Part shown: positions 1 through 64,000 of the stretch, in pieces
How positions within the stretch are numbered: position 1 is the first letter of the stretch
Layout: each line of letters begins with the position of its first letter
NCBI GenBank assembly: GCA_027306695.1
Contig: DAHUZH010000005.1
Coordinates: 358 to 64,357 of the forward strand
DNA from: Acidobacteriaceae bacterium
Lineage (GTDB): Bacteria > Acidobacteriota > Terriglobia > Terriglobales > Acidobacteriaceae
Length of the DNA stretch: 64,000 bases
Direction: 5' to 3'
Position numbers and translations under genes: made by a program
The notes under the pieces: model-generated
Database searches by the model: none
Told to the model about the DNA's origin: nothing
The model's input: only the letters and a program-made list of their open reading frames with translations

Positions 1-734
1 ACCATCATCTGGCGGGGCGCGGGATCTGGACCGTGGATCGCGGCGGCGACCGCAAGAAGCTGCTGGAACCCTTGCTGGACAAGGGCTTGCGCTTCGTCAT
101 CCGCTCCACCGGCGAACGCACAGTGGTCGATCGGCGCGGCCGGTTGCGCAGTGTGGCGGAGGTGGCCCTGCGCTGCCCGCTCCGTCATCGGGCGCGCGTG
201 GTGAAGATCGACAAGGGGCAAGAGAAGAGCTACGAGTTACATTACGGCGCCGAACCCATTCGTCTGCCCAAGCGCGCGGAGAAGCTATGGCTGGTGGTCA
301 TCGCCGGCTTCGGCGAGCAGCCCATTATGCTGCTCGCCAACCTCAAACTGCGAGCGCGGGACTCGGAAAGCCTTTGGTGGGCGGCACAAATCTATTGGAC
401 TAGATGGAAAATTGAGGAAACTTTCCGCTTCGTCAAACAGAGTTACAACCTGGAGGACATCCGCGTGCTGAAGTATCAGCGGTTGAAGAACCTGGTTGTG
501 CTGGTGACAGCGGCAGCTTACTTCGCCGCCACCTTCCTTGGACAACAGATGAAGCTGCGCATCCTCACCGAAAAACTGCTGGTCATCTCGCAGCGATTTT
601 TCGGCATTCCGCCCTTCCGCTTCTATGCCCTGGCAGATGGAATTCGCCGTGTTCTCTCCGGCAGCACTTTCCAGCCGCCGCAAAAATCGCCTCCGGACAC
701 GCAGCTCGAACTCGCCTTCATCTGGTCAGCCTGA
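1..734 (+). CDS. IS4-family (DDE_Tnp_1-type) transposase, 3' portion; the 5' end lies left of the window
   Basis: Frame 3 is open from nt 3 (HHLAGRGIWTVDRGGD...) to TGA 732-734, so the tracked ORF 33..734 starts only at the first in-frame GTG. 'YWTRWKIEETFRFVK' fits the Y-x2-R-x3-E-x6-K signature of IS4-type DDE transposases. 'VDRGGD' looks like a catalytic Asp context. Confidence 0.8.
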   Translation, partial: HHLAGRGIWTVDRGGDRKKLLEPLLDKGLRFVIRSTGERTVVDRRGRLRSVAEVALRCPLRHRARVVKIDKGQEKSYELHYGAEPIRLPKRAEKLWLVVIAGFGEQPIMLLANLKLRARDSESLWWAAQIYWTRWKIEETFRFVKQSYNLEDIRVLKYQRLKNLVVLVTAAAYFAATFLGQQMKLRILTEKLLVISQRFFGIPPFRFYALADGIRRVLSGSTFQPPQKSPPDTQLELAFIWSA

Positions 735-764
735 AATTCTGGGGAAAGTCCAAGGATAAAATGC
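1..764 (+). mobile_element. Right-hand part of an insertion sequence (IS4 family); right boundary not determinable
   Basis: Contains the transposase fragment above. The first ~730 nt are visibly more GC-rich (42/60 G+C in the first line) than the AT-rich spacer 735-1014 and the following genes. The left end is outside the window, so terminal inverted repeats cannot be paired. Confidence 0.5.
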
Positions 765-801
765 TTGACAGATGTTTATTCTCTGGATTATTTTCTTATA
801 T

Positions 802-831
802 CGGATCGATGTAAATGGTTACATCGATCCG
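802..831. promoter_or_regulatory. Perfect 13-bp inverted repeat with 4-nt spacer (cggatcgatgtaa-atgg-ttacatcgatccg)
   Basis: Read directly. It lies between the transposase stop (734) and the TBDR start (1015). It could be an operator, an IS-end structure or a weak terminator; function unknown. Confidence 0.3.
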
Positions 832-1014
832 AATTTGTTTTATCAGACAGTGCGATAACTCGAAATTCGTTTGGATGTAGATATTTTGAAGACAGCTCTT
901 TTTGCTCAGAGAGAACGATTACGCGCAGTTATGCGGAAGTGGCGGAACAAAGAAACGGCAGTAGTTAAGACCGGTAAAAAATAAAACATTTTAGAAGATC
1001 ATGAGGAGGCAGCC

Positions 1015-4000
1015 ATGAAGCAGGCAAAAAGACTATGGGTGTGCGCTCTCGCGGCTTGTTTGTTGGTGGCAATTTGCACATCTGCGAACGCACAGACCGT
1101 TTTCGGAGGGATCGCTGGTATTGTGACGGATTCCGTTGGCGCGCTCGTCCCAGGAGCAAAGATCCTTGCGACTAACCAAAAAACAGGCGCCACCTTCCAG
1201 GCGATCTCAACTTCCGCCGGAACCTATCATTTCCCGGAATTGCCTCTGGGCAATTACACAATTACAGCCAGCGCACAAGGGTTTGAGCAGTCAGTTTCCA
1301 CAGACGTCACAGTCAACGTGCAGGTGACGACATCGCTGAACATAAAACTGCAAATAGGCGCAACTTCTCAAACCGTGACTGTCAACGCAAGCGGTCTGCA
1401 CCTGCAAACCCAGACCTCGGACATCACCGGTTCCGTTACCGATCAGGAGTATCTGCAGTTGCCGCTAACTCTTGGCGGTATTGGAGCATTGCGCTCACCG
1501 GAAGCCTTTGAATTTCTCTTGCCGGGCACCACTGGTCCCGGTACCGCGAACAACAATTCCAATGGCATCTTTTTCGCCAGAATTGCGGGTGGCCAAGCCT
1601 TCGGCAATGAAGTCCTGATCGACGGCGTCAGCCAGCAGCGCAGCGAGAACGGCTCCTCCTTTGATGAAGAGGCGCCGTCAGTGGAGGCATTGAACGAACT
1701 TACGGTAACGGAGGCATTGCCTCCCGCCGAATACTCTCGCACCACGGGCGGTATCGAGAACTTCGTCACCAAGAGTGGCACGAACCAATTCCACGGCGAT
1801 GCTTATGATTTAGTGCGAAACACGGCCCTGGATGCCAATCTCTGGTTTAACGGCGGTGAGAAGGCCGTCAGTTGTACTGGGTCGAACGACACGCCAGCCT
1901 GCCGCAGCACCTTTGCCACACCTGTCGATCGTAAGAACGATTATGGCGGAACTCTTGGCGGCCCAGTCTGGATACCCAAAGTCTACGATGGCCACAATAA
2001 GCTCTTTTTCTTCTTCAGTTGGGAACAGTTGCGCTACAACCTGGGAGCAACAACTTTAACAACAGTTCCAACCGCACAAGAATTGTCAGGAGATTTCTCC
2101 AATCCAGCTATTTTTCAGACCAGCAAGGTACTCGGCACGAATCCATGCGATGGGACCCCGATTTATCAGGGACAGATTTTCGATCCAACGACAACGCGAA
2201 CAGTCATACTTCCCAATGGCGCCAGTATTTTGTGCCGTACCGCATTTCCTGGCAATAAGATCCCTACAGCCCGCTTTGCACAGGTCGCAAAAAATCTGCT
2301 CGGGTATTTTCCTGCTCCTACGAATAATCAGGTTTTCAACAATTTTTCCTTCGCCAGCGCTTCACCCATTGAAAATACAACGTACACCGTTCGCATCGAT
2401 GCAAACGTCACGGAAAAAAGCAAGCTGTGGAGTTCCTACAGTTCCCGCGATAACAACCGCATTGCTGGAACGCCCCAGATACTTCCCTATCCCATCGATC
2501 CAAACACCTGGAAACAGGATTTTGAAACGCACTTCTGGCGTATCGGCTGGGATTACTCCTTTACTCCGAATGTGCTGAATAATTTTATCTTTGGAACCAA
2601 CCGCAGTAACAGCAAGAACTTTGCAGTGCCGATTATCACGGGCACAAATTGGATGAAGCAACTCGGCGTCGGCAATGCTGTTTCTAATAATTTCCCGGTC
2701 ATCACCAACGGGTTTACCGACCAGGAAGGCATGCCGAATAACGGCGATAATATCGATAACGGATTGCGACTCAACGATAGTGTCGCCTGGCAAAAAGGCG
2801 CGCATAGTATTACTTTGGGCGTTGACCTTCGTTATCAACAATACTCGCCAATCAACGGCAATTCTCCCTCGATTGGCTTCTGTACACAGCAAACCGCGGC
2901 CGATCCTAACCAGCCTTTGACCGGCAATGGGGTGGCCAGTGAACTGCTCGGCGATGCCTGCGGCGGAAGCCAGAACATTTATGCGCATCAGTCGCGGTGG
3001 ATCTCCTGGTACTATTCCGGATTTGCCCAGGACAACTGGCAGGTAAATCAGGATCTGACTCTGAATCTTGGCCTGAATTACAGCGTGGACGTTCCTCGCC
3101 ACGAGGCCATCAACTATACATCGAACTTCAGCCGAACGGCGATCGATCCAGAATACGGCGTGCCGGGTGCGCTGGTGTTTGGTACAGAATGTAAGGGTTG
3201 TAATACTGCATGGGCAAGTACATGGTTTAAGGACCTCGGTCCCCGTGTTGGTTTTGCATATACGCCAGCCTTTTTAGATCGTAAGACAGTTCTACGCGGT
3301 GGGGCCGGCATTCTCTATGGTCCGCTTCAGTATGACGATTTTGGCGGCGCTATGAATGCTGGATACAAGTCCAATCCGAATTTCCCGTCAAAGAATGGAT
3401 TTGATCCGTCTTTCCAGATCGACAGCGGCTACCCCGCCTTTGCGCAGCCTCCCAACCTAGATCCGGGCCAGTTCAACGGTTCCTTTCTGCCTGGCTCTTA
3501 TATCGAAAAGCGCGCCGGACGTCCTGCCACTGTTTACAACTTCAATATGCAGGTACAGCAGCAGTTGGCCAAAGACCTCATCATGACTGTCGGCTTTATA
3601 GGAAGCGAGGCGCAGAATCTGCAAGCGAATGTGCAAAACATTAACAACATTTCCTTGCCACAGATCAGTCTTGGCGATGAGCTTAGCAGTCCTTTGCTGA
3701 ACAACGGCTATGGTGTAAACGCTCCTTTTCCCGGCTACTTTCAGTTATGGGGCAATGGTGTTCAGGTGCAGCAGGCTTTGCGGCCATTTCCGCAATATGA
3801 CTTTATCGATTCGGGCTGCTGCCTGGAAAATCCCGGACACTCCAGCTACGATGCAATGGTGGCTTCGCTCTCGCGTCAATTCCAAAACGGGCTGGAGTTG
3901 CAGGTGTCCTACACTTGGGCAAAGAACATCACGGATGCAGACAGCATCTTGCCAAATACCAATCCAGGCGACCCCCAAGTCCAGAATCCCTCGGATCTGC

Positions 4001-4698
4001 GTCAGGAAAAATCCATCAGCATTCAAGACATACCGCAAACGCTGGTCATAAGTTATCTATATGACTTGCCATTTGGTACAGGGAAACCGTTCCTGAGTGG
4101 CAGTAGACTTCTCAATTACATTGCAGGCGGTTGGGAAATCGGTGGCATACAACGCTACCAGTCCGGTCAGCCATTGTCCTTCTGTTGCGCGAGCGGCATC
4201 CCCGGATGGGAGCAGGCCATTTACTACAATCGCACGCTGGGTTCCCATATAGCTAGCGCTGCATATAGGAAAGGTGGGCAAAAGGCGCTCAATCCTTTTG
4301 ATACAGGAGGCGGCTCTAACCCAAATATCAATAGTATGTTTAACGGTGCGGTTGACAATCCCGCATACGCAGGCAACTCGAACGGTGCAACTGCGGCCTT
4401 TATCGACGATAACCTGGAAAAATACCGTCACGCAGGGGCATTTCACCTTGGCAATGTTCCACGCATCGTGGGCAGCATTCGAACGCCACCCTATTATGAA
4501 GAGGACTTCAGTTTAATGAAGTCTGTCATCATCCGCGGCGAGACGAATTTCGAGTTAAAGTTCGACATCCTGAACGCGTTGAACCGGCACTCCTTCGGGA
4601 CACCAGATACGAATCCAAATGATTTTCTGTTTGGCGTGCCAACGTACAGCCAAGAGGCCCCGCGAGCGATTCAGGTTACGGGAAAGATCAACTTTTAA
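1015..4698 (+). CDS. TonB-dependent outer-membrane receptor with N-terminal carboxypeptidase-regulatory-like domain
   Basis: 1227-aa ORF with GAGGAGG 5 nt upstream of ATG 1015. Signal peptide ends ...TSANAQ. N-terminal 'GIVTDSVGALVPGAKILATNQKTG...YHFPELPLGNYTITASAQGF' is CarboxypepD_reg-like. A long Gly/Asn/Tyr-rich barrel follows, ending ...TGKINF (terminal Phe of OM beta-barrels). Confidence 0.9.
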   Translation: MKQAKRLWVCALAACLLVAICTSANAQTVFGGIAGIVTDSVGALVPGAKILATNQKTGATFQAISTSAGTYHFPELPLGNYTITASAQGFEQSVSTDVTVNVQVTTSLNIKLQIGATSQTVTVNASGLHLQTQTSDITGSVTDQEYLQLPLTLGGIGALRSPEAFEFLLPGTTGPGTANNNSNGIFFARIAGGQAFGNEVLIDGVSQQRSENGSSFDEEAPSVEALNELTVTEALPPAEYSRTTGGIENFVTKSGTNQFHGDAYDLVRNTALDANLWFNGGEKAVSCTGSNDTPACRSTFATPVDRKNDYGGTLGGPVWIPKVYDGHNKLFFFFSWEQLRYNLGATTLTTVPTAQELSGDFSNPAIFQTSKVLGTNPCDGTPIYQGQIFDPTTTRTVILPNGASILCRTAFPGNKIPTARFAQVAKNLLGYFPAPTNNQVFNNFSFASASPIENTTYTVRIDANVTEKSKLWSSYSSRDNNRIAGTPQILPYPIDPNTWKQDFETHFWRIGWDYSFTPNVLNNFIFGTNRSNSKNFAVPIITGTNWMKQLGVGNAVSNNFPVITNGFTDQEGMPNNGDNIDNGLRLNDSVAWQKGAHSITLGVDLRYQQYSPINGNSPSIGFCTQQTAADPNQPLTGNGVASELLGDACGGSQNIYAHQSRWISWYYSGFAQDNWQVNQDLTLNLGLNYSVDVPRHEAINYTSNFSRTAIDPEYGVPGALVFGTECKGCNTAWASTWFKDLGPRVGFAYTPAFLDRKTVLRGGAGILYGPLQYDDFGGAMNAGYKSNPNFPSKNGFDPSFQIDSGYPAFAQPPNLDPGQFNGSFLPGSYIEKRAGRPATVYNFNMQVQQQLAKDLIMTVGFIGSEAQNLQANVQNINNISLPQISLGDELSSPLLNNGYGVNAPFPGYFQLWGNGVQVQQALRPFPQYDFIDSGCCLENPGHSSYDAMVASLSRQFQNGLELQVSYTWAKNITDADSILPNTNPGDPQVQNPSDLRQEKSISIQDIPQTLVISYLYDLPFGTGKPFLSGSRLLNYIAGGWEIGGIQRYQSGQPLSFCCASGIPGWEQAIYYNRTLGSHIASAAYRKGGQKALNPFDTGGGSNPNINSMFNGAVDNPAYAGNSNGATAAFIDDNLEKYRHAGAFHLGNVPRIVGSIRTPPYYEEDFSLMKSVIIRGETNFELKFDILNALNRHSFGTPDTNPNDFLFGVPTYSQEAPRAIQVTGKINF

Positions 4699-4726
4699 TT
4701 CTCCTGTATGGAGGGAAAGCCTCTCT

Positions 4727-4765
4727 GGGCAGGCGCTGGTATAAGGCTCCTGCCCTTTTTCTTTT
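4727..4765 (+). terminator. Candidate rho-independent terminator after the TBDR
   Basis: Stem gggcagg (4727-4733) pairs with cctgccc (4749-4755), with a 15-nt loop, followed by tttttctttt (4756-4765). Confidence 0.55.
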
Positions 4766-4835
4766 AAGCGATGTAGAGGGATTGGCAGGTCATTTTGCAC
4801 GCTCAGTTTAGCGGCTGACCATAAATATCCGAAGA

Positions 4836-5909
4836 TTGACAGTGCTTCGCGCAGTGCGGAAGATAATTTATGTGAGTGGGACAAGCATCATTCGAGAATC
4901 CATTGTCGGAATAGCGATCTGCTTGTCTGCTACGCTACTCCATGCACAAGCCGCACAAGATGGTAGTTATACTGAAGGTCGTACTGCCTACAACGCGCAG
5001 CAATACTCCAAGGCCGTCTCACTGCTGGCCAAGGCCAACATAGAACATCCAGATAAGACCGATGCGCTGCTCTACGAGGGCAAGGCGTTGGCCCACCTTG
5101 CACGCCTGCCGGAGGCGGAACGGGCGCTAACGAAATATCTTCAATTGCATCCGGATTCCATTGAAGCCCTGGAAGCACTGGGAGCGGTCCTGCAGAGAGA
5201 GAACAAGCCGACCGATTCGCTGAAGACTTTTACCAGGGCGGCCCAGTTGCGCACACCCAGTTCTGCCGATTTGAATTTCGTCGCTCTCGATTATGTTTTG
5301 CTGAACGACTACACGGACGCCATTCATTGGCTGCAAAAAGCGGTTGCATTCGACGCCAACAATGGGCAGGCATGGTATGACCTGGGACGATGCTATTACA
5401 CGCAGAGCCGCTTTCCCGATGCGGAGAGCGCGTTCGAGCGCGCCCAGACGCTGATGTCGGGCGATGTGCGTGTGCCTGAAAATCTGGCGCTCACGCTGGA
5501 CGCAGAAAATCGCCCATCGGCGGCAGATCGGCAGTACCGCAAGGCAGTCGAACTGGCTCGCAAAAACCACACCTCCGGCGAGTGGCCTTATCTCAATTAC
5601 GGGACCTTCCTGCTCAATCAGGATCGCGCTGCGGAGGCCGTACCACAGCTTGAGTCCGCTATTGCAGCGAACTCGAAGTGTGCCGAGTGCCACGCGATGC
5701 TGGGCCGCGCTTTAGCTGCGACTGGCAAAATTACGGAAGGAGTGCATGAGCTGGAGCAGGCGGTCACGCTCGCGCCGAATGATCCCAAGGCGCACTATCA
5801 ACTAGGGCGCTTGTATCGCCAGGCCGGGGAGCAGGCGCAGGCCAAAGAGCAATTTACTCTTAGCGCAAAGCTCTACGGATCGAAGTCGCAGAGCGGTCAT
5901 ATTCAATGA
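4836..5909 (+). CDS. TPR-repeat protein, probably exported
   Basis: 357-aa ORF with repeated Ala/Tyr/Leu-patterned 34-residue units (e.g. AWYDLGRCYYTQSRFPDAESAFERAQ). Hydrophobic N-terminus ...AICLSATLLHAQA. Start is uncertain: TTG 4836 or in-frame GTG 4872. Confidence 0.75.
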   Translation: MTVLRAVRKIIYVSGTSIIRESIVGIAICLSATLLHAQAAQDGSYTEGRTAYNAQQYSKAVSLLAKANIEHPDKTDALLYEGKALAHLARLPEAERALTKYLQLHPDSIEALEALGAVLQRENKPTDSLKTFTRAAQLRTPSSADLNFVALDYVLLNDYTDAIHWLQKAVAFDANNGQAWYDLGRCYYTQSRFPDAESAFERAQTLMSGDVRVPENLALTLDAENRPSAADRQYRKAVELARKNHTSGEWPYLNYGTFLLNQDRAAEAVPQLESAIAANSKCAECHAMLGRALAATGKITEGVHELEQAVTLAPNDPKAHYQLGRLYRQAGEQAQAKEQFTLSAKLYGSKSQSGHIQ

Positions 5910-6847
5910 GGCGAACTGCTACATTTTCGATGATGCTGCTTGGTCTGGTCTTGCTTACTGACGCACAGTCACGCCAAAGCGTATCGGAGCAACCTGCGGT
6001 GGCCCCAACGGATGCTGCAATGAAGCCGTTTGAAGCCGTGCTCACAACACATCCGCAGGACGAAGTTGCGCGGAAAGGCGAGGTGAAGGCAGCCGCTGCC
6101 GAAGCGCTGTCGTTGCGTAACGCGGGAGCGATGGATGCGGCGCTGGCCGTTTTGGCGCGGGCGCGGAGGTATGTTCCAAACGATCCAAGCCTGCTCATGG
6201 ACTTCGGTATTCAGGCCAATTCGATGCATCTCTACCGCGACGCGGAAGCAGCGCTAGAGCAGGCGCATAAGTTCGCGCCGGATGACCCAAAAATCTTATA
6301 CGGTTTGGCGCATGTCGAGCTGGACGAGCAGAAGATGCCGCAGGCGGAGGCCGATCTACGCGCGTATTTGAAGATGTGTCCGGATGACGCCACAGCGCAC
6401 TACGGCCTGGGTCTCCTGCTGCACATGATGGTGAAGGACGATGAAGCTAAGCTGGAACTGGAGCGCTCGCTCAAACTGGAGCCACAACAGACGGAAAGCT
6501 GGTATGAGCTGGGCGAGATTGCGTTCGACCGGCATGAAGATGCCGAGGCCAGAGCCGACTACGAGAAAGTGTTGCAGCGGGATCCAACGCATGGCGGCGC
6601 GCTGACTGGGATGGGCATCCTTGCTTATCGCGCCAAGGACTATCCATCCGCTGAGCGCTACCTAAGCCAGGCGGTTGTCGATGCTCCTAATTACCCTGCG
6701 GCACACCGCTTCTACGCCATGCTGCTGACGCGGCTAGGCAAGAAGCTGCAGGCGGACCGGGAAGACGAACAGGCGCGTAGCCTGACCGAGCAGCAGAACC
6801 AGCTTCAGCATGGTTATGTCCTGTACAAAACGCCGCAAACCAAATGA
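5906..6847 (+). CDS. TPR-repeat protein, probably exported
   Basis: 313-aa ORF with signal-like MRRTATFSMMLLGLVLLTDAQS and TPR units (SWYELGEIAFDRHEDAEARADYEKVLQRDP). ATGA start/stop overlap with the upstream TPR gene at 5906-5909. Confidence 0.8.
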   Translation: MRRTATFSMMLLGLVLLTDAQSRQSVSEQPAVAPTDAAMKPFEAVLTTHPQDEVARKGEVKAAAAEALSLRNAGAMDAALAVLARARRYVPNDPSLLMDFGIQANSMHLYRDAEAALEQAHKFAPDDPKILYGLAHVELDEQKMPQAEADLRAYLKMCPDDATAHYGLGLLLHMMVKDDEAKLELERSLKLEPQQTESWYELGEIAFDRHEDAEARADYEKVLQRDPTHGGALTGMGILAYRAKDYPSAERYLSQAVVDAPNYPAAHRFYAMLLTRLGKKLQADREDEQARSLTEQQNQLQHGYVLYKTPQTK

Positions 6848-7190
6848 CGGGTAGATGCCATGCCCTTTAGGCCTGGCTTTTCCATGGAGTAGATTTGCGA
6901 AATTTTCAGACGCTCCTTCGGGAGAACGCACTAAAATTGCTTGACACTTTCATCTACTGGGAATATGGATCAATTTATTTCAGCATTGAGCTGGTATGCT
7001 CTGTACATGCGACGGTTGGTCTTAGCAAACAGCGTGATCGTTTCGGCTAATCAAAGCTGGCCTTGTCCGTGATGGCAAGAAATTTTCCCTGAAAACCGCG
7101 CTAAACCCAGATATGGTCTCTCGATCTGCTTCAGAAGCGGCCACCTCTCTTGTTTGAAAACGAATTGGGGCGCAAATCAGAGCGCACTTT

Positions 7191-7290
7191 AAGGAACCTC
7201 TGCAAACGTCTGCTGAGAACGCGCCATTCCCTTCATGCCTTCAGTCTATTCAAGAATGACGCGGCTTGCAGACGTTTGCAGAGGTTCCTT
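7191..7290. repeat. 23-bp perfect inverted repeat (aaggaacctctgcaaacgtctgc at 7191-7213; gcagacgtttgcagaggttcctt at 7268-7290) separated by 54 nt
   Basis: Read directly. An imperfect extension (gcgcac) flanks both arms. The right arm lies inside the DeoR-remnant ORF. The left arm ends immediately before the in-frame TGA (7214-7216) that closes that frame upstream. Confidence 0.9.
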
Positions 7291-7660
7291 AGGTGTGCGC
7301 GGCATCCAGTTGATTATTGCCGGTGGAACGCTGCGTGACGACTCACTTTCCATTGTTGGCCATTTTGCGGAAGAAATGCTGGAACATTTTTCTGCCGATA
7401 AATTCTTCCTGGGCGCTGCTGCCTGCGACATAAACTTCGGTATTTGCACTCCGAACATGGCGGAAGCCCGCATGAACCAGGCCATGGTTCGCATTGCCCG
7501 CGAGAAGATACTGGTGGCCGATTCCAGTAAATTCCAACGCCGCAGCCTGTGCCGCATCGTGCTGCTCAGCGAAATCGACAAGGTCATCACCGATACCGGC
7601 CTTCCCGAAGAATTACAGCAACAGATTCGCGCTCTCGGCCCCGTACTTGTTCTCGTCTGA
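7235..7660 (+). pseudogene. DeoR/GlpR-family regulator remnant: C-terminal effector-binding half only, no HTH
   Basis: The 141-aa ORF matches only the DeoR C-terminal domain: 'IQLIIAGGTLRDDSLSIVGHFAEEMLEHFSADKFFLGAAACDINFGICT...KILVADSSKFQRRSLCRIVLLSEIDKVITD'. The frame is closed by TGA at 7214-7216. No winged-helix N-terminus is found in any frame of 6848-7234. Confidence 0.65.
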
Positions 7661-7987
7661 GCAGCGATTTTCCTGCACGCACCTGCGAACCTTCGATCGC
7701 CATTGCCCCCGCTCCACCTCAAATCAGTATCGATTTCAAGTGATATTGCCTGACAGCGTTCTTTGACACAGAAACAGATTTTCAAGAGCTGCTATCTTTC
7801 TATTTCCAAGCAAATTGAAAGATGTGAAGTCAATGGGCTGCCACCCTAATTCCCCTTCCCCGGACTTCAACCCCGATCGAGAAGTGCTGATCCAAGCCCA
7901 AGCAGCCACTCGCGTTTTGATAACCCGCACCCTCCGCGATTTTCCACAAGCAGCTTGACGTCACCCATGCGGAATTTAATTTTTAAG

Positions 7988-8016
7988 TTGACACGGACTC
8001 GAAATCTCTCTACATT
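7988..8016 (+). promoter_or_regulatory. Candidate sigma70-like promoter (TTGACA-17 nt-TACATT)
   Basis: ttgaca at 7988-7993, a 17-nt spacer, then tacatt at 8011-8016, in an AT-rich spacer ~170 nt upstream of ATG 8187. Acidobacterial promoter consensus is poorly defined, so this is weak. Confidence 0.3.
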
Positions 8017-8186
8017 AATTTTGTTTTCATAGGTTTTCAGCCTAAATAACGGTCGGATTCCCCCTCCCGCTGGTTTCTTAACTAGATTGACGCCTAACCC
8101 ACATGAGATGCACAACAGCGCAAGGTCTCGCCGGAACGGATTGCACACCAGAATCCGCCGGGAAAAACCTCGGGAGTTATATTCAA

Positions 8187-10427
8187 ATGAAAAGATCATC
8201 GATTCTCCATTATGCCTCGGTTGTCGTATGCATGGCTTTGGTTTGCCCGGCGATGACAGCTCAAAATTCCATTACAGTATTTACCCCTGTCTATGTGCGG
8301 CTGGCTCCAAGCAACACCTCGGGTCAACCCAATAAAAACTCCCCCCCGGTCGATTTCAATACCTCTACGGTGAATCTGAATTGCGCTGCTACTCCCATCC
8401 AGGCTGTGCTCACCTCCACGCCCTCCACCGGCACGACCAATGCAAATCTTTTAGTCGACAACTACATCAATCTCACTGTTACTCCAGGTATATCTGGGAC
8501 GACCGGAGGAACTCCAGTGGATATCTGCGGCGGCGGGACTTCGACCTCCTCATCCAGCAGCGGAACCGAGCACTCGCAAGAATGCTACAACTCAGGCTTT
8601 TCATCCGCCGTAGGCAACCTGGTCGGTCTGGATCCCGACAACTTTGTCGGTACGTATGGCGTTGCACCCCTCGACATCAGCAGTTATCTTGTAGCCGGCC
8701 AACAACAGGCCAGATTCGATCTCGTCAACCTGGGAGACTATCTCGCCAGCTCGTCTCTCTACCTGAACACGAATTGCACGCAATTGGGAGTTTCAGGCCA
8801 GGTCAACTTCACTGGAAACACGATTTCGACAACGAACTTAACGCAGAACTATCCCATCGATTCGACGCCAAGCCAAAAATTTAAGTTTATTTATGATCTC
8901 TCGCAGGCTCAGACGGCGGGAAGCTTACCACCCCTCACCTCCGGAACGGTCCCCTATATTACAGACAATTCCGTGGATCCCACTACGTTTCAAACGACCC
9001 TCGTTCTAAATACCTCCTTCGCGACGTCCTCTTGTATGATTCACACGGGAGAACTGTTCAACGGCCTACCTGCTTGCACGCTCTACACTCTGGAGTGTAC
9101 GTCTGGTACAAGCACCACCCCGAGCGGCGCCCAGTGCCCGGTTTCCTCACTGCCCAATGAACTTTTTCAAGATGTATTTGACGGCCCCAGCTTCACGCTG
9201 CCAGACATTTCTACTACTACCAAAAATGGTAGCCCGGGCCCTACGTTTCATGAAGGGATCGGGTTCCTGATGGCCAGCGAAGGCTGGATTGGTGGGCCCT
9301 GTACGTTCGATCCAGCATCTGGCCTGCAAGACCTGCCCTGCCCCCAGAATTTGCTCGCCAGCTTCAGCGGTCCCGGCCTGTATACGTCGAGCGGATCTAC
9401 ATCGCACCCCAATTCCACCTTCATTCCTGTCACTGGAGTTCCTGAAGACTTGACCACAGTCACCGTCCAGAACCAGCATCCGGGCAATTGGGTCAATACT
9501 CGCAGTCCAATTGTGACGCTCTCCAGCCAGCCGCCTGTGCTGACCAGTACGAAACTTCCTGGCGCAACCAGTTTTATCGCCTCACCGATACTGAGCATTA
9601 CGTACGGAATCTCGTCGGCGAGTAGCGTTCAACCCACACCTTCAACACCCGCACCTACGGACACCACCGTCCCAAGCGGTGTTACTTGCCCACTTCAAGC
9701 CAACCCGTCCGATCCTCCCGCAGTCCTTTTCGCTACGCCAAACGAGACCCTGACCGTACCTGCGGATGGCAATTATCTCGTTCACTACTTCGCAGAGGAT
9801 TGCGCTGGAACCAAGGAGTACCAATTCACACAGGACCTATCGAGTAGCTGGTCTACCTCCTATTACACCTATCCCATCAATGTGGACACAGTTCTGCCTG
9901 TAGTGAGCACAGGACCCACGCTGTCCCCGGCTGCCGATACCTTAATCTTGGGTGACTACATTCAGGGCCAATCTGTTACGGCTTCCTATAGCTGCACGGA
10001 TGACCGTTCTGGAGTGATCACCTGTGGGACATCCACGTTCTCGCCCACCTCTACAACACTGAACACTGGTCAGCTCAGTAGCTCCGTAAACACTTCCAAG
10101 ACTGGTGCCCAGGTTTATAACGTCCAGGCTGTCGATGCTGCCGGCAACCAGTCCTCCATCAAGTCCGTCAACTACACTGTCATCGCGTATGACCCGGGGA
10201 TCCAGATCACACAGCAGAACTCAAAAATCGATGTCAGCGTCTCTCCCATATCCGGCCATCCGGCGACCGGCTTCGTCGAGTTGTATCTCGGTATTGCACC
10301 TTACCAATCGGCAAAACTGACCGGAAGTGGGGTCGCACATTTCAGCACCAGTGGACTTCACGGCACGTATACAGTGAGTGCTGTATATTCAGGAAACCTG
10401 TCCGCACCGGTAACGCTTACTTTCTAG
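8187..10427 (+). CDS. Secreted Ser/Thr-rich hypothetical protein with C-terminal bacterial Ig-like domain
   Basis: The tracked ORF starts at 8103. The internal ATG 8187 gives a clean signal peptide (MKRSSILHYASVVVCMALVCPAMTAQ). The C-terminal 'GFVELYLGIAPYQSAKLTGSGVAHFSTSGLHGTYTVSAVYSGN' resembles Ig-like (Big_3-type) repeats. I recognise no family for the rest. Confidence 0.7.
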   Translation: MKRSSILHYASVVVCMALVCPAMTAQNSITVFTPVYVRLAPSNTSGQPNKNSPPVDFNTSTVNLNCAATPIQAVLTSTPSTGTTNANLLVDNYINLTVTPGISGTTGGTPVDICGGGTSTSSSSSGTEHSQECYNSGFSSAVGNLVGLDPDNFVGTYGVAPLDISSYLVAGQQQARFDLVNLGDYLASSSLYLNTNCTQLGVSGQVNFTGNTISTTNLTQNYPIDSTPSQKFKFIYDLSQAQTAGSLPPLTSGTVPYITDNSVDPTTFQTTLVLNTSFATSSCMIHTGELFNGLPACTLYTLECTSGTSTTPSGAQCPVSSLPNELFQDVFDGPSFTLPDISTTTKNGSPGPTFHEGIGFLMASEGWIGGPCTFDPASGLQDLPCPQNLLASFSGPGLYTSSGSTSHPNSTFIPVTGVPEDLTTVTVQNQHPGNWVNTRSPIVTLSSQPPVLTSTKLPGATSFIASPILSITYGISSASSVQPTPSTPAPTDTTVPSGVTCPLQANPSDPPAVLFATPNETLTVPADGNYLVHYFAEDCAGTKEYQFTQDLSSSWSTSYYTYPINVDTVLPVVSTGPTLSPAADTLILGDYIQGQSVTASYSCTDDRSGVITCGTSTFSPTSTTLNTGQLSSSVNTSKTGAQVYNVQAVDAAGNQSSIKSVNYTVIAYDPGIQITQQNSKIDVSVSPISGHPATGFVELYLGIAPYQSAKLTGSGVAHFSTSGLHGTYTVSAVYSGNLSAPVTLTF

Positions 10428-10490
10428 TAATGGGGGGATTCCCGGTGATCGTGCTCGCTTGAGCTGCAAATGAACAGCAAGTCGTTTCTC

Positions 10491-10525
10491 GCCAAACCCA
10501 TCGGCCCAAAGCCGGTGGGTTTGGC
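10491..10525. terminator. 15-bp hairpin between convergent genes (no U-tract)
   Basis: gccaaacccatcggc / ccaaa loop / gccggtgggtttggc, with one G-U pair. It lies between the + gene ending at 10427 and the - gene ending at 10648. Confidence 0.4.
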
Positions 10526-10647
10526 GTAGTGGTCGGGATGGAAGCTGAGGTGCATAGCGCCAGACGGGAAGATTAGCCAGAATTGGGCACACAAACATTA
10601 CGCTATCTGTGAAAATGCTGGAGAACGAAAACAATAATACAATCCGT

Positions 10648-12708
10648 TCAGGAATTTGCAGTGCCAGGCTCAAGCAATGGCGCAACCAGTGAAGTAGTGG
10701 ATTGTTCCCAGGCTGCCAGCCGAGTGAACGTCAGGACGGTGATGTCGTCCTCCTGACCGAAGGCAACAGCGGCGTCCATTGCCTGTTGCGCAGATGGCCG
10801 GGATGCAAACAATGTGTGCAGCCGGTCAAAGCCGTAGAGTTCTCCCGTAGTACTACGGGCCTCAAGTACTCCATCGGTATAGAGGCTCAGCTGGTCTCCC
10901 GGGTGCAGCAGAATGCAGACTTCGTCATACGTTGCAAAGGGCAAGAGGCCAAGTGGCAAAGACCCCTCGATCTCAAGCTCCCGCTGATTCAGAATCGGCG
11001 GCAGATGGCCGGCATTCGCCAGCGTAACCTGGCCGTTTTTATGCAGCCGCAAAATCACAGCGGTGACGAAGCCGCCCTGTAGCCGACCGCACAGACAGTG
11101 ATTCAGTTTTTCGAGCATCTGCACAGGGCTAACTCTTGCGTCCGACAACGAGTGCAGAACGCCAACGATTAGCGACACGGTCATCGCTGCTTTCAATCCC
11201 TTGCCGCTCACGTCCCCCAGGGCCACAAGCGTCGATCCTTCTTCCTCGCGGATAATTTGAAAGAAGTCTCCGCCGACCTCCAGCGCGGGCTGGTATGCGC
11301 TGGTGACTGCGAACCCATCCAGCGACGGCAGCGTGTCTGGAATCAGTACCCGCTGGATCTCCCGTGCACTATGCATCTCCCGCTCCAGCACACTCTGCCG
11401 CGCCTGCTGTTCCACGGTGTATCGGTAGACGGCATACAAGATCGAGATGAAAAGCGTGATCGCAGCCAGGTCCGCAACTCGAAAGGCCACACCATAGATC
11501 GTAAAGAGCGGCGTGTTGACTATTTTGAAAAGGGTCCAGTGTGTGAATCGCTGCCCCGCTGCGCAGGCATCGGCAATGGTGTCGATCATCTGTGATACAA
11601 GCGCGCTAAGAGCGACCAGCCAGCGCGAAGTCTCCAGACTCTGCCGCAAGCCGAATGCGATGAGTACAAATGGAAAAACCTCGACCAGCAAGATCAATAC
11701 AGTCAGAATGGCATCTGCCCACTGCATTTTGAGACCGGCGCTTCCCCAGAAAAACGCCAAGACGCCGTCCAGAAGGCCCGCAGCGAATGTGCAGATCGCC
11801 AGTCCCTGCGTCCAGCGAACCAGAACCCGATTTTCATTCAGCTGCAGCAGCCAGAGCAGTAGGAACCAAAGAGAGATGTGATTCAGTGCGTAAATTGGCT
11901 GATTCAGTCCTCGACCCCACCCATAAGAGATCGAAATCGGTATGGGGAAAAAACCCTGAATGATGAAGAGAAGAATTGGCGTCGCGGTAAAGATGGCCAG
12001 CCAGAGAAAGAGCTCGACTGCACGGTCCCGATTCCAAAGCACGAGGCTGAACATCGTGACGAACCCGTACAGAATGATCAGGGTGTAGTCGTACAAGAAC
12101 TGCTGCGAGGTTCCCGCGCTGATCGCTGCCAGTTGTGCCGCGATTGTATCGGAATCGCCAAGGAGCGGCGGTCCATTCATGCCACCGAGTGAGTCGGGAT
12201 CGACAAACAGGAGAGGAGATTTCCAGACACGGATGGCGATGGTTCCTGAATCAGCTATCGGCACAGAAAATCTGCGGAACAAGGAAGTGTAGTACCAATA
12301 CGGACTCGGAGGAAGCTTGCCATAACTTCCTATCAGCTTGCCGTTCCAATAGACTTCGTAGGCGTCGTCAACCTGCGGCATCAGCAGGGCGTAAGTAGAT
12401 TTATCGCCAGCCAGGGTGTCGATTTTTATATGGCGGCGGTACCAGGCATAACCCGTATAACCAGGATGACTTTGGCTGCCCCAGGAACTGGCAACGTTTA
12501 TAGTTTCCCACCCAGAATCATCGAATGACGATGAGGCCCAGCGCGGATCATCTCCCAGGTGAAACTGCCAGGGGCCATCAAGCTGGACTGCAGATGGGCC
12601 CAATCCTTGAATCGAAAGGAGGGGCGGCTGCTTCGGGGCTTGCTGTTGGGTGAGAAGAGACAGCGCAAGAAAAAATGCAAATGCGGCTGTCTTCGCATGG
12701 AGAAACAT
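10648..12708 (-). CDS. PP2C/SpoIIE-family serine phosphatase fused to a 7TM-DISM-type sensor (extracytoplasmic domain plus ~7 TM helices)
   Basis: Signal peptide. An extracellular 'DGPWQFHLGDDPRWASSSFDDSGWETINV...GYAWYRRHIKI' module (7TMR-DISMED2-like). A multi-TM block. C-terminal 'REMHSAREIQRVLIP...ALEVGGDFFQII...GDVSGKGLKAAM...LYTDGVLEA' (SpoIIE/PP2C). Confidence 0.85.
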   Translation of the reverse strand: MFLHAKTAAFAFFLALSLLTQQQAPKQPPLLSIQGLGPSAVQLDGPWQFHLGDDPRWASSSFDDSGWETINVASSWGSQSHPGYTGYAWYRRHIKIDTLAGDKSTYALLMPQVDDAYEVYWNGKLIGSYGKLPPSPYWYYTSLFRRFSVPIADSGTIAIRVWKSPLLFVDPDSLGGMNGPPLLGDSDTIAAQLAAISAGTSQQFLYDYTLIILYGFVTMFSLVLWNRDRAVELFLWLAIFTATPILLFIIQGFFPIPISISYGWGRGLNQPIYALNHISLWFLLLWLLQLNENRVLVRWTQGLAICTFAAGLLDGVLAFFWGSAGLKMQWADAILTVLILLVEVFPFVLIAFGLRQSLETSRWLVALSALVSQMIDTIADACAAGQRFTHWTLFKIVNTPLFTIYGVAFRVADLAAITLFISILYAVYRYTVEQQARQSVLEREMHSAREIQRVLIPDTLPSLDGFAVTSAYQPALEVGGDFFQIIREEEGSTLVALGDVSGKGLKAAMTVSLIVGVLHSLSDARVSPVQMLEKLNHCLCGRLQGGFVTAVILRLHKNGQVTLANAGHLPPILNQRELEIEGSLPLGLLPFATYDEVCILLHPGDQLSLYTDGVLEARSTTGELYGFDRLHTLFASRPSAQQAMDAAVAFGQEDDITVLTFTRLAAWEQSTTSLVAPLLEPGTANS

Positions 12709-12909
12709 GCGTCGAGAATATCACTCTGCCTTGTCACTCGGAGAAAGAATGCTTCGCTGGAGAGCGCACCAGGCAGCTCGGCCTACGGCACGAGTGTGAC
12801 GGCCTGCTTTGCGGCCAGCGGGAGCCCAATTTTCTTCAAATGTACCGTTCCCCTTGTTGCGGTAAAGAAATTGCACATCGAGTCATTGGGTTGAGATGGT
12901 CCTTGGAGA

Positions 12910-14418
12910 TTATTTTTTGTGGCGTTGGAAGTGAATACCTGCAAGTTCAAATCCAGAGATATTTCCATCTGCATTCTGGGAAAATGTTAAACGCTGAGGC
13001 TCGTCTTCATCACTACCGAAGTTGGCCAAAAATGTGTCGTATTGAAAGTAGTTGAGCTGAGAAGTTGTGGCGTGAAAGCGTAGCGCAAGGTGGCCGGTGT
13101 CCATCAGAATGTCGGCATCTCCATAAGCCGGATTATCGAAGGTCCCAACGTACGCGCTTAAATCGTGGGAGGGGTGCGTATTCGGATTTCGTTTAGATTC
13201 CCAGGACGCGGTCTGCGCTTTCTCTTCCGCTTCAAATTTTGCATCGTTCGCCTGAAAATGAGCGCTCCAATCCTGCTCGGGCAGATGCAACAACACGTCC
13301 GCAATATGGTATCCGAGCGCCTGGCGGTAGGAATCCCCGCCGAGGTTCACTAGCACCTCATAGCCTGTGTGGATCTCCGGTATAAGCACGGTGAGTGCTT
13401 CAAATCCGTCGATGTCTCCGGGATGGAGAATCAATTGATGCCCATGATAATCCTGGATAAACCAGCCGAAACCGTAGCTCAACTGCATGGAATCCGGAAA
13501 GAACACGGTTGGAATTTCCCCGGCAGGGACCACAATCTGCGGTGTGTGCATCTCCTGCATATTTTTGGACGAAATCAAACGCTTGCCATTGAAAACCCCG
13601 TCATTCAGTTGCAGTGCTATCCATTTCGCCATATCGCGAACGCTTGAATTGATGGAGCCTGCAGGCCCTGCATTGTCGATATTTTTCCAGGCTATGACTG
13701 CTACTTTTCCATTGTGCAGTTCGTGCGGGCTGGCATAATCGGGCGACTTTTGAGCATCGATGGCGCTCGTGTCCGACTCGTTCATTCCTAGTGGCTGAAA
13801 GATGCGTTGTTTCACGAAGCCATCCCAAGTGCCGCCGGACACGCTGCCCACGGCATAACCTAACGTGACATACATTGCGTTTTGGTATTGAAAGATGGAG
13901 CGAAACCCGGCATCGGGATGGATGTAGGCGACACGGCGCACAATTTCTTCCCTGGAAATAGGCGCGCCGTACCAAAGCAGGTCCGCACCTGGCAAGCCTG
14001 TGCGATGCGTCAAGAGATCGCGCAAGGTCACATTTTCATCCGCTAAAGGATCATAAAGGTGGAAGAAAGGGATGGACTTGTCCACCTTGTCATCCCAGTT
14101 CATTTTGCCTTCATCGGAAAGCATGGCAATCGAGGCTGAAGTAAATGCCTTGGTGCAGGAGCCAATGTCGAATAATGTGTCGGGAGTTATCGGCTGGCGT
14201 GTCTGAACATTGCGAACGCCGAATCCCTTCAAATACACAGGGGCATTTCCTTGTACGATGCCAACGGCAACTCCGGGGACCTTCCATTCCCGCATCGTGG
14301 TCTGAATGTAATGATCGAGTGACGAAAAATCTTGCTGCTGGGCAACGCAGTTCGATCCAATGGCAAGCAGCAGAATGCAAATCGAGATGGAGGCGAATCT
14401 GGAAAATTTCGGTGTCAT
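12910..14418 (-). CDS. Exported serine hydrolase, beta-lactamase/peptidase S12 family
   Basis: Signal peptide MTPKFSRFASISICILLLAIGSNCVAQ. SxxK motif in 'FDIGSCTKAF'. 'LLTHRTGLP' is typical of the class-C beta-lactamase / D-Ala-D-Ala carboxypeptidase B / D-aminopeptidase clan. AAGGAAAA lies upstream of ATG 14418. Confidence 0.85.
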   Translation of the reverse strand: MTPKFSRFASISICILLLAIGSNCVAQQQDFSSLDHYIQTTMREWKVPGVAVGIVQGNAPVYLKGFGVRNVQTRQPITPDTLFDIGSCTKAFTSASIAMLSDEGKMNWDDKVDKSIPFFHLYDPLADENVTLRDLLTHRTGLPGADLLWYGAPISREEIVRRVAYIHPDAGFRSIFQYQNAMYVTLGYAVGSVSGGTWDGFVKQRIFQPLGMNESDTSAIDAQKSPDYASPHELHNGKVAVIAWKNIDNAGPAGSINSSVRDMAKWIALQLNDGVFNGKRLISSKNMQEMHTPQIVVPAGEIPTVFFPDSMQLSYGFGWFIQDYHGHQLILHPGDIDGFEALTVLIPEIHTGYEVLVNLGGDSYRQALGYHIADVLLHLPEQDWSAHFQANDAKFEAEEKAQTASWESKRNPNTHPSHDLSAYVGTFDNPAYGDADILMDTGHLALRFHATTSQLNYFQYDTFLANFGSDEDEPQRLTFSQNADGNISGFELAGIHFQRHKK

Positions 14419-14479
14419 CTTGTTTTCCTTTTTAACGAGCGGCAGCAGGATGATTGTGGCTTTGCAACATTGCGATTTC

Positions 14480-15628
14480 TTAAATCGTGCTCACGGGAAC
14501 TCCGCTTACAGATGGTACGGCCTTCCACTCTTCCTGTCGGACGGTCAGCTTCTCGATACGCTTTTCATTCACAGTAAAACCAATTCCTGGGGAATTCGGC
14601 ACTCGGATCGTACCTTGTGCGCTGACTTCGACTGCGGGCAAAATGATGTCCTCCTCCCAATAACGCTTGCTGGCGGAAACATCTCCCGGAAATACGAAAC
14701 CGGGCAGCGATGACATTGCGATGTTGTGGGCGCGGCCAATTCCAGACTCCAGCATTCCGCCGCACCAGACCGGTACGCCATGGTCCATGCAATAGGCTTG
14801 AATCCTGCGTGCCTCGGTATGGCCCGACACGCGGCCCAGCTTGATATTGATGACCTTGCATGCGCCGAGTTCAATTGCAGCCTCCGCATCGCGCAGATTA
14901 TGGATACATTCGTCCAGGCATATCGGCGTGTTGAGCTGCCGCTGCAATACTGCATGCTGGTAAATTTCATTCCATTCCAGCGGCTGCTCAATATAAGTCA
15001 GGTTGAATGCGTCCAGTTGTTTGAGCAAAGCAATATCTGCAAGCCGATACGCTGAATTCGCGTCCACAGTAAGGGCGATCTTCGGATATTTGTTGCGGAC
15101 GGCGCTGACAACCTCAATGTCCTTGCCCGGCTTGATTTTCAGCTTCACTCGTTGATATCCGGCGGCAAGCTCCTGGTCAATTCTATCGAGCAGCTTGCCG
15201 GTGTCCTGATGGATTCCAAGGGAAACGCCGCTTGAAATCTCGGTCCGAGTGCCGCCGAGCAGCTTGCTCAGGCTTGTCGATTGGCCCTTGGCGAAAGCGT
15301 CCCATACTGCGTTTTCCAGCGCGGCCTTTGCCATTTCGTGGCCGCGCACAGGTTCCATGGCGCGCAGGGCCGCTTCCGGGGCCTCGAAGGTCTTTCCCAG
15401 GAGCAAGGGCACGAGAAAATCCCGGAGCACGATCCAGGCCGTATCTGTGGTTTCGGGGTTATAAAATGGGCCCTCGCCTGCCGTCACTTCGCCCCAGCCG
15501 CTGCTGCCGTCCTCCGAGTGAAGCTTTAAAAGCAGGATGCGGCGATTGTGGACCACGCCAAAGCTTGTCTCAAATGGCGCTACCAATTGCATGCTTATTT
15601 CGCGTGCATGAATCGCTACGATTTTCAT
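14480..15628 (-). CDS. Enolase-superfamily OSBS / N-succinylamino-acid racemase (NSAR, N-acylamino-acid racemase) homologue
   Basis: 382 aa. 'VAPFETSFG', 'KLKIKPGKDIE' (KxK), 'VDANSAY', 'IEQPL', 'PICLDE', 'INIKLGRVSG' and 'VWCGGMLESGIGRAHNIAMSSLPGFVFPGDVSASKRYW' are collinear with Amycolatopsis/Deinococcus NAAAR-type OSBS proteins as I recall them. No signal peptide. Confidence 0.85.
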   Translation of the reverse strand: MKIVAIHAREISMQLVAPFETSFGVVHNRRILLLKLHSEDGSSGWGEVTAGEGPFYNPETTDTAWIVLRDFLVPLLLGKTFEAPEAALRAMEPVRGHEMAKAALENAVWDAFAKGQSTSLSKLLGGTRTEISSGVSLGIHQDTGKLLDRIDQELAAGYQRVKLKIKPGKDIEVVSAVRNKYPKIALTVDANSAYRLADIALLKQLDAFNLTYIEQPLEWNEIYQHAVLQRQLNTPICLDECIHNLRDAEAAIELGACKVINIKLGRVSGHTEARRIQAYCMDHGVPVWCGGMLESGIGRAHNIAMSSLPGFVFPGDVSASKRYWEEDIILPAVEVSAQGTIRVPNSPGIGFTVNEKRIEKLTVRQEEWKAVPSVSGVPVSTI

Positions 15629-16018
15629 AATCTCTCCAGCATGGATAAAAAGTGAAATGAAACGAACGTTTCAGGATTTGCGGAATGCACGCGATGACAA
15701 ATGGAAGTCAAGCCTGAAAATTACTCCGCAACCTCTCTCTGCGTCAAGCTGAATCGGCAAATACTGCAATCGAGAAGAAGCAGAAAATGCTTGAAACATA
15801 AGAATGCATATTGACTGGATTTCCATTGAACCTTCGAGCGGACGCTGGCCATTTCCCATCGCTGGCCGTAACGCCTCACGTCGCTTAAGGTTTACCTAAC
15901 TATCTGTTGGGCAAACAAATCCGGCGCTTGTGCAGAGATTTGACTCGGCGAGAGGTCAATAGGGAAACCCATTCCCAGGCATGAAAGTGCCCACTTTTTT
16001 CCGGGAACACAGGCAAGA

Positions 16019-16038
16019 CTGCATAAATCTGCATAAAT
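16019..16038. repeat. Tandem direct repeat ctgcataaat x2
   Basis: Read directly. It sits in the 610-nt divergent intergenic region between the NSAR homologue (-) and TBDR2 (+). Confidence 0.8.
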
Positions 16039-16115
16039 GAAACAAAAACTTCACATTGGCCGCTCTCCAATGGCCATGCCGAATACCAATGAAAAAAAGG
16101 AGAAAAATAATTATG

Positions 16116-16144
16116 TTGACACTGCGGATGCTAGGCGCGAGACT
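16116..16144 (+). promoter_or_regulatory. Candidate promoter for the TBDR-peptidase array (TTGACA-17 nt-GAGACT)
   Basis: Perfect -35 at 16116-16121. The -10 is weak (only A2, A4 and T6 match). It lies ~95 nt upstream of ATG 16239. Confidence 0.25.
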
Positions 16145-16238
16145 GTTTTACATTCAACATCTCGAATGTGTAACGCATGTTTCCAAATTCCCCATCACGA
16201 AACGGCGTGTTTCGCTTGCTTTGCCAGGAGGCGCTTCA

Positions 16239-19200
16239 ATGGTCCGATATTCTGCGTTCCGCCCTATTCAACTCGTGTCGGTTCTGTTTGGGTTGTTCAT
16301 TCTGAGTTGTCCACTGCCTGCCCAGATCTCCGGTACGGGCGCAATTACGGGAGTGGTCAGCGACCCTTCTGGCGCTGTCGTTCCCGGGGCTTCCATTACG
16401 GCCACAGACTTGGCCACGGGGCTGGTCCGTCAGGTCACATCCAGTTCGAGCGGCGATTACGCGATTCAGCTTTTGCAGCCGGGTCGTTACCGGGTGGAAA
16501 TTACAAAAGAGGGGTTCGACACGTCGGACTTCGCAAATATCACGGTCAATGTGACGCAGATCACGGCTGTCAATGTCAGGCTCAAGGTTGGCTCGACCAA
16601 GCAGACGGTGCAAGTGCAGGCGGCCGGTCAACTGCTTGAGACCCAATCCAGCACGCTCGGATCTGTGGTTACGGGGGAGATGGTGCGCAATCTTCCTCTC
16701 GCCGTACGGAACTATACGCAGATCATTACCCTGTCGCCCGGCGTCGCCTCCGAAGTGACCAACGCGGCTGAATTCGGACGCGGCGGCGGCGGCGGCGGCG
16801 GAGCCACAACGGACAATCCGGTTGCGGCGGGTACAGCCTGGTCGGAAAACAATTTTCAGATGGATGGCGTGGGAATCAACAATCTCGGTGGCAGCGGGGC
16901 TTTCACTGGCGGCGTCGCCATTCCCAACCCCGACACGATTGCGGAGTTCAAGGTCCAGACCAGCCAGTACGATGCCTCGTATGGGCGCAATGCCGGGGCC
17001 AACGTCAACGTGGTCACAAAAACGGGCACCAATCAATTTCACGGCTCCGTGTGGGAGTTCTTCCGCAACGAAGCTCTCAACGCAAACGATTTTTTCCGCA
17101 AGCAGCAAGACCAACCCCGTGCCGTCCTGCGCCAGAACCAACCGGGCATGACGTTAGGTGGACCGGTCAAGCGCGACAAGGCATTTTTCTTTGTTTCCTA
17201 CCAATCCACGCGCCAGCTCAATGGTCTGGATCCGCAATGTTCTACCGCATTGAATACACCGCCGCTGACCAATGATCGTTCCGCGGCAGCTTTAGGCGCG
17301 TTGTTTGCCGGGCAGCCTACGTTTACCCAGGAACTTGGAATTCCCGGAGGGGCGACTGTGCTTCCCAACGGCTCCAATATCGCGCCGCAGGCGTTGGCCC
17401 TGTTCAATCTCAAGCTGCCGAACGGACAATATATCGTTCCCACGCCGCAGCGGATCGATACCTCCCTGCCGTTTGCCGGTCAGGGAGTCAGCACGATCAG
17501 CCAAGCCTGTCACTTCAATGAAGACCAGTTCATGACCAATGGGGACTGGGAGCAGTCGGCGGCCAGCCAATGGCAGGTGCGGTTCTTCTTCGCCAACAGC
17601 GAGCAGGCTTACACATTTCCATTTGCCAATCTCGGTGGCGCAACAGCCCCGGGGTTCCCGCTGGACGAACCCGATCACTTCCGCAACCTGTCGATCATTA
17701 ACAACCACGTTTTCAGCTCCAATCTTCTCAATCAGGCGGAGTTTGGGTTCCACCGTGTCTGGGTCGACACGGCCCAGCAGGAGGCATTCCATTATTCCGA
17801 TATCGGCGCGGCAGTCCCGTCCTTCGACACGTTGCCGGAGATCAATTTTCTTGGGGGCATCACGCTGGGAGGAAATGGGCAGACATTGCGTCTCGCACTC
17901 AATACCTTTGTGTACCAGGACACCGTATCGTGGACGCATGGAAACCATGCGTTCCGTTTCGGCGGCGGGGTAACACGCGCCCAGTACAACTTAGATACCC
18001 TGACGTTCCTTGGAGGCTTGCTTTTCGGCACCTATCCCGACGCGTTGCTCGGCGAGAGTGCGGCGCAAAATGGGACCCCATTCAGCAATATGTATCTTTC
18101 GATCGATTTTCCAAATGAGGACTCACGGAAATGGCGCACACTCGACTACCATGCGTATGCGCAGGACGACTACAAGGTCACGCCGCGTTTGACCCTCAAC
18201 CTGGGTTTCCGGTATGAGCGCATCGGAGACATTTCGGATGCGATGGGACGCGGCTCGAATTTCAATATCACGACCGCCAATCCTAACCCACCGGCGAGCG
18301 GATCGTTGCAGGGCTTTGTGGTCGCCTCGAACTTCAGCGGAACACCTCCGCCCGGCGTAACACGAGCACCGGGCAAGCTACCTTATGCGGGGGACGGTCA
18401 AAATACCCTCAACCCGCGCGTGGGCTTTGCCTGGCAGCTTCCGGAAACCGGTCGCGTGGTGCTGCGCGGAGGCTACGGGATCTTTCACGAAACGGCAACC
18501 GGTCAACCGAATATTCAATTGCTTCTCAATCCTCCGTTTGGGCAACTCCGCGAATTTGTCGGCGCGGGCAATGCAGCGGCAAACTGGGCCACCCCACTCC
18601 CGCCATTCACCGGCACATTTCCTTTCTTCACGCCGTACTCGCCGACCACAGCGCTCAGTCTGTTCGCCTACGCAAACAACTTTCGTCCAGCGGTGGTGCA
18701 GCACTACAGCCTGAATGCGCAGGCGGAGCTGGCAAGGAACACAGTGCTGGAGGTTGGATATCTGGGCACGCGAGGACAGCACCTGTTGATTACCCGCCTG
18801 CCAGACCAGGCCCTGTCGGCCAGCCCCGCCAGTCCCATCCGTGGACAAACGGACAACACGCTCGCGAATATTCCATTGCGGGTCCCGGTCGAGGGATTCA
18901 ATACGAGCACTTTCAATCAAATCGAATCGACTGGCTCCTCCTGGTACAATGCCCTGCTGGCGAATTTTACCCGGCGTTTCCAGAACGGTTCGGAAGTCCA
19001 GGTTGCATATACCTGGTCGCGCAGTCTCTCCGACACGCTTGCGGCCTCGACTGGCCCGAATGGAGGAACCAGGGAAGGCAATCAGAACGACCCAAGTGCG
19101 GACTATGGGCCGGACTATTTCAGCCGTCCCAACCGGCTGGTTGCGAACTTCGTGTACCAGATCCCCACACACTTCCGAACGACGTCGCTGACGGGCGAAG

Positions 19201-19709
19201 CTCTGGGAGGCTGGGCAGCGACTGGCGTGATTACGATTCAGTCCGGGCATTTTCTTTATGCCACCAATACCAATGCTCTCAATGCGTTTGGCATCAATAG
19301 TACGGACCAGGATTTTGCCGAACTGACGCCTACCTGTACCAGCTCTCAGCTTGGCACTCGCGGATCGGTGACCAGCAAGCTGAATAATTACTTCAATACG
19401 AATTGTTTTACATCGACTTATCCTGTCGTGGGTGCCGATGGGGTCGCAACCGGGTTCGGCAATTCAAAGCCTGGGCTGCTGCTTGGCCCAGCGCAAAACA
19501 ATGTGGACTTTGCAATGGCGAAGACGTTTCCATTTAACGTGCGTAGCAAGAGTGCGGACGTCCAATTCCGCGCCGAACTGTTCAACGCCTTCAACACGCC
19601 GCAATTCAGCGATCCAGGCCTGGCTTTGGATTCACCTACTTTCGGCGTGATTACTACCACTGCGGTTGCCCCAAGGATTATGCAGTTGGCCTTGAAAATC
19701 AACTTCTAA
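16239..19709 (+). CDS. TonB-dependent outer-membrane receptor with carboxypeptidase-regulatory-like N-terminal domain
   Basis: The tracked ORF starts at 16056. ATG 16239 has AGGAGG 7-8 nt upstream and gives the signal peptide MVRYSAFRPIQLVSVLFGLFILSCPLPAQ. 'GVVSDPSGAVVPGASITATDLATG...YRVEITKEGF' is CarboxypepD_reg-like. The protein ends ...ALKINF. Confidence 0.9.
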   Translation: MVRYSAFRPIQLVSVLFGLFILSCPLPAQISGTGAITGVVSDPSGAVVPGASITATDLATGLVRQVTSSSSGDYAIQLLQPGRYRVEITKEGFDTSDFANITVNVTQITAVNVRLKVGSTKQTVQVQAAGQLLETQSSTLGSVVTGEMVRNLPLAVRNYTQIITLSPGVASEVTNAAEFGRGGGGGGGATTDNPVAAGTAWSENNFQMDGVGINNLGGSGAFTGGVAIPNPDTIAEFKVQTSQYDASYGRNAGANVNVVTKTGTNQFHGSVWEFFRNEALNANDFFRKQQDQPRAVLRQNQPGMTLGGPVKRDKAFFFVSYQSTRQLNGLDPQCSTALNTPPLTNDRSAAALGALFAGQPTFTQELGIPGGATVLPNGSNIAPQALALFNLKLPNGQYIVPTPQRIDTSLPFAGQGVSTISQACHFNEDQFMTNGDWEQSAASQWQVRFFFANSEQAYTFPFANLGGATAPGFPLDEPDHFRNLSIINNHVFSSNLLNQAEFGFHRVWVDTAQQEAFHYSDIGAAVPSFDTLPEINFLGGITLGGNGQTLRLALNTFVYQDTVSWTHGNHAFRFGGGVTRAQYNLDTLTFLGGLLFGTYPDALLGESAAQNGTPFSNMYLSIDFPNEDSRKWRTLDYHAYAQDDYKVTPRLTLNLGFRYERIGDISDAMGRGSNFNITTANPNPPASGSLQGFVVASNFSGTPPPGVTRAPGKLPYAGDGQNTLNPRVGFAWQLPETGRVVLRGGYGIFHETATGQPNIQLLLNPPFGQLREFVGAGNAAANWATPLPPFTGTFPFFTPYSPTTALSLFAYANNFRPAVVQHYSLNAQAELARNTVLEVGYLGTRGQHLLITRLPDQALSASPASPIRGQTDNTLANIPLRVPVEGFNTSTFNQIESTGSSWYNALLANFTRRFQNGSEVQVAYTWSRSLSDTLAASTGPNGGTREGNQNDPSADYGPDYFSRPNRLVANFVYQIPTHFRTTSLTGEALGGWAATGVITIQSGHFLYATNTNALNAFGINSTDQDFAELTPTCTSSQLGTRGSVTSKLNNYFNTNCFTSTYPVVGADGVATGFGNSKPGLLLGPAQNNVDFAMAKTFPFNVRSKSADVQFRAELFNAFNTPQFSDPGLALDSPTFGVITTTAVAPRIMQLALKINF
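16780..16801 (+). repeat. In-frame (GGC)6-GGA trinucleotide repeat encoding Gly7
   Basis: cgc ggc ggc ggc ggc ggc ggc gga encodes R-G7 ('EFGRGGGGGGGATTDNP') inside TBDR2. Confidence 0.9.
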
Positions 19710-19728
19710 GTCTTACTTGAGGGCAGCA

Positions 19729-22700
19729 ATGAATAAGATCTTATTTTGTCTGGTCGCCTCTCTCTTTGTCGGCATGGGGGCGCAGGCCCAAAACGAAAAA
19801 CCGCTGCTGATGCAGCAACCGACGTTGAACGCTACCCGCATCGTGTTTGCATACGGAGGCGATCTGTGGCGGGTGGGCCGCGAAGGAGGCGCCGCGATAA
19901 GACTAACCAGCGGGCCGGGCGATAAATCCAACCCGAAATTTTCACCCGATGGGAAGTTGATCGCCTTCACGGGGAGATACGACGGGAACCCCAACGTTTA
20001 TGTGATGCCTGCGGAAGGCGGCCAACCGCGCCAACTGACCTATAGTCCCGGATGGGACATAGTGGAGGGTTGGACGCCGGACGGACAGAATGTTTTGTTC
20101 CAATCTCTTCGCGATAGCTTTTCTATGCGTTATAAGCAGCTTTATACCATCTCCATCCACGGCGGTTTCGCAAAGACATTGCCGCTGCCGATGGGGTATC
20201 AGGCGTCTTACTCGCCGGATGGAAGCCACCTGGCTTATACGCCCCTACCGCGCGAGATTTTTTTTGGCGGTCAGAACGTTCTTGTACATGCATACTGGGC
20301 GCATTACCACGGCGGACTTGCACCGCAGGTCTGGATCGCGGACCTGGCAGATTCCAGCGTCATCAAGGTCCCCCACGAAAACGCAAGCGACTTCAACCCG
20401 ATGTGGGTCGGGAACAAAATTTATTTTCTTTCGGCGCGCACGGAGCCAATCTCGCTCTATGTCTACGACACCGCTACGAAAAAAGTTTCTCAGGCGATCG
20501 AGAACTCCGGCATGGACATTATGTCCGCCTCCGCCGGGCCCGGCGCGATCGTGTATGAGCAGTTCGGGTCGCTCCATCTTTACGATCTTGCTAGCGGGCA
20601 TCAGCACGAAGTCCACGTAACGATCGCCGGCGACTTCCCGCAGACTCGTTCTCATTTTGAAAAGGTAGCCGACCACATCTTGAATTCTGGAATTTCTCCA
20701 ACCGGCGCACGCGCTGTGTTTGAGGCGCATGGTGAAATTCTTACCGTACCGGCGGAGAAAGGGAGCATTCGGAACATCACAAATTCACCAGGGGTCGCCG
20801 ACCGTTCGCCTGCGTGGTCCCCAGATGGAAAATCGATCGCCTATTTCTCGGATGAGTCAGGGGAATACACACTGGATATTAAGAGCCAGGATGGCATGGG
20901 CCCCGCACGTTCGATCGGTTTGGGAAAACTGTCGTCGTACTTCTTTCAACTTGCGTGGTCCCCGGACAGTCGGAAGCTGGTGTACACCGATAAGAGGTTA
21001 AATGTCTGGTATCTCGATCTGGATCATCCAGTACCGGTCAAGGTGGACACGGATTTTTATTTCGAATTTGGCCAGAACCTGAATCCCGCCTGGTCGCCGG
21101 ACAGCCGTTGGATCGTCTATACCAAGTTGCTCAAAAACCGTCTGCGGGCCGTGTTCGTCTATTCGCTGGAAACTGGCAAGGCCATGCAGGTCACGGATGG
21201 GTTGAGCGACGCGGAACATGCCGTTTTCGACAAGAGCGGGAAATATCTTTTCTTCACAGCTAGTACGAATGCGGGGCCAGCGAGCTTCGCGCTGGACATG
21301 ACAAGCGATCCTTTCCGGGTGACCCGCAGCGTTTATGTCGTGATATTGCGCAAAGGTCTTCCTTCCCCCCTGGCACCGCAAAGCGACGAAGAAAAAGTTG
21401 CGGCAGCCACTAAGGCCAATGCAGCGCAGGAGAAACCGGGCGCCAAACCAAAAGATGATAACGGCGCCGCTGTCCAGATCGATATCGACCGCATCAGTCA
21501 ACGCATCCTGGCGCTGCCGATTCCCGCAGCCAACTATACGATGTTGCAGGCAGGCAAGGCGGGAGAAATTTTTCTGCTCCAGACATCGCCAGAGACCCAT
21601 CGGTCCACGCTGGTTAAATTCAGCCTGGCGGACCGTCAAGTCACACAATTGTTGGCAGGTATTCAGGGAATCTCGGTTTCATTCGATGGCGAGAAGTTTC
21701 TATTTCAGCAGGGTGACAAATGGGGCATCGCTTCAACTGCTGCGCCGGTCAAGCCCGGCCAGGGGCTGCTTACTATGGATGCGATGCAGGTCTGGGTGGC
21801 GCCACGCGAAGAATGGGGCCAGATGTATCGCGAAGTATGGCGCATCGAACGCGACTATTTTTATGCTTCCAACTACGCTGGCCTGAATCTGACGGACTCC
21901 GAAAAAGAATATGGCCGCTATCTCCCGGGCATCAAGAGCAGGGAAGATCTCAATTATCTTTTTCGGGAGATGCTGGGGAAGCTCTCCACCGGGCATACGT
22001 TCGCAGGAGGCGGAGATATTCCCAGTCCGTCCCCAGTTGGCGTCGGCTTGCTGGGCGCGGATTACACAATCGAAAATGGCCGCTATCGTTTCAAGACGGT
22101 TTATAGCGGAGAGAACTGGAACCCGGAACTTCGCGCACCGCTGACCGAGCCAGGCGTCGATGTAAATGCTGGCGATTATCTGTTGGCGGTGAATGGCCGC
22201 GAGATCCATGGCAGCGACAACATCTATCGCTTTTTTCTCAATACCGTCGATCAGCAAGTAGCACTGAAGGTTGGGCCGAATCCAGACGGCTCAAACGCAC
22301 GGGAAGTGACCGTCGTTCCCATAGGTAACGAAATCGCGCTGCGGGGCCGTAATTGGATATATGACAATCTTCGCAAGGTCGACGAGTTAAGCGGTGGAAA
22401 AATCGCTTACGTATATCTACCCGACACCGCGGAAGGTGGGATCACCTCGTTCAACCGCTACTTCTTCGCACAGGTTGGAAAGCAGGGCGTGATTGTCGAT
22501 GATCGTTTCAACAGCGGTGGCCAGGCCGCAGACTACATTATCCAGTATTTGCAGCGGACACTCTGGAATTACTGGTATACGCCGAACGGCGCTGTTCAGA
22601 CGGAACCGGGAGAAGCCATCTTCGGCCCCAAGGCTATGCTGATCAACCCCTATGCGGGTTCAGGCGGCGATCTGATCCCGTGGTTCTTCCACCATAACAA

Positions 22701-23007
22701 TGTTGGAATGCTCATCGGAGAAAGGACTTGGGGTGGCGAGGTTGGAATTACGGGATATCCGCCGCTGATCGACGGCGGAGAGGTGACTGCGCCCAGCCTC
22801 GCCTTCTTTACCAAGGAAGGCAAATGGGGAATTGAAAACGAAGGTATACCGCCTGACGTTGAGGTATCTATGGATCCAAAAGCATGGCGTCAGGGCCGCG
22901 ACCCGCAATTGGAGAAAGCAGTACAAGTGGTACTCGAAAAGCTCAAAGCCAATCCTCTGCCAAAGCCTACAGTGCCACCGTTCCCGGATTACTATAAGAC
23001 GCACTGA
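19729..23007 (+). CDS. Tricorn-protease homologue (beta-propellers + PDZ + peptidase S41 core) with Sec signal peptide
   Basis: ATG 19729 gives MNKILFCLVASLFVGMGAQAQ. 'IVFAYGGDLWRVGREGGAAIRLTSGPGDKSNPKFSPDGKLIAFTGRYDGNPNVYVM' plus repeated 'SPAWSPDGKSIAYFS' / 'NPAWSPDSRWIVY' blades. C-terminal 'VIVDDRFNSGGQAADYI' is S41-like. ~1092 aa. Confidence 0.85.
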   Translation: MNKILFCLVASLFVGMGAQAQNEKPLLMQQPTLNATRIVFAYGGDLWRVGREGGAAIRLTSGPGDKSNPKFSPDGKLIAFTGRYDGNPNVYVMPAEGGQPRQLTYSPGWDIVEGWTPDGQNVLFQSLRDSFSMRYKQLYTISIHGGFAKTLPLPMGYQASYSPDGSHLAYTPLPREIFFGGQNVLVHAYWAHYHGGLAPQVWIADLADSSVIKVPHENASDFNPMWVGNKIYFLSARTEPISLYVYDTATKKVSQAIENSGMDIMSASAGPGAIVYEQFGSLHLYDLASGHQHEVHVTIAGDFPQTRSHFEKVADHILNSGISPTGARAVFEAHGEILTVPAEKGSIRNITNSPGVADRSPAWSPDGKSIAYFSDESGEYTLDIKSQDGMGPARSIGLGKLSSYFFQLAWSPDSRKLVYTDKRLNVWYLDLDHPVPVKVDTDFYFEFGQNLNPAWSPDSRWIVYTKLLKNRLRAVFVYSLETGKAMQVTDGLSDAEHAVFDKSGKYLFFTASTNAGPASFALDMTSDPFRVTRSVYVVILRKGLPSPLAPQSDEEKVAAATKANAAQEKPGAKPKDDNGAAVQIDIDRISQRILALPIPAANYTMLQAGKAGEIFLLQTSPETHRSTLVKFSLADRQVTQLLAGIQGISVSFDGEKFLFQQGDKWGIASTAAPVKPGQGLLTMDAMQVWVAPREEWGQMYREVWRIERDYFYASNYAGLNLTDSEKEYGRYLPGIKSREDLNYLFREMLGKLSTGHTFAGGGDIPSPSPVGVGLLGADYTIENGRYRFKTVYSGENWNPELRAPLTEPGVDVNAGDYLLAVNGREIHGSDNIYRFFLNTVDQQVALKVGPNPDGSNAREVTVVPIGNEIALRGRNWIYDNLRKVDELSGGKIAYVYLPDTAEGGITSFNRYFFAQVGKQGVIVDDRFNSGGQAADYIIQYLQRTLWNYWYTPNGAVQTEPGEAIFGPKAMLINPYAGSGGDLIPWFFHHNNVGMLIGERTWGGEVGITGYPPLIDGGEVTAPSLAFFTKEGKWGIENEGIPPDVEVSMDPKAWRQGRDPQLEKAVQVVLEKLKANPLPKPTVPPFPDYYKTH

Positions 23008-23028
23008 AGCAGTTCTAAATAGAAAAGG

Positions 23029-25041
23029 ATGAGGTCCGCTGTGAAACTAAATCGTGGGATAGTTTTTTCGTTAACCACACTCGCGTTGTGTGTGCCGTTT
23101 ATTCTTCGAGCCGATGGCCAGCGTCCCAAATTGCCAGCACCTCCGCCTGCCGTTCAGGTGCCGGGTTCTGCCTCGACCTCTGCTCCAACACCTTCTACAC
23201 CGGCGGCGATGACCGCCCAGGATATAGACGCTTTTCTTGACGGGGTAGTGCCGCTTCAGCTCAAAGAGCAGAACATCGCCGGCGCGGTGGTGATCGTTGT
23301 TAAGGATGGCAAGGTCCTTTATGCCAAGGGCTATGGGTACTCCGACGTCAAGAATAAAAAGCCGGTCACAACCGATGCGACTCTCTTCCGCCCGGGATCG
23401 ACCTCTAAATTATTTACCTGGACAGCGGTCATGCAACTGGTCCAGCAAGGGAAGATCGATCTGGACCGCAACGTGAATGACTATCTCGATTTCAAAATTC
23501 CCGACACTTACCCGCAGCCAATTACCATGCGCAATCTGATGACGCATACGCCGGGATTTGAAGAGTCGATCCAGGACCTGATCGTCGACAATCCGAAGGA
23601 CATGGAACCTCTGGGTAAATACCTGAAGACGCATGTGCCAGCGCGCGTTTTTCCGCCGGGTACAACAGGGGCCTACTCGAACTACGGCGCGGCCCTGGCC
23701 AGCTACATCGTGCAGCGCGTTTCCGGTGTTCCTTTCGACGAATATATCGAGAAAAATATTTTTGGGCCGCTCAACATGCAGCACTCAACCTTCCGCGAGC
23801 CTCTGCCAGCCAATCTAAAACCGCTGATGTCGAATGGCTATAAGTTGGCATCCGGGAAGCCTCAGCCGTTTGAATTTGTGTTGCCGACCGGCGCTGGCGG
23901 CATGAGTACAACCGCAGAGGACATCTCGCACTTCATGCTCGCTCATTTGCAGGGAGGAGAATACAACGGCGTCAGCATTCTGCAGCCGGCGACGGTGGCC
24001 GAGATGCACACGCGTCAGCAATATGGAGAAAATCCCGCCACTAGCGGCATGTGTTTGGGATTTTACGAGGAGAGCCGCAATGGCCACCGGATCATAGGCC
24101 ACGGCGGGGACACGATATTTTTTCATAGCAATCTGCATTTAATGCCCGACGCCAATTTTGGTTTTTTTGTTTCCTACAACAGTGCAGGCAAGGGAGGGAT
24201 CAGTCCGCGCGATGCCCTCTGGGACCAGTTCCTCGATAGGTATTTTCCATATACCATTCCTGCCGCATCTCCTGTCACCAATGCCGTTCAGGACGCGAAA
24301 TTGGTCGCTGGTCAATATAGCGTGAGCCGTGGCGGATTCACGAACATTTTTAGCTTTACTCAACTTTTAGGGGAATTGACGATAAGCGCCAAACCCGACG
24401 GCACAATCCTCACGGACGATATGAAGACCCTGGCTGGAGAACCCAGGCAATGGAAAGAGATCGCTCCGCTGGTGTATCGCTCGATCGATGGGCAAAGTCT
24501 GCTGGCGTTTCAACGAAATGCCAACGGCGGCCTGCGTGCTTCCATCGACTATCCGTTTATGGTCTTTGACCGGGTTTCTTTCCTAAACGGCAAATCATTC
24601 AATATGGTCCTGCTGTTCTTTGTTCCTATTGTCACTTTGTTCGCTGTCCTCTCCTGGCCGATTGCCACCTGGATGCGGAAACATTACCATCGTCCGCTTG
24701 TGCTAACTCCTGTACAGAGGCGGTCCTATATCGCCCTGCGCATTGTCTGCCTGTTGGATGTGGTGTTCTGCCTAGGTTGGCTCATTCTTCTTTCCAAACT
24801 AGGGGAAGGTTTTGCCCTCTTTTCTTCTCATCTGGATCCCGTCCTGCGGCTGATCCAGATTGTCGGTTGGCTGGGAAGCCTGGGCACTCTAGTTGTCCTA
24901 TATGCCATTTTTCAGTTACGGAACATGGAAAATAGCTGGTGGCTGGCAAGGATCAGTTATGGATTGGTCGGCGTGGCCTGCATTGGGTTTTCCTGGTTTC
25001 TTCTCCATTGGCACATGCTCCATTTCAGCATCAGGTTCTAA
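23029..25041 (+). CDS. Serine hydrolase (beta-lactamase/peptidase S12 family) with C-terminal 4-TM membrane anchor
   Basis: Signal peptide. SxxK motif in 'RPGSTSKLFTW'. 'NLMTHTPGF'. The last ~150 aa form four hydrophobic helices (VLLFFVPIVTLFAVLSWPIA, IALRIVCLLDVVFCLGWLILL, LIQIVGWLGSLGTLVVLYAIF, GLVGVACIGFSWFLL). Confidence 0.85.
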   Translation: MRSAVKLNRGIVFSLTTLALCVPFILRADGQRPKLPAPPPAVQVPGSASTSAPTPSTPAAMTAQDIDAFLDGVVPLQLKEQNIAGAVVIVVKDGKVLYAKGYGYSDVKNKKPVTTDATLFRPGSTSKLFTWTAVMQLVQQGKIDLDRNVNDYLDFKIPDTYPQPITMRNLMTHTPGFEESIQDLIVDNPKDMEPLGKYLKTHVPARVFPPGTTGAYSNYGAALASYIVQRVSGVPFDEYIEKNIFGPLNMQHSTFREPLPANLKPLMSNGYKLASGKPQPFEFVLPTGAGGMSTTAEDISHFMLAHLQGGEYNGVSILQPATVAEMHTRQQYGENPATSGMCLGFYEESRNGHRIIGHGGDTIFFHSNLHLMPDANFGFFVSYNSAGKGGISPRDALWDQFLDRYFPYTIPAASPVTNAVQDAKLVAGQYSVSRGGFTNIFSFTQLLGELTISAKPDGTILTDDMKTLAGEPRQWKEIAPLVYRSIDGQSLLAFQRNANGGLRASIDYPFMVFDRVSFLNGKSFNMVLLFFVPIVTLFAVLSWPIATWMRKHYHRPLVLTPVQRRSYIALRIVCLLDVVFCLGWLILLSKLGEGFALFSSHLDPVLRLIQIVGWLGSLGTLVVLYAIFQLRNMENSWWLARISYGLVGVACIGFSWFLLHWHMLHFSIRF

Positions 25042-25060
25042 AAACAGAGATCTGATTTTT

Positions 25061-27202
25061 ATGACGATTAAAAAACGGTTCCTCCGGCCTTCGACAGTGG
25101 CATGCGCGTTTCTATGCAGTGTTTCCGCAGGGGTTGTATGCCAACCCATTACCGCCAAGTCCTTCACGATTGAACAGGTCATGAGTTCTCCATTTCCTTC
25201 TGAACTTACCGCCGCGAAGCAAGGATCGACGGTGGCCTGGGTATTCAATCTGAAAGGAGCGGCAAATGTGTGGGTCGCTGCTGGCCCATCCTTTGCGCCC
25301 CATCAGGTCACGCAGTATCAGGGAGATAATGGCCAGCCCATTGCCTCCCTGCAACTTACGCCGGATGGAAAGACCGTGGTCTATGCGCGCGGCACGGAAG
25401 TGAATGCCGTGGGGCGTTCGGCCAACTCCACAACAGACCCACAGCAACCGAAACAACAAGTATGGGCGGCGGACATCGGCAAAGGCGTTCCGCGACTGCT
25501 CGGCGATATGGGTTGCGCGTATGAAGGTTGTGAAGACATCAAGATTTCTCCGAATGGAAAATGGGCCGTCTGGGCGGCCAAGCAAGAGTTATGGATCGCG
25601 CCAATCTCCGGTGCAGTCAAGGCGAAGCAACTTACCGATCTGCAAGGAGATGTTTCCACGCCGCAGTGGTCCCCGGACAGCAAACGCCTGGTGATGGATG
25701 TGAATCGCAAGGACCACAGCTTGATCGTCATCGCCGACCTTACTGGTGACAGCGTCCAGGCCTACCATTACGTCGCGCCCTCGGTCGACCGCGACATGTT
25801 TCCCCACTGGTCGCCGGACGGTAAATCCGTTATTTTTATTCGCACTCCCGGCTTTGAAGATAAGCGCCCCTTGATCCCGGTGCGCACAATCACCTGGAGT
25901 CTCTGGGTAGGAGACGCGCAGACTTATAAGGCCCAATCCATTTGGAAGAGTGGAAGCCAGTCGCGAGATTCCTTGCCGAATTTTGCTGAAACATCCCTCC
26001 ATTTTGGGGCCGGGAACCGCATCGTATTCGATTCGGAACAGGATGGATGGAGTCATCTTTATTCCATCGCGGCCACTGGTGGCGAACCTGTCCTGCTTAC
26101 TCCCGGCGACTTTTCCATTGAGGATTCGTCGCTCAGTGCCGATCGGAAAAATGTATTGTTTTCCTCCAACCAGGACGATATCGACCGCCGCCATCTGTGG
26201 AGCGTAAGCATAGCTGGCGGAAAGGCGCAGTCCGCACTGACGAAAGGCGAGACCATCGAATGGACGCCAGTAGAGACCGGAGATGGTAAGTCGGTCCTAT
26301 GTCTGGGATCGACTGCAACCACTCCAGCGCTGGTCTATCAGGTCGCAAATGGAAAGCGGGAACTTGTTACAAAAAATGCTCTGTCCAAGGATTTTCCAAG
26401 CGCCCAACTCGTAGTTCCCAAGCAAGTCATCTTTAAGAGTGAAGATGGTTATACGATTCACGGTCAGCTTTTTATGCCAAAGGGTCAGACCAAGCCGGGT
26501 CCGGGATTGATTTACACTCACGGCGGCCCACCCCGTCAAATGCTTCTGGGATTCAATTACCTGGACTACTATCACTATGCCTATGCCGAGAATGAGTATC
26601 TGGCAAGCCTCGGATTTACCGTTCTGTCCGTCAACTACCGCCTGGGGATCATGTATGGCCATGACTTCCGCATGGCGCCCAATACTGTCTGGCGTGGGGC
26701 CGCGGAATATAAAGATGTTCTGGCCGGCGCCAAGTATCTACAAAGCTTGCCTACGGTCGATCCGAACCGCATAGGTCTTTGGGGTGGTTCCTACGGAGGG
26801 TTTCTTACTGCGATGGGCCTGGCGCGCAACTCGGACATTTTCAAGGCCGGCGTCGATTATCATGGCGTGCACGATTGGGAAGTCTTTTTGCCGGACTGGG
26901 AGGAAGGCGCGACCTCCGCACCGGACTTGAAAGAAGCGAAGAAACTTGCGTGGGAATCATCTCCAGACTCTTCCGTGAGTCGCTGGAAATCTCCGGTCCT
27001 GCTCATTCAAGGAGATGATGATCGCAATGTTCCATTCAGCCAGACCGTTGACTTGGCGCAACGGTTGCGCGACAACCATGTTCCATTTGAGCAAATTGTT
27101 TACCCCGATGAAATCCACGATTTTCTTCTCTGGAAGGATTTCATCCATTCTTATCAGGCGACGGCGCAGTTCTTTCAACAGCATCTCTCTGAGGGGAAAT
27201 AA
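25061..27202 (+). CDS. Peptidase S9 (prolyl-oligopeptidase / dipeptidyl-peptidase type) with N-terminal beta-propeller
   Basis: The tracked ORF starts at 24893 inside the previous gene. ATG 25061 gives the signal peptide MTIKKRFLRPSTVACAFLCSVSAGVVC. Propeller blades ('PQWSPDSKRLV', 'PHWSPDGKSVIF'). Nucleophile elbow 'LWGGSYGGFLT', then 'LLIQGDDDRNVP' and 'YPDEIHDF' (Ser-Asp-His order of S9). Confidence 0.9.
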   Translation: MTIKKRFLRPSTVACAFLCSVSAGVVCQPITAKSFTIEQVMSSPFPSELTAAKQGSTVAWVFNLKGAANVWVAAGPSFAPHQVTQYQGDNGQPIASLQLTPDGKTVVYARGTEVNAVGRSANSTTDPQQPKQQVWAADIGKGVPRLLGDMGCAYEGCEDIKISPNGKWAVWAAKQELWIAPISGAVKAKQLTDLQGDVSTPQWSPDSKRLVMDVNRKDHSLIVIADLTGDSVQAYHYVAPSVDRDMFPHWSPDGKSVIFIRTPGFEDKRPLIPVRTITWSLWVGDAQTYKAQSIWKSGSQSRDSLPNFAETSLHFGAGNRIVFDSEQDGWSHLYSIAATGGEPVLLTPGDFSIEDSSLSADRKNVLFSSNQDDIDRRHLWSVSIAGGKAQSALTKGETIEWTPVETGDGKSVLCLGSTATTPALVYQVANGKRELVTKNALSKDFPSAQLVVPKQVIFKSEDGYTIHGQLFMPKGQTKPGPGLIYTHGGPPRQMLLGFNYLDYYHYAYAENEYLASLGFTVLSVNYRLGIMYGHDFRMAPNTVWRGAAEYKDVLAGAKYLQSLPTVDPNRIGLWGGSYGGFLTAMGLARNSDIFKAGVDYHGVHDWEVFLPDWEEGATSAPDLKEAKKLAWESSPDSSVSRWKSPVLLIQGDDDRNVPFSQTVDLAQRLRDNHVPFEQIVYPDEIHDFLLWKDFIHSYQATAQFFQQHLSEGK

Positions 27203-27208
27203 GTCCCA

Positions 27209-28126
27209 ATGACAACTCCAGACCACGATGGTTTACGGACAACCTCGCAGCTTTCCAGGCAGATTCTTACATTCATTGCATGCGTGGTTTTGTTCAGCAG
27301 CGTGCCCTATTCCTTCATCATCCATTCCGGGCATCTTGGAGTAGGCAATGGGCTGATGACTGCGCTTTTAATGTGGTGTCCGGCATTTGCCGCCTTTGCG
27401 ACTTGCGGATTTTTCAGGATCGATATCGCGAGTCTCGGATGGAACTGGCGGCCCACATGTTATGAGGTCTGGGCGTATCTGCTTCCGATTTTCTATGCCT
27501 TTCCTGTCTATGTGGTTACATGGACATTCATTAGCGGCTCCTTTCAATTTTCCGCGTTTGCTGCTTCGTCCGGTGCAGCCTTTGGATTCCCCCACTGGTC
27601 GCGAACCATTACCTTCCTGGTGGTTCTGCCCACCTATGCGTCTGTCGGCGTGATTAGCTCGATGGCTCGTACACTTGGAGAAGAGATCGGCTGGAGAGGT
27701 TTCCTGCTGCCACGGCTGGTGCAGCGTATGGGCTTTACCTTAGGTTGTTTTATAAGTGGTTGTATCTGGGCGGTGTGGCATTATCCTGCACTGCTGCTTG
27801 CCGATTACAATGCCGGTACGCCACGAATTTATGCACTGACCTGCTTCACCCTTATGGTGATAGGTGCTGCCTATGTTTTCGGCTGGTTCCGGCTCAAATC
27901 TGGCAGCTTGTGGCCTGCGGCGATGTTACATGCCAGCCACAATCTATTCATCCAGGCCATCTTCGATCGCATGACCCACCCGTCTGGCAAAGCACTGTAT
28001 GTTACGACTGAATTCGGCGCAGGATTGGCTCTGACAATCGGGGCCTGTGCATTCTATCTTTGGACTCGGCGTCGAGAAATAAACGATGCACTTCCAGGCT
28101 ATTCTGGGATGCAACCCCGAAGATAA
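27209..28126 (+). CDS. CPBP-family intramembrane glutamic endopeptidase (CAAX protease / Abi-like)
   Basis: Polytopic. Motif 1 'GEEIGWRGFLLPRL' (EExxxR), motif 2 'IWAVWHYP', motif 3 'AMLHASHNL'. Starts 6 nt after the S9 stop. Confidence 0.85.
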   Translation: MTTPDHDGLRTTSQLSRQILTFIACVVLFSSVPYSFIIHSGHLGVGNGLMTALLMWCPAFAAFATCGFFRIDIASLGWNWRPTCYEVWAYLLPIFYAFPVYVVTWTFISGSFQFSAFAASSGAAFGFPHWSRTITFLVVLPTYASVGVISSMARTLGEEIGWRGFLLPRLVQRMGFTLGCFISGCIWAVWHYPALLLADYNAGTPRIYALTCFTLMVIGAAYVFGWFRLKSGSLWPAAMLHASHNLFIQAIFDRMTHPSGKALYVTTEFGAGLALTIGACAFYLWTRRREINDALPGYSGMQPRR

Positions 28127-28460
28127 GCGGATCTTCGTCGCCGATCCAAAGGAAGGGTCGCGGCACAATCGTGGCTGCGCCGTGGATCTGACTCTTTATG
28201 ACCTGAAGACTGGAAAGCCGATCGAAATGACGGGCGTTTACGATGAAATGTCCGAGCGGTCCTATCCTTTTTATCCGGGAGGGACTTCGCTCGAGCGCTG
28301 GCATCGCGATCTTCTGCGGCATGTGATGGAGTCGGAGGGCTTTCAGGTGTACGAGTTCGAGTGGTGGCATTTCGATTACAAGGACTGGCAACATTATCCC
28401 ATTTTGAATTTGAAGTTCGAAGATTTGAATGGGGCCGCAGCAATGAAGAAAGCAGCGTGA
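28086..28460 (+). pseudogene. D-Ala-D-Ala dipeptidase (VanX/DdpX, peptidase M15D) remnant lacking the N-terminal ~75 residues
   Basis: 'FVADPKEGSRHNRGCAVDLTLYD...MTGVYDEMSERSYPF...FEWWHFDY' matches the SxHxxGxAxD zinc site and the ExxH of VanX/DdpX. The frame is closed by TAA at 28080-28082 one codon upstream of the ATG. The ORF overlaps the CPBP 3' end by 41 nt. It could still be translated as a 124-aa stub. Confidence 0.6.
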
Positions 28461-28490
28461 GTTGAAAATGCCACGCGTCGATGAGGCCCA

Positions 28491-31400
28491 ATGACAATGA
28501 TGAAGAATAAGAAAACGATTTTGTTCTCGTTTGCAGCCCTTGCGATGTTCCTGATATGGCCGCGGAATATGCCAGCCCAGAACGTGAGCGCGTTGGCCGA
28601 GCAAATCCATCAAATCACGCACAGGCCTGTCTACGAACATTCAAGTTTCGGCGTGGAAGTGTATTCGCTGGATGAAGACAAAGTTATATACTCGCTTCGC
28701 AGCCAGCAGCTTTTCACGCCAGCCTCAACAACCAAGCTGCTGACGGAAGGCACCGCTCTTCAGCTTCTCGGTCCGGGTTACCGCTTTCACACGCGAGTCT
28801 ATCGCACGGGCCCGGTCACTCCAGAAGGCACATTGCAGGGCGATTTGGTTCTTGTAGCGAGCGGAGATCCGAATCTCTCGGGCCGGATTCAGCCAGATGG
28901 CGCGTTGGCATTCGAGAACGAAGATCATGCCTATGGCGGCAGCCCCGACACCAAAGCCGTTCCCGGCGATCCGTTGCTGGTGGTCCAGGAACTTGCGGCG
29001 CAAGTCGTAGCGCACGGCGTGAAGCGTATTGCAGGGCGTGTTCTGGTGGACGCAACGCTGTTTCCCGAAGGGGAACGGGACCTTGGGACTGGCATCGTGA
29101 TTTCACCGGTCTCAGTGAACGACAACATCGTAGACCTGACGGTTGCGCCGGGCAGCAAGGAAGGCGCCGCTGCCACGCTGCATATTTCGCCAGCAAGTAC
29201 GTATGTAACATTTGTCAACCAGATCACCACTGGGCCTGCCGGTTCAAAGCCGGATATAAATCCGATGGCGGACGTCACAAATCCAGACGGCTCGCATACT
29301 GTGACGCTGAGCGGAAAGTTCCCGCTGAACAGCCCCTCCATCCTTTATCCCTATGCGGTTCCGCAACCGAACCGCTTCGCTCAGATGGCCTTCGCCGAAG
29401 CTCTTCGTGCAAAGGGCATCCAGGTGGGAACTTCGTCGCCGAGCGGGAAGCCTGATTTCAAAACATTAGCGGCTTCTTATACGGATGGAAATGTCGTTGC
29501 GGAGCACGTCTCGCCTCCTCTCTCCGAAGAAGTCAAGGTGACCTTGAAGGTCAGCCAGAATCTGCATGCCAGCATGATGCCATTCATTCTCGGTGCCGTG
29601 CTCAGTCACAAGACGCAGGACGCGGAGCAGGCCGGTTTCGATCTCGAACACGATTTTCTCGCCAAAGCCGGTCTGGACCTGAGCGGCGCTTCGCAGGGGG
29701 ATGGAGCGGGCGGCGCGCAATCTGCCTTCTTTACGCCGGATTTCATGGTGCATTACCTCGCGTTCATGTCGAAACAGAAAGACTTCCAGCTTCTTGAAAA
29801 AGCACTTCCGATTCTTGGCCGTGACGGAACACTTTGGAATATAGAAGTAAATTCACCGGCAGCAGGACACGTCTTTGCCAAAACTGGCACCTTTGGTGCG
29901 TACGACGCGCTGAATAAGAATTTGATGCTTACCGGCAAAGGTCTGGCGGGTTACATGACAACCGCCGATGGCCGCCACGTCGCATTTGCGATCTACGCCA
30001 ATCGTGTTTCATTGTCCGCAGAGGATACGGATGCTCCTGAGAAGCTCGTGGGCCAGGCGCTGGGAAAAATTGCAGCGGCAATTTATTCCACTCCATCGGG
30101 TGAAGCAGCGCCCTTCGACGTCATCATCAAGAATGGTCACATTCTCGACGGTGCTGGAGGTACCTGGTACGCGGCCGACATTGGAATTCGTGGAAACCGC
30201 ATCGCGGCGATCGGAAAACTCGATGACGCGCAGGCCAAGAAGGTGATTGACGCAACCGGTCAAATTGTTTCGCCTGGCTTCATCGACATGCTTGGGCAGT
30301 CGGAGATGGCCCTTCTTGTCGATAACCGCTCGCTGAGCAAGCTATCGCAAGGGATCACGTCCGAGATCACGGGCGAGGGTGGCTCGATCGCGCCGCAGGA
30401 CGCAAGGACGCTTGCAGCACTCCAACCCTCCCTGGATGTCCTGCATGTCAAGGTCGACTGGACGACCCTCGATGGCTACTTCCGCCGCCTTCAACTGAAC
30501 GGGACGCCGCTCAATCTCGGCACATACGTTGGCGCGGCGCAGGTACGTGAAGCTGTGATTGGGGAGGAGGACCGCGCTCCCACGCCGGCCGAACTCGACC
30601 AGATGAAAGCTCTGGTGGCGCAGGCGATGAAGGATGGAGCGATGGGGCTTTCCACGGCATTGATTTATCCGCCCGGCTCCTATGCCAGGACGGATGAATT
30701 GATTGCGCTCGCCAAGGTTGCCGCGCAATATGGCGGCATTTACGCGACCCACATGCGCAGCGAGGGTGCAACGGAAATGCAAGCTCTCGATGAAGCGATC
30801 CGCATTGGCCATGAAGCTGGATTGCCGGTGGAGGTCTTCCACCTTAAAGCGAGTGGCAAGTCACGTTGGGGCACAATGCCACAGATTGTCGCAAAGATTC
30901 AGGCGGCGCGCGACTCCGGGCTTGACATCCGCGCCGATCAATACCCTTACCTCGCGGGCGGAACCGCACTGGCCTCCGCGCTGCCGCCGTGGGTGGCCGA
31001 CGGCGGAGTGGAGAAACTGCTCGAACGCTTGCATGACCCAAAAGTTCGTGCGCGTATCAAGCGCGAGATGGGCGCCGACCACAAAGATTGGGAAAATCTC
31101 TATTTCGACAGCGGCGGCGGATCGGGCGTACTCATTTCTGGCGTTGTCAATCCTGCGCTGAAAAAGTACAACGGCAAGACTGTGGCGCAGATGGCGAAGG
31201 CGGAAGGAAAGCCTGATCTGGATGCATTGCTCGACTTTATCCTCGCCGACAAGGCCCAGACCGGAGCGCTCTATTTCATCGCCAATGAGAAGGACTTGAC
31301 GTACGCCCTCAAGCAGCGGTGGACCTCAATTTGCCTGGATGCCAACGAGACATCACTCAATGGGCCACTCTTTGAACCGCAGAACCATCCCCGAGCGTGG

Positions 31401-31733
31401 GGAGCTTTTCCGCGCTTCCTCGGATACTACGTCCGCGACGAGCACTTGATGCCGCTTGCGGAGGCCATTCGGAAGATCACATCTATGCCGGCGCAGCGGG
31501 AACATCTGACCAACCGCGGACTCATCAAAACGGGTTTCTACGCGGATATCACGATCTTCGATCCGGCTACGATCATTGATCGCGCCACATACGCCAACCC
31601 AAATCAACTTTCAAACGGCGTGGATTACGTGTTGGTCAATGGCCAGCTTGAATACGATCACGGGAAATTGGCTGCCGCGAAAGCGGGACAGATCCTCCGC
31701 GGGCCCGGCTGGTATGGAACCTCCGGTCGCTAG
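28491..31733 (+). CDS. Fusion protein: PBP4-type D-Ala-D-Ala carboxypeptidase/endopeptidase (peptidase S13, DacB-like; aa 1-~532) + D-aminoacylase-like amidohydrolase (aa ~542-1080)
   Basis: Signal peptide MTMMKNKKTILFSFAALAMFLIW. S13 motifs 'TPASTTKLLT' (SxxK), 'VSQNLHA' (SxN) and 'FAKTGT' (KTG). Linker STPSGEAAP at 30087-30113. Then 'FDVIIKNGHILDGAGG...GNRIAAIG...SPGFID', 'GGIYATHMRSEG', 'VFHLK' and 'HPRAWGAFPRFLGYYVRD' are typical of N-acyl-D-amino-acid deacylases. Confidence 0.85.
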   Translation: MTMMKNKKTILFSFAALAMFLIWPRNMPAQNVSALAEQIHQITHRPVYEHSSFGVEVYSLDEDKVIYSLRSQQLFTPASTTKLLTEGTALQLLGPGYRFHTRVYRTGPVTPEGTLQGDLVLVASGDPNLSGRIQPDGALAFENEDHAYGGSPDTKAVPGDPLLVVQELAAQVVAHGVKRIAGRVLVDATLFPEGERDLGTGIVISPVSVNDNIVDLTVAPGSKEGAAATLHISPASTYVTFVNQITTGPAGSKPDINPMADVTNPDGSHTVTLSGKFPLNSPSILYPYAVPQPNRFAQMAFAEALRAKGIQVGTSSPSGKPDFKTLAASYTDGNVVAEHVSPPLSEEVKVTLKVSQNLHASMMPFILGAVLSHKTQDAEQAGFDLEHDFLAKAGLDLSGASQGDGAGGAQSAFFTPDFMVHYLAFMSKQKDFQLLEKALPILGRDGTLWNIEVNSPAAGHVFAKTGTFGAYDALNKNLMLTGKGLAGYMTTADGRHVAFAIYANRVSLSAEDTDAPEKLVGQALGKIAAAIYSTPSGEAAPFDVIIKNGHILDGAGGTWYAADIGIRGNRIAAIGKLDDAQAKKVIDATGQIVSPGFIDMLGQSEMALLVDNRSLSKLSQGITSEITGEGGSIAPQDARTLAALQPSLDVLHVKVDWTTLDGYFRRLQLNGTPLNLGTYVGAAQVREAVIGEEDRAPTPAELDQMKALVAQAMKDGAMGLSTALIYPPGSYARTDELIALAKVAAQYGGIYATHMRSEGATEMQALDEAIRIGHEAGLPVEVFHLKASGKSRWGTMPQIVAKIQAARDSGLDIRADQYPYLAGGTALASALPPWVADGGVEKLLERLHDPKVRARIKREMGADHKDWENLYFDSGGGSGVLISGVVNPALKKYNGKTVAQMAKAEGKPDLDALLDFILADKAQTGALYFIANEKDLTYALKQRWTSICLDANETSLNGPLFEPQNHPRAWGAFPRFLGYYVRDEHLMPLAEAIRKITSMPAQREHLTNRGLIKTGFYADITIFDPATIIDRATYANPNQLSNGVDYVLVNGQLEYDHGKLAAAKAGQILRGPGWYGTSGR

Positions 31734-31772
31734 CTGTGGAGCCTCATCCCGATTTCACCAAGAGTGCTCGCT

Positions 31773-32534
31773 TCAATCTTCATAGTGCTCCAATAGGTAG
31801 ATTCCATTTCCGTTTTCCACCCTGAATCCGGTCACAGCGAAACCCTGTGCAAACCGCTCCTGGAAATCCATTTTGAGCCGAGCCTGGACTTCCTCAGCAT
31901 GCCGCGATCCAGAGTTCTTCCAGTCCTCCATCTCCGCAGGCACAACAATCTGGACCGCATTGGAAGCAACGGTGGGAGCGCTTCCAGCAAGGGCGCTCTG
32001 GACGCGGCTTGAAGAGACCTGCCATTCTGCAACCAGGCGGTCTGTGGGAAGGCCGCCATGCAGCGGGCTTGACGTTATCCCGTAAAGATTCGGATAAAAG
32101 CGACGTATGATCGCGCCCAGACGCACGACATTGAAATAGGCGTTGCGGGGGGCCAGTGGGTCGAATGTCCATTCCATCAGAGGGACCTGCTGGGCCAGCG
32201 CTATCTCTCGTTGCTTCAGTTTCAGCAGGCGGCCCAAACCGCGATTCTGATATTCAGGGAGCACCCCGACGATATGGGAATGTAGATATCGCAGGTCGCC
32301 ACGGAACGCGGGGAACGCAAGAGCAAACCCAGCAGGTTTCGATCCATGATGGGCGAGAAGGGTATGACCGCCGACCTTGTTGGCGACGACAAAAATAGCC
32401 GAAGGAGTCACATCTTCGTCGGGATCGTCCCATATCGTGCGTTGTAAATCCATGCACTGGCGAATCCCATCGAGAGATCCGCAAACCTCGATTGAGAACT
32501 GCGCAGGAAGTGCCGGGTCTTGTATGAAGTTCAA
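31773..32534 (-). CDS. GNAT-family acyltransferase (COG3375-like), cytoplasmic
   Basis: 253 aa. 'VGVLPEYQNRGLGRLLKLKQRE' is the Q/R-x-x-G-x-G/A acyl-CoA site. TTG start at 32534 preceded by GAGGGA. No signal peptide. Confidence 0.65.
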   Translation of the reverse strand: MNFIQDPALPAQFSIEVCGSLDGIRQCMDLQRTIWDDPDEDVTPSAIFVVANKVGGHTLLAHHGSKPAGFALAFPAFRGDLRYLHSHIVGVLPEYQNRGLGRLLKLKQREIALAQQVPLMEWTFDPLAPRNAYFNVVRLGAIIRRFYPNLYGITSSPLHGGLPTDRLVAEWQVSSSRVQSALAGSAPTVASNAVQIVVPAEMEDWKNSGSRHAEEVQARLKMDFQERFAQGFAVTGFRVENGNGIYLLEHYED

Positions 32535-32706
32535 TGTCGTCCCTCACTTTGTCCAATACATGCGAATCTTTATCTATAATGATACAAATGTTTCTTATTG
32601 TCTTGGTTTGCGCAGAACAGAGACGCCATAGAAATAATTAGTAAAAAATTAATAAAACACGAAACATTCAGCGATGTGAAACATTTGATGCATTTCTCAA
32701 TACAGC

Positions 32707-34080
32707 TTACTGTCCATCCTTCATAGTCGGCCTCGGAAAGACACGAAAAAACAGATATACAGGAACACCGGTCAGAATCATCGCGATTCCAAAGCACGCA
32801 TGAATAGGATCGTTCAAAATGGTACTGAGCGAAATTCCGATCGCAGCCAAAATGAATAAGAGCGGCAGCCATGGATAGGCTGGCACGCGAAAGCTGCGTT
32901 CCAGCTCTGGTTTTCTGATCCGAAGCACGATCACGGCGGCAACCGTAAGCCCGTAGAAGATCCATGCAGTGAAGATGACATACGTGAATAGCTGCTGGAA
33001 GTTGCCCGTCAAAGTCAGCAGCGATGCCCAAACGCCCTGAACAAGAATCGCCAGAATCGGTGTATGAAAGCGCTGGCTGGTTTGACCAAGGCATCGAAAG
33101 AAGATGCCATCGCGGGCCATGGCGTAATAGACGCGCGGCCCAGTAAGGACCATGCCATTCATTGAACCCAGAATAGAAGTAAGAATCAGGATCGAGATCA
33201 GCACCGTCGTTCCCATGCCGTAGGCAACCTGGATTGCGGTGGCGGCTGCATGGTCCGTACCTCGGATTGCGAGGGGCGTTAAGACAGAGTAATAGGCGAT
33301 ATTCATCAGGACGTAAATCGCCGCGACAATCGCCGTTCCCAGGAACAGGCTCTGGGGCAGGTCGCGTTTCGCAGAGCGAAACTCGCTTGCAGTAAATGAA
33401 ACGACATGCCATCCTTCATACGCCCACAATACCGCGACCAGAGCCGCCCCAAAAGGAAGTAAAGAGTGCGATGTAGGCATGGTCGGAGGAAAGCTGGCTT
33501 GCAGCAAGTGAACGTGTCCGCGCCAGAGTAAGAGTACGAAAAGCAGGGCCAATCCTGCCAATTTGCTGACTGTGCTTACGTTCTGCACCAGCTTGCCGAG
33601 GCGGACCCCTAAGCAATTCACTCCTGTCAGCAGAAGGATGCAGGCAATGGCTGTAATTTTCTGCCCGGCGACGGTGAGCGGAAACAGGCGCGAAAGATAA
33701 AGACTGAAACCGACTGCTAAGGTTGCAATGCTGCCGGACTGGATCATGGATAGAAGGCCCCAGCCATAGAGAAAAGCTGGTAGTCTGCCAAATGCATGTC
33801 GCAAGTAGACATACAGTCCGCCTGCTCCGGGATAAATAGAACCTAGTTCGCCCAGCGACAATGCGCCGAATAAGCTGAGCAGGCCGCCAACGATCCACAC
33901 CAGCAATACCGCACTCAGCGAGCGCAGGTGCGCCGCAATCGGGCCTGGGACAAGAAATATTCCCGACCCAATCACCGTTCCAACGACTAGGGCGATACCG
34001 TCCGCACGGTTCAGTTCGCGGACTAAGCCTGTTTTTCTGTCCAGTGCCTGTGGGTCAGACTTCGTACCAACGGAATCCAT
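32707..34080 (-). CDS. APC-superfamily amino-acid permease
   Basis: 457 aa, ~12 TM. 'ALVVGTVIGSGIFLVPG' and 'AYEGWHVVSFTASEFR' are typical of amino-acid/polyamine/organocation transporters. GAGGAA lies 7 nt upstream of ATG 34080. Overlaps the RpiR stop by 26 nt. Confidence 0.9.
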   Translation of the reverse strand: MDSVGTKSDPQALDRKTGLVRELNRADGIALVVGTVIGSGIFLVPGPIAAHLRSLSAVLLVWIVGGLLSLFGALSLGELGSIYPGAGGLYVYLRHAFGRLPAFLYGWGLLSMIQSGSIATLAVGFSLYLSRLFPLTVAGQKITAIACILLLTGVNCLGVRLGKLVQNVSTVSKLAGLALLFVLLLWRGHVHLLQASFPPTMPTSHSLLPFGAALVAVLWAYEGWHVVSFTASEFRSAKRDLPQSLFLGTAIVAAIYVLMNIAYYSVLTPLAIRGTDHAAATAIQVAYGMGTTVLISILILTSILGSMNGMVLTGPRVYYAMARDGIFFRCLGQTSQRFHTPILAILVQGVWASLLTLTGNFQQLFTYVIFTAWIFYGLTVAAVIVLRIRKPELERSFRVPAYPWLPLLFILAAIGISLSTILNDPIHACFGIAMILTGVPVYLFFRVFPRPTMKDGQ

Positions 34081-34936
34081 GCTTTTGTTCCTCGGCTGCT
34101 GGGCGCAGATAGTTCAGCGTACGTTCGCGATCGTAATTGCCAAACGCGACTAAGATCACGTTCGCGAGCGCGATCGGCGCAACGTAGGAGGCGGTGAACG
34201 ATCCGCTTTCAACCGAGGACAAGAAAAATTCGTCGGTAAACTGGGCGATAGGAGAAATATAGGTGTCCGTGATGCCCACGCAATATGCGCCATTCTGCCG
34301 GGCTATCTGCAGACCCTCGATGGTCTGGCGCAGCCCCCGGCGAAAGCTGATGGCGATCACGAGGTCCTTGCGCCCGAGGGTCCGAGTCACATGCATTGTT
34401 CGCCCGGTGGTTGTGGCGATGAGCACGGGGAGACCAAGCAATGTCATCTGATATTCCATGTAGTGGACGAGGTTCGCGGCAAAATCCCCACCAAGGATGA
34501 GAATGCGCCGCGCCGAATGGATGCGCTTCGCGAGAAGGGTGATCCGGGATGGATCGAGGCTGTTGCGGAGCGCTGCCAGGTTTTTAAGGTCTTGGTCCAG
34601 GCAATCGCGTATGTGAGAGGGGATGCTGCCGTCCTTCGCGACGCTTGCCTGCATTCCTTCTAAAGATGTGGCATTGGCGATCGATAGGTCGTGCAGATAG
34701 TTTTGGAAAGAACGGTAGCCGTCAAAACCCAACTGCTGCACAATTCTCACAGTTGTAGCTGGGTCCGTACCTAATCGTTGCGCGGCGGCACGAACACTGA
34801 GCAGGACAAACTCACGCGGATTCTCAAGCACTGGCCGGATGATCTCCTGCCGACGTGGGCTAAGTTGGGCGATCTGGAGGGTGAGCCTGCCGACGGGGAC
34901 CGCATGGTTCTGGCGCGTATTGGGCTTCTTTTGCAT
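34055..34936 (-). CDS. MurR/RpiR-family transcriptional regulator (HTH_6 + SIS domain)
   Basis: 'LSVRAAAQRLGTDPATTVRIVQQLGFDGYRSFQNYL' is the RpiR HTH. 'RRILILGGDFAANLVHYMEYQMTLLGLPV...DLVIAISF' is a SIS phosphosugar-binding fold. Confidence 0.9.
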   Translation of the reverse strand: MQKKPNTRQNHAVPVGRLTLQIAQLSPRRQEIIRPVLENPREFVLLSVRAAAQRLGTDPATTVRIVQQLGFDGYRSFQNYLHDLSIANATSLEGMQASVAKDGSIPSHIRDCLDQDLKNLAALRNSLDPSRITLLAKRIHSARRILILGGDFAANLVHYMEYQMTLLGLPVLIATTTGRTMHVTRTLGRKDLVIAISFRRGLRQTIEGLQIARQNGAYCVGITDTYISPIAQFTDEFFLSSVESGSFTASYVAPIALANVILVAFGNYDRERTLNYLRPAAEEQKHGFRWYEV

Positions 34937-35215
34937 ATGGGAGGAGAATGAACGAAATCGGTTGGACGGTCAAGTCTTAATCCAGGTATCGTCAATTCGC
35001 AAATCTACCCGCGTATATATGAATCAAACGTTTGTTGGTGGCGCTCTTATTCTGCAAGCATTTAGTATGCAAGGATGCAAAAGAAAATATACTATACGCG
35101 GCCTTCGATACATGCAACAATTGTTTCTAATTTCGATGACTTCAAGAACATTCTTCGCAGCAGGCGGTGTTGACCACGGACTTCCATGCACCGAGTGATT
35201 CCCTGGAGTGTGTAG

Positions 35216-36943
35216 ATGTACATTCGACCCACTTATCGAAACAGTGTCCTCCGAGTCCTTGGCATGGCCGTGGCCCTTGCGCCATATCTGTGCGCAACGC
35301 CATCCGTCGCCGCAAATCCGCAGCGTATTTCCTCGATAGCAGCGAAGCAGCCGATGTACGACATCGTAATACGCAACGGCAGGGTCCTGGATGGAGCGGG
35401 CAATCCATGGATTCACGCCGACGTTGCTATCTCCAACGGCCATTTCGTCAAGATCGGACGCATCGCAGGAAAGGGCAAACGGGAGATCGACGCCACGGGC
35501 GATTATGTTACGCCAGGCTGGATCGACATGATGGACCAGTCGGGAGAGGTGCTGCTCAAGAACGGACTGGCCGACAATAAATTGCGAGAGGGTGTGACCA
35601 CCGCGATTTCGGGGGAAGGCGGCACGCCGGTCCCTGCGGAAAAGATCCCAGAATATTTTGCGCAGCTTCAACGACAAGGGACCAGCCTGAACTTCGGCTG
35701 TTACTACAGTGAAGCGCAGGCGCGCGTTGCCGTACTGGGTTATGTGGACCGCAAACCCACGGTTGCGGAACTGGATCGCATGAAGGGCCTGATGGCCACA
35801 GCCATGCAAGGCGGAGCGATGGGCATGACGACGGCGCTCATCTATCCACCATCCAGCTTTGCCACGACCGATGAATTGATCGCAATGGCCAAGGTCGCCG
35901 GGCAGTATGGTGGCATCTACGCCAGTCATATGCGCGATGAAGGCAAAGGCGAGCTACAGGCAGTCGATGAACTCATTGAGATCGCGGACAAGGGACATTT
36001 GCCGGCAGAAATCTTCCATCTGAAAGTCGCCTATCAGCCCGACTGGGGAAAAACCATGCAGGAGATAGGCCAGCATGTTGCCGCAGCACGTGCGCGCGGA
36101 GTGGAGGTCGCTGGCGATCTCTACGTGTACACGGCAGGCGGCACTGGCCTCGAGGCCACAATTCCATCCTGGGCGCAAGAAGGTGGAGTCGCTGCGCTGA
36201 AGAAACGCCTCCGCGATCCTGTCATCCGCGCCCGCCTTAAACAGGAACAAAAGACCGGATCGCCCGGCTGGTGGAACGTCATCGAGGCTTCCGGGGGATG
36301 GGATGGAATCGTCCTGGTGAATGCCGCCAATCCAGCCAACGAGAAGTATGAGGGCAAAACCATGACGGAAGTCGCGAAGGAAATGGGCACAGACCCCGCC
36401 GATGCGGCCTTCGATTTAGTGGAGCAAGGCCAGTCCCGGGTGTTGGCAATCTATCACATGATGGGTGAGCAGGACATCGACATCGCACTGCGTTTCCCAT
36501 GGACCAGTATTGGCAGCGATGCGGGTAGCTCGGCCATTGCTGGCGGGGATGATGCACTCGGGCTTCCTCACCCGCGAGCTTATGGTAATTTTCCTCGCGT
36601 GATTGCGCGTTATGTAAAGGAAGAACACGTCCTCACGCTGGAAGATGCGATTCGTAAAATGACTTCATGGCCTGCGGAGCGCATGCGCTTGAATGGACGC
36701 GGCGTCATTCGCCAAGGCGATTGGGCGGACGTCACGATCTTCAATTACGACAAAATCCAGGACCGCTCCACGTATGCGCAGCCGGACCTGTACCCCACGG
36801 GAATTGATTACGTGCTGGTTAATGGCCAGGTAGTCGTCGATCAGGGAAAACACACCGGAGCGAAACCAGGAATGGTGCTGTATGGACCAGGCCATTCTCC
36901 CAATCGTTTGCCCAAAGCGACTGAGAATCGGAAGAGTAGATAG
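35216..36943 (+). CDS. Exported D-aminoacylase-like amidohydrolase (N-acyl-D-amino-acid deacylase family), paralogue 2
   Basis: GGAG lies 7 nt upstream of ATG 35216. Signal-like N-terminus. 'YDIVIRNGRVLDGAGNPW...TPGWIDMMDQSG', 'GGIYASHMRDEG', 'IFHLKV', 'LPHPRAYGNFPRVIARYV'. ~50% identical by eye to the C-terminal half of the fusion. Confidence 0.85.
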   Translation: MYIRPTYRNSVLRVLGMAVALAPYLCATPSVAANPQRISSIAAKQPMYDIVIRNGRVLDGAGNPWIHADVAISNGHFVKIGRIAGKGKREIDATGDYVTPGWIDMMDQSGEVLLKNGLADNKLREGVTTAISGEGGTPVPAEKIPEYFAQLQRQGTSLNFGCYYSEAQARVAVLGYVDRKPTVAELDRMKGLMATAMQGGAMGMTTALIYPPSSFATTDELIAMAKVAGQYGGIYASHMRDEGKGELQAVDELIEIADKGHLPAEIFHLKVAYQPDWGKTMQEIGQHVAAARARGVEVAGDLYVYTAGGTGLEATIPSWAQEGGVAALKKRLRDPVIRARLKQEQKTGSPGWWNVIEASGGWDGIVLVNAANPANEKYEGKTMTEVAKEMGTDPADAAFDLVEQGQSRVLAIYHMMGEQDIDIALRFPWTSIGSDAGSSAIAGGDDALGLPHPRAYGNFPRVIARYVKEEHVLTLEDAIRKMTSWPAERMRLNGRGVIRQGDWADVTIFNYDKIQDRSTYAQPDLYPTGIDYVLVNGQVVVDQGKHTGAKPGMVLYGPGHSPNRLPKATENRKSR

Positions 36944-36955
36944 CTTTCAGAAAGT

Positions 36956-37474
36956 TTATTTCGCGAGTTCATAATGAAAGCCGAAGCGGCCAATCAGCAT
37001 CAGTGAGTGCTCGCTCGGAGTAAGTATCTGGAAGGACTCGATGCGGCGGCGAGTTTCGTCCCGGCTCGCCTGAACCTCGCCAAGGTATCTTCCGGAAGCC
37101 GCCTCATAAAATAAGACCTGCAGGCTGTCCTTTACTCGATGCCACCCAAATACGTATTGTCCCGGCGGCAAAGAGGCTGTACCGATCTTCAGCGGGACTT
37201 GTGTGGCGAGGAAATTGGAGTATTTCCCATCTGCGGAGTATCCCGCTGTGATGAGAACAACGCCAGCCACATATTGTCCTTCGCTGTTTACGATTCCAGA
37301 TGCTGTGCGGGATTCTGTTTCAATGCGCTCTTTTACGACAGGAGCTCGTGCCGGAATCCATGCCATCAGTTCCTTCTGGGTAGCAGAGCGCCATACATCG
37401 GCTGAGGAAACAGGCATCGCAAACATTGTGGTTGTGAATGCAACGAGAGAGACTGCGAATATGCGACGTGTCAT
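36956..37474 (-). CDS. Hypothetical exported protein
   Basis: 172 aa with signal peptide MTRRIFAVSLVAFTTTMFAMPVSSA. Lies 35 nt downstream of the response regulator on the same strand. No family recognised. Confidence 0.6.
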   Translation of the reverse strand: MTRRIFAVSLVAFTTTMFAMPVSSADVWRSATQKELMAWIPARAPVVKERIETESRTASGIVNSEGQYVAGVVLITAGYSADGKYSNFLATQVPLKIGTASLPPGQYVFGWHRVKDSLQVLFYEAASGRYLGEVQASRDETRRRIESFQILTPSEHSLMLIGRFGFHYELAK

Positions 37475-37509
37475 TCCATCCCCGATTCGGCGGAAGCCAG
37501 AAGCTCTTG

Positions 37510-38133
37510 CTAAAAATGCACGATGCCGCGCTGTAGCGCTGTGGTAACGGCCTGTGTGCGGTCCGTTACGCCTAACTTGCCAAGGATGCTGTTGATGTGA
37601 GTTTTCACTGTCGCTTCCGAGATGGTCAATTCCTGGCCAATCTCCTTGTTGGATTTGCCGGAGACAATTTCGCGGAGAACATCCATCTCCCGGTCCGTGA
37701 GCGATGGCCGTGTCATTCGTTCCGTGAGACGCTCCGCAACCTCCGAAGGAATTCTGGATTTGCCAGAGTGGACCGCGCGGATCGCATCCATGAGTTCATC
37801 GCCAGACATCCCTTTCAAAAGATAGCCGCGAGCGCCAGCATCGAGTGCACGATGAATGTCTTCATCCCCGTCGTAGGTCGTCAATACGATGATGCGCGCC
37901 TGGGGAAACTGGCTGCGAATGCGGGTTATGGCCACGACGCCACCCATACCTGGCAAACGTAAATCCATCAAGGTAACATCCGGCAGGTGTTTCTGGAACA
38001 ACTCGATGGACTCACGCCCATCGGCTGTCTCGGCAACTACCTGCATCCCAGGTACGGCGTTGATTAAAGCGACGAGGCCTTGCCTTACCACATGATGATC
38101 TTCCACCACCATGATCTTGATCGAGTCGGGCAT
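37510..38133 (-). CDS. NarL/FixJ-family response regulator (REC + LuxR-type HTH)
   Basis: 'IKIMVVEDHHVVRQGL...DVTLMDLRLPGMGG' is REC. 'LTDREMDVLREIVSGKSNKEIGQELTISEATVKTHINSILGKLGV' is GerE/LuxR HTH. ATG 38133 has AGGAAA upstream; the tracked ORF extends to ATG 38181. Confidence 0.9.
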   Translation of the reverse strand: MPDSIKIMVVEDHHVVRQGLVALINAVPGMQVVAETADGRESIELFQKHLPDVTLMDLRLPGMGGVVAITRIRSQFPQARIIVLTTYDGDEDIHRALDAGARGYLLKGMSGDELMDAIRAVHSGKSRIPSEVAERLTERMTRPSLTDREMDVLREIVSGKSNKEIGQELTISEATVKTHINSILGKLGVTDRTQAVTTALQRGIVHF

Positions 38134-38198
38134 CGTATTTCCTGTCTTCTGAGCCGTATTTATAGCTGCGGCCCGCAACATATTGCACTTTATACATA

Positions 38199-41100
38199 TT
38201 ACTCAAGCGGTACTTCCACGGATATTCTGGTTCCCGCTCCAGGGTTGCTATCTATCATGAATGTTCCACCGATCGCTTCCGTTCTTTCACGCATCCCTAT
38301 CAGTCCAAAGTGACCTTCTTGTCTGGATGCAGCCATGTTTGTTGTAAACCCAACACCATCATCTTCGATCCGCATATGCAGACGCGCAATATCGTATTGC
38401 ATCTGGATTTGTATGCGTGTGGCTTTTGCGTGGTGCAGAACATTTGCGACTGCTTCGACCGCAATCTTGAGGATTTCAGATTCGATTTCATCGGTAAGCG
38501 ACCGATAGGTCCCGGTGAATTGAATGTCCGTCTCCAGCGGCTTGCCGGCTGTTCGCTGTTTGATTGCGGTTGAAAACCTGGATGCAAAGTCAAGCGTTCC
38601 GTCTTCATTTGAGCGAAGATTCCAGATGGAACGACGCGCCTCGGAAAGGCTGTCGCGTACCAGCTTGCGTGTCTGGTCCAACTGCTCCCGAACCAATTGT
38701 GGTGAAGTCGCAAGCATCTGTGTAACCAACTCCAACTGTAGTGAGATTCCAACAAAGCCTTGCGCCAGTGTGTCGTGAATTTCGCGGGCAATGCGGGTAC
38801 GCTCCGCCAGCACGGCGCTGAAACGAGACTCAACCTGTTGGACGCGCCAACGATAGACAAGCCAGCCGATGAAAAAAATCAACACAGCACACAGGAGATA
38901 GAACCAGTACGTCTGGTAAAAGTACGGCTCAAGCCGAAATGCAAAAGATGCGGGGGCCGTACTCCACACTCCATCATTGTTGGCGGCGAGCACCTGAAAG
39001 CTGTATTTTCCAGGCGGAACGTTTGTGTAATAGGCCACACGCCGCGTGCCGGCATCGATCCAGGAATGGTCGAAACCCGAGAGGCGGTATTTGAAATGCA
39101 CCTTTTGCGGAGCTACAAAGCTGAGTCCAGCATAGCGAAATGAAAACCGACTATGCCCCGGAGTTATTTCAATTGGCCCATCCAGAGGCATATTTTTTTC
39201 ATCGACAGAAACCTGCTCGATGGCAACCAACGGAGGAACGGTATTCCGTTCAAAATTTTCTGGATCGATCCATGCCACACCTTTTAGCGTGGAGAACCAC
39301 AGAGTCCCGTCGCTGGCCTTCCACGAAGAGGGATGGCCAATACCGCTACACTCGCTGATCTTCATTCCGTCCGCCGTGCCATAGGATGTAATCGGTATGG
39401 TTCGGATTCGACCCGAAGCAAAGCCAATTAAATCGCTGTTGCGCACCCGGAAAATCCCCGTGTTTGAGCTGATCCAGAGGTGGCCTGAATCATCTTCCAG
39501 AATTCCATCGATGACATCTGGAAGCCCAAGGCTTGGCGCGAAGGACCGAATCTCCGCTTGCGAATCGGCTTTACGGAGAAGGTTGAGACCTTCTCCATTC
39601 GTGCCGATCCAGAGATCGCCCTGTCGATCTTCATATAATGCAGTGATGACGTTACTCGAAAGCCCATTTTTTTTTGTATAGTTCTTGAATCTTCCATGCT
39701 GAAAATGGCTAAGCCCGTGCAGCGTCCCAATCCATAAACTGCCGTCTCTGCCTTTTGTCGTGGCCCCGACAAAATCATTGGCCAGCCCGTCGGCTTGCGT
39801 ATAGATGGTTGAGCGGCCGTCTTTCACGCACGCTAGTCCATGCTTGGTTCCAACCCACAAAGAACCAGCGGAATCTGCCAGGAGCGACCGAACAAATTCA
39901 TCGGGCAGGAGATCGGCGGAGTTTGCTGGGGTGAACCGGCCATGCTCCATAGAATTGAGTCCATTTGGAGTTCCAGCCCACAAATTTCCGTTTTTGTCTT
40001 CTGCGAGAGCTAGGATCGTATCGCTGGTCAGCCCCTGTTTTACCGTGTAGGCCAAGATATGGTTGCCATCGTAACGATCGAGACCACCGCCATCGGTACC
40101 GACCCATATATGTCCCTGACGGTCCTGCAATACGGAACTCACAAGGTCGTCGGATAGACCATCGCTGGATGTAAGGGTCGTGAACTTCTGGTCTCGCAGG
40201 ATTGCAACGCCGCTGGATTCCGTGCCGACCCACAGAGATCCCTCACGATCTTCATAAATCGCAAGTATCAGATTTTTGGACAGGTCTTGTTTGGAAGAAA
40301 AAGCACTAATCTCTCCATCGATGATGCGGGCGATTCCATGATTCGTGCCCACCCATACTGCTCCTTCGTGGTCCTGGTAAATCGTCTGGATTTGATTGCC
40401 CGGCAAACCATTTTTAGTGGTATATGCCTTCAGGCTTCCTTTCGTCATTACCGCAAGGCCGGCAGGAGTGCCAATCCATATATTTCCTGACAGGTCTGCA
40501 AGCAAGACATCTACTTCATTGTCGGGCAATCCTTCGGCGAGGCCATACGTGCGGAGCGTACCATTTGACAGCAGATGCAGTCCGCTCTGCGTGCCGAGCC
40601 ACAGGTTGCCCGATCCGTCGCTTTCAATTGCGCGGACCGTCTCGCTTTCCGGTGGAGCGCCAACAATGCGTCGCACAATGCGTCCGCTTCGGATTTGATT
40701 CAGGCCGCTGTCGGTTGCTACCAACAAGGATCCATCCGGGCCGTTTGTGAGTGCGTTGACAGTATTACTGGAGAGCCCTTGGCGCGTTGTATATGGGATG
40801 AAACGATCCTGACTGTAATAAGCTAGCCCGCCTGCCGTAACGGCCCAGATTGCACCTTTGCTGTCTTGAAATGTGCTCCATACATTGTTGTCCGGTAGGC
40901 CTTGGGATGTGGTGAATAAAGCGATGTTGGAGCGGTTCAATCTAGTAAGTCCGTCGGCAGTAGCGATCCACAGGTTTCCTTCCCGGTCTTCCAGAAGATT
41001 TCGGATGTCATTGCTGAGCAGCTGCGGGGTATTTCTTCGGTTGTAGACCGTGAAATCGATCCCATCGAATCGAGCCAGTCCTTCGCGGGTTGCGAACCAG

Positions 41101-41402
41101 AGATATCCATCGTAGGTCTGCAAAATCGCACGCACAGAATTCTGAGGCAGACCATTGTCTATCTGCCAGATTTGCTGTCCATATTGGCCCAGCTTTCGAC
41201 CGGGGTTCAGTGCATGGGCTGAAACGCCTGCCAGTACGATGAGTGTCAGTGGAATCCAGCGAAGCCGCTGGACCACGCGGATGGAAGGGACAAACCCCCA
41301 TTTGTATTTTGGAACATGATGCATCATGGCAGTCGAAGCAGAGCGAACCATGCATTGCGCACTCAAGCCGAAACCCATCGAAAGGCTGGGTCTGCCATTC
41401 AT
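38199..41402 (-). CDS. Sensor histidine kinase with periplasmic two-component-regulator beta-propellers + Y_Y_Y domain, HisKA_3 + HATPase_c
   Basis: About 700 aa of repeats such as 'DREGNLWIATADGL', 'GAVWVGTNHGI' and 'GSLWIGTLHGL' (Reg_prop). 'FKYRLSGFDHSWIDAGTRRVAYYTNVPPGKYSFQVLAANNDGVWS' (Y_Y_Y). TM 'YWFYLLCAVLIFFIGWLVY'. 'ERTRIAREIHDTLAQGF' (HisKA_3). C-terminal ATPase. Start among several Met codons is uncertain. Confidence 0.9.
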   Translation of the reverse strand: MNGRPSLSMGFGLSAQCMVRSASTAMMHHVPKYKWGFVPSIRVVQRLRWIPLTLIVLAGVSAHALNPGRKLGQYGQQIWQIDNGLPQNSVRAILQTYDGYLWFATREGLARFDGIDFTVYNRRNTPQLLSNDIRNLLEDREGNLWIATADGLTRLNRSNIALFTTSQGLPDNNVWSTFQDSKGAIWAVTAGGLAYYSQDRFIPYTTRQGLSSNTVNALTNGPDGSLLVATDSGLNQIRSGRIVRRIVGAPPESETVRAIESDGSGNLWLGTQSGLHLLSNGTLRTYGLAEGLPDNEVDVLLADLSGNIWIGTPAGLAVMTKGSLKAYTTKNGLPGNQIQTIYQDHEGAVWVGTNHGIARIIDGEISAFSSKQDLSKNLILAIYEDREGSLWVGTESSGVAILRDQKFTTLTSSDGLSDDLVSSVLQDRQGHIWVGTDGGGLDRYDGNHILAYTVKQGLTSDTILALAEDKNGNLWAGTPNGLNSMEHGRFTPANSADLLPDEFVRSLLADSAGSLWVGTKHGLACVKDGRSTIYTQADGLANDFVGATTKGRDGSLWIGTLHGLSHFQHGRFKNYTKKNGLSSNVITALYEDRQGDLWIGTNGEGLNLLRKADSQAEIRSFAPSLGLPDVIDGILEDDSGHLWISSNTGIFRVRNSDLIGFASGRIRTIPITSYGTADGMKISECSGIGHPSSWKASDGTLWFSTLKGVAWIDPENFERNTVPPLVAIEQVSVDEKNMPLDGPIEITPGHSRFSFRYAGLSFVAPQKVHFKYRLSGFDHSWIDAGTRRVAYYTNVPPGKYSFQVLAANNDGVWSTAPASFAFRLEPYFYQTYWFYLLCAVLIFFIGWLVYRWRVQQVESRFSAVLAERTRIAREIHDTLAQGFVGISLQLELVTQMLATSPQLVREQLDQTRKLVRDSLSEARRSIWNLRSNEDGTLDFASRFSTAIKQRTAGKPLETDIQFTGTYRSLTDEIESEILKIAVEAVANVLHHAKATRIQIQMQYDIARLHMRIEDDGVGFTTNMAASRQEGHFGLIGMRERTEAIGGTFMIDSNPGAGTRISVEVPLE

Positions 41403-41954
41403 TTTCGGGTCCAGGGCAGACGAGTTTGGCCTCTGTACATTCGGAATTGCCTCTTGAAAGCTGGATACATTCTAGCCCGTTGCGAACAGTTGACCGCACG
41501 GATATTGTTTTCTTTACATGGGGTGTCATCCTCCCATTTGCGACGGCCCACTTCGATTTGCTGCAATGCGCTTCGGCGTCTACCGCTTCTTTGCTATTCT
41601 CCCAGATATCTCTGTATTAGTTTCTCTCTGGTGTCGTTAGTACAAAACTTGCTAGCATTCCACACGCGCGGCAATCTGCACTTTCATGCTTGGTTTAATA
41701 GAATCATACGAGCGGTAAAAAAGCCCCCTGGGTCTGTTGAACGGTGTCACCAGATTATTTGTGACTCTGCGTAGAAACGAAGGCCAACCCTGCCGTAAAT
41801 TGATAAAATAGAGATTGCTTCTTTAGTATGGAGCAAGGTTTGATCGGGAAAAATCTCTGAATTACGCTGACGATATTCTCGTAAATCATTGATTATAAAT
41901 GGATAGCAAGAGGTTTCGGATTGCCGAATCTGTGAAGGCTCCTGGATTTGTGGC

Positions 41955-43586
41955 GTGTTGCTAGAGTGCTCTTTTGCCCAACAGGCGTCTTTTCAGGATG
42001 TGAAGCATGCCGCCGGAGGCACTTTTTTGAATTCAGTCGTAGTTGAAGCTCCCATTGTTGCGCTCCCCGCTGCACAACCCAAGGCCGCTGCGCGAGCAAC
42101 AGTCATCCCTGCGTCCGTGATCCTCATAGCTCTCACCGCATTTGCAGCGATCATTCAGGGCTATCATCCCTACGCAGACGATGCGGGGATTTATATCGCG
42201 GGAGTAAAACTCGCGCTTCATCCATATCTTTACGGCTCAAGTTCAGCGTTTATTACCGGGTATACGCACCTCTCGATTTTTTCCAGTTTGATTGCAGCCA
42301 TGGTGCGGATGACACATTTGCCACTGCCATACGTGCTGTTCGGGATCCAATTATTCACCACCTGGCTGGTACTCTACAGTTGTTGGAAACTTGCACTGAA
42401 GTGTTTTTCAAGCCCTCAAGCGCGCTGGGGCGCTGTTACATTGGTGGCGGTCTGTTTGACCATGCCGGTGGCAGGGTCTGCGCTGTTCATCATGGATCCC
42501 TATGTTACCAGCCGTTCTTTTTCAACACCTTTGACGCTTCTTGCCATTGGGGCCGCTCTCGATCGGCGGTTCCTCAAGGTCTTTTTATGGTTGGTGGCTG
42601 TTGGACTTCTTCATCCTCTCATGGCAATTTATGCTGCGGGATTTCTGCTATTGCTTTGGATGATGCAAGAGGAACGCTGGCTGACCGTATCGGCACTGTG
42701 TGCGATGTCCATTTTTGCAGGCGCTGTCCTTCAATTTTCCCAGCGAAATGTTGTTGAATCCGCAGCCTATAGGACTGCCGCACTCACTCGGGCTTATTTT
42801 TACCTCTACAGTTGGAAATGGTATGAATTGTTCGGGCTGGTTGCGCCTCTGGCATTGATGTTTGCGTACTGCTGGTGGCAGAGATTCAATTTCCGCAAAT
42901 CGAGTGTTGCGCTCTGCGGCACATGTATTGCGATCGGGATGAGTTCCATAATCGTTTCGCTACTTTTTTCACATCCTGAAAGCCATTCACACTTGGTTGC
43001 ACGCCTGCAAACTATCCGTTCTTTTCTTATCATTTACATCATTCTGTTTATGGGGCTTGGAGGCCTGGTTACACAATATTTACTGAAGGGATTTGTTTGG
43101 CGCTGGGCGTTGGTGTTTCTTGGGATTGCATCCATCATGTTTGTAGCGCAACGTCGCGATTACCCAGCCTCTGCTCACAGCGAATTACCCTGGGTGCATT
43201 CCAGCAATAGCTGGAGCCAGGCATTTATTTGGATACGGAAAAACACGCCTGCCAATGCCGTCTTCGCATTGGATGCCAACTACATTGGGGCCAAAGGAGA
43301 AGATACGCAAGGTTTTCGTGCTATGGCTGAACGCAGTTCTCTGGCCGATTACTCTAAAGATGGAGGCACGGCGGCAGCCTTCCCACTGGTCGCAAAAAAA
43401 TGGATGGTAGAACATACTGCCGATACAAACCTCAACCGAATCAGCGACCAAGAGCGAATTCGGAGGCTTGCACCCCTGGGAGTCAGTTGGCTTGTACTCC
43501 AAAAAAATGCGGACACCCAGTTCGTTTGTCCATTTCACAATGCTGTCGTGAAAGTTTGTCAGTTGCCAAAATACGCAAGTAAATAG
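41955..43586 (+). CDS. Polytopic membrane protein, possibly GT-C-fold glycosyltransferase-like; function unknown
   Basis: 543-aa ORF with ~11 hydrophobic helices. It has an acidic 'YADDAGIY' motif in the first extracytoplasmic loop, like GT-C enzymes, and a ~130-aa soluble C-terminus. No in-frame ATG near the 5' end, so the start is GTG 41955 or TTG 41958. Confidence 0.6.
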   Translation: MLLECSFAQQASFQDVKHAAGGTFLNSVVVEAPIVALPAAQPKAAARATVIPASVILIALTAFAAIIQGYHPYADDAGIYIAGVKLALHPYLYGSSSAFITGYTHLSIFSSLIAAMVRMTHLPLPYVLFGIQLFTTWLVLYSCWKLALKCFSSPQARWGAVTLVAVCLTMPVAGSALFIMDPYVTSRSFSTPLTLLAIGAALDRRFLKVFLWLVAVGLLHPLMAIYAAGFLLLLWMMQEERWLTVSALCAMSIFAGAVLQFSQRNVVESAAYRTAALTRAYFYLYSWKWYELFGLVAPLALMFAYCWWQRFNFRKSSVALCGTCIAIGMSSIIVSLLFSHPESHSHLVARLQTIRSFLIIYIILFMGLGGLVTQYLLKGFVWRWALVFLGIASIMFVAQRRDYPASAHSELPWVHSSNSWSQAFIWIRKNTPANAVFALDANYIGAKGEDTQGFRAMAERSSLADYSKDGGTAAAFPLVAKKWMVEHTADTNLNRISDQERIRRLAPLGVSWLVLQKNADTQFVCPFHNAVVKVCQLPKYASK

Positions 43587-43987
43587 TAGTCGGACGTGGT
43601 CACAGTAAGGATCAAGCGACCCTCTATATTTTTGTAAAATGAAGGAAGCAACGCCAGGTGTAGGCAGCTCCTCATACTATTTTCTAAGCGTGTCCTGAAT
43701 ACTGCTACTCTGCAATCTTTGCAGACACCTACGCAACCAATGAACAGCCAACCGCGGAGAAGAGTGAGGAGTTTTTTCACCGGAAGTCTCTTACCGGTTG
43801 CGCAGCGGCGTAGGGAATGTCAAGAAAAGCGGCCGAATGCGTAAATGAATCGAAGGAGTTTCCTTCTAGGGTTTCAGCATCGATCATTGCCTCCGGCGGC
43901 CTCACTAATGTATCGTGCTCAAATCTTCCCACGCCAGGACTTCATGAGCGTCCAGAAAAGCGCCAATGAAAGTACCATGGCAGTTAG

Positions 43988-45709
43988 CTACAATTTTCCA
44001 GCCTGTTGCTTGTTGGGGACATATCCCTGTCCGCGCAATACCTTCCCCGGCAGCGCCCCGGTCATTTTTCCTTGGTCGATTACCGGCACACCGTTTATAA
44101 GCACATAATCCATCCCTTGGGAAAGCTGATTCGGTTTTTCGTAAGTGGCCATATCGCGAATAGTATTAGGATCAAAAATCACAATGTCCGCCCACATGCC
44201 CGTCTTCAATACGCCACGGTCTGTAAACCGCATGCGCTGCGCTGGCAGGGCGGAAAATTTACGGATCGCGTCCTCCAGGGTCAATTTGTGTTCTTCACGC
44301 ACGTACTTCCGCAAAATGCGTGGATAGGTCCCGTACGCTCGCGGATGTGGATGGTTCTGTCCAAGGATGCCTTCCGGCGAAATACCCTCCTCGTCAGTGT
44401 CGATCGAGACCCATGGTTGTTGCAAGGCCAGTGTTACATCTGGTTGCGACATTCCAAAGACAGCCACAGTGGTCGCGGCCTTGTCTTGAATCAATAAGTC
44501 GAACAGGGTATCCAGTGGGTCTTTCCCCCATATCCTCGCTATCTGCGCGAGGGTTTTTCCTTGTAGAGGAGCCAGCTTTGGGTTTTCCAGGCTACAGATC
44601 AGAACAGCATCTGGGCCGGGAATTTCTTGCCATTCGTTATCCCATGTCGTGGTGTCAGTCAGGAGGTCCTTGCGGATGTGCGCGCGTGTTGTGGGGTCCT
44701 GTAAGCGTGCAAGCAGTTTTGCATCGCCACCATCGTGGGCCCAGGGAGGAATGAACGCGGCCAGGCCGTTCGACCACGCAGTGTAGGCATAAGTATCGGC
44801 GGTCACATCCACTCCGCGAGCACGCGCGGCATCGACCTTTGCGACGACCTCTGGCATGCGGCCCCAGTTTTCTTTTCCGGCCACCTTGATGTGCCATATC
44901 TCGACGGGAATGTGAGCCTCACTCCCGATGTGCAGGGCCTCATCAATCGCAGGCAGTACGGAGTTGGATTCGTCGCGCATGTGTGTCGCGTAAATGCCAC
45001 CGAACTTTGAGGCCTCGGCCGCCATCGCAATCAGCTCGCTGGTTTTGGCATAGGGGGCCGGTGGATATTGAAGCGCGCTGGAGATGCCCACCGCTCCATC
45101 GCGCATCGCATCATCGACGAGCGACTTCATCTGTTCCAACTGTGCTGGAGTTGGCTGTTTATCGTCTTCGCCGAGCACCATGCGTCGCACCTGCGTCGCG
45201 CCAACGTAGCTTGCAAAGTTGTTCCCGATGCCTTGTTTTTCCAAACGCGCAAAGTATTGCCGAAATGTTCGCCAGTCTGGAGTAATGCCCAAGTGCTGAT
45301 AAGTCATTCGATTGGACTGAATAATAGCGTCGTTCAGTGGCGCGGCAGAGTCGCCTTCCCCAGTCACCTGCGTTGTAATGCCTTGGTAAATCTTTGAAGG
45401 GAGGCGCGGATCGACCAAGATTGTTTCTTCCGATTGCCCCAACATGTCAATAAATCCAGGTGCGACAACCTGTTCGTGCGCGTCGATCGTGCGTTTGCGC
45501 GTAGCCGCTGTCAGATTTCCTATGGCGGCGATCCGACCGGCCCGAATCCCCATGTCTCCTGAGTACCAGGGCGACCCGGTTCCATCGATGATGTGGCCAT
45601 GAGTGATTACGATATCGAAGGTCTGTGCGGAGCACCAGACGGATGCACTACCCATGCAAACTGCAAACAGTAGGGTAGGGAACAGCGGGCGTAGTTTTAG
45701 AAAGTTCAT
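43988..45709 (-). CDS. Exported D-aminoacylase-like amidohydrolase, paralogue 3
   Basis: Signal peptide MNFLKLRPLFPTLLFAVCMGSASVWCSAQ. 'FDIVITHGHIIDGTGSPW...APGFIDMLGQSE', 'GGIYATHMRDES', 'IWHIKV', 'HPHPRAYGTYPRILRKYV'. Confidence 0.85.
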   Translation of the reverse strand: MNFLKLRPLFPTLLFAVCMGSASVWCSAQTFDIVITHGHIIDGTGSPWYSGDMGIRAGRIAAIGNLTAATRKRTIDAHEQVVAPGFIDMLGQSEETILVDPRLPSKIYQGITTQVTGEGDSAAPLNDAIIQSNRMTYQHLGITPDWRTFRQYFARLEKQGIGNNFASYVGATQVRRMVLGEDDKQPTPAQLEQMKSLVDDAMRDGAVGISSALQYPPAPYAKTSELIAMAAEASKFGGIYATHMRDESNSVLPAIDEALHIGSEAHIPVEIWHIKVAGKENWGRMPEVVAKVDAARARGVDVTADTYAYTAWSNGLAAFIPPWAHDGGDAKLLARLQDPTTRAHIRKDLLTDTTTWDNEWQEIPGPDAVLICSLENPKLAPLQGKTLAQIARIWGKDPLDTLFDLLIQDKAATTVAVFGMSQPDVTLALQQPWVSIDTDEEGISPEGILGQNHPHPRAYGTYPRILRKYVREEHKLTLEDAIRKFSALPAQRMRFTDRGVLKTGMWADIVIFDPNTIRDMATYEKPNQLSQGMDYVLINGVPVIDQGKMTGALPGKVLRGQGYVPNKQQAGKL

Positions 45710-46134
45710 ATCCCCTCAAATCTGTATGTGCTTCGGCTAAACCCCGGTTGAAACCGGCGTGATCCAGTCTACCCAAGAAAAGGGACAATCTAAGGAATGA
45801 AAATGATGCACTCCTTTTTCCTGTTTCACGCTATACCGTCAGAGACATAAGAACTTGATTTCAGGTTGCGATGGACAACTTCACAGATGTGGCCGTCTTC
45901 CAGCTAGATCGCATTACTGAACTTCATGGTATCTTCCGAAGTGCCAATGCGGGCTATGTCATCACAGGTTTCAAAGCCGAGCATAGGAAGCGAATTTATG
46001 TCTTCGAGCCGGGCAGGAGTATCGCAACTTAGAGCGATCCGGATTAAAATTAATCGAATGCAGTGATTTATGATTCAATCCTGAAAAAGTCACGATCCGT
46101 CGATGAAATCTGAGGCATCCAAAGGAATATGAAC

Positions 46135-47772
46135 ATGGCAAAGAGCAGCAAGTCACTTACCCGGCGACCGGCATGGAAGGCCCTCGGAGCGCATTACAAG
46201 CAGATTCGCGATACCCATCTTCGCCAATTGTTTGCAGATGATCCACACCGCGGCGAGCATTTTACGACCGAAGCTGTGGGTATATTTCTGGACTACTCGA
46301 AGAACCGGATTACAGACGAAACCGTAAAGTTGCTCCTGCAACTCGCAGAGGAGTCGGGTCTGCGGTCGCGCATCGACGCGATGTTCAAGGGAGACAAGAT
46401 CAATGTCACGGAGAAGCGGGCGGTGCTGCATGTAGCCCTGCGTGCTCCCAAAGGCGAATTCATTGTTGTCGATGGCGAGGACGTGGTGCCAGCCGTCCAC
46501 AACGTGCTCGATAAGATGACGAGTTTCTGCAACCGCGTCCGCAGCGGCGAATGGAAAGGACATACTGACAGGCGCATTCGCAATGTCGTCAACATCGGCA
46601 TTGGAGGTTCGGATCTTGGCCCGGTCATGGCCTATGAGACGCTGAAACACTACAGCGATCGCGCGATGACATTTCGTTTTGTCTCCAACGTGGACGGGAC
46701 GGATTTTGCCGAGGCTGTTGTCGATCTCGATCCAGCGGAGACACTTTTTATCGTCTCCTCGAAGACCTTCACGACGCTGGAGACGATGACGAATGCGCAT
46801 ACGGCACGGGACTGGTCGCTGGCAGGTTTGGGAGGCGAAGAGATGTCGGTTGCCAAACACTTTGTTGCCGTCTCCACCAATGCGGCAGAAGTGAAGAAAT
46901 TCGGCATCGATACCGCCAACATGTTTGAGTTCTGGGACTGGGTCGGCGGACGCTACTCGATGGATTCTGCCATCGGTCTTTCAACCATGCTTGCCATTGG
47001 TTTGGAAAATTTCCGCGCCATGCTGGATGGTTTCCATCAGATGGATGAGCACTTTCGTACAACTCCGTTTGAAAAGAACCTGCCTGTGCTTCTGGGCCTG
47101 CTGTCTATTTGGTATAACGACTTCTTCGGCGCGCAAACAGTGGCGGTGTTGCCCTATGAGCAATATCTGAAGCGGTTTCCAGCGTACCTGCAACAGTTGA
47201 CCATGGAGAGCAACGGAAAGCACGTAACGTTGAAGGGCAAAGACGTTACTTATAATACCGGCCCCATCTACTGGGGCGAGCCTGGAACGAACGGGCAGCA
47301 CTCGTTCTACCAATTGATCCATCAGGGAACGCGGCTCATTCCATGCGATTTCATCGCTTTCGAGAAGGCATTGAATCCGCTTGGACGCCATCACGACATG
47401 CTGCTTGCGAATGTATTCGCACAGACGGAGGCATTGGCTTTTGGCAAGACTGCCGAACAGGTGAAGGCCGAAGGTACGCCGGATTGGCTCGTGCCTCATC
47501 GGGTGTTCAAGGGCGATCGTCCATCTAATACGATTCTTGCCGAGCAGTTGACGCCAGAGACTCTTGGGAAGTTAGTTGCCCTGTATGAGCACTCTGTCTT
47601 TACGCAGGGCGTCATCTGGCAGATCGACTCGTTCGATCAATGGGGCGTGGAGCTTGGTAAAGTTCTGGCGCAGCGCATCATCGGAGAAATAGAGGGTCCG
47701 GCTGATACTGTGCTCAACCATGATAGTTCTACAAATAATCTGATCAATCGTTATCGAAAACTCAAAGAATAA
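46135..47772 (+). CDS. pgi: Glucose-6-phosphate isomerase
   Basis: '[21 protein letters not shown]', '[15 protein letters not shown]', '[13 protein letters not shown]', '[11 protein letters not shown]' and 'ESNGKHV' are full-length PGI hallmarks. AAAGGA is spaced 8 nt from ATG 46135; the alternative ATG 46129 has only 2-nt spacing. Confidence 0.95.
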
Positions 47773-47890
47773 AGGATGGCCCTAACTCTTCACAATATGG
47801 GCCTGAATAAATGCAACACCACAAACCTAAACAGGCCCCAATGGATATTGAAGCGGTTCTCCTAATTGGTGGATAGCTTCTGTTAGATGT

Positions 47891-47945
47891 GTCGTCCTGA
47901 GGTCGGTCGCTGCGGCGACGCGACCTCAGGATGACAACTTCTTTT
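47891..47945. terminator. Long GC-rich hairpin (REP-like element) between convergent pgi and the inositol-oxygenase gene, followed by cttctttt
   Basis: gtcgtcctgaggtcg-gtcgc-tgcg-gcgac-g-cgacctcaggatgac. About 20 bp pair, with one G-U pair and one bulge. T-rich tail at 47938-47945. Confidence 0.6.
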
Positions 47946-48041
47946 GCGCGTTGCTATATAGCAATAGGAGAATCACGATAAAGCCGGGCAGGTAAACTGT
48001 TCAGTCGTCCACCCGTTTGTGATATTTTCACCTTGAAATTG

Positions 48042-48899
48042 CTACCAGGTTATTTCATCCGGGAAGAACTCGGCGATAAGGTCAGCGTAGTATGGCATCA
48101 GTTCTTTCATATCCGGTTTTGCGGACCCTTTGGAGTAAAGGTCGTAGGGGTTGAATGTATGCACCCATTGGAACATTTCTTCATCATGCGGCGACATGAG
48201 ATGCCGGTAGGCCCCATGGCGATGAGCTGAATAGAATGAATGGTAGCGCAGCATATAGTGCGCTGGCTCAGGGAGATAATCTTTTACCACGCGATAGATG
48301 TACTCGTCGTGCCCCCAGGAAAGGTGCACATTGTCCAATCCGCAGTTCGGCTCATAGATTCCATAGAGCGTTTGGTATTCAGCATTCTTGCTGTCAGGAT
48401 TGTTCACGAAGTACTCAGGGAAAACTATCTGGTCAGAATAGGCACAGCCAACTGGAAATGTATCGCCCACAACCGCCCACTGCGGCTCGCCGTACAGGCA
48501 CAAGACTTTGCCAAGATCGTGGAGGAAGCCCGTTAAAATAAACCAGCGCGGGTGGCCATCTTTGCGGATCGCTTCAGACGTTTGCATCAGATGTTCAATT
48601 TGGGAGAGGTCTGTGTCGGGGTCGCTGTCGTCGATTAGCGTATTCAGATAGTTTGCCGCTTCCCAAATACTCTTCTTTCCTTTTTGCAGGGGGTTATACT
48701 GACTCTCTTTTTCCAGAACAAACTGGAGAGTCTGATTGGCATGGTTGAGCCGATAAAACTCTGCAACGGACGGGTCAGATTTCTCGTCATAAATGCGGAA
48801 TTCGGAGTGTTTCTTTCCTTCTCTGTAACGGTTCGCGATAAAGTCGTCCCATTCATCGACACATTTAAGGGGTTTCTGCTGAACCGACGTTGTAGCCAT
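48042..48899 (-). CDS. myo-Inositol oxygenase (MIOX, HD-domain di-iron oxygenase) homologue
   Basis: '[10 protein letters not shown]', '[25 protein letters not shown]', 'GFLHDLGKV', 'SWGHDEYIY', 'MLRYHSFY', 'NPYDLYSK' and a terminal Trp are collinear with eukaryotic MIOX as I remember it. GGAGGA lies 7 nt upstream of ATG 48899; the tracked ORF runs to 48923. Confidence 0.9.
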
Positions 48900-49017
48900 A
48901 CAATATCCTCCGTGAATCCACAAAATCTTTTACATTAACGATAAGGCTAACAGCGTAAGAGTAGTCCATGCAAGGTAGGTTGCATCTGCTGGGGCGGGTG
49001 CAGGACAGGTTGGTAAA

Positions 49018-50508
49018 TTGAAGCGAAAAATTTTCATTGCATTCGGGACCGGAATGCTGATTTGTGCCGCAGGTCTGGCACAGACCGTTCCGGCTCCAAT
49101 CCAGACGGTGAGCGAAGCTCTCCGCAATCGGCAATACCAGGCTGCCCTGGCCTTATGCAGCCATGCATTGGAACAAACGCCGCGAGATTACCGGTTGTTT
49201 GCCTTGCGCGGCATGGCCTACTCCGGTTTGCATGAACAGCAGCAGGCCCTTGCCGCTTATATGCACGCACTATCGCTGTCTCCGCACTACATTCCAGCTT
49301 TGGAAGGCGCTGCACAAATCCAGTATCAAAGAGGAAGCGTGCGCGCGATCCCTCTGCTGGATGAATTGCTGAGTGTAGACCCTGAAAACGAAACTACACA
49401 TGCGATGCTGGCGGCCCTTTACTACAAGCAAAATAACTGTACAGCGGCCATCCCTCATTTTGAGCGCAGCATTTCTTTAGTTGCATCCCAGCCGTTGGCG
49501 TACGGGGAATATGGCGCATGTATGTACAGAAGCGAGCATTACGAGAAGGCCGCTGATATTTTTGCGAAGGTGCTGGAGATTCAACCGGATGACCAACATG
49601 TGCGATACGACCTCGCGTTGACCCAGTGGATGGCAAAACGCGACGAGAGTGCGCTGCAAACGCTCGCGCCAATTCTCCAATCGTCCGATCCAGATAGCCA
49701 GGCACTGGGCCTGGCCTCAACCATAGAGGAAGCCGAAGGCGACACGCAAAAAGCAGTAAATTTGTTGCGGCAGGCGATTTTAGCCGATCCTAAAAATATC
49801 GACTTATACCTGCAATTTGCGACACTTAGTTATGCCCATGATTCCTATAAGGTTGGTATAGATATTCTGAATGCCGGGCTGATTCAGCTTCCCAAAGCTG
49901 CTGAGCTATACCTTGCTCGCGGAATTCTTTATATTCAGTCTTCCGACTATGAGAAGGGTATGTCCGATCTGGAGACAGCAAATAAATTGGATCCTACGCT
50001 CGCGTTGACCAATACGGCCGAAGGTCTTCTCGATACACAAAAACACGATTTAAATCAAGCTGTCCAAAAATTTCGTAAAGCAATTCAGGCAAATCCCAAG
50101 GACGCCTATACGCATTACCTGCTTGCGGAAGCTTTAATGTCGCAGGGACAGACCGCCGCAACCAACCAGAACCGCGCTGAGGTGAGAACGGCTGCCCAGC
50201 AGGCAATCCTGCTTGATCCTAAGCTGGTACCGGCGAGAGATTTATTAGCGACGATCGACCTTGAATATGGAGACATACAGGATGCGATCACACAGAGTCG
50301 CGCGGCTCTTCGCCTGGACGCCAACGATCAGATGGCCGTTTATCATCTCATTCTTGCCTTGCGGAAAACGAACGACAAGTCCGAGATTCCTCAACTGGTG
50401 AAACGGCTCGGAGTGTTAAAAAAGGAAAGCGAAACAGAAAAATCTAAAACCAAGATATTGCGTCTGGAAGAACAGCCAGGCGAAGCTTCGGACGGAACAC
50501 GGAATTGA
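49018..50508 (+). CDS. TPR-repeat protein, exported
   Basis: 496 aa. TTG start gives MKRKIFIAFGTGMLICAAGLAQ. About 10 TPR-like units (e.g. YRLFALRGMAYSGLHEQQQALAAYMHALSLSPHY). Confidence 0.8.
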   Translation: MKRKIFIAFGTGMLICAAGLAQTVPAPIQTVSEALRNRQYQAALALCSHALEQTPRDYRLFALRGMAYSGLHEQQQALAAYMHALSLSPHYIPALEGAAQIQYQRGSVRAIPLLDELLSVDPENETTHAMLAALYYKQNNCTAAIPHFERSISLVASQPLAYGEYGACMYRSEHYEKAADIFAKVLEIQPDDQHVRYDLALTQWMAKRDESALQTLAPILQSSDPDSQALGLASTIEEAEGDTQKAVNLLRQAILADPKNIDLYLQFATLSYAHDSYKVGIDILNAGLIQLPKAAELYLARGILYIQSSDYEKGMSDLETANKLDPTLALTNTAEGLLDTQKHDLNQAVQKFRKAIQANPKDAYTHYLLAEALMSQGQTAATNQNRAEVRTAAQQAILLDPKLVPARDLLATIDLEYGDIQDAITQSRAALRLDANDQMAVYHLILALRKTNDKSEIPQLVKRLGVLKKESETEKSKTKILRLEEQPGEASDGTRN

Positions 50509-50617
50509 TGCTGGATGCATAAGAAAGCGCTCCGCCCTTCGGTCTTCACCTGATTTCGGAATCGAGGTATTGTTTTCTTGGGATGGGGACGCAAAATTGC
50601 ACCTCCAGATTTTTTTC

Positions 50618-50645
50618 TTGACAGGCGAATTACGATCCATATATC
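50618..50645 (+). promoter_or_regulatory. Candidate promoter (TTGACA-16 nt-TATATC) upstream of TBDR3
   Basis: ttgaca at 50618-50623 and tatatc at 50640-50645, ~220 nt upstream of ATG 50867. Confidence 0.3.
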
Positions 50646-50866
50646 TTTCTTGCGACCGCTAAAAACAGTGTGTAGCTGTTGCAGAAATGCAAGCAATCAC
50701 ATGCTTTGAACGGTTATCCGTTTAAATCTTGCAAAAGAATTGAAGCGCACATTTTTTCAAGGTTTGTGTAAGCGGCACAGCAATAAATGGAGACGCAGAG
50801 CTATAAGGGAAAACGTTACCCCGGCGTGCGACTGTATCCCAACTTATGTTTTCGGAGGCAATCTTT

Positions 50867-53800
50867 ATGAACATGAAATTTCAACATTTGACCAATGTAG
50901 TCATCTGTGCGGCGATGCTCATGGTGTTTACCGCTGTGGGATTTGCCCAGTTCAGTGGCTACGTCCAGGGTTCTGTCCAGGATCCGAGCGGGGCGGCCGT
51001 TCCGGGAGCGACGCTGACGCTTGAAAACACGCAGACAAATGTGACCATGACGGCGACGTCCGACGCATCCGGCAATTACCGGTTCGTCAGTCTTGCTCCT
51101 GGTTCCTATCAGGTGACGGCGACAGCCAAGGGGTTCGCGCCAACCGTCATTCCTTTTACGCTTGAGACGAACCAGACCTACAACCTTCCAGTCAAGCTGG
51201 CTGTTGGCTCCATGACGCAGTCGGTGAAGGTCACTTCTCAGGCACCGGTACTGGATACCGCCGATAGTCGCAATGAGATGACGTTGGAGACACAGGCACT
51301 TTCGACGCTTCCGCTGGCTGGGCGCAACATGATCAGCCTGGTCACTCTGGCGCCCGGAGTGGAGGGTCTCGGCACAATTGCGGCTGGAAGCCCGGGATCG
51401 GGTGTCGACAACTATTCCACCGAAACGCAGGTAGACGCCAGCGCCAACGGTCAAGGCGCGGTGGGCAATATGTATATTGTGGACGGCCTCGATGTTACCA
51501 GCGCGATCCGCGCGGGTGTACTTAATCTCACGCCTAACCCGGACGGGATTCAGGAGACCAGCATCCAGACCAATACATATAACGTGGAATATGGCCGGGC
51601 AAGCTCAATCCAGATGACCATGACGACCAAGTCCGGCACCGATGCGTATCACGGAAATGCGAGCGATTACTTCAACGATCAATATCTGTTCGACAGGACG
51701 GTATTCACCCCAACCTCCGGGTATGCACCCTTTCACAGCGATAACTTTTCCGGCACCATCGGCGGCCCCATCATCCCGCATCGCCAGGCATTTTTTTTCT
51801 TCGCTATAGAACCATTGCGCGCTGCCACTTCGACTGGAAACAACATCATTACTTTTGAAGACCCCCAGTTCACGGCTTATGCCAAGGCGAATTATCCAAA
51901 CACGATCGGTACGCAACTGTTGACGCAGTATGCTCCCACTGGGGCGTCGAACACATCCGTTGTACAAACTGCGGCCCAGGTATTTCCGGGAACGTGCGGA
52001 ACAGCGGCAACCAACTTCATTCCCTGTAGTTTGCCGATGATCGACCAGGGGGTCTATAACGCAACCAGCTTTAGGAATGCCGACCAATGGAACCTGCGTT
52101 TGGACAAGTATTTCAAGAATGACCGGCTTTACGGGAATTTCTACAGGACTACGCTAAATACTGGCGGCCCCAGTGTGCGGCCAGCGTTTGGGACCACAAA
52201 CAACTACTACCAATGGGCCTTGCAGGTCAATGAGGCCCATACATTTTCACCGACTCTTTTGAATGAAGCCATTGTAGGCATTCTTCGCGTAGAGGGAATA
52301 TCGCCAGCTACCGGAAAGTTTTCTGTCCCATTAGTGAATGTGACCGGTCAGGGAACCGGGTTTGGAGATGGGTTTGCATTGGGCGATTTTATCCAGGAAA
52401 ATTATCACTGGCGCGATGTATTGACGAAGGTCCACGGGAACCACACTTTCAAGGTCGGCCTGGAAGGGACGTTCGATACCGAACTCGAGAATTTCCAGGG
52501 GCCCCATGACCAGCCAACCTTCCAGTTCAACAATCTTCTCGCCCTGGCGCAGGACAATCCATACACCGAATCGGGGGTAGCTTATAATCCGCTGACGGGC
52601 AAGCATGTGGAGTGGGGATGGAATGCGGCCATGACTACATCTGGATTGTTTGCGGAGGACACCTGGAAGGTCCGCAACAACGTTACGCTGACCTATGGTC
52701 TTCGTTGGGACGATTTCGGAAATCCATATTCTCGCAGCGCCCAGACCGTGTTTGCCAATTTCTATTACGGCCCTGGCCAAACCGTCCAACAACAGATTGC
52801 GAACGGTTCTGTGATACAAAAAAATCACGCGCTCAACCGTGCCGTCACCGACATATTCAGCCCACGTATCGGTGTGGCCTGGGACCCCACGAATACCGGA
52901 GTATGGGTCGTCAAGGGAGGGTTCGGCATTTATCATAACTGGCCGACGTTTGCGAACATGCAGGAAGAGTATCGAGGCAATCCACCGGGACCCATTTTTC
53001 CCACCTTCTACCAGGGGACCGCAAACGTACCTTTATTCGTAAATGGAGACAGCAACACACCGCCCTTCGGCTTCACGTATCCGACCCTCCCGGCGGAATC
53101 GTTAAACTCGCAGGGTGGCCTCACTGGGCTGCAATTTCCAATCGGTGGCATCAATCCAGAATTGAAGTCCCCTGTGTCGTATACCTTCAGCGCTGCTGTC
53201 GAACGACAACTATTGCACAATATCGTTGCGAGCGTTGGCTATTCCGGGTCGAAGGACACAGAGTTGCTCTCTGGCGGAGGACAAGTCTATAACGTCAGCT
53301 ATGGCGTGGACATCAATCGCTTCAGAGATGACCTAATTCTGAATAATAGCCTGGTTCCGACACGTCTGAATCATAGCTTCGGGCAGGTATTCTATACGGC
53401 AAATGATCGTACTTCCGCGTACAACGCGTTTATTTTGGATCTTAGGGGCCGGGTGGGTACAAGGGGCTTCTTTAATGTCTCGTATACGCGATCTTCCTCC
53501 ATGGACGACACGCAGGTCTATCCGACCGCCACAAATCCTCATCAGTACTATGCTCCCTCCATCTGGAACGCCCCGAATCGACTCTCTCTGAGCTGGAGCT
53601 ATCAGATCCCGGGCCTGAACCAGGGATCTGGACTCCAAGGTCGTCTCACAAGTGGCTGGGTCATCAGCGGCGACACCATTTTGCAGAGCGGCAATCCGTA
53701 TACTGTCTCTACAAATGCGCCTTTCCTGCCCACGACCAATTCTGCCGGTACATTTACGGGTTATCAGACCAACAGCGGCGATTACAACGCAGATGGGGAC

Positions 53801-54181
53801 AACTACGACTATCCGAACGTGGTCAGCTACCACACCGCAACCAGCCGTAAAGCCTATTTGAATGGTTTGTTCCAGGGTGGAGCGACTGGCCCGTATGCAA
53901 GCGGCTTTTCAAACTTTCCTTTGCCCACATTCGGCCAGGATGGTAACGAACAATATGATCAGTTCCAGGGCCCTGGGTTTGCGGAAACGGATGCGGCGCT
54001 TCTAAAAGATACCCATATTACGAAAACTACAAACCTTCAACTCCGGTTTGAATTTTATAATTTATTCAATCGGGTCAATCTCAACGGAGTGGACGCAAAT
54101 CTTCCGGATGGAAACTTCGGTAAATCGGTAGCGCAGTTTAACCCCCGCTGGATACAGTTGGGCGCGAACTTCATTTTCTAA
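50867..54181 (+). CDS. TonB-dependent outer-membrane receptor with carboxypeptidase-regulatory-like N-terminal domain
   Basis: GGAGG lies 8 nt upstream of ATG 50867. Signal peptide MNMKFQHLTNVVICAAMLMVFTAVGFAQ. 'GSVQDPSGAAVPGATLTLENTQTN...YQVTATAKGF'. The protein ends ...GANFIF. Confidence 0.9.
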   Translation: MNMKFQHLTNVVICAAMLMVFTAVGFAQFSGYVQGSVQDPSGAAVPGATLTLENTQTNVTMTATSDASGNYRFVSLAPGSYQVTATAKGFAPTVIPFTLETNQTYNLPVKLAVGSMTQSVKVTSQAPVLDTADSRNEMTLETQALSTLPLAGRNMISLVTLAPGVEGLGTIAAGSPGSGVDNYSTETQVDASANGQGAVGNMYIVDGLDVTSAIRAGVLNLTPNPDGIQETSIQTNTYNVEYGRASSIQMTMTTKSGTDAYHGNASDYFNDQYLFDRTVFTPTSGYAPFHSDNFSGTIGGPIIPHRQAFFFFAIEPLRAATSTGNNIITFEDPQFTAYAKANYPNTIGTQLLTQYAPTGASNTSVVQTAAQVFPGTCGTAATNFIPCSLPMIDQGVYNATSFRNADQWNLRLDKYFKNDRLYGNFYRTTLNTGGPSVRPAFGTTNNYYQWALQVNEAHTFSPTLLNEAIVGILRVEGISPATGKFSVPLVNVTGQGTGFGDGFALGDFIQENYHWRDVLTKVHGNHTFKVGLEGTFDTELENFQGPHDQPTFQFNNLLALAQDNPYTESGVAYNPLTGKHVEWGWNAAMTTSGLFAEDTWKVRNNVTLTYGLRWDDFGNPYSRSAQTVFANFYYGPGQTVQQQIANGSVIQKNHALNRAVTDIFSPRIGVAWDPTNTGVWVVKGGFGIYHNWPTFANMQEEYRGNPPGPIFPTFYQGTANVPLFVNGDSNTPPFGFTYPTLPAESLNSQGGLTGLQFPIGGINPELKSPVSYTFSAAVERQLLHNIVASVGYSGSKDTELLSGGGQVYNVSYGVDINRFRDDLILNNSLVPTRLNHSFGQVFYTANDRTSAYNAFILDLRGRVGTRGFFNVSYTRSSSMDDTQVYPTATNPHQYYAPSIWNAPNRLSLSWSYQIPGLNQGSGLQGRLTSGWVISGDTILQSGNPYTVSTNAPFLPTTNSAGTFTGYQTNSGDYNADGDNYDYPNVVSYHTATSRKAYLNGLFQGGATGPYASGFSNFPLPTFGQDGNEQYDQFQGPGFAETDAALLKDTHITKTTNLQLRFEFYNLFNRVNLNGVDANLPDGNFGKSVAQFNPRWIQLGANFIF

Positions 54182-54206
54182 AACCAGAACGATCTCGATT
54201 CGACAG

Positions 54207-54246
54207 GCATAGGGCGCTTTCTATAAGCGCCCTATGCGTTTTTTTT
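54207..54246 (+). terminator. Rho-independent terminator
   Basis: Perfect 13-bp stem gcatagggcgctt / aagcgccctatgc with a 5-nt loop (tctat), then T8 at 54239-54246. It lies 26 nt after the TBDR3 stop. Confidence 0.9.
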
Positions 54247-54474
54247 GGCGTGAGAATGTGTCTGGCGACGCAACCCAGGCCAGAATATAGCGCCATATCA
54301 CTATGTGGAACATAGAGTGGTTGAGAAAAAATCGGCTTAACCACAGCCACAGAGTAGTTTCATTTTACCCTGCGCAATCCTTATCTGAAAATGTTGCCCT
54401 ATTGTATTATAGAGTTTCTGTCCTTCCATTTACGGTAGCTGGGACAGGATTCGCACCGAAGGATGCACTTCGCA

Positions 54475-56670
54475 ATGATCTTGCATTACCTTGAAGACCG
54501 CTGGGATACAGAGTTTGCCTCCACATTGAGCGAAGCCGAGCTATTGCGCTATCGCTCAAACCTTCTCGGCTCCGATCTGCGCATCACCAACTACGGTGGC
54601 GGCAACACCAGCGCCAAGCTGATGCAGCCTGACCCTCTCGATGGCACACCAAAACAGGTGCTCTGGGTCAAGGGAAGTGGCGGTGATCTGGAAACGATCT
54701 CGACCAGTGGGTTTGCGACCCTCTATCTGGACAAGTTGCATGGCCTGGAAAACATTTATCGCGGTGTCGCGCAGGAAGATGACATGGTGGCGATGTACCC
54801 GCTCTGCGCCTTTGGTCAGAACACTGTGGCTGCGTCCATCGACACTTCGCTGCATGCTTTTCTGCCCGCGTTGCATGTCGATCATCTTCACCCAGACTGG
54901 GGTATTGCGCTGGCTGCGGCAGCCAACGGGGAACGCCGCATGCAGGAGTTCAATCATCGCTTCGGTCATCGTCTCGTGTGGGTTCCCTGGCAGCGGCCCG
55001 GTTTTGAGCTGGGAATGATGCTCAAGAAAGCCCTTGCTGCCAATCCCGCGTGCGATGGCATTGTGCTTGGCGGTCATGGACTGTTCAGTTGGGGTGAGAC
55101 CTCAGAAAGCTGTTATCGCAACACCCTCCAGTTGATCGATCAGCTTGGCCAGTTCGTACAGGGATTTGTCGATCCGCTGGGCGACCGCATCTTTGGCGGT
55201 GCGATCTACAAAACACACGAAGACCGCGATGAGGTCGCGGCTGATCTGCTGCCATTTTTGCGCGGTAGAATCTCGCGAAACAAGCGCGTCGTCGGCAACT
55301 ACGCCGCTCTGCCGGAAGTACTGCGCTTCGCCGATGCGAAGGACGCTGAAAAGCTGGCGTGGCTGGGCACCAGTTGCCCAGACCACTTCATCCGCACCAA
55401 GATTCGACCGCTGTACGTGCATTGGGACCCGGCAGGCGAACCAAAAGAACTACGTGAACTACTCGACAAGGAACTGGCACAGTACGCGCGGGACTATGCC
55501 GCCTACTATCAGGCGCACGCGGTGAAGGACTCTCCGGCGATGCGCGATCCAAATCCAGCCGTAGTGATCGTTCCCGGTATAGGCATGTTCAGCTTCGGCA
55601 AGAGCAAGACAGAGGCGCGTCTTGCGGGAGAATTTTATGTCAACGCGATCCATGTGATGGAAGGCGCAACGGCACTGGCCGACAACGAACCCGTGAAAGA
55701 GTATCCGCAGGCAGGCCCGGCTGCGCCGTCGGCAGCGTTCCAGTGCCACGCCAACTACGTCGCACTGCCGCCAAGCGAGGCCTTCCGTATCGAATACTGG
55801 GCGCTCGAAGAGGCCAAGATTCGACGCCAGCCTGCGGAAAAACTTCTCAGCCGTCGCATCGCAATGGTCGTTGGTGGAGGCAGCGGAATTGGCCGCGAGG
55901 TCGCGCTGCTCGCAGCCAGAGACGGCGCGTTTATCGTGGTTGCGGACCGCAATCTGGCGGCAGCCGAAACCGTTGCCAGTGACCTGCGCCAGCGTCATGG
56001 CCGCGATGCCGCTCATGCCGCGGCCATCGACATCACCGATAAAAATTCGATTCATACGGCGTTGTCCCTCGTCGTGTTGCTCTGCGGTGGTCTGGACCTT
56101 CTGATCAACACCGCCGCACTTTTTCCCGCATCCGCTGATAACACCGCGTCCACCGAACAGTGGGGCAAGACGCTGGAAGTCAATGTGACGGCCAATTATT
56201 TTCTGGCCGAAGCCGCCGGAAAAATATTTCGCGATCAAGGCCTGGACGCAAGCCTCGTACTGACCAGCTCGGCCAATGCCGTGGTCGCCAAGCGCGGCAG
56301 CGAGGCGTATGACGTCAGCAAGGCGGCCGTCAGCCATCTGATTCGCGAGCTCGCCGTCTCGCTGGCCCCGCTGGTTCGCGTCAACGGCATCAGCCCTGCG
56401 ACGGTCATTCGCGGTTCGACCATGTTTCCCCGTGAGCGCGTCATGGCGTCGCTGACGAAATACAATATTGCGTTCGATGCGACCGCCAGCGACGACGAAT
56501 TACGCAATCTGCTCGCCGAATTTTATGCGCAGCGTACCTTGATGCATCAGCCCATCGACCCCACAGATTGCGCGCGAGCGATTCTCTTTCTTGCTGGCCC
56601 AGATGCGCGCTGCACCACCGGCCACATTGTTCCTGTCGATGGCGGCCTGACCGAGGCCTTTCTGCGGTGA
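54475..56670 (+). CDS. rhaEW: Bifunctional rhamnulose-1-phosphate aldolase / short-chain (lactaldehyde) dehydrogenase, RhaEW-type
   Basis: 'YRSNLLGSDLRITNYGGGNTSAK' opens the class-II-aldolase-like half. The C-terminal SDR has 'MVVGGGSGIGREVA' and 'YDVSKAA' (YxxxK). ATG 54475 has better RBS spacing than the tracked ATG 54463. Confidence 0.85.
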   Translation: MILHYLEDRWDTEFASTLSEAELLRYRSNLLGSDLRITNYGGGNTSAKLMQPDPLDGTPKQVLWVKGSGGDLETISTSGFATLYLDKLHGLENIYRGVAQEDDMVAMYPLCAFGQNTVAASIDTSLHAFLPALHVDHLHPDWGIALAAAANGERRMQEFNHRFGHRLVWVPWQRPGFELGMMLKKALAANPACDGIVLGGHGLFSWGETSESCYRNTLQLIDQLGQFVQGFVDPLGDRIFGGAIYKTHEDRDEVAADLLPFLRGRISRNKRVVGNYAALPEVLRFADAKDAEKLAWLGTSCPDHFIRTKIRPLYVHWDPAGEPKELRELLDKELAQYARDYAAYYQAHAVKDSPAMRDPNPAVVIVPGIGMFSFGKSKTEARLAGEFYVNAIHVMEGATALADNEPVKEYPQAGPAAPSAAFQCHANYVALPPSEAFRIEYWALEEAKIRRQPAEKLLSRRIAMVVGGGSGIGREVALLAARDGAFIVVADRNLAAAETVASDLRQRHGRDAAHAAAIDITDKNSIHTALSLVVLLCGGLDLLINTAALFPASADNTASTEQWGKTLEVNVTANYFLAEAAGKIFRDQGLDASLVLTSSANAVVAKRGSEAYDVSKAAVSHLIRELAVSLAPLVRVNGISPATVIRGSTMFPRERVMASLTKYNIAFDATASDDELRNLLAEFYAQRTLMHQPIDPTDCARAILFLAGPDARCTTGHIVPVDGGLTEAFLR

Positions 56671-58163
56671 GATACCCGGCAGATCGCCGTGCACTGGTCG
56701 CCGTCGATCTTGGCGCGCAAAGTTGCCGTGTGTCATTGCTGCGCTGGACCGCAGACGGCCCGCATATGCAGCTCGTCCATCGCATCCCGAATGCGCCTGT
56801 CCTGCGTGACGGTCAACTGCGCTGGGACCTTTCCATGATCTGTGCAGGGGCGGACGAAGGCCTGCGGCGCTGCGCTGAAATTGCCAACGAAGGTATCGCC
56901 GCCGTCGGTGTCACCGGCTGGGCCGTTGATTATGTTCGCCTCGACGAAGCTGGCCGACCCATTGCCGACCCCTTCTGCTATCGCGACACCCGCACCGTAG
57001 CAGCCATGGAAGCGGTGCATCGGCGTATCTCGCCGGAACGCCTCTACGCGCTGACCGGTATTCAGATGCTGCCGCTCAATACGCTATATCAGCTCTATGC
57101 CGACAGCCCGGCAGCCATACCCCGGCATTTGCGCTGGCTCAATCTACCCGAATACATGCTCTATCGCTGGGGAGCGCGAGCGGTTGCCGAGCACACCAAT
57201 GCCACGCATACCGCGATGGTCGCCTCCGGCACTATGCGCTGGTGCGATGAAATCTTTACGGCAACCGGCCTCGATCCATCGGCTGCGCCAGAGATCGTCG
57301 CTTCCGGCTCCATCGTGGGCCGTCTGCAGGGAGCGCTCAGCAAGTTGCCCGCACTGCGGGATGCAGTATTGATTGCTCCCGCCTGCCACGATACAGCCTC
57401 GGCCATTGCAGGTATTCCCGCCGAGGGCGACGATTGGGCGTACATCAGCTCCGGTACCTGGTCGCTCGTCGGCACCGTGTTGCGTCAGCCCTGTATCGAC
57501 CAGGAATCTGCACGGCTCAACTTCACCAACGAAGGCGGAGCTGGCGGCAACATCTGCTTTCTACGCAACGTGAATGGGCTGTGGCTGCTCCAGCAATGCA
57601 TCGAAAACTGGAATGAGACAGATGAGAAGTGGACTGCGGAAATGCTCATGAATGCGGCGGCAATACTTCCAGTTCCGCAATACTTACTCGATGTCGATGA
57701 CCCCGATCTGCTCGCACCGGGAAAGATGCCGGAAAGAATAGTGGCACAGCTTGTGCAGCGGCATGGCCACATTCCACCAGAGCTTTTGCAATCTCCGCCT
57801 GCGATGACCAGTCTGATTCTGCACAGCCTGGCCGCGCGTTATGCGACTGTTCTCAATCAGACGGAGACGCTGACGGGAAAACATTTCAAACAGTTATATA
57901 TTGTGGGCGGCGGCAGCAAAAATATTTTGCTCAACAAGCTGACCGAGCAGGCAACAGGACTGAAGGTGATCTGCGGCTCGGTCGAAAGTTCAACACTCGG
58001 CAACTTTGCTGTGCAACTGGCCGCTCTTGAGGAGCGCCTGGCAAGCCCGGCAGTCATCACTCACTGGGCACACGCTCTTGCTGTGCCGTCCGCACACACA
58101 CAGCCCGCGTCGCCTGTTTCTCAATCAGCCGCCGTGCACCCCATCGAGGAAGGTCGCCCATGA
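56667..58163 (+). CDS. rhaB: Rhamnulokinase (FGGY carbohydrate kinase)
   Basis: 'LVAVDLGAQSCRVSLL', 'VGVTGWAVDYVRLDEAGRPIADPFCYRDTRT', 'YISSGTWSLVG' and 'LYIVGGGSKN'. In-frame GTG 56667 overlaps the upstream TGA (GTGA). The tracked ORF start at 56568 lies inside rhaEW. Confidence 0.85.
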   Translation: MRYPADRRALVAVDLGAQSCRVSLLRWTADGPHMQLVHRIPNAPVLRDGQLRWDLSMICAGADEGLRRCAEIANEGIAAVGVTGWAVDYVRLDEAGRPIADPFCYRDTRTVAAMEAVHRRISPERLYALTGIQMLPLNTLYQLYADSPAAIPRHLRWLNLPEYMLYRWGARAVAEHTNATHTAMVASGTMRWCDEIFTATGLDPSAAPEIVASGSIVGRLQGALSKLPALRDAVLIAPACHDTASAIAGIPAEGDDWAYISSGTWSLVGTVLRQPCIDQESARLNFTNEGGAGGNICFLRNVNGLWLLQQCIENWNETDEKWTAEMLMNAAAILPVPQYLLDVDDPDLLAPGKMPERIVAQLVQRHGHIPPELLQSPPAMTSLILHSLAARYATVLNQTETLTGKHFKQLYIVGGGSKNILLNKLTEQATGLKVICGSVESSTLGNFAVQLAALEERLASPAVITHWAHALAVPSAHTQPASPVSQSAAVHPIEEGRP

Positions 58164-59368
58164 ACGTCAATCACGATGCACCCATACCCGAGCAACAACA
58201 TATCTGGAAGCACCTCGACCGCTTCGCCATCGAGGTCCCATCCTGGGGATTTGCCAACACCGGCACGCGCTTTGGCAAGTATCTACAGCCTGCTGCCGCG
58301 CATACACTGGAAGAGAAATTCGCAGACGCCGCTCAAGTCCATCGGCTCACTGGCGCCAGCCCCAGCATTGCCTTGCATATCCTGTGGGACTTTCCCAATG
58401 GAATAAAAGATGTTGCAAAGGTCCGAGAGCTTAGCCAGCAGTATGGCGTCCGCGCAGGGGCCATCAATCCGAATCTGTTCGAGAGCCAGATCTACAAATT
58501 CGGTTCCTTCGGCAACCCTGATCCAAAGGTCCGCAAGTACGCGCTTGACCATGTTCTCGAATCCGTCGCCATCGCGCGGGAGCTGGGCAATGTCGATCTC
58601 TCGTTATGGTTCGCCGATGGATCGAACTACCCAGGCACACAAAATATCCGCCATCGCATCGACTGGTTCACCGAATGCCTGGCAAAGACGCATGACGCGC
58701 TCGCACCGGGCCAGCGCATGCTGGTCGAATACAAACCCTTCGAGCCGGCCTTCTACCACACCGATATTGCCGACTGGGGCATGGCGCTCCTGTTCGCGCG
58801 CGCGGCTGGCCCACAGGCCCTCGTGCTGGTCGATACCGGCCACCATTATCAGGCGCAAAATATCGAACAGATACTCGCCTGGCTGCAGCATCAACAGATG
58901 CTCGGTGGCTTGCACTTCAACGACCGTCGCTATGCGGACGACGATCTTACCCTCGGCTCCATCGACCCCTACCAGGCATTCCGCATCTTCCACGAAATAC
59001 AGTTCTACCAGTGGGAGCACCCCGAAGCGACCGCTCCTGCCTATGTCATCGACCAGAGCCACAACATGAAAAATAAGATCGAAGCCATGGTGCAGACTGT
59101 GCTCACCGCACAAGAACTTTACGCCAAAGCATGTCTCGTCGATTATGCGCAACTCGCAACGTTACAGCAGGAGTGCCGCCTGGTCGAAGCTGAAGAGTGC
59201 CTTCGGTCTGCCTTCTGGACCGACGTGCGACCCACATTGCGCGCCTGGAGACAAGCCCACGGCCTGCCCGAAGAGCCACTCCTGGCACTGCACAATAGCG
59301 GTTACATCGAACAGATCTCAAAAGAACGTTGCAGCAAAAATCAGGCGGCTGCTTCCAGCTATGTCTGA
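58160..59368 (+). CDS. rhaI: L-rhamnose isomerase, RhaI type (TIM-barrel, Pseudomonas stutzeri-like; not RhaA)
   Basis: 'VPSWGFANTGTRFGKY', 'LWFADGSNYPGTQN', 'YKPFEPAFYHT', 'LVDTGHH', 'GGLHFNDRRYADDDLTLGS' and 'VIDQSHN' are collinear with P. stutzeri L-RhI as recalled. ATGA overlap with rhaB. Confidence 0.88.
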   Translation: MNVNHDAPIPEQQHIWKHLDRFAIEVPSWGFANTGTRFGKYLQPAAAHTLEEKFADAAQVHRLTGASPSIALHILWDFPNGIKDVAKVRELSQQYGVRAGAINPNLFESQIYKFGSFGNPDPKVRKYALDHVLESVAIARELGNVDLSLWFADGSNYPGTQNIRHRIDWFTECLAKTHDALAPGQRMLVEYKPFEPAFYHTDIADWGMALLFARAAGPQALVLVDTGHHYQAQNIEQILAWLQHQQMLGGLHFNDRRYADDDLTLGSIDPYQAFRIFHEIQFYQWEHPEATAPAYVIDQSHNMKNKIEAMVQTVLTAQELYAKACLVDYAQLATLQQECRLVEAEECLRSAFWTDVRPTLRAWRQAHGLPEEPLLALHNSGYIEQISKERCSKNQAAASSYV

Positions 59369-59394
59369 CGCTGGGATGTGAGACATCTGTCTGA

Positions 59395-60798
59395 GTGCGC
59401 TGGAGTGTTGCGGCCTTATCTGAAGATGCCCCGACGGTTTTGACTGTCTTCGCTTCGGGCATCGCCGGTTCGGTTATCTGGCTCGGCGCGTGTTTTCTAT
59501 ATGGAGGCAGTTTGGGCGCAAATCCCTTCCTTGGTGTCATATTTCATTGGCTTGGTGGACTGGCCTCTGCAAGTTGCTACCTGCCATTTCGCGGCATCCG
59601 GCGCTGGTCCTGGGAGACTTATTGGCTGCTGCAAGGCGTGTTCAGTTGGATACTCGCTCCCATTCTGATCGCAGCCGCGCTGGTGCCGGATCTCTTCGTC
59701 ATTCTCCACGCCGCCCCTGTATCGAGTGTTTTCTTTTCCTATTTCTGGGGTTTTATGTGGGGCTTTGGTGCGCTCACCTTCGGACTTTCTATTCGGTATC
59801 TCGGCATCGCCCTCGGTTATCCGATTGCACTCGGTCTCTGCACAGTCTTCGGGACCCTGATGCCGCCGATTTTTCGCGGTGAAATCGGAACGATCCTCCA
59901 TCAGACTTCTGGGCAGTTTATTTTGTTCGGCATCGGTATCTGCGTCCTTGGCATCGTCTTCAGCGGACTCGCCGGAAGATCCAAGGAACAGGAACTCTCC
60001 GAGGAGGAAAAAAAGAAAACCGTTGAGGAGTTTCACTACGGCAAAGGTCTGGCTGTGTCCATTTTTGCCGGCGTGATGAGCGCCTGCTTTGCCTATGGCC
60101 TCGCAGCCGGAAAGCCCATTGCGCAGATCGCGCAAACCAGGCTTGCGCTTGAACATCGCTCCGACCTGTGGCAGAACCTGCCTGTCCTGGTGGTTGTGTT
60201 GTTGGGCGGGTTCACCACGAATTTTTTCTGGTGCCTGATTTTATTGGTGCGCAACCGCTCTGCCAATCAGTACCTCGGCACCCCGGCGCAGACGGACGCT
60301 CCAATCGATGCTCCATCCGACGCGGCCTCCGCCGTGCCGCCTCCGATCCAGGAGGAATTCCATCAGCACCGTGACGCATCGCGTTCCTCATGTCCCGCAA
60401 AGCTGTCAGCGGTCATGCTGACGATCAACTATCTTTTCGCTGCTGCAGCAGGCGTCATCTGGTATTTTCAGTTTTTTTTCTACAGCATGGGCCAGACCAA
60501 GATGGGGAAGTACGATTTCTCCAGTTGGACGCTGCACATGGCCAGCATCATCATCTTCTCCACTCTCTGGGGCATCGCCATCCATGAGTGGCGTGGCACC
60601 AGCTTTCGTACGCGTAGCCTGGTCGCTATTGGGCTTGCGCTTCTGGTGGCCTCGACCCTCGTCGTCGGCTATGGAAATTATTTGCAGGCGAGCGGCAGTT
60701 CGCATACCAGTGCGGCTTCCGGCCTACAGCAAAACCTGGACATGACGCGGAATTTGAGCGCGTCTGCCCGAAACCACCACCAGGGATTCGAGTCTTAA
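59395..60798 (+). CDS. rhaT: L-rhamnose/H+ symporter (RhaT family)
   Basis: 'GVIFHWLGGLASASCYLPFRGIRRWSWETYWLLQGVFSWILAPIL' matches the RhaT N-terminus. Start is ambiguous: GTG 59395, TTG 59440, or TTG 59512 (GGAGG 4 nt upstream). Confidence 0.85.
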   Translation: MRWSVAALSEDAPTVLTVFASGIAGSVIWLGACFLYGGSLGANPFLGVIFHWLGGLASASCYLPFRGIRRWSWETYWLLQGVFSWILAPILIAAALVPDLFVILHAAPVSSVFFSYFWGFMWGFGALTFGLSIRYLGIALGYPIALGLCTVFGTLMPPIFRGEIGTILHQTSGQFILFGIGICVLGIVFSGLAGRSKEQELSEEEKKKTVEEFHYGKGLAVSIFAGVMSACFAYGLAAGKPIAQIAQTRLALEHRSDLWQNLPVLVVVLLGGFTTNFFWCLILLVRNRSANQYLGTPAQTDAPIDAPSDAASAVPPPIQEEFHQHRDASRSSCPAKLSAVMLTINYLFAAAAGVIWYFQFFFYSMGQTKMGKYDFSSWTLHMASIIIFSTLWGIAIHEWRGTSFRTRSLVAIGLALLVASTLVVGYGNYLQASGSSHTSAASGLQQNLDMTRNLSASARNHHQGFES

Positions 60799-60839
60799 GT
60801 TTTTTCACATTGAGTTTTGAAAACGGAGAGGATGAATCT

Positions 60840-61160
60840 GTGCAACGCATATGCTTCGTGCTTCAGGTTCGGCCAGAAAAAATTGAAGAATACCGGGAAC
60901 GTCACGCGTCCGTTTGGCCATCCATGCTTGAGGCGTTGCGAAACTCCGGCTGGGAAAATTACTCCCTATTTTTACAGCCGGACGGCCTGTTGGTGGGCTA
61001 TTTTGAAACCGAAGATATTAGGGTGTCCCAACAGAAGATGCATGCTGTTTCAGTAAACGCCCAATGGCAGATGGAGATGGCGCCGTATTTTGAAAAATTG
61101 GGAGAGATTACCCCAGATCGCAGCATGGTCCCGCTCGCAGAGATATTCCATCTGGATTGA
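60840..61160 (+). CDS. rhaM: L-rhamnose mutarotase
   Basis: 'QRICFVLQVRPEKIEEYRERHASVWPSMLEALRNSGWENYSLFLQPDGLLVGYFE' matches RhaM/YiiL. GTG 60840 is preceded by GGAGAGGA; the tracked ORF begins at TTG 60810. Confidence 0.85.
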   Translation: MQRICFVLQVRPEKIEEYRERHASVWPSMLEALRNSGWENYSLFLQPDGLLVGYFETEDIRVSQQKMHAVSVNAQWQMEMAPYFEKLGEITPDRSMVPLAEIFHLD

Positions 61161-61307
61161 ATCAGGTCTTAGGTGGCGACCCTCTTCCGGTGATTGTATT
61201 GCTAATTGGAAATAGTTTCCTTATCGTATTATTGCTTTTGCCCAATGCGATCGCTGACTGGCGCATCAATTGTGTAACGTAGATTGTCTAGAGTTTGTGG
61301 AGGTAAC

Positions 61308-63848
61308 GTGAAGTTTCCCAACACCGCAACAACCGTTCTTGTGGGCATAATGCTGACTCCCTGTCTATTGGCACAACGTGCTCCGCAGGGCCCAACTACT
61401 ATCCCTGACAATCAATTGGATCCGGCTCGGCAAATGGCTGTCAGTATGAGGTTGGAATCCGACACCCATGCGCCATTGCCGGAGCAATATATCTGGACTA
61501 AGGAGGATGAGGTCCCAGTAAATCCCGCGACTGGCGAGGGATGGGTACATGGTGCGAATCAAGAGCTTGGCAGTCACTTTTTTCGGCACAGCTTCCAACT
61601 TGCATCGCCGCCACGACATGCAACGCTCTATGTGGCCGGGCCAAGGTCTGCGACAATTTACATCAATGGCCAGGAAGTCGATACCTTCCAGGCCAATCTC
61701 GATATACCGCTGGGCATCCGCGTTTTCTCCTGTGACGTTGGCCATTTTCTGCACAAGGGCCGAAATATTCTGGCCATCGAAGCGGTACGTGGGCCGGAGG
61801 TGGGCAATGACGCGGATGATAATCGAAGCCTCCAGCTAACAAGGGGCAAAGTTCTGCTCGTCAAGATCGTGCCTGCAGAGCTGGGAGTTGTCGCCCCGCC
61901 TCTGCTCATCAGCGATGCGCATTGGAAAGCTTCGATGCATCGAGCATCTGGATGGGAAAATGCCGGGTTCAACGACAGCTCCTGGGCAGCCGCAGACAGC
62001 CTTGGCAGCCCTGACAGTTCCATCAATTTTCTGCAATGGAACGCGGATGCGGGCCTTTACAACTGGCCCGGCTACGATGGCATCTCTCCTTTCCTTGAGC
62101 AATACACTCTTCCAGCCATGAGCGTTCGCGATGTTTATAACGGCGCAGGGCAAATTTACCATGCGGGTGCGCTGACAGATAAGAATGTCGTGGATATACA
62201 AAATGAATTCCGCGTGCAGATGCCCAGCGTCGAACCCAATCGAGAAACCGAGCCACAAATCCTGCTCGACTTTGGGCGAGAAGTGGATGGCCGATTGGCC
62301 ATTCGTTCCGACTCCGACCAGCCTAGCGATGTAACTATCCAGTACGGCGAATCCGAGCCGGAAGCACTCCACAATCCCTACCTCGGCATCGATCCCTTGC
62401 ATATCGCCGCACACGCAACCGCCTACGGACCAAAGAGCGCATTTCGCTACGCGCTTGTACGTTTCACTGGTGGGAAGGACATACGCTACAAGTCCATCCA
62501 ATTGGCGGGAATTAATTATCCCGTCACCTACCGCGGATTTTTTGAATCTTCGGATCCCAAGCTCAATCGGATGTGGACAATCGGCGCCTACACGGCGCAT
62601 CTCTGTATGCAGGACGACATTTGGGATGCGCCGAAACGCGATCGCGGACGCTGGATGGGCGACCTTGATGTGAGTGGGCGGACCATTGAAGATGCCTTCA
62701 ACGACCACTTTCTTATGGAGGACACACTCAACCGGCTCATGGGAAACTCTCCCATCAAGAAGAACGTAAATGGAATTGCCGGCTACTCCGCTTTCTGGAT
62801 CACGGGAGAGGCCGAATACTACCGGCATACCGGGTCGAAGCAGCAGCTTGCAGCCTTCCACGATCGACTGATTCAGTTGATGCAATACATGGAGACGGAG
62901 CTGGACAGCCGCAATCTCTACGCAAACCGGGCGCATTCATGGCCCTTTGTGGATTGGTCGCCTGAATTAAATGGAGATACGCCGGAAGCGCGCCGCGCGA
63001 CACAGATGGAATTCTATGCGGCATTCGAGCAGGGTGTATACCTGCTCAACCAGATGGGCGATACCAGCAATGCGCAGATATTCCAGCAGCGTGCGATGCA
63101 GATGAAAGCAGCGGCGCAGCGCTATCTTCTGGACACCTCGACTGGCTCCTTTGGCCCGCGCTGGCAGACCAACGCGATGGCCGTCTTATCGGGTGTCGCA
63201 GATCCATCCCAGTACGACGCCATCTGGAAATCTTCCCTCGCGAGTGTAGGCCACATTCAATACAACGCCCTGATTGTTACGCCCTACTATAACTACTACG
63301 TCATCAGTGCAATGGCGGAGATGGGCCACCGGCAGGCTGCTCTGAACTGGATTCGGCAATACTGGGGTGGCATGGTCGATGAGGGCGCCACCAGTTTTTG
63401 GGAGGGCTACGACCCCGCCTGGTACAAGGGCAATTTCCATGCATCGCTGCAGGCCGACAATATGTCCGGTTATCGCGTCAGCCTGGCCCATGGCTGGTCG
63501 ACGGGCGTAATGCCCTGGCTGATGGAACAGGTCCTCGGCATCCATGCAACTGGACCGGGCTTTTCCACGGTGGACATTCGACCCGATCTGGTCGATCTCC
63601 TGTGGGCCAAAGGTGGAGAGCCGACCCCGCGTGGCATGTTGAATGTGAACATTCGTATGAATGCCGGAACGGAAACAATCCTCGACCTACCACCGGATAC
63701 ACAAGCGAGTATTTACCTCCCAGTGTCGAGCCAGAGCGCAACTATTACGGTAAATGGGCAAGCGCAATCGAGCACGTCTGCGGAGGGGGGAAGCCGCGCC
63801 ATGATTACAATCTCCAAATCTGGCCACTACGTGATTCATGCACAATAA
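61308..63848 (+). CDS. Exported alpha-L-rhamnosidase-like glycoside hydrolase (GH78-like, six-hairpin catalytic domain)
   Basis: GTG 61308 (GGAGG 4 nt upstream) gives the signal peptide VKFPNTATTVLVGIMLTPCLLAQ. 'ATLYVAGPRSATIYINGQEV' is the rhamnosidase N-terminal-type module. 'DIWDAPKRDRGRWMGDLDV' and 'TSFWEGYDP...SLAHGWSTGVMPWL' resemble GH78 (alpha/alpha)6 motifs. The rhamnose-operon context supports the call. Confidence 0.65.
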   Translation: MKFPNTATTVLVGIMLTPCLLAQRAPQGPTTIPDNQLDPARQMAVSMRLESDTHAPLPEQYIWTKEDEVPVNPATGEGWVHGANQELGSHFFRHSFQLASPPRHATLYVAGPRSATIYINGQEVDTFQANLDIPLGIRVFSCDVGHFLHKGRNILAIEAVRGPEVGNDADDNRSLQLTRGKVLLVKIVPAELGVVAPPLLISDAHWKASMHRASGWENAGFNDSSWAAADSLGSPDSSINFLQWNADAGLYNWPGYDGISPFLEQYTLPAMSVRDVYNGAGQIYHAGALTDKNVVDIQNEFRVQMPSVEPNRETEPQILLDFGREVDGRLAIRSDSDQPSDVTIQYGESEPEALHNPYLGIDPLHIAAHATAYGPKSAFRYALVRFTGGKDIRYKSIQLAGINYPVTYRGFFESSDPKLNRMWTIGAYTAHLCMQDDIWDAPKRDRGRWMGDLDVSGRTIEDAFNDHFLMEDTLNRLMGNSPIKKNVNGIAGYSAFWITGEAEYYRHTGSKQQLAAFHDRLIQLMQYMETELDSRNLYANRAHSWPFVDWSPELNGDTPEARRATQMEFYAAFEQGVYLLNQMGDTSNAQIFQQRAMQMKAAAQRYLLDTSTGSFGPRWQTNAMAVLSGVADPSQYDAIWKSSLASVGHIQYNALIVTPYYNYYVISAMAEMGHRQAALNWIRQYWGGMVDEGATSFWEGYDPAWYKGNFHASLQADNMSGYRVSLAHGWSTGVMPWLMEQVLGIHATGPGFSTVDIRPDLVDLLWAKGGEPTPRGMLNVNIRMNAGTETILDLPPDTQASIYLPVSSQSATITVNGQAQSSTSAEGGSRAMITISKSGHYVIHAQ

Positions 63849-63979
63849 CAATGAAGTATCGTGAAAAGAGTGTCGCCGAGTGACTTGCCACGATATACAT
63901 GGCACGTAGAATTATGCGCAATTCATCAAGATAAATCAGAACAAATTTACAGATACTGTAAATAAGAAAATAGAGGGGA

Positions 63980-64000
63980 TCATTCTGAGGTCGCCGTGGC
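63980..64000. repeat. Second, window-truncated copy of the REP-like element seen at 47891-47935
   Basis: tcattctgaggtcgc (63980-63994) matches tcatcctgaggtcgc, the reverse complement of the 47921-47935 arm, at 14 of 15 positions. The window ends at 64000. Confidence 0.5.

Follow-up and report, generated by a model that had tools for sequence, protein, structure and literature searches.

Genes at the locus

The window, i.e., the whole analysed stretch of 64,000 nt, contains a row of seven ORFs on the + strand (16239–31733), spaced by 19, 21, 19, 6 and 30 nt and one 41-nt overlap; the co-directional layout, gap sizes and coordinates given in a preliminary description were reproduced exactly. 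HMM searches (Pfam, NCBIfam) upheld its seven family assignments, and its labels for the flanks (S12 with DUF3471, NSAR/OSBS, GNAT, APC permease, RpiR and two further Amidohydro_3 paralogues) were correct. Terminator-like hits numbered 20 against 18.9 ± 4.1 in shuffles, and those on the + strand within the row were all intragenic. A signal peptide or transmembrane (TM) segments, described for every product, were found for six of seven; the truncated M15 product (M15 stump) has neither, so that six products count as exported or membrane proteins. Signal peptides are present on all hydrolases save this stump and absent from NSAR, GNAT and RpiR. Catalytic motifs were found in the S12, S9, CPBP, M15 stump and S13 sequences.

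The row begins with a TonB-dependent-receptor-type outer-membrane barrel (TBDR; 16239–19709, +) with an N-terminal CarboxypepD_reg domain and a C-terminal Phe. Pfam assigned OMP_b-brl_4 at 572 bits alongside CarboxypepD_reg, the Plug domain staying sub-threshold (21.8 bits vs a cut-off of 23.9), and the ATG at 16239 is backed by GGAGG-N7-ATG, conserved in five genomes. It is followed by an exported tricorn-like S41 peptidase (19729–23007, +) with a signal-peptide-like N-terminus and the Pfam domains PD40 (beta-propellers), Tricorn_C1, PDZ_Tricorn and Peptidase_S41. The third gene (23029–25041, +) encodes an S12 serine hydrolase, termed S12TM, with a signal peptide, a Beta-lactamase domain (Pfam, 213 bits), the motifs SxxK, YxN and HxG, and four C-terminal TM-like segments at residues 527–660; Pab87 and alkaline D-peptidase are among the nearest proteins of solved structure. 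Next come an exported S9 peptidase with a propeller (25061–27202, +; Peptidase_S9 and DPPIV_N in Pfam; GGSYG motif) and a CPBP (Rce1-like) intramembrane protease (27209–28126, +; Pfam; EExxxR, FxxxH and HxxxN motifs), which precedes the M15 stump (28086–28460, +).

The last gene (28491–31733, +) encodes an exported fusion of a PBP4-type S13 DD-peptidase and a D-aminoacylase-like amidohydrolase whose metal site is non-canonical (Peptidase_S13 and Amidohydro_3). TIGR00666 scored 175 bits, over the PBP4 equivalog cut-off of 107.8, and the S13 motifs SxxK, SxN and KTG are invariant. The best 120 listed homologues share 64–95% identity, and the taxon-labelled ones among them all belong to Acidobacteriota/Terriglobia. 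The best solved relative of the amidohydrolase domain was the D-aminoacylase of A. faecalis (PDB 1m7j/1rjp, E = 1e-82), of which His220, His250 and Asp366 are conserved, whereas His67, His69 and Cys96 are replaced by Leu, Gln and Gly, and position 95 is Glu. The changes are invariant in the best 120 listed homologues and in two exported stand-alone D-aminoacylase-like paralogues, DAA2 (35216–36943, +; Pfam) and DAA3 (43988–45709, −; Pfam). Unlike the A. faecalis enzyme, the window proteins are exported, one of them as an S13 fusion. The earlier D-aminoacylase label is uncertain because three of the six canonical ligands are replaced, and D-aminoacylase activity of the three domains is unproven.

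Upstream of the row lies an NSAR/OSBS-subfamily racemase of the enolase superfamily (14480–15628, −), predicted to be cytoplasmic. It matched N-acylamino acid racemases in the PDB at E = 1e-101 vs 1e-29 for L-Ala-D/L-Glu epimerase, and TIGR01928 scored 343 bits, over the cut-off of 200.65. Downstream of it on the same strand, after a 61-nt gap, is an exported serine hydrolase with an S12 (Beta-lactamase) fold and DUF3471 (12910–14418, −; Pfam), bearing SxxK and YxN motifs and a signal-peptide-like N-terminus; the pair recurs in the related loci (L numbers) L088, L091 and L150. On the other side of the row follow a GNAT-fold acyltransferase of 253 aa (31773–32534, −; weak Pfam match), an APC-family amino-acid permease with 10 TM-like segments (32707–34080, −; Pfam, NCBIfam) and an RpiR/MurR-family regulator (34055–34936, −; HTH_6 and SIS; Pfam, NCBIfam).

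Apparent mosaic origin of the row

A 3.67-kb inserted segment (28102–31767, +) comprising the M15 stump and the S13::amidohydrolase gene lies between CPBP and GNAT. Its breakpoints, 28101/28102 and ~31767, were found independently against L008, L001 and L003 by blastn and alignments. The insert is absent from L008, L088, L091 and L150, where CPBP directly adjoins GNAT. L168 carries the insert in the same arrangement (92.9% identity over 16.8 kb) and is the one sister lineage in which the full seven-gene order recurs. In L008, L009, L010 and L038, TBDR orthologues (73–81% identity) head the same module, and the full order fails, contrary to the expectation that gene order would be conserved in relatives.

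The M15 stump corresponds to the 3' end (116 codons) of a truncated S12::M15 gene of VanX type and covers only positions 107–187 of the 199 in the Pfam Peptidase_M15 profile. It is 86–89% identical to residues 681–796 (L001) and 691–806 (L003) of intact S12::M15, an exported protein of 819 aa and 828 aa, respectively, whose gene precedes the fusion gene there. The stump's ATG and first 5 codons come from CPBP-side sequence, and the last 8 codons of CPBP from the insert. The SxHxxGxAxD and ExxH motifs are kept in the window; in L005, L168 and L169, the same stump is a frameshifted pseudogene containing stops. Relative to the S12 domain of S12::M15, S12TM is a paralogue (32% identity) and no orthologue.

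Judging from the alignments, the row is a recent mosaic rather than an ancestral, conserved unit: a five-gene module, TBDR-S41-S12TM-S9 with or without CPBP, joined by an insertion of truncated S12::M15 and S13::amidohydrolase. MAG GCA_036267255 carries the two modules on separate contigs (L009, L002). The insertion would have brought part of a second regulon module (S12::M15 and then S13::amidohydrolase) in behind the TBDR-S41-S12TM-S9-CPBP operon, cutting S12::M15 down to its stump and placing the fusion gene, without a promoter, downstream of that operon.

Co-localisation across Terriglobia

Genes for TBDR, S12TM, NSAR, RpiR, permease, GNAT, S9, S41, S13::amidohydrolase and M15 occur in shuffled orders across Terriglobia. 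A survey of 80 S12TM-centred loci at species level, with NSAR scored within 10 kb, yielded NSAR in 30, RpiR in 29, an orthologous TBDR in 24 (directly adjoining S12TM in 8), the permease in 14, S9 in 13, S41 in 11, the fusion in 8 and M15 in 6. By our estimate, chance would place a single-copy gene of a ~5-Mb genome within 10 kb in ~0.3 of 80 loci. At least three partners were present in 29 loci; 44 of the 80 had no partner gene, which counts against the regulon proposed below. Nine-gene co-directional arrays were found in L068 and L082 (S13::DAA-S9-(M23)-RpiR-TBDR-S12TM-permease-NSAR-M15-S12), M23 being seen in the L082 and L003 neighbourhoods. Relatives also carry M15 as a secreted 348–359-aa protein, and in L016, L017 and L022, GNAT and NSAR share a 7-nt overlap.

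CPBP was present in only two S12TM-centred loci (L008, L013). Of 80 loci centred on CPBP homologues, most have no link to the island, and in three of them (L088, L091 and L150) CPBP adjoins island genes; CPBP is a variable accessory gene and no stable island member.

A palindromic site upstream of island genes

Four transcription units of the window (TBDR, NSAR, GNAT and RpiR/DAA2) are each preceded by a 14-bp palindrome, GAAAC-N4-GTTTC. The site GAAACGAACGTTTC (15659–15672) precedes the NSAR start by 37 nt and has a matching offset (−37 to −39) in L010, L038, L088, L091 and L150. In the conserved TBDR promoter/leader, a −35-like TTGACA (16116–16121, +), invariant in a five-genome alignment and also present in L088 and L150, is followed by GTAACGCATGTTTC (16170–16183), 63 nt upstream of the ATG, and by the spacing variant GAAACGGCGTGTTTC (16199–16213); the leader site recurs at offsets of −57 to −68 in L008, L009, L017, L038, L088 and L150. 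Upstream of GNAT by 53 nt is GATACAAATGTTTC (32581–32594; 1 mismatch), for which L005 has an exact site at the same place. The divergent RpiR/DAA2 spacer contains GCAACAATTGTTTC (35114–35127), identical in L008 (18308) and L005 (7291). In L003, the motif is also found upstream of S12::M15.

Allowing up to 1 mismatch, the scan gave 4 matches in 64 kb, all 4 upstream of island genes, a count not above chance (2.0 expected), so that only the placement is significant; DAA3 had no match in this window scan. Exact matches in 2.35 Mb of loci numbered 35, of which 24 fell within the 4.9% of sequence upstream of island genes (P = 8e-24), and the motif offsets there are fixed in relatives. Loci that contain an RpiR orthologue (at least 50% identity) had a motif density of 5.0 per 100 kb, compared with 0 in loci with a distant RpiR paralogue and 0.37 in those without one. 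As judged from these densities, the palindrome tracks the RpiR orthologue, a candidate binder of the site.

Co-localisation in many Terriglobia genomes and the operator-like site upstream of four units support a functional link between the row and its flanks, as had been proposed.

Proposed function and alternatives

The enzyme families point to D-amino-acid and peptidoglycan peptides, as the preliminary description suggested; its interpretation as a whole is partly supported. With a probability of about 0.58, the region belongs to a gene island of Terriglobia that forms an RpiR-controlled regulon for the uptake and breakdown of such peptides. The substrate would most plausibly be peptidoglycan stem peptides of dead cells, and the system would probably serve regulated feeding on bacterial cell-wall peptides in a soil acidobacterium. 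The TBDR would import oligopeptides, and in the periplasm, the tricorn-like S41 and S9 would cleave ordinary peptide bonds, while S12TM, S12-DUF3471 and the PBP4-type S13 would cleave DD- and D-terminal bonds. Relatives would add an exported VanX-type M15; M15D enzymes are D-Ala-D-Ala dipeptidases. Free amino acids would be taken up by the APC permease, and GNAT and NSAR would convert D- to L-amino acids via N-acyl intermediates. The replaced metal ligands of the D-aminoacylase-like domains count against this reading, and so does the lack in the window of an L-specific deacylase (M20) to complete the NSAR pathway and of a glycan-processing enzyme for muropeptides.

E. coli PBP4 and AmpH-type enzymes remodel the cell's own wall, and the genes might serve turnover and recycling of the bacterium's own peptidoglycan: the fusion would be the lineage's PBP4, S12 and M15 would trim its own stem peptides, permease and NSAR would salvage D-amino acids, and the TBDR would be incidental. 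The high conservation of the fusion, its position directly after MurJ, a cell-wall biosynthesis context, in L004, which also counts against the feeding role, and AmpH-like sub-threshold NCBIfam hits for S12TM and S12::M15 favour this housekeeping role. We consider it unlikely, since the linkage of the orthologous TBDR, whose leader shares the operator-like site, argues for import from outside the cell, and a dedicated repressor-type site, together with the patchy presence of the genes across genomes, matches an inducible catabolic island better than essential maintenance. A defence against D-amino-acid peptide antibiotics or beta-lactams appears slightly less likely again. TriF and BogQ are D-stereospecific resistance peptidases, as S12TM, membrane-anchored and with alkaline D-peptidase and Pab87 among its solved relatives, could be; S12 and S13 would bind or hydrolyse beta-lactams, M15 would be glycopeptide-related, and CPBP would be an immunity-type protease, its family having members in bacteriocin immunity. 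Weak matches to class C beta-lactamase models also favour this role. Against it, all beta-lactamase equivalog scores are far under their cut-offs (99 vs 415 bits), the unit has neither efflux pump nor sensor kinase, CPBP is not a stable member, and permease, NSAR and GNAT under the same operator-like site suit assimilation over detoxification.

The S12, S9 and S41 families and that of this TBDR are all large and contain many members that are not D-specific, which counts against the main reading; tricorn-like S41 and S9 are general oligopeptidases, and TBDR-plus-peptidase clusters are common. The row could accordingly be a general protein/oligopeptide scavenging operon for nitrogen acquisition, its S12/S13 being ordinary esterases or peptidases; S15 in L026 would fit. 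The chance of this is small, as it gives little reason for S13 with intact PBP motifs, VanX-type M15, M23 and NSAR to recur in the same neighbourhoods unless D-residues or cell-wall bonds are involved. Least probable by a clear distance is catabolism of another N-acyl-D-amino compound, such as oxidised chitin products, sensed by a sugar-acid-binding SIS regulator. RpiR-type SIS-domain regulators usually sense sugar phosphates, which favours this idea and counts against D-peptide feeding, and L001 has a GH2 gene ahead of the TBDR. The amidohydrolase domain also matched OngB in the PDB (E = 9e-65), a D-aminoacylase-family enzyme that deacetylates N-acetyl-glucosaminic acid and is part of a chitin-oxidation pathway (PMC9537276). 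Against it, the window contains no chitinase, LPMO, hexosaminidase, deaminase or KDG kinase, all three amidohydrolases have signal-peptide-like N-termini, and at least five peptidase families co-localise.

Comparison with known systems

Like Bacteroidota PULs (SusC/SusD), the row has a TonB-dependent importer heading co-directional exported hydrolases and a locus-encoded regulator, a plan that the window's TBDR-led rhamnose cluster also follows. It differs in its TBDR type (CarboxypepD_reg/OMP_b-brl_4), in having peptidases rather than CAZymes and in an RpiR-type regulator rather than HTCS, ECF or SusR; since no SusD-like lipoprotein gene was found, it does not qualify as a PUL proper. E. coli ddpXABCDF, a starvation-induced D-Ala-D-Ala dipeptidase and dipeptide permease, likewise links a VanX-type M15D dipeptidase to a transporter, with cell-wall D-Ala-D-Ala as nutrient. 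Its dipeptidase is cytoplasmic and its permease of ABC type, whereas the island M15 is exported (in the window only a stump) and an amino-acid permease serves as the inner-membrane carrier. Peptidoglycan recycling in Gram-negative bacteria (AmpG, AmpD, LdcA, MpaA and the YcjG epimerase) also dismantles stem peptides and salvages their amino acids, with an enolase-superfamily enzyme among its members; the present locus lacks AmpG, AmpD, NagZ and LdcA homologues, its racemase is NSAR-type rather than an L-Ala-D/L-Glu epimerase, and breakdown would be periplasmic with import of free amino acids.

An NSAR/OSBS-subfamily racemase also adjoins a GNAT acyltransferase in the 2006 NSAR/OSBS system that PMC12006748 cites. 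By comparison, the window yielded no M20 L-desuccinylase, its amidohydrolases are D-aminoacylase-like and exported, and the pathway would lie within a TBDR/peptidase regulon. In the gammaproteobacterium NOR5-3, a TBDT gene next to a D-aminoacylase gene led to a similar genome-context prediction, of TonB-dependent uptake of N-acyl-D-amino-acid derivatives (PMC3400609). That marine case is a single adjacency with no peptidase set, whereas the amidohydrolase here is PBP4-fused with a non-canonical metal site.

Three TBDRs of the CarboxypepD_reg/OMP_b-brl_4 type lie within the 64-kb window. In favour of the feeding role, the rhamnose cluster led by a TBDR shows that TBDR-led substrate arrays are in use in this genome.

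Composition of the Array

All seven open reading frames (ORFs) of the array (16239-31733) were found on the plus strand at the coordinates of the preliminary description, separated by gaps of 19, 21, 19, 6 and 30 nt and one 41-nt overlap. Profile searches against Pfam and NCBIfam upheld the family call of each product, and the flanking S12 gene with a DUF3471 domain, the NSAR/OSBS enzyme, the GNAT, the APC permease, the RpiR-family protein and the two further amidohydrolase paralogues had likewise been named correctly. The array had been said to lack a hairpin followed by a T-run; terminator-like matches on its plus strand were all intragenic, and neither the sigma-70 promoter scan nor the terminator scan rose above the shuffle expectation.

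The TonB-dependent receptor (TBDR) that heads the array consists of a barrel (PF25183, 572 bits; PF00593, 27.6 bits, cut-off 27) and a CarboxypepD_reg domain. Its sequence ends in KINF and thus with an aromatic residue, as in a 22-strand TonB-dependent transporter; the Plug domain PF07715 stayed below threshold (21.8 bits, cut-off 23.9), with profile positions 10-105 of 107 covered. The S41 peptidase is of the tricorn type, with PD40, Tricorn_C1, PDZ_Tricorn and Peptidase_S41 each above its cut-off, so that propellers, C1, PDZ and S41 domains are all present. The S12 gene (S12TM, 23029-25041; PF00144, 213 bits) carries four C-terminal TM-like segments and the MEROPS S12 motifs SxxK, YxN and HxG as STSK at residue 124, YSN at 216 and HGG at 358; its similarity to Pab87 and alkaline D-peptidase is the basis of a putative preference for D-configured residues. 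An S9 peptidase with a propeller follows, as assigned by Pfam and NCBIfam, and then the CPBP protease (PF02517, 63 bits), in which EExxxR, FxxxH and HxxxN read EEIGWR at residue 158, WAVWH at 187 and HASHN at 241. Motif inspection revealed intact catalytic motifs in the S12, S9, CPBP and S13 domains and also in the M15 fragment. Elsewhere in the window, a 774-aa ORF (8103-10427) had no Pfam match at E ≤ 0.001.

As predicted from N-termini and TM segments, all hydrolases look exported and NSAR, GNAT and RpiR look cytoplasmic. The assertion that every array product is exported or membrane-spanning failed for the M15 fragment, which has neither a signal peptide nor a TM segment.

Fusion Enzyme and D-Amino Acid Conversion

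The last gene of the array (28491-31733) encodes an S13::amidohydrolase fusion. Its S13 domain exceeded the PBP4 equivalog cut-off (TIGR00666, 175.3 bits against 107.8) and belongs to MEROPS S13; among the best 120 listed homologues, SxxK, SxN and the K and G of KTG were invariant, and the KTG threonine was present in 117. Full-length homologues are numerous, with 64-95% identity among these 120, and all that bear a taxon label are from Acidobacteriota/Terriglobia. An exact look-up in public assemblies returned no record for the window fusion protein or for the cluster member P0123.

The amidohydrolase domain is closest to the A. faecalis D-aminoacylase (E = 1e-82). D-aminoacylases (EC 3.5.1.81) are recognised by Cys96, His220 and His250 (beta site), His67 and His69 (alpha site) and the catalytic Asp366. 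In the fusion, His67 is replaced by Leu, His69 by Gln and Cys96 by Gly, with Glu at position 95, and His220, His250 and Asp366 are retained; the stand-alone paralogues DAA2 (35216-36943, plus strand) and DAA3 (43988-45709, minus strand) have the same pattern. The replacements LxQ for HxH and EG for N-Cys96 (fusion residues 601-630, window 30276-30380) were invariant in the best 120 listed homologues. Against PRK09061 the domain scored 213 bits, below the cut-off of 340. The earlier label "D-aminoacylase-like" thus stands as regards the Amidohydro_3 family and falls as regards a canonical D-aminoacylase, three of the six metal-site and catalytic residues being replaced. A mononuclear Glu/His/His site is conceivable. 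In the whole exported subfamily the metal centre, and with it the annotated activity, is uncertain; the D-aminoacylase annotation calls for caution, since half of the canonical metal ligands are missing from the domain on which it is based, and homology is no guide to activity here.

The enolase-superfamily gene scored 342.9 bits against TIGR01928 (cut-off 200.65), matched NAAAR structures at 1e-93 to 1e-103 and carries a KxK motif at residue 162, which places it in the NSAR/OSBS subfamily, within which sequence cannot separate NSAR from OSBS activity. An L-Ala-D/L-Glu epimerase was ruled out, with 1e-29 compared to 1e-101 for NSAR-type structures. The GNAT and NSAR genes overlap by 7 nt in three loci; comparison of the GNAT with PDB and NCBIfam gave nothing informative, and the annotated ORFs of the window include no M20 L-specific deacylase. 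As inner-membrane carrier, the locus has an amino-acid permease rather than a peptide permease.

Origin of the M15 Remnant and a Probable 3.67-kb Insertion

The M15 ORF of the window covers only profile positions 107-187 of 199 and is not a complete VanX/DdpX (M15D) domain of about 190-200 residues; it scored 85.5 bits against the DdpX model (cut-off 176), and no homology was found upstream of it in any frame. The zinc-ligand and catalytic-Glu motifs SxHxxGxAxD and ExxH are kept, the first as SRHNRGCAVD (residue 25) and the second as EWWH (residue 92). In the related loci L001/L002 (85% identity) and L003 (80%), the upstream neighbour of the fusion is an exported protein of 819-828 aa that unites an S12 and a complete M15 domain (S12::M15). 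The window remnant matches the last ~116 residues of this protein with 86-89% identity, and the window S12 shares no more than 32-33% identity with its S12 domain, so the remnant is a stump left from the 3' end of an S12::M15 gene that was truncated. The same 32-33% identity rules out S12TM as the broken 5' half; S12TM is instead orthologous to the S12TM of the relatives L008-L010 (71-78% identity).

DNA homology between the window and L008 runs through CPBP up to 28101 and resumes at 31768, and in L008 only ~20 nt lie between the CPBP stop and the GNAT stop. Homology to L001 and L003 begins exactly at 28102 and stops at the fusion stop codon. Given these sharp breakpoints and the adjacency of CPBP and GNAT in relatives, 28102-31767 (3.67 kb) is best read as an insertion; a deletion in L008 is less likely, because the insert-free adjacency recurs in L088, L091 and L150. 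CPBP lost its own 3' end to the insertion (28102-28126), and its last 8 codons are now read from M15-derived sequence in a different frame. In L001, the S12::M15 stop and the fusion start share a 4-nt overlap, suggesting that the two are normally co-expressed; the insertion brought the fusion gene, promoter-less, to a position behind the TBDR operon. At the window edge (33-734) there is a truncated transposase ORF of the DDE_Tnp_1 family (profile positions 82-198 of 200); it is ~27 kb away from the insertion, to which no link was found.

The junction is common to the window and a sister lineage (L005/L168/L169), which is 92.9% identical over 16.8 kb. The sister-lineage stump (L005:261-672, L168:9596-10007, L169:1-368) is a decayed pseudogene, with identical frameshifts and stop codons in three independent assemblies, and the CPBP ORF of L168 (L168:8719-9711), called at 330 aa, extends further into it. 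The window stump (28086-28460) still has an open frame of 124 codons, its ATG borrowed from CPBP-side sequence, and none of the three indel columns of the window-L005 comparison is an indel of the window. Outgroup polarisation of the 359-nt stump assigned 35 derived substitutions to the sister lineage and 7 to the window, compared to 77 and 63 for the adjacent fusion gene, a significant asymmetry (binomial P = 1e-4; Poisson P = 1.5e-4 relative to neutrality at dS = 0.139). In the window lineage, stump evolution is constrained, possibly through selection on a mini-M15 product or through gene conversion from a paralogue.

The preliminary description had treated the seven genes as one locus; their full order recurs only in this one sister lineage. 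The conserved core, TBDR-(optional S12_DUF3471)-S41-S12TM-S9, is found in L008, L009, L010 and L038, and the genes past S9 are unrelated in three of these four loci. The optional member is an extra exported S12+DUF3471 gene between TBDR and S41 (L008:4790-6550, L009:4542-6356), absent from the window, where that gap is 19 nt. CPBP is an accessory gene of unstable occurrence; of the 80 loci with a CPBP homologue, most are unlinked to the island, that is, the array with the flanking NSAR, S12_DUF3471, GNAT, permease, RpiR and DAA2 genes. One metagenome-assembled genome (GCA_036267255) carries a TBDR-S41-S12TM-S9 module (L009) and a TBDR-S12::M15-S13::amidohydrolase module (L002) on separate contigs. 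Judged by these homology boundaries, the seven-gene array is a mosaic. A junction-specific DNA scan of metagenome contigs with GATGCNCTTCCAGGCTATTCTGGG gave 0 matches.

Co-Localisation and a Candidate RpiR Regulon

Partner genes were counted in 80 species-level loci centred on S12TM. An NSAR orthologue was present in 30 of these, RpiR in 29, the orthologous TBDR in 24, the permease in 14, S9 in 13, S41 in 11, the fusion in 8 and M15 in 6; at least three partners occurred in 29 of the 80, in shuffled gene orders. By our estimate for a ~5-Mb genome, chance would place a single-copy gene within 10 kb in about 0.3 of 80 loci. Nine-gene co-directional arrays occur in L068 and L082 (S13::amidohydrolase-S9-(M23)-RpiR-TBDR-S12TM-permease-NSAR-exported M15-S12_DUF3471). 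We conclude that the island genes are functionally linked, despite the mosaic array. Genes for M23 (lysostaphin-type) peptidases, a further cell-wall-specific family, lie inside or beside the island in relatives (L082:3497-5032, L003:1-1363).

A search for shared inverted repeats with 6-nt arms in intergenic regions found nothing in common; only the alignment of orthologous TBDR leaders revealed a 14-bp palindrome, GAAAC-N4-GTTTC, within the conserved promoter/leader. This upstream region (16000-16238) is conserved in 5-8 genomes and comprises two invariant elements, TTGACA and, 17 nt downstream of it, GAGACTG as an unusual -10-like element, together with a block AATGAAACAAAAA and a ~90-nt leader. 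No Rfam family reached its gathering threshold anywhere in the window, and no tRNAs were found; the leader is therefore not a known riboswitch.

With at most one mismatch, the palindrome occurs four times in the 64-kb window, each time upstream of island genes: NSAR (15659, offset -37), TBDR (16170, -63), GNAT (32581, -53) and the RpiR/DAA2 spacer (35114). By itself this count is not significant (4 against 2.0 expected), unlike the placement. Of the 35 exact matches in 2.35 Mb of fetched loci, 24 lie within 300 nt upstream of island genes, a zone that makes up 4.9% of the sequence (P = 8e-24), and the offsets are stereotyped (TBDR -57 to -68, NSAR -37 to -39). Per 100 kb, palindrome density was 5.0 in loci with an RpiR orthologue of at least 50% identity, 0 where there was only a 36-38% paralogue and 0.37 where no RpiR was seen; L003 has near-matches upstream of RpiR and S12::M15. 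We infer a candidate regulon under the RpiR-family protein of the locus. A one-genome observation is thereby turned into a testable regulon, with a gene set, a candidate regulator, a 14-bp candidate operator at fixed positions and two conserved fusion enzymes, and the island offers a case of regulon members being shuffled and re-inserted, here with a datable gene stump left behind.

Proposed Function and Alternatives

From family knowledge and gene context, the TBDR would import peptides, which would be broken down in the periplasm, L-bonds by S41 and S9 and D-bonds by S12TM, S12_DUF3471 and S13, in relatives also by exported M15 and M23 enzymes. Free amino acids would enter via the permease, and GNAT and NSAR would turn D-amino acids into L-forms. 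A more far-reaching version of this reading, to which we give a probability of roughly 0.4, is tentative: a hitherto undescribed Terriglobia regulon, controlled by RpiR through the operator GAAAC-N4-GTTTC, in which a dedicated TBDR imports peptidoglycan stem peptides or other D-peptides for periplasmic degradation to amino acids by two uncharacterised exported bifunctional enzymes, a PBP4::D-aminoacylase-like protein with a new Glu/His/His-type metal site and an S12::VanX-type dipeptidase, followed by D-to-L conversion through GNAT and NSAR. Peptidoglycan and D-amino acids form a large, slowly turning-over share of soil organic nitrogen, and Acidobacteriota count among the most abundant bacteria in soil; if true, the reading would give an abundant soil phylum a dedicated route for mineralising bacterial necromass.

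The island might instead serve turnover of the cell's own wall. In L004 (8354-13219), the fusion (76% identity) lies directly downstream of murJ and away from all other island genes, which hints at such a role for the fusion in some lineages and speaks for this alternative. The same genes could also provide defence against D-peptide antibiotics or beta-lactams, scavenge peptides in general, or form a pathway like that of OngB for amino-sugar acids (PMC9537276). None of the four explains the locus as well as uptake and breakdown of D-peptides does, for each accounts less well for one motif being common to a TBDR, a permease, NSAR, GNAT and four or five peptidase families of cell-wall type.

The likeness to Bacteroidota polysaccharide utilisation loci (PULs) drawn in the preliminary description is one of working principle. 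Exported hydrolases, an RpiR gene and a common operator-like motif are present, and co-regulation of the kind found in a PUL is putative; in a PUL, however, the SusC-like transporter gene adjoins one for a SusD-like lipoprotein, whereas here S41 directly follows the TBDR, 19 nt downstream, and no scanned ORF of the window matched the SusD family. The Sakai-type D-to-L operon comprises GNAT, NSAR and an M20 deacylase, of which GNAT and NSAR are present here and adjacent in relatives. There are also resemblances to E. coli ddpX-ABCDF, to the NSAR D-to-L pathway and to peptidoglycan recycling, with differences from each. In the literature searched, no description was found of the island, of S13::amidohydrolase or S12::M15 fusions, of the motif, or of an acidobacterial system dedicated to taking up and degrading cell-wall peptides. 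The nearest precedent is a context-based note on a marine gammaproteobacterium in which a TonB-dependent transporter gene adjoins one for a D-aminoacylase (PMC3400609).

Two further TBDRs are encoded in the window. One, at 1015-4698, is followed by two TPR proteins. The other heads a co-directional L-rhamnose cluster (50846-63848) with an aldolase/SDR fusion, an FGGY kinase, an isomerase-like TIM barrel, RhaT, RhaM and a GH78-like rhamnosidase, a SusD-less carbohydrate array in the same genome.

Follow-up and report, generated by a model that had tools for sequence, protein, structure and literature searches.

The gene considered here lies in a 64,000-nucleotide stretch of DNA from an Acidobacteriaceae bacterium (GCA_027306695.1 DAHUZH010000005.1:358-64357; hereafter the window) and is a single ORF on the plus strand (28491..31733), with an ATG start and encoding 1080 aa plus stop. 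Pfam detects two families in it, Peptidase_S13 over residues 35-511 (214 bits) and Amidohydro_3 over residues 584-1053 (74 bits), and the two modules are joined by the linker STPSGEAAP (residues 533-541, 30087..30113). The protein starts with a predicted Sec signal peptide (residues 1-29, 28491..28577, MTMMKNKKTILFSFAALAMFLIWPRNMPA) in which three Lys are followed by ILFSFAALAMFL and then by MPA|QN, with a presumed cleavage site after MPA. The hydrophobic 12-mer of this leader has a mean KD of 2.57, AF2 pLDDT is below 50 for residues 1-30, and the typical n/h/c pattern predicts a secreted (periplasmic) protein. ORF call, Pfam and motif positions, together with this leader pattern, agree with the preliminary description of one 1080-aa ORF carrying STTK, SQN and KTG behind a signal peptide, and the nine-residue linker it reported is likewise found, at the same nucleotides, by ORF translation and orthologue alignment.

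The N-terminal half (residues 35-511, 28593..30023) is a PBP4/DacB-type DD-peptidase module, which scores far above the cut-off of 22.8 bits for PF02113 and reaches 175.3 bits with the NCBIfam PBP4 equivalog TIGR00666 (cut-off 107.8). Its SxxK motif S79-T-T-K82 (28725..28736) provides the nucleophile Ser79, and the SxN and KTG motifs are S355-Q-N357 (29553..29561) and K464-T-G466 (29880..29888); all 122 orthologues have S79, K82, S355, N357, K464 and G466, and 119 of them have T465. PDB sequence matches are PBP4a (1W5D), R39 (1W79) and E. coli PBP4 (2EX2), and Foldseek finds the three-domain PBP4 fold (TMt 0.81 to R39 and PBP4a, 0.74-0.82 to the E. coli and H. influenzae PBP4), with an AF2 core pLDDT of mostly 80-95. 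The module has the three-domain fold (TMt 0.77-0.82), a predicted signal peptide and the SxxK/SxN/KTG motifs in common with E. coli DacB, B. subtilis PBP4a and Actinomadura R39 (MEROPS S13), although identity to these enzymes is only ~20-27%. Where R39 and E. coli PBP4 have the Arg of their DGSGLSR motif, the alignment shows a variable position (DGAGGAQS in the fusion), and no characterised S13 enzyme is known to carry a counterpart of the 540-residue C-terminal amidohydrolase.

This second module (residues 542-1075, 30114..31715) is D-aminoacylase-like and belongs to a Cys-less clade. Its PDB sequence matches are 1M7J (E ~1e-83; 9.7e-84) and 3GIP (E 2e-69 to 1.6e-68), Foldseek gives TMt 0.82-0.86 to 9GV8, 9G5M and 1M7J, and the (β/α)8 barrel, β-sandwich and insertion domain of D-aminoacylases are all present. 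The score with NCBIfam PRK09061 is 213.6 bits, below the cut-off of 340, as are those of two predicted secreted stand-alone paralogues in the window (197 and 215 bits). One of these (35216..36943, plus strand), which is divergent from an RpiR-family gene described below, is 47% identical to the fused domain and has an MDQ / E-G signature; the other (43988..45709, minus strand) is 49% identical and has the same MLGQSE / GEG signature as the fusion. FDVIIKNG, at the start of the fused domain, aligns directly after the N-terminal hydrophobic leaders of both, just as had been noted. The further point that the PBP4 module stands in place of the amidohydrolase's signal peptide is correct: stand-alone orthologues of 66-78% identity have leaders of their own, which end where the fused domain begins.

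That the amidohydrolase domain is complete, as first described, is true of its length and fold but not of its metal signature. The HxH motif after β-strand 1 (His67 and His69, in the canonical D-S-H67-T-H69-D-D) is missing from the sequence GFID-M-L-G-Q-S-E, the degenerate site being D599-M-L601-G-Q603-S-E605 (30285..30305); none of its seven residues, Leu601 and Gln603 included, varies among the 122 orthologues. The β-site of classical enzymes (Cys96, His220 and His250) is only partly retained, with His754 (30750..30752) and His784 (30840..30842) equivalent to the two His and each invariant (122/122), while Cys96 is replaced by Gly630. Cys was found at this position in 0/130 clade representatives. 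Residues E629-G630 (30375..30380) align to Asn95-Cys96 of the A. faecalis D-aminoacylase, so that Glu629, present in 121/122 orthologues, corresponds to Asn95, one position before the lost ligand rather than to the ligand itself. Among 119 clade representatives, HxH loss covaries with Glu at 629 (44 versus 1 and 11 versus 63; Fisher p 5e-21, uncorrected for phylogeny), making Glu629 a candidate replacement metal ligand. Asp950 (31338..31340), the equivalent of catalytic Asp366, is found in 122/122 orthologues. The anchors for the amide and α-carboxylate, structurally defined in the D-aminoacylase family as Tyr192, Lys252, Tyr283 and Arg377 (PMC12017989), are also retained: Tyr726, Tyr818 and Arg968 in 122/122 orthologues, and Lys786, the α-carboxylate anchor two residues after His784, in 121/122 (one Arg). 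The equivalent of Ser289 is Gly824, at a position where the contacts made by the Ser of PpOngB are mostly main-chain (PMC12017989). An insertion peculiar to the clade and made up mainly of helices occupies the lid/gate region (~residues 829-893, 30975..31169; 65 query versus 21 target residues between aligned blocks, AF2 helices 833-879), and Tyr818 is 132 aa from Asp950, compared with 83 aa in 1M7J. AlphaFold pLDDT falls below 50 in the remodelled active-site loops 598-604, 613-631 and 951-963.

Since the HxH and Cys ligands are absent, the alignments indicate that this half is not simply classifiable as a D-aminoacylase and that its activity is not to be taken for granted. The classical enzymes rank first among its matches in both sequence and structure, and it has kept their pair of β-site His, their catalytic Asp and the Tyr/Lys/Tyr/Arg anchors. 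It differs from them by having L-G-Q instead of HxH, Gly instead of Cys, a Glu one position earlier, an extra lid insertion of ~45-50 residues and a predicted secreted rather than cytoplasmic location. The Cys-less D-acylase Gox1177 reportedly also cleaves L-Xaa-D-Xaa dipeptides (a finding attributed to Cummings, 2009). Gox1177, Microbacterium natoriense and Streptomyces enzymes make up 'cluster B' of the D-acylases, which are active on N-acyl-D-amino acids despite lacking the Cys (PMC12149444), and the present clade resembles them in combining D-acylase homology with the absence of the bridging Cys, a likeness judged by the published definition. A mechanistic analogue might be the subtype IV NagA of E. 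coli and V. cholerae, a one-metal, β-mononuclear deacylase that in E. coli has an active Glu/His/His centre with QxN replacing HxH (PMC6016474, PMC12017989), although NagA belongs to family CE9, acts on GlcNAc-6-P and takes its Glu from another sequence context, so that the likeness is confined to the inferred metal centre. HxH loss is not automatically tolerated, since mutation of either HxH His abolishes activity in PpOngB, a Cys/His/His enzyme (PMC12017989), and an HxH to QxN change killed a mycobacterial NagA (PMC6016474).

Full-length orthologues of the fusion (n=122, 64-95% identity; at least 120 protein clusters) have P/A/S/G-rich linkers of ~9 to ~55 residues, and the same in-frame fusion occurs in ~53 species-level Acidobacteriota genomes (48 complete and 5 truncated loci in species-representative assemblies), which come from independent projects (JGI, ENA, NCBI, Logan). 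Both halves are under strong purifying selection (dN/dS 0.11-0.13 for the S13 half and 0.078 for the amidohydrolase half), and no composition break was found at their junction. The architecture had initially been presented as not known from the literature; no paper describing a PBP4-amidohydrolase fusion was indeed found, but it is far from rare, being widespread in Acidobacteriota MAGs under automatic names. It is thus an uncharacterised variant architecture assembled from known families. The same amidohydrolase clade is also found fused to PF00144 (4 cases), to the class-A β-lactamase-like Beta-lactamase2 (2 cases), to M15, to M19 and to Amidase_3 (MurNAc-L-Ala amidase), and the S13 fusion is known in both orders, the reverse one in Verrucomicrobia and from an HxH-retaining subclade. 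These fusions to other peptidoglycan and D-Ala-D-Ala enzymes are independent and recurrent. Since proteins with and without the fusion are intermingled in the tree, fusion is not essential for function. Some MAGs carry two copies of the fusion, or one fused and one unfused copy. With a pTM of only 0.62, the AF2 model does not hold the two domains in a set arrangement from which channelling could be deduced.

Immediately upstream, on the plus strand, is a truncated remnant (124 aa, 28086..28460; Pfam positions 107-187 of 199 only) of a Peptidase_M15 D-Ala-D-Ala dipeptidase gene, which is 90% identical to aa 681-787 of an 819-aa PF00144+M15 protein in a related locus (L001), the synteny break being at window position 28102. 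In 19/48 loci the fusion is directly preceded by a gene for such a dipeptidase in the same orientation; the other 29 have none. On the minus strand downstream are genes for a GNAT acetyltransferase (31773..32534), which recurs beside the fusion in relatives (L011, L015, L016 and L048), for an amino-acid permease that is a recurrent member of the cassette (32707..34080) and for an RpiR/MurR-family regulator (34055..34936), identified by its HTH_6 and SIS domains. A 57-61% identical RpiR gene is found upstream of the M15-fusion pair in ~16 loci, and an RpiR match of any kind lies within 3.5 kb of the fusion in 20/48. The window also contains TonB-type barrel, tricorn/S41, S9 and PF00144 genes, and the gene pair of L001 has a TonB-type barrel immediately before it. 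The scores of the PF00144 proteins here fall well short of all β-lactamase cut-offs, and these proteins also show a likeness to AmpH and D-aminopeptidase.

Taken together, these features point, with about even odds in our judgement, to a secreted periplasmic bifunctional hydrolase acting on D-amino-acid-ended peptides, of which the stem peptides of peptidoglycan are the most likely. A role in taking stem peptides apart fits the upstream D-Ala-D-Ala dipeptidase, the recurrent fusions of the clade and the invariant catalytic and anchor residues in both halves; the truncation of the M15 gene in this genome and its absence from 29/48 loci count against it. In such a scheme, the S13 module would use Ser79 to remove the terminal D-Ala from D-Ala-D-Ala-ended peptides and/or to open D-Ala-mDAP cross-links, giving products that have one D-amino acid at the C-terminus, its α-carboxylate free, and would thus chemically be N-acyl-D-amino acids. 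The tethered amidohydrolase would then grip this carboxylate via Lys786, Tyr818 and Arg968, Tyr726 would polarise the scissile amide together with one divalent metal ion, for which His754, His784 and probably Glu629 would be the ligands, and Asp950 would act as general base for cutting the next amide bond, with release of a further D-residue. The metal centre would be Glu/His/His, β-mononuclear and devoid of HxH, as in E. coli NagA, instead of the Cys/His/His of classical D-aminoacylases. The pathway would most likely serve to scavenge exogenous cell-wall debris rather than to shape the cell's own wall, a choice that rests on gene neighbourhood only and is favoured because TonB-type outer-membrane barrels, other peptidases, the amino-acid permease and the RpiR/MurR-type regulator are nearby. 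A broader and more tentative extension, which we would hold as possible though rather doubtful, is that the Cys-less D-aminoacylase-like amidohydrolases are periplasmic carboxypeptidases that free D-amino acids from stem peptides by means of a Glu/His/His single-metal centre new to the family, and that they do so within a dedicated system for using peptidoglycan peptides (necromass) in Acidobacteriota, Verrucomicrobia and Planctomycetota, comprising PBP4, PF00144, M15 and M19 modules, TonB-type importers, permease and RpiR/MurR regulator, of which the PBP4 fusion would be the most integrated form.

S13/PBP4 enzymes are classically autolytic or remodelling, and the fusion might instead be a housekeeping PBP4 variant that opens cross-links during maturation of the cell's own sacculus, its amidohydrolase providing L,D-carboxypeptidase-like trimming for remodelling or recycling. 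This would fit the match of the S13 half to the PBP4 equivalog model, the wide retention of the fusion across the whole lineage and its association with an RpiR/MurR-type regulator. It is nevertheless unlikely in view of the catabolic neighbourhood (TonB-type barrels, including the one directly before the gene pair in L001, S9, tricorn/S41, permease and extra secreted paralogues), the absence of adjacent cell-division or wall-synthesis genes and the existence of MAGs with two fusion copies or fused plus unfused copies, a pattern to be expected of accessory catabolic genes rather than of this role. It is quite improbable that the amidohydrolase half is non-catalytic and serves the PBP4 domain by binding D-amino acids or peptides, by targeting it or by regulating it. 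Replacement of 3/6 canonical metal/catalytic positions, the dead HxH mutants of related enzymes (PMC12017989, PMC6016474) and the low AlphaFold confidence at the active-site loops would all be expected of a pseudoenzyme, but there is little or no variation at His754, His784, Asp950 and the substrate anchors or at the substituted residues M600-L-G-Q-S-E605 and Glu629, and dN/dS is lower than in the S13 half. Moreover, the same signature is found in abundant secreted stand-alone proteins, which would have no partner to regulate, and the tight covariation of HxH loss with Glu gain resembles ligand replacement, not decay.

β-Lactamase folds, both class-A-like and PF00144 (class-C-like), are found among the partners of the clade, as is an M19 dipeptidase. 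This could also suggest β-lactam catabolism or detoxification, in which the penicillin-recognising module would open or capture the β-lactam and the amidohydrolase would deacylate the side chain of the opened compound, formally an N-acyl-D-amino acid. This chemistry is plausible by our own reasoning, but we regard such a role as very improbable: β-lactams act on S13 PBPs as inhibitors and not as substrates that are turned over, the M15 D-Ala-D-Ala dipeptidase and the Amidase_3 MurNAc-L-Ala amidase found as partners or neighbours are peptidoglycan-specific, and the scores of the PF00144 proteins and their AmpH/D-aminopeptidase likeness speak against β-lactamases. Finally, an artefactual joining of two neighbouring genes through a frameshift or misassembly at the linker, an a-priori concern of the preliminary description for which no support was found, is excluded for practical purposes because the in-frame junction recurs in 122 proteins and ~53 assemblies from independent projects, with linkers of differing length and without a break in composition.

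D-aminoacylase-family enzymes are known chiefly as industrial catalysts for N-acetyl-D-amino acids. The repeated, independent fusion of this clade to penicillin-recognising and D-Ala-D-Ala enzymes, to which the occurrence of the S13 fusion in both orders and in two phyla adds, leads to the testable hypothesis that the natural substrates of the family are D-amino-acid-terminated cell-wall peptides. The amidohydrolase half also suggests that this well-studied superfamily includes a kind of metal site not described before, in which HxH and Cys are both gone and a Glu is conserved. Acidobacteriota are a dominant group of bacteria in soil, and much of the nitrogen in microbial necromass is that of peptidoglycan; if this reading is true, a secreted system dedicated to peptidoglycan D-peptides would help explain how Acidobacteriota feed. 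Even if only the ordinary reading is true, the analysis corrects the annotation of hundreds of entries named 'PBP4' or 'N-acyl-D-amino-acid deacylase'.

The analysis shows the architecture of what is predicted to be a secreted two-module protein, with its PBP4 motifs intact and an amidohydrolase site that is conserved though remodelled. The fusion is encoded in a single frame from an ATG start (28491..31733, + strand; 1080 aa), with continuous composition across the domain junction. Pfam places Peptidase_S13 at residues 35-511 (214 bits) and Amidohydro_3 at residues 584-1053 (74 bits), the PBP4 equivalog TIGR00666 of NCBIfam is passed (175 bits, cut-off 107.8), and the S13 motifs were read as STTK79-82, SQN355-357 and KTG464-466, bearing out the preliminary description of a 1080-aa ORF with all three. 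A signal peptide is likewise predicted ahead of the S13 module, the N-terminus (MTMMKNKK-TILFSFAALAMFLIW-PRNMPA/QN), as read from the sequence, having the charge/hydrophobic/small-residue pattern of the Sec type. By each sequence and fold criterion applied, this half is a member of the S13/PBP4 family. The modules are joined by the linker STPSGEAAP, which lies where it had been reported (nt 30087-30113, + strand; residues 533-541), and the second begins with FDVIIKNG. These residues align with the first ones past the hydrophobic leaders of both stand-alone amidohydrolase paralogues in the window (43988..45709, − strand, 49% identity; 35216..36943, + strand, 47% identity), in agreement with the earlier claim that the module starts where the paralogues start after their leaders. 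A Foldseek search found no solved structure covering both halves.

Among 5.8 billion proteins searched, at least 120 clusters (90% identity) of 1016-1152-aa proteins span the whole query at 64-95% identity, all of them with PF02113 and PF07969. Their named sources are Acidobacteriaceae, Ca. Acidiferrales/Acidiferrum, Sulfotelmatobacter and Terriglobia MAGs, and their automatic names are PBP4 or N-acyl-D-amino-acid deacylase. The complete fusion was found in 48 loci of a species-representative genome collection, five more being interrupted by contig ends or frameshifts. In 122 orthologues the linker is P/A/S/G-rich and varies from ~9 to ~55 residues, and the flanking domains are always in frame despite this variation, which excludes the frameshift or stop in the linker that had been raised as a possible refutation. 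Recurrence in at least 120 clusters, in these orthologues and in independent loci likewise rules out an assembly artefact. Clustering at 50% identity leaves a single representative (P0121), so the same-order fusion is one tight clade. The possibility that the architecture might be already common and characterised proved right in its first part only: common it is, but literature searches on the fusion, on Gox1177 and on the Microbacterium D-aminoacylase found no paper on it. The fusion is a new combination of known families, common in uncultured members of one phylum, and it gives a useful hint as to the natural substrates of its amidohydrolase family.

Since the window protein had no exact match in the assembly collection, gene context was drawn from relatives. 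In the locus of an 85%-identical relative (L001), the upstream gene (5545-8004 of that locus) overlaps the start of the fusion by 4 nt and encodes a secreted 819-aa protein made of PF00144, a middle domain and Peptidase_M15, the PF00144 part being AmpH / D-aminopeptidase-like and the M15 part a D-Ala-D-Ala dipeptidase; a TonB-type barrel precedes this gene. In 19 of the 48 fusion loci, an M15 gene is the immediate upstream neighbour and shares the strand of the fusion; a PF00144 domain is included in seven of these. The PF00144 + M15 fusion also lies directly upstream in the relatives' loci L011, L014, L029, L031 and L072, and other loci have shorter upstream versions without the PF00144 part. 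An RpiR/MurR-family match occurs within 3.5 kb in 20/48 fusion loci (in ~16 loci it is a 57-61% identical same-strand upstream gene), several loci also have an amino-acid permease and a GNAT gene, and unfused orthologues of the amidohydrolase, 66-78% identical, have a neighbourhood of the same kind. The cassette is rearranged in the window, where GNAT, permease and RpiR genes (31773-34936, − strand) lie just downstream of the fusion on the opposite strand, the second secreted amidohydrolase (35216-36943) is divergent from the RpiR gene, and only the last 124 codons of the M15 gene are left (28086-28460, + strand), a remnant that matches aa 681-787 of the L001 819-aa protein at 90% identity. 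Because DNA homology to L001 begins abruptly at 28102, a synteny break at the end of a CAAX/Rce1-like ORF (27209-28126), a rearrangement seems to have cut short the M15 partner gene in this genome. When 27-35.4 kb was scanned for promoters and terminators, matches were fewer than in shuffled sequence and none was useful.

In the scenario that we propose, the S13 module would trim D-Ala-D-Ala termini and/or open D-Ala-mDAP cross-links, yielding products that would end in one D-residue with a free carboxylate and would thus formally be N-acyl-D-amino acids. The tethered amidohydrolase would take these as substrates and remove the next residue, free D-Ala-D-Ala would be handled by the M15 enzyme, and the permease would take up the resulting products. 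An AlphaFold model of the full fusion protein (pTM 0.62) decides neither domain-domain channelling nor ligation by Glu629. With this low pTM and the variable linker, we argue for simple tethering, which would bring co-localisation, 1:1 stoichiometry and the economy of one signal peptide, rather than for a fixed channel. The foremost alternative, a housekeeping role in wall remodelling, is possible though rather doubtful.

The C-terminal half was aligned to the D-aminoacylase of A. faecalis (1M7J, E 1e-83), whose numbering is used for the reference residues, and to Bb3285 (3GIP). The preliminary description had called this a complete D-aminoacylase-like domain, which holds for its start and its homology but not for the canonical metal site: GFID-S-H67-T-H69-D-D has become GFID-M-L601-G-Q603-S-E and T-G-N95-C96-G has become T-G-E629-G630-G, so that three canonical positions (both His of the HxH and Cys96) are replaced, and His754, His784 and Asp950 are kept as equivalents of His220, His250 and Asp366. 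D-aminoacylases belong to subtype V of the amidohydrolases, whose defining marks are a Cys/His/His β-site and a catalytic Asp, and in PpOngB mutation of either HxH His abolished activity (PMC12017989); HxH-to-QxN swaps killed a mycobacterial NagA (PMC6016474), and 'cluster B' D-acylases are active without the bridging Cys (PMC12149444, a review). An alignment of 130 domain instances from the wider clade has Cys at the Cys96 column in 0/130. In the covariation table, which counts 119, the residue at the 629 position is not Glu (mostly Asn) in 63/74 instances with an intact HxH, and it is Glu in 44/45 of those that have lost one or both His (Fisher p 5e-21, shared ancestry ignored). We infer that the metal centre may have been rebuilt as a single-metal Glu/His/His site with no α-site. 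Caveats are that Glu629, the candidate ligand, is paired in the alignment with Asn95, not with Cys96, that the QxN swaps in NagA were not tolerated, and that AlphaFold is confident for the barrel except at loops 598-604, 613-631, 951-963 and 1000-1008 (pLDDT <50). It is these loops that would build the metal/active site, and their low confidence may reflect a shallow, low-diversity alignment or metal-dependent ordering. The lid/gate region is ~45-50 residues longer in the clade than in 1M7J (132 aa between Tyr818 and Asp950 vs 83 aa), the extra segment being helical by prediction. Overall, the C-terminal half is homologous to D-aminoacylases and would work alike, yet it lacks two of their defining features, Cys and HxH, and scores under the NCBIfam subfamily cut-off; it should be named a Cys-less D-aminoacylase-like amidohydrolase, probably related to 'cluster B', not a D-aminoacylase.

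Such substitutions could be taken for decay peculiar to the fused copy. However, both window paralogues have the same ones and many free orthologues are changed alike, and M600-L-G-Q-S-E605 is present in 122/122 orthologues and Glu629 in 121/122, so that decay is rejected. Tyr726, Tyr818 and Arg968 (122/122) and Lys786 (121/122) are equivalents of the substrate anchors Tyr192, Lys252, Tyr283 and Arg377 (A. faecalis numbering), which in the D-aminoacylase family hold the amide oxygen and the α-carboxylate (PMC12017989). In the S13 half, S79, K82, S355, N357, K464 and G466 are invariant (122/122). Alignment columns have a mean conservation of 0.76 in the S13 half and 0.83 in the amidohydrolase half, and the corresponding dN/dS values, taken against the two closest relatives, are 0.11-0.13 and 0.078; judged by these values, selection is acting on both halves. 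In view of this conservation pattern, it is improbable that the C-terminal half serves as a pseudoenzyme.

Among the best 150 of the 50%-identity representatives of the amidohydrolase clade, ~20 are multidomain proteins. Their partners are PF00144 (4), class-A-like Beta-lactamase2 (2), Peptidase_M15, Peptidase_M19, Amidase_3 (MurNAc-L-Ala amidase), Peptidase_S13 in forward order (the family of the window fusion) and in reverse order (P0226), PIG-L, PCMT, PPIase, α/β-hydrolase and tandem copies. Some of these partners would fit β-lactam catabolism, but S13, M15 and Amidase_3 do not, making it very unlikely. Representatives P0154, P0158, P0160, P0163 and P0206 have as partners M19, PCMT (protein-isoaspartate/D-aspartate O-methyltransferase), M15, a class-A-like β-lactamase and a MurNAc-L-Ala amidase; like P0226, they appear undescribed so far. 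The class-A-like β-lactamase fusion is from Planctomycetota.

P0226 represents a 54-member cluster (999 aa), in which the only member with a named taxon is from Verrucomicrobia. Since it has the reverse order and its amidohydrolase belongs to the HxH-retaining subclade, the S13/amidohydrolase pairing arose at least twice. Fused and unfused forms are interleaved in a neighbour-joining tree (no support values), which does not support a single origin of the fusion and suggests that fusion or fission happened repeatedly. On this evidence, being fused seems to be an optional refinement that is labile in evolution. Some genomes have two fusion copies, or a fused copy and a close unfused amidohydrolase (L031 and L036 in one MAG, MFD06092.bin.1.41; L044 and L068 on one contig, CAVWSS010000006.1).

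In the window, genes for envelope functions and peptide degradation are densely packed around the fusion (12910-36943). Besides the CAAX protease, permease, RpiR regulator and secreted amidohydrolase paralogue given above, this island has two PF00144 proteins (12910-14418; 23029-25041, + strand), a TonB-type barrel (16056-19709), a tricorn/S41-like protease (19717-23007), an S9 peptidase (24893-27202, + strand) and an OSBS/NSAR-type enolase-superfamily enzyme (14480-15628, − strand; TIGR01928, 343 bits vs a cut-off of 200.65). By analogy with the Geobacillus NSAR pathway, the enolase-superfamily enzyme, the GNAT adjoining the fusion (31773-32534, − strand) and the permease could form a cytoplasmic D-to-L amino-acid route of acylation, racemisation and deacylation. 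The mechanically called second PF00144 ORF and S9 ORF overlap by 149 nt; the TTG start of the latter is probably placed too far upstream, since its first ~60 residues look non-native. For the 774-aa ORF at 8103-10427 (+ strand), Pfam gave no hit at E <= 1e-5. Unrelated to the fusion, an apparent L-rhamnose utilisation cluster (54463-63848) comprises an aldolase/SDR fusion, an FGGY kinase, an isomerase-like TIM barrel, a RhaT transporter and an α-L-rhamnosidase; a further TonB-type barrel (50846-54181) lies ahead of it.

Follow-up and report, generated by a model that had tools for sequence, protein, structure and literature searches.

A large clade of Cys-less D-aminoacylase homologues with an invariant glutamate and a putative Glu/His/His metal centre

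In the literature, a Cys/His/His ("subtype V") metal centre is what defines the D-aminoacylase family, whose fold has three parts, a beta-sandwich, a TIM barrel, and an insertion domain. The finding of three homologues without this cysteine in 64,000 nucleotides of DNA from a soil bacterium of the Acidobacteriaceae (the window, i.e., the whole stretch analysed) raises the question of how their active sites are built and what they act on; a 2025 review likewise asks what role Cys-less family members play (PMC12149444). The three genes, the only family copies in the 4.0-Mb genome, and their key residues are as follows.

28491..31733, plus strand: paralogue A, a predicted-exported fusion of 1080 aa; PBP4/Peptidase_S13 DD-peptidase at about residues 35-511 (Pfam Peptidase_S13, 3.6e-63) and, C-terminally, a D-aminoacylase-fold domain at about residues 540-1080 (Pfam Amidohydro_3, 1.8e-20)
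30273..30305, plus strand: PGFIDMLGQSE of A, end of beta-strand 1
30291-30293, plus strand: A L601, in the place of His67
30297-30299, plus strand: A Q603, in the place of His69
30375..30377, plus strand: A Glu629, in the TGEGGS loop after beta-strand 2, proposed carboxylate ligand in place of Cys96
30750-30752, plus strand: A H754, His220 equivalent
30840-30842, plus strand: A H784, His250 equivalent
31338-31340, plus strand: A D950, Asp366 equivalent
35216..36943, plus strand: paralogue B, stand-alone, 575 aa, predicted exported, D-aminoacylase fold; Y303/Y305 and R454 are the Tyr283 and Arg377 equivalents
35531-35533, plus strand: B M106 (in PGWIDMMDQSG), His67 equivalent
35537-35539, plus strand: B Q108, His69 equivalent
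35615-35617, plus strand: B E134, Glu of the SGEGGT loop, two residues beyond model strand 127-132
35927-35929, plus strand: B H238, His220 equivalent, in YASHMRDEG
36017-36019, plus strand: B H268, His250 equivalent, in FHLK, where K270 is the Lys252 equivalent
36518-36520, plus strand: B D435, Asp366 equivalent, in IGSD
43988..45709, minus strand: paralogue C, stand-alone, 573 aa, predicted exported (Pfam Amidohydro_3, 1.2e-17)
45440-45442, minus strand: C L90, His67 equivalent (PGFIDMLGQSE)
45434-45436, minus strand: C Q92, His69 equivalent
45356-45358, minus strand: C E118, in the TGEGDS loop
44981-44983, minus strand: C H243
44891-44893, minus strand: C H273
44393-44395, minus strand: C D439

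The motifs PGFIDMLGQSE (A and C) and PGWIDMMDQSG (B), reported in the initial annotation, are present in these reading frames, and the domain identities (A/B 45.7%, A/C 50.6%, B/C 43.3%) agree with its estimate of about 50%. In all three proteins the N-terminus is first basic and then hydrophobic and signal-like, consistent with its claim that they are exported. The N-terminal half of A carries STTK, SQN, and KTG motifs, matching SxxK, SxN, and KTG, and scores 175.3 bits against TIGR00666 (PBP4; cut-off 107.8). Its fusion of S13 and amidohydrolase domains is kept in more than 100 Acidobacteriota clusters.

A phmmer search of the PDB with B retrieved 3GIP (E 1.9e-57) and 1M7J (E 7e-56). The AF2 model of B (pLDDT 84, pTM 0.82) was matched by Foldseek to 3GIP, 1M7J, 9KB1 (OngB), and 9G5M (KleDacyl) with TM-scores of 0.87-0.89, 3GIP ranking first. 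By homology and fold, A, B, and C belong to the D-aminoacylase/N-acyl-D-amino-acid deacylase family (COG3653, Amidohydro_3); their scores against NCBIfam PRK09061 (197-215 bits) are below its cut-off of 340. They are about 28% identical to Alcaligenes faecalis DA1 (1M7J/1RJP) and to the subtype V Klebsiella KleDacyl (9G5M), from which they differ by lacking Cys96, His67, and His69 and by having an invariant Glu in a loop one residue shorter. Whereas these two enzymes are cytoplasmic, the window proteins are predicted to be exported, with mature forms some 40-50 residues longer. The best sequence and structure match of B, the N-acyl-D-glutamate deacylase Bb3285 of Bordetella bronchiseptica (3GIP), is a Cys/His/His enzyme with HxH and GNCG, but B has neither motif.

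We aligned B with the A. faecalis D-aminoacylase (1M7J/1RJP) and Bb3285 (3GIP) using HMMER. Where beta-strand 1 ends, HxH is absent, as the initial annotation had read by eye: the aligned positions hold L/M and Q in all three copies (LxQ in A and C, MxQ in B). The Cys after beta-strand 2 is missing from all of them as well, the loop reading GEGG or GEGD, so that a proper alignment places neither HxH nor Cys at the ligand positions. The suggested replacement of Cys by Glu is right at the level of the entire loop and fails column by column. The TGNCG of D-aminoacylase is aligned with the SGEGG of B without gaps, Glu falling opposite Asn95 and Gly opposite Cys96, because the loop is one residue shorter in A, B, and C (G-E-x-x-S-x-x-P vs G-N-C-G-x-S-x-A-P); MAFFT instead opens a gap in the Cys column. 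The later ligands, said to be retained, are recovered by HMMER as the His220, His250, and Asp366 equivalents (SHMR, FHLK, and IGSD). All three paralogues keep them, together with the equivalents of the Lys252/Tyr283/Arg377 carboxylate pocket, whose residue roles we took from PMC12017989. In the model of B, the variant residues map to the ends, or immediately beyond the ends, of strands 102-107, 127-132, 234-238, 264-267, and 430-433.

To place these copies within the family, we used 141 diverse representatives, including 53 that are Cys-less with Glu. The Glu is present in 53/53 members of the Cys-less clade, followed by a variable residue (G/S/A/V/R), and no representative among the 141 has both Glu and Cys. 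Across 51 Glu-type representatives, the equivalents of His220, His250, Asp366, and Lys252 are 97-100% conserved, with the two His and the Asp at 100%, and those of Tyr283 and Arg377 95-100%, which bears out the earlier view that the change is conserved rather than decay. When the ligand columns are left out of the tree, a single branch (SH-like support 98) sets the Glu group apart, as expected of the distinct subfamily that had been postulated; a faster IQ-TREE analysis of part of the set requires two changes, though a single origin may still hold. Within the group, HxH has disappeared on at least three occasions. The Glu lineages retaining HxH are those closest to the Cys clade, within which are nested representatives with an independent Asp-for-Cys variant in the same column. 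MxQ or LxQ with GE is kept in 119/120 B-type and at least 113/120 A-type representatives of 90% clusters, a residue pattern far from chance. The orthologue groups are each 70-97% identical across hundreds of clusters, and the B-type motif occurs in at least 594 stretches of species-representative genomes from Acidobacteriota, Gemmatimonadota, Sphingomonadales, and others. The Cys-less Glu form is a huge clade rather than a rarity.

The mutual exclusivity of Glu and Cys and the HxH-less pattern fit, as a sequence pattern alone, a Glu/His/His centre like that of NagA. The Glu of NagA is on beta-3, unlike that of A, B, and C, which follows beta-2. In E. coli NagA (GlcNAc-6-P deacetylase, CE9), QxN stands instead of HxH and one metal is held by Glu/His/His (PMC6016474). 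The likeness would extend to a single beta-site metal bound by a carboxylate and two His, a swapped HxH, and an Asp base (PMC6016474, PMC12017989). NagA differs in belonging to another family of the superfamily and in its substrate and quaternary structure, and the resemblance is one of convergence, not membership. Closer relatives are the "cluster B" D-acylases (Gox1177, Microbacterium MnaDacyl, and Streptomyces enzymes including Sco4986), which are of the same family as A, B, and C and are proven D-acylases that miss the bridging Cys (PMC12149444). In the four Streptomyces genomes searched, the sole Cys-less copy (PGFIDMHAHSD...GQDG) carries Asp in the Cys column, retains HxH, and lacks a signal peptide; it is therefore not of the Glu/HxH-less type. 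Cluster B thus appears to be a type other than the Glu group, an assignment made through this one Streptomyces copy. The clade does not seem to have been characterised already, the published Cys-less D-acylases from Streptomyces being apparently of the Asp/HxH type; we found no solved structure with a Glu/HxH-less site and, in the literature, no characterised enzyme with the Glu site.

We consider it moderately probable that A, B, and C are catalytically active, exported, one-metal Glu/His/His amidohydrolases cleaving acyl- or peptidyl-D-amino acids; that the Glu binds metal, that there is one metal, and the substrate class are what we infer. This reading upholds most of what the initial annotation proposed, namely a mononuclear or carboxylate-ligated metal centre and perhaps a different substrate. 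The thiolate ligand Cys96, in the loop after beta-strand 2, would have given way to the invariant Glu on a shorter loop, which would hold a single beta-site metal with the His220 and His250 equivalents. The alpha site (His67/His69) would be abolished, the Asp366 equivalent would stay the general base, and the Lys/Tyr/Arg pocket would still grip a free alpha-carboxylate. Neighbouring side chains in a beta-strand face opposite directions, and the Glu is one position before the Cys column; metal ligation therefore depends on a remodelled loop. The subtypes of amidohydrolases are defined in PMC12017989, which also finds the beta site alone to be catalytic. In the Cys-type PpOngB, H68A and H70A abolish activity (PMC12017989), so the loss of both His in A, B, and C needs a compensating mechanism. 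A carboxylate at the Cys site is compatible with activity because the Asp-for-Cys variant exists and Cys-less D-acylases are reported to be active (PMC12149444).

The proteins could instead be active hydrolases in which the Glu is a second-shell or acid/base residue, the metal being held by His/His/Asp and water or dispensed with. The HMMER register, with Glu opposite Asn95 rather than Cys96, speaks for this, as do the metal-independent subset of the superfamily (classification cited in PMC12017989) and the loss of four usual polar residues (HxH, Cys, and the D of HxHxD). We nevertheless judge it unlikely: Glu and Cys are strictly exclusive, the Glu is invariant across very divergent lineages, the shorter loop can carry its longer side chain to the Cys position, the Asp-for-Cys variant shows a carboxylate accepted exactly there, and both beta-site histidines are invariant among the 51 Glu-type representatives.

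The substrate class is suggested by gene context. The genes around A and B in the window are the following.

12910-14418, minus strand: Beta-lactamase-family (AmpH/D-aminopeptidase-like) serine hydrolase with DUF3471 (Pfam)
14480-15628, minus strand: enolase-superfamily OSBS/N-succinylamino-acid-racemase-type gene (TIGR01928, 342.9 bits, cut-off 200.65)
16056..28126, plus strand: array upstream of A, all in the same direction
16056-19709, plus strand: TonB-dependent receptor
19717-23007, plus strand: tricorn-like S41 protease
23029-25041, plus strand: second Beta-lactamase-family hydrolase
24893-27202, plus strand: S9 peptidase
27209-28126, plus strand: CPBP protease
28086..28460, plus strand: 124-aa ORF, C-terminal half of a VanX/DdpX D-Ala-D-Ala dipeptidase, directly upstream of A
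31773-32534, minus strand: GNAT-like acetyltransferase (Pfam, NCBIfam)
32707-34080, minus strand: APC amino-acid permease (Pfam, NCBIfam)
34055-34936, minus strand: MurR/RpiR-family regulator with a sugar-phosphate-binding SIS domain (Pfam, NCBIfam)

B is transcribed divergently from the rpiR-permease-GNAT unit, and the AmpH-like/NSAR-type pair of 12910..15628 recurs beside B-type orthologues. Among 80 related loci, the neighbours include an AmpH-like hydrolase (43), a DgcA/NSAR-like enolase (22), M19 (14), DgcN (14), a TonB receptor (10), RpiR (about 10), a permease (7), and GNAT (4). The window itself carries the set that recurs across loci. The neighbourhood does not hold everywhere: RpiR, the permease, and GNAT occur in just 4-10/80 loci. 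In Sphingomonadales, B orthologues adjoin the D-glutamate catabolic genes dgcN and dgcA. Glu-type domains are fused to Peptidase_S13, Beta-lactamase (five times), Beta-lactamase2 (twice), Peptidase_M15 VanX, M19, M23, Amidase_3, PIG-L, and PCMT. Judged by these fusions and neighbours, the likely substrates are peptides with D-amino acids and not cytoplasmic N-acetyl-D-amino acids, and the group probably helps bacteria to digest cell-wall peptides containing D-amino acids. The enzymes may act in the periplasm or outside the cell, removing D-residues from the C-termini of stem-peptide fragments of peptidoglycan and of comparable D-peptides, and in A this cleavage would be physically coupled to the PBP4 DD-peptidase. 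Freed amino acids could be imported via the APC permease, and D-amino acids could enter an acylate-racemise-deacylate route (GNAT or DgcN with an NSAR- or DgcA-type racemase).

The same metal site could alternatively serve an OngB-like carbohydrate de-N-acetylase acting on an N-acetylated amino-sugar acid or the sugar part of muropeptides. PpOngB (GlcNAc1A deacetylase, 9KB1), among the top structural matches, shares the fold and the Lys/Tyr/Arg pocket and shows that the D-aminoacylase fold can be recruited to non-amino-acid substrates, although it keeps Cys97/His222/His252 and His68/His70, essential in OngB (PMC12017989). OngB uses the carboxylate pocket for an amino-sugar acid, so the pocket alone is no proof of a D-amino-acid substrate. 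The regulator beside B is of the MurR/RpiR type with its sugar-phosphate-binding domain, and a PIG-L GlcNAc deacetylase is among the fusion partners. Yet D-peptide enzymes (PBP4, AmpH-like, VanX, M19, M23, DgcN/DgcA, NSAR-type racemase) make up the overwhelming share of partners and neighbours, an amino-acid permease adjoins, and Pfam reveals no sugar transporter or kinase among the window genes beside A, B, and C, which makes this reading improbable. That the proteins are pseudoenzymes, dead modules presenting D-peptides to partner hydrolases, is hard to credit even though three classical ligand positions are lost and the Glu-clade representatives P0205 and P0238 have lost the beta-site histidines too, given the active-site conservation across the 51 Glu-type representatives, the stand-alone nature of most members, and the 70-97% identity of orthologue groups over hundreds of clusters.

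A signal-like N-extension or N-terminal fusion is found in 41/50 Glu-type and 11/82 Cys-type representatives (Fisher p = 3e-15). The Glu group thus appears predominantly exported, and export may be tied to the loss of Cys. More tentatively, returning to the Glu/His/His reading, this may be a new metal-centre subtype (beta-2 Glu/His/His, no alpha site) that arose when D-aminoacylases left the cytoplasm and replaced an oxidation-prone thiolate ligand, and may comprise missing extracellular LD/DD-"D-carboxypeptidases". Such enzymes would belong to a pathway, widespread in soil, by which peptidoglycan necromass is mineralised and D-amino acids pass into acylate-racemise-deacylate salvage. The Cys-less Glu form matters as a huge, mostly secreted (predicted) clade linked to peptidoglycan-peptide and D-amino-acid catabolism. 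Confirmation of the Glu/His/His site would give the superfamily a further metal-centre subtype and account for the dispensability of HxH. Confirmation of the substrates would identify an enzyme missing so far from the turnover of bacterial necromass and D-amino acids in soils, and automatic annotation as an ordinary "D-aminoacylase" could end.

The 124-aa VanX-like ORF directly upstream of A matches NCBIfam PRK10178 (3.4e-24) over profile positions 87-179 of 188 and is 64% identical to the M15 domain fused to the Glu-type amidohydrolase in P0143.

The window carries three members of the D-aminoacylase family, here called A, B and C, which are the only copies of the family in the whole genome (a 4.0-Mb, 91%-complete acidobacterial MAG):

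28491-31733, + strand: A, 1080 aa, intact ORF; Amidohydro_3 with Peptidase_S13 (PBP4) at residues 35-511 (Pfam)
35216-36943, + strand: B, 575 aa, intact ORF; Amidohydro_3 (Pfam)
43988-45709, - strand: C, 573 aa, intact ORF; Amidohydro_3 (Pfam)

The best NCBIfam model for all three is PRK09061, at 197-215 bits, far under its cut-off of 340, and A exceeds the cut-off of the PBP4 model TIGR00666. Their D-aminoacylase-fold domains share 45.7% (A/B), 50.6% (A/C) and 43.3% (B/C) identity.

The initial annotation, made by eye, held that all three copies lack the canonical HxH and Cys metal ligands, and its register was right. HMMER alignments of B with the D-aminoacylase of A. faecalis (1M7J/1RJP, E 7e-56) and with Bb3285 (3GIP, E 1.9e-57) pair PGWIDMMDQSG with PGFIDSHTHDD, placing M106 at the His67 position and Q108 at the His69 position, and set SGEGG opposite TGNCG. 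A and C have L-x-Q at the HxH position and the loops TGEGGS and TGEGDS. The other residues are retained in B: His220 (YASHMRDEG opposite YATHMRDEG), His250 and Lys252 (FHLK opposite SHHK), and Asp366 within IGSD. The further claim that Cys is replaced by Glu stood only in part. The Cys is gone and the loop contains a Glu, but the gap-free column reading of HMMER puts this Glu opposite Asn95 and a Gly opposite Cys96, MAFFT places a gap at the Cys column, and the Glu-type loop, G-E-x-x-S-x-x-P, has one residue fewer than its Cys-type counterpart, G-N-C-G-x-S-x-A-P. The loop has been remodelled; it does not differ by a mere point substitution. The ligand-loop segment alone, searched against the PDB, brought up no solved structure in which the loop reads GEG.

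We scanned 1.84 billion representatives with HMMER using C as the query, which resulted in 27,575 relatives (4,499 at E ≤ 1e-30). The top 150 and the three window domains were aligned and used to build trees, and 141 near-full-length rows could be classified. HxH (KxH in one row) occurs together with G[NQ]CG in 82 rows (Cys-type); in 53 the Cys is absent and the Glu invariant (Glu-type); in 6 the Cys column is occupied by Asp (Asp-type). Glu and Cys never occur together (0/141). In the FastTree phylogeny, inferred after removal of the ligand columns, the Glu group lies on one side of a single branch (SH-like support 98). On a subset, a quick IQ-TREE analysis needed two changes, of which well-supported branches force only one. 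Members of the Glu group have HxH, LxH, QxH, LxQ, MxQ, LxW or QxQ at the HxH position, with at least 3 changes of HxH state and at least 10 of His69, and the lineages keeping HxH are the nearest to the Cys clade. The remaining active-site residues (H238, H268, K270, Y303/Y305, D435, the H-P-R454 motif and R461 in B) show 95-100% conservation across all groups. Among cluster representatives of the orthologue groups, 119/120 of the B-type and at least 113/120 of the A-type retain GE along with MxQ or LxQ. The ligand change is ancient and selected for. The initial view of a distinct, conserved subfamily was borne out by the Glu found in 53 of 53 Cys-less rows, by their position on one side of the branch and by the motifs kept in orthologue groups; decay or pseudogenisation is ruled out by the intact reading frames, the hundreds of conserved clusters and the invariant remaining catalytic residues.

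An AF2 model of B (pLDDT 84, pTM 0.82) matches 3GIP, the GlcNAc1A deacetylase PpOngB (9KB1/3/4), 1M7J and KleDacyl (9G5M) with target-normalised TM of 0.87-0.89; hydantoinases are the next matches and are much weaker. In the model, the variant residues map to the ends of strands 102-107, 127-132, 234-238, 264-267 and 430-433 or just beyond them, and amidohydrolases take their metal ligands from such strand-end positions. Cys-type enzymes hold their catalytic metal on Cys/His/His, in the beta site, and their alpha site (HxH and Asp) binds a second, inhibitory metal only weakly; OngB activity is abolished by H68A and by H70A (PMC12017989; PMC12149444). We propose that in the window proteins a carboxylate would take the place of the thiolate; because the bridging ligand would be gone, so would the alpha site, and the constraint on HxH would be relaxed. 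E. coli GlcNAc-6-P deacetylase (NagA), which has a Glu/His/His one-metal site and QxN for HxH, is a clear precedent, and the window proteins seem to have reached an equivalent solution within the D-aminoacylase family. That the Glu is the metal ligand replacing Cys is probable from the alignments, because Glu and Cys are strictly exclusive, the residue following the Glu is variable, and the Asp-for-Cys variant is independent. We lean slightly towards the whole proposal, which combines a Glu/His/His one-metal site with predicted acyl-/peptidyl-D-amino-acid hydrolysis. Metal-dependent bile salt hydrolases were rejected as relatives: they belong to another Amidohydro_3 branch and were modelled with two zinc ions and a carboxylated lysine (PMC13081902).

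The variant clade might already have been characterised, since active Cys-less enzymes are published: the 'cluster B' D-acylases (Gox1177, MnaDacyl and Streptomyces enzymes) function without the bridging Cys, the meaning of which was posed as a question (PMC12149444). Whole-genome searches of four Streptomyces genomes (G001-G004, loci L339-L342) revealed three classes of homologues. The sole Cys-less class reads PGFIDMHAHSD...GQDG, with Asp occupying the Cys column, an intact HxH and no signal peptide, and no Glu-type copy was found in these genomes at E ≤ 1e-20. A search of plasmids yielded a Streptomyces copy of the canonical GNCG type, and scans of genome contigs for the 'cluster B' enzymes, with a Glu+HxH alignment and with an Asp-type protein, gave matches from other phyla. 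More broadly, the family has a third ligand variant, G[QVP]DG, present in P0166, P0199, P0241, P0247, P0269 and P0270 and in Streptomyces L339-L342; it has Asp in the Cys96 column, keeps HxH and mostly lacks a signal peptide. Its representatives nest within the Cys clade, at several places. This Asp-type probably corresponds to 'cluster B', a match made via the Streptomyces genomes. Judged on the same genome copies, the characterised Cys-less enzymes are most likely another variant than the Glu-type, because the only Cys-less class in Streptomyces is Asp-type, the Glu-type is absent there, and the Asp-type falls inside the Cys clade. Our literature search found no description of a Glu/HxH-less form or of Glu-type fusions, and in public databases the Glu-type proteins are annotated as 'D-aminoacylase', 'N-acyl-D-amino-acid deacylase' or 'amidohydrolase family protein'. 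The initial observation is confirmed, and the Glu group is a large, mostly exported branch of the D-aminoacylase family that bears Glu and has a degenerate HxH. What gives it weight is how large the clade is, how consistently export and fusions recur in it, and that it can be tested directly.

The Glu group is predominantly exported: signal-like N-extensions or N-terminal fusions are present in 41/50 Glu-type vs 11/82 Cys-type representatives (Fisher p = 3e-15). Its fusions point the same way, towards D-peptide substrates. The partners include PBP4/S13 (A and >100 acidobacterial clusters), Beta-lactamase/AmpH-like (five representatives), class-A-like Beta-lactamase2 (two), VanX-type Peptidase_M15, Peptidase_M19, Peptidase_M23 and Amidase_3, as well as PIG-L, PCMT, cyclophilin and alpha/beta hydrolase. 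Across species-representative genomes, at least 594 stretches contain the B-type motif, with carriers including Acidobacteriota, Gemmatimonadota, Sphingomonadales, Brevundimonas diminuta and Stenotrophomonas rhizophila. An unannotated B-type orthologue, 68% identical, is on the 1.04-Mb plasmid (megaplasmid) record of Gemmatirosa kalamazoonensis, a cultured member of the Gemmatimonadetes (H61, NZ_CP007130.1 687336-688907).

Among the best 80 loci with the B-type motif, neighbours include AmpH-like serine hydrolases (43), DgcA/NSAR-like enolase-superfamily racemases (22), M19 dipeptidase (14), DgcN (14; NCBIfam E 2e-132), TonB-dependent receptors (10) and RpiR regulators (about 10). DgcN and DgcA form a route from D-Glu to L-Glu (PMC10845958, PMC12363236). 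In Sphingomonadales and Brevundimonas (L065-L075, L079, L087, L089) the order AmpH-like / dgcN / (alpha/beta hydrolase) / Glu-type amidohydrolase / dgcA is conserved, and D-glutamate catabolic genes sit among exported D-peptide hydrolases. The window holds the same gene set: two AmpH-like hydrolases, an OSBS/NSAR-type enolase, a TonB receptor, tricorn-like S41, S9 and CPBP peptidases, a VanX stub, the PBP4 fusion and, beside B, a divergent RpiR-permease-GNAT unit.

14480-15628, - strand: enolase-superfamily OSBS/NSAR-type gene (TIGR01928, 343 bits vs cut-off 201)

This gene lies in a peptidase/D-peptide locus with no menaquinone operon around it, which fits an N-succinyl/N-acyl-amino-acid racemase; the GNAT at 31773-32534 is a candidate for the acylating enzyme partnering it.

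The Lys/Tyr/Arg pocket is conserved, implying that the substrate bears a free carboxylate. In combination, export, fusions, neighbours and this pocket support a role of the Glu-type proteins as putative exported hydrolases by which D-amino acids at the C-terminus of peptidoglycan-type peptides are removed or released. An OngB-like carbohydrate de-N-acetylase, which the fold shared with PpOngB would accommodate, is an improbable alternative to such a D-amino-acid hydrolase. The Glu group likely serves in the catabolism of peptidoglycan and of D-amino-acid peptides.

Three further genes lie upstream of A:

23029-25041, + strand: Beta-lactamase-family gene, listed ORF
24893-27202, + strand: S9 peptidase, listed ORF
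28086-28460, + strand: VanX/DdpX-like ORF of 124 aa, C-terminal half only of a D-Ala-D-Ala dipeptidase

The first two overlap by ~149 nt, and the true start of the S9 peptidase is probably downstream of the first TTG. The third spans positions 87-179 of 188 of NCBIfam PRK10178, overlaps the CPBP gene at its 3' end, sits just upstream of the PBP4 fusion A, and shares 64% identity with the M15 domain of the representative P0143, where that domain is joined to a Glu-type amidohydrolase; it is probably a truncated remnant. Among the other representatives, P0121 (1077 aa) and P0123 (955 aa), one Glu-type and the other Cys-type, have Amidohydro_3 matches in 2 or 3 stretches, with at least 2 matched stretches in the representatives search, and may contain tandem duplicated D-aminoacylase-fold domains in a single protein. 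The sister Glu-group representatives P0205 and P0238 have also lost beta-site residues, the former both histidines and the Asp (VVE-VMG), the latter the His220 equivalent (ESE-GHD), and are possibly true pseudoenzymes inside the Glu clade.
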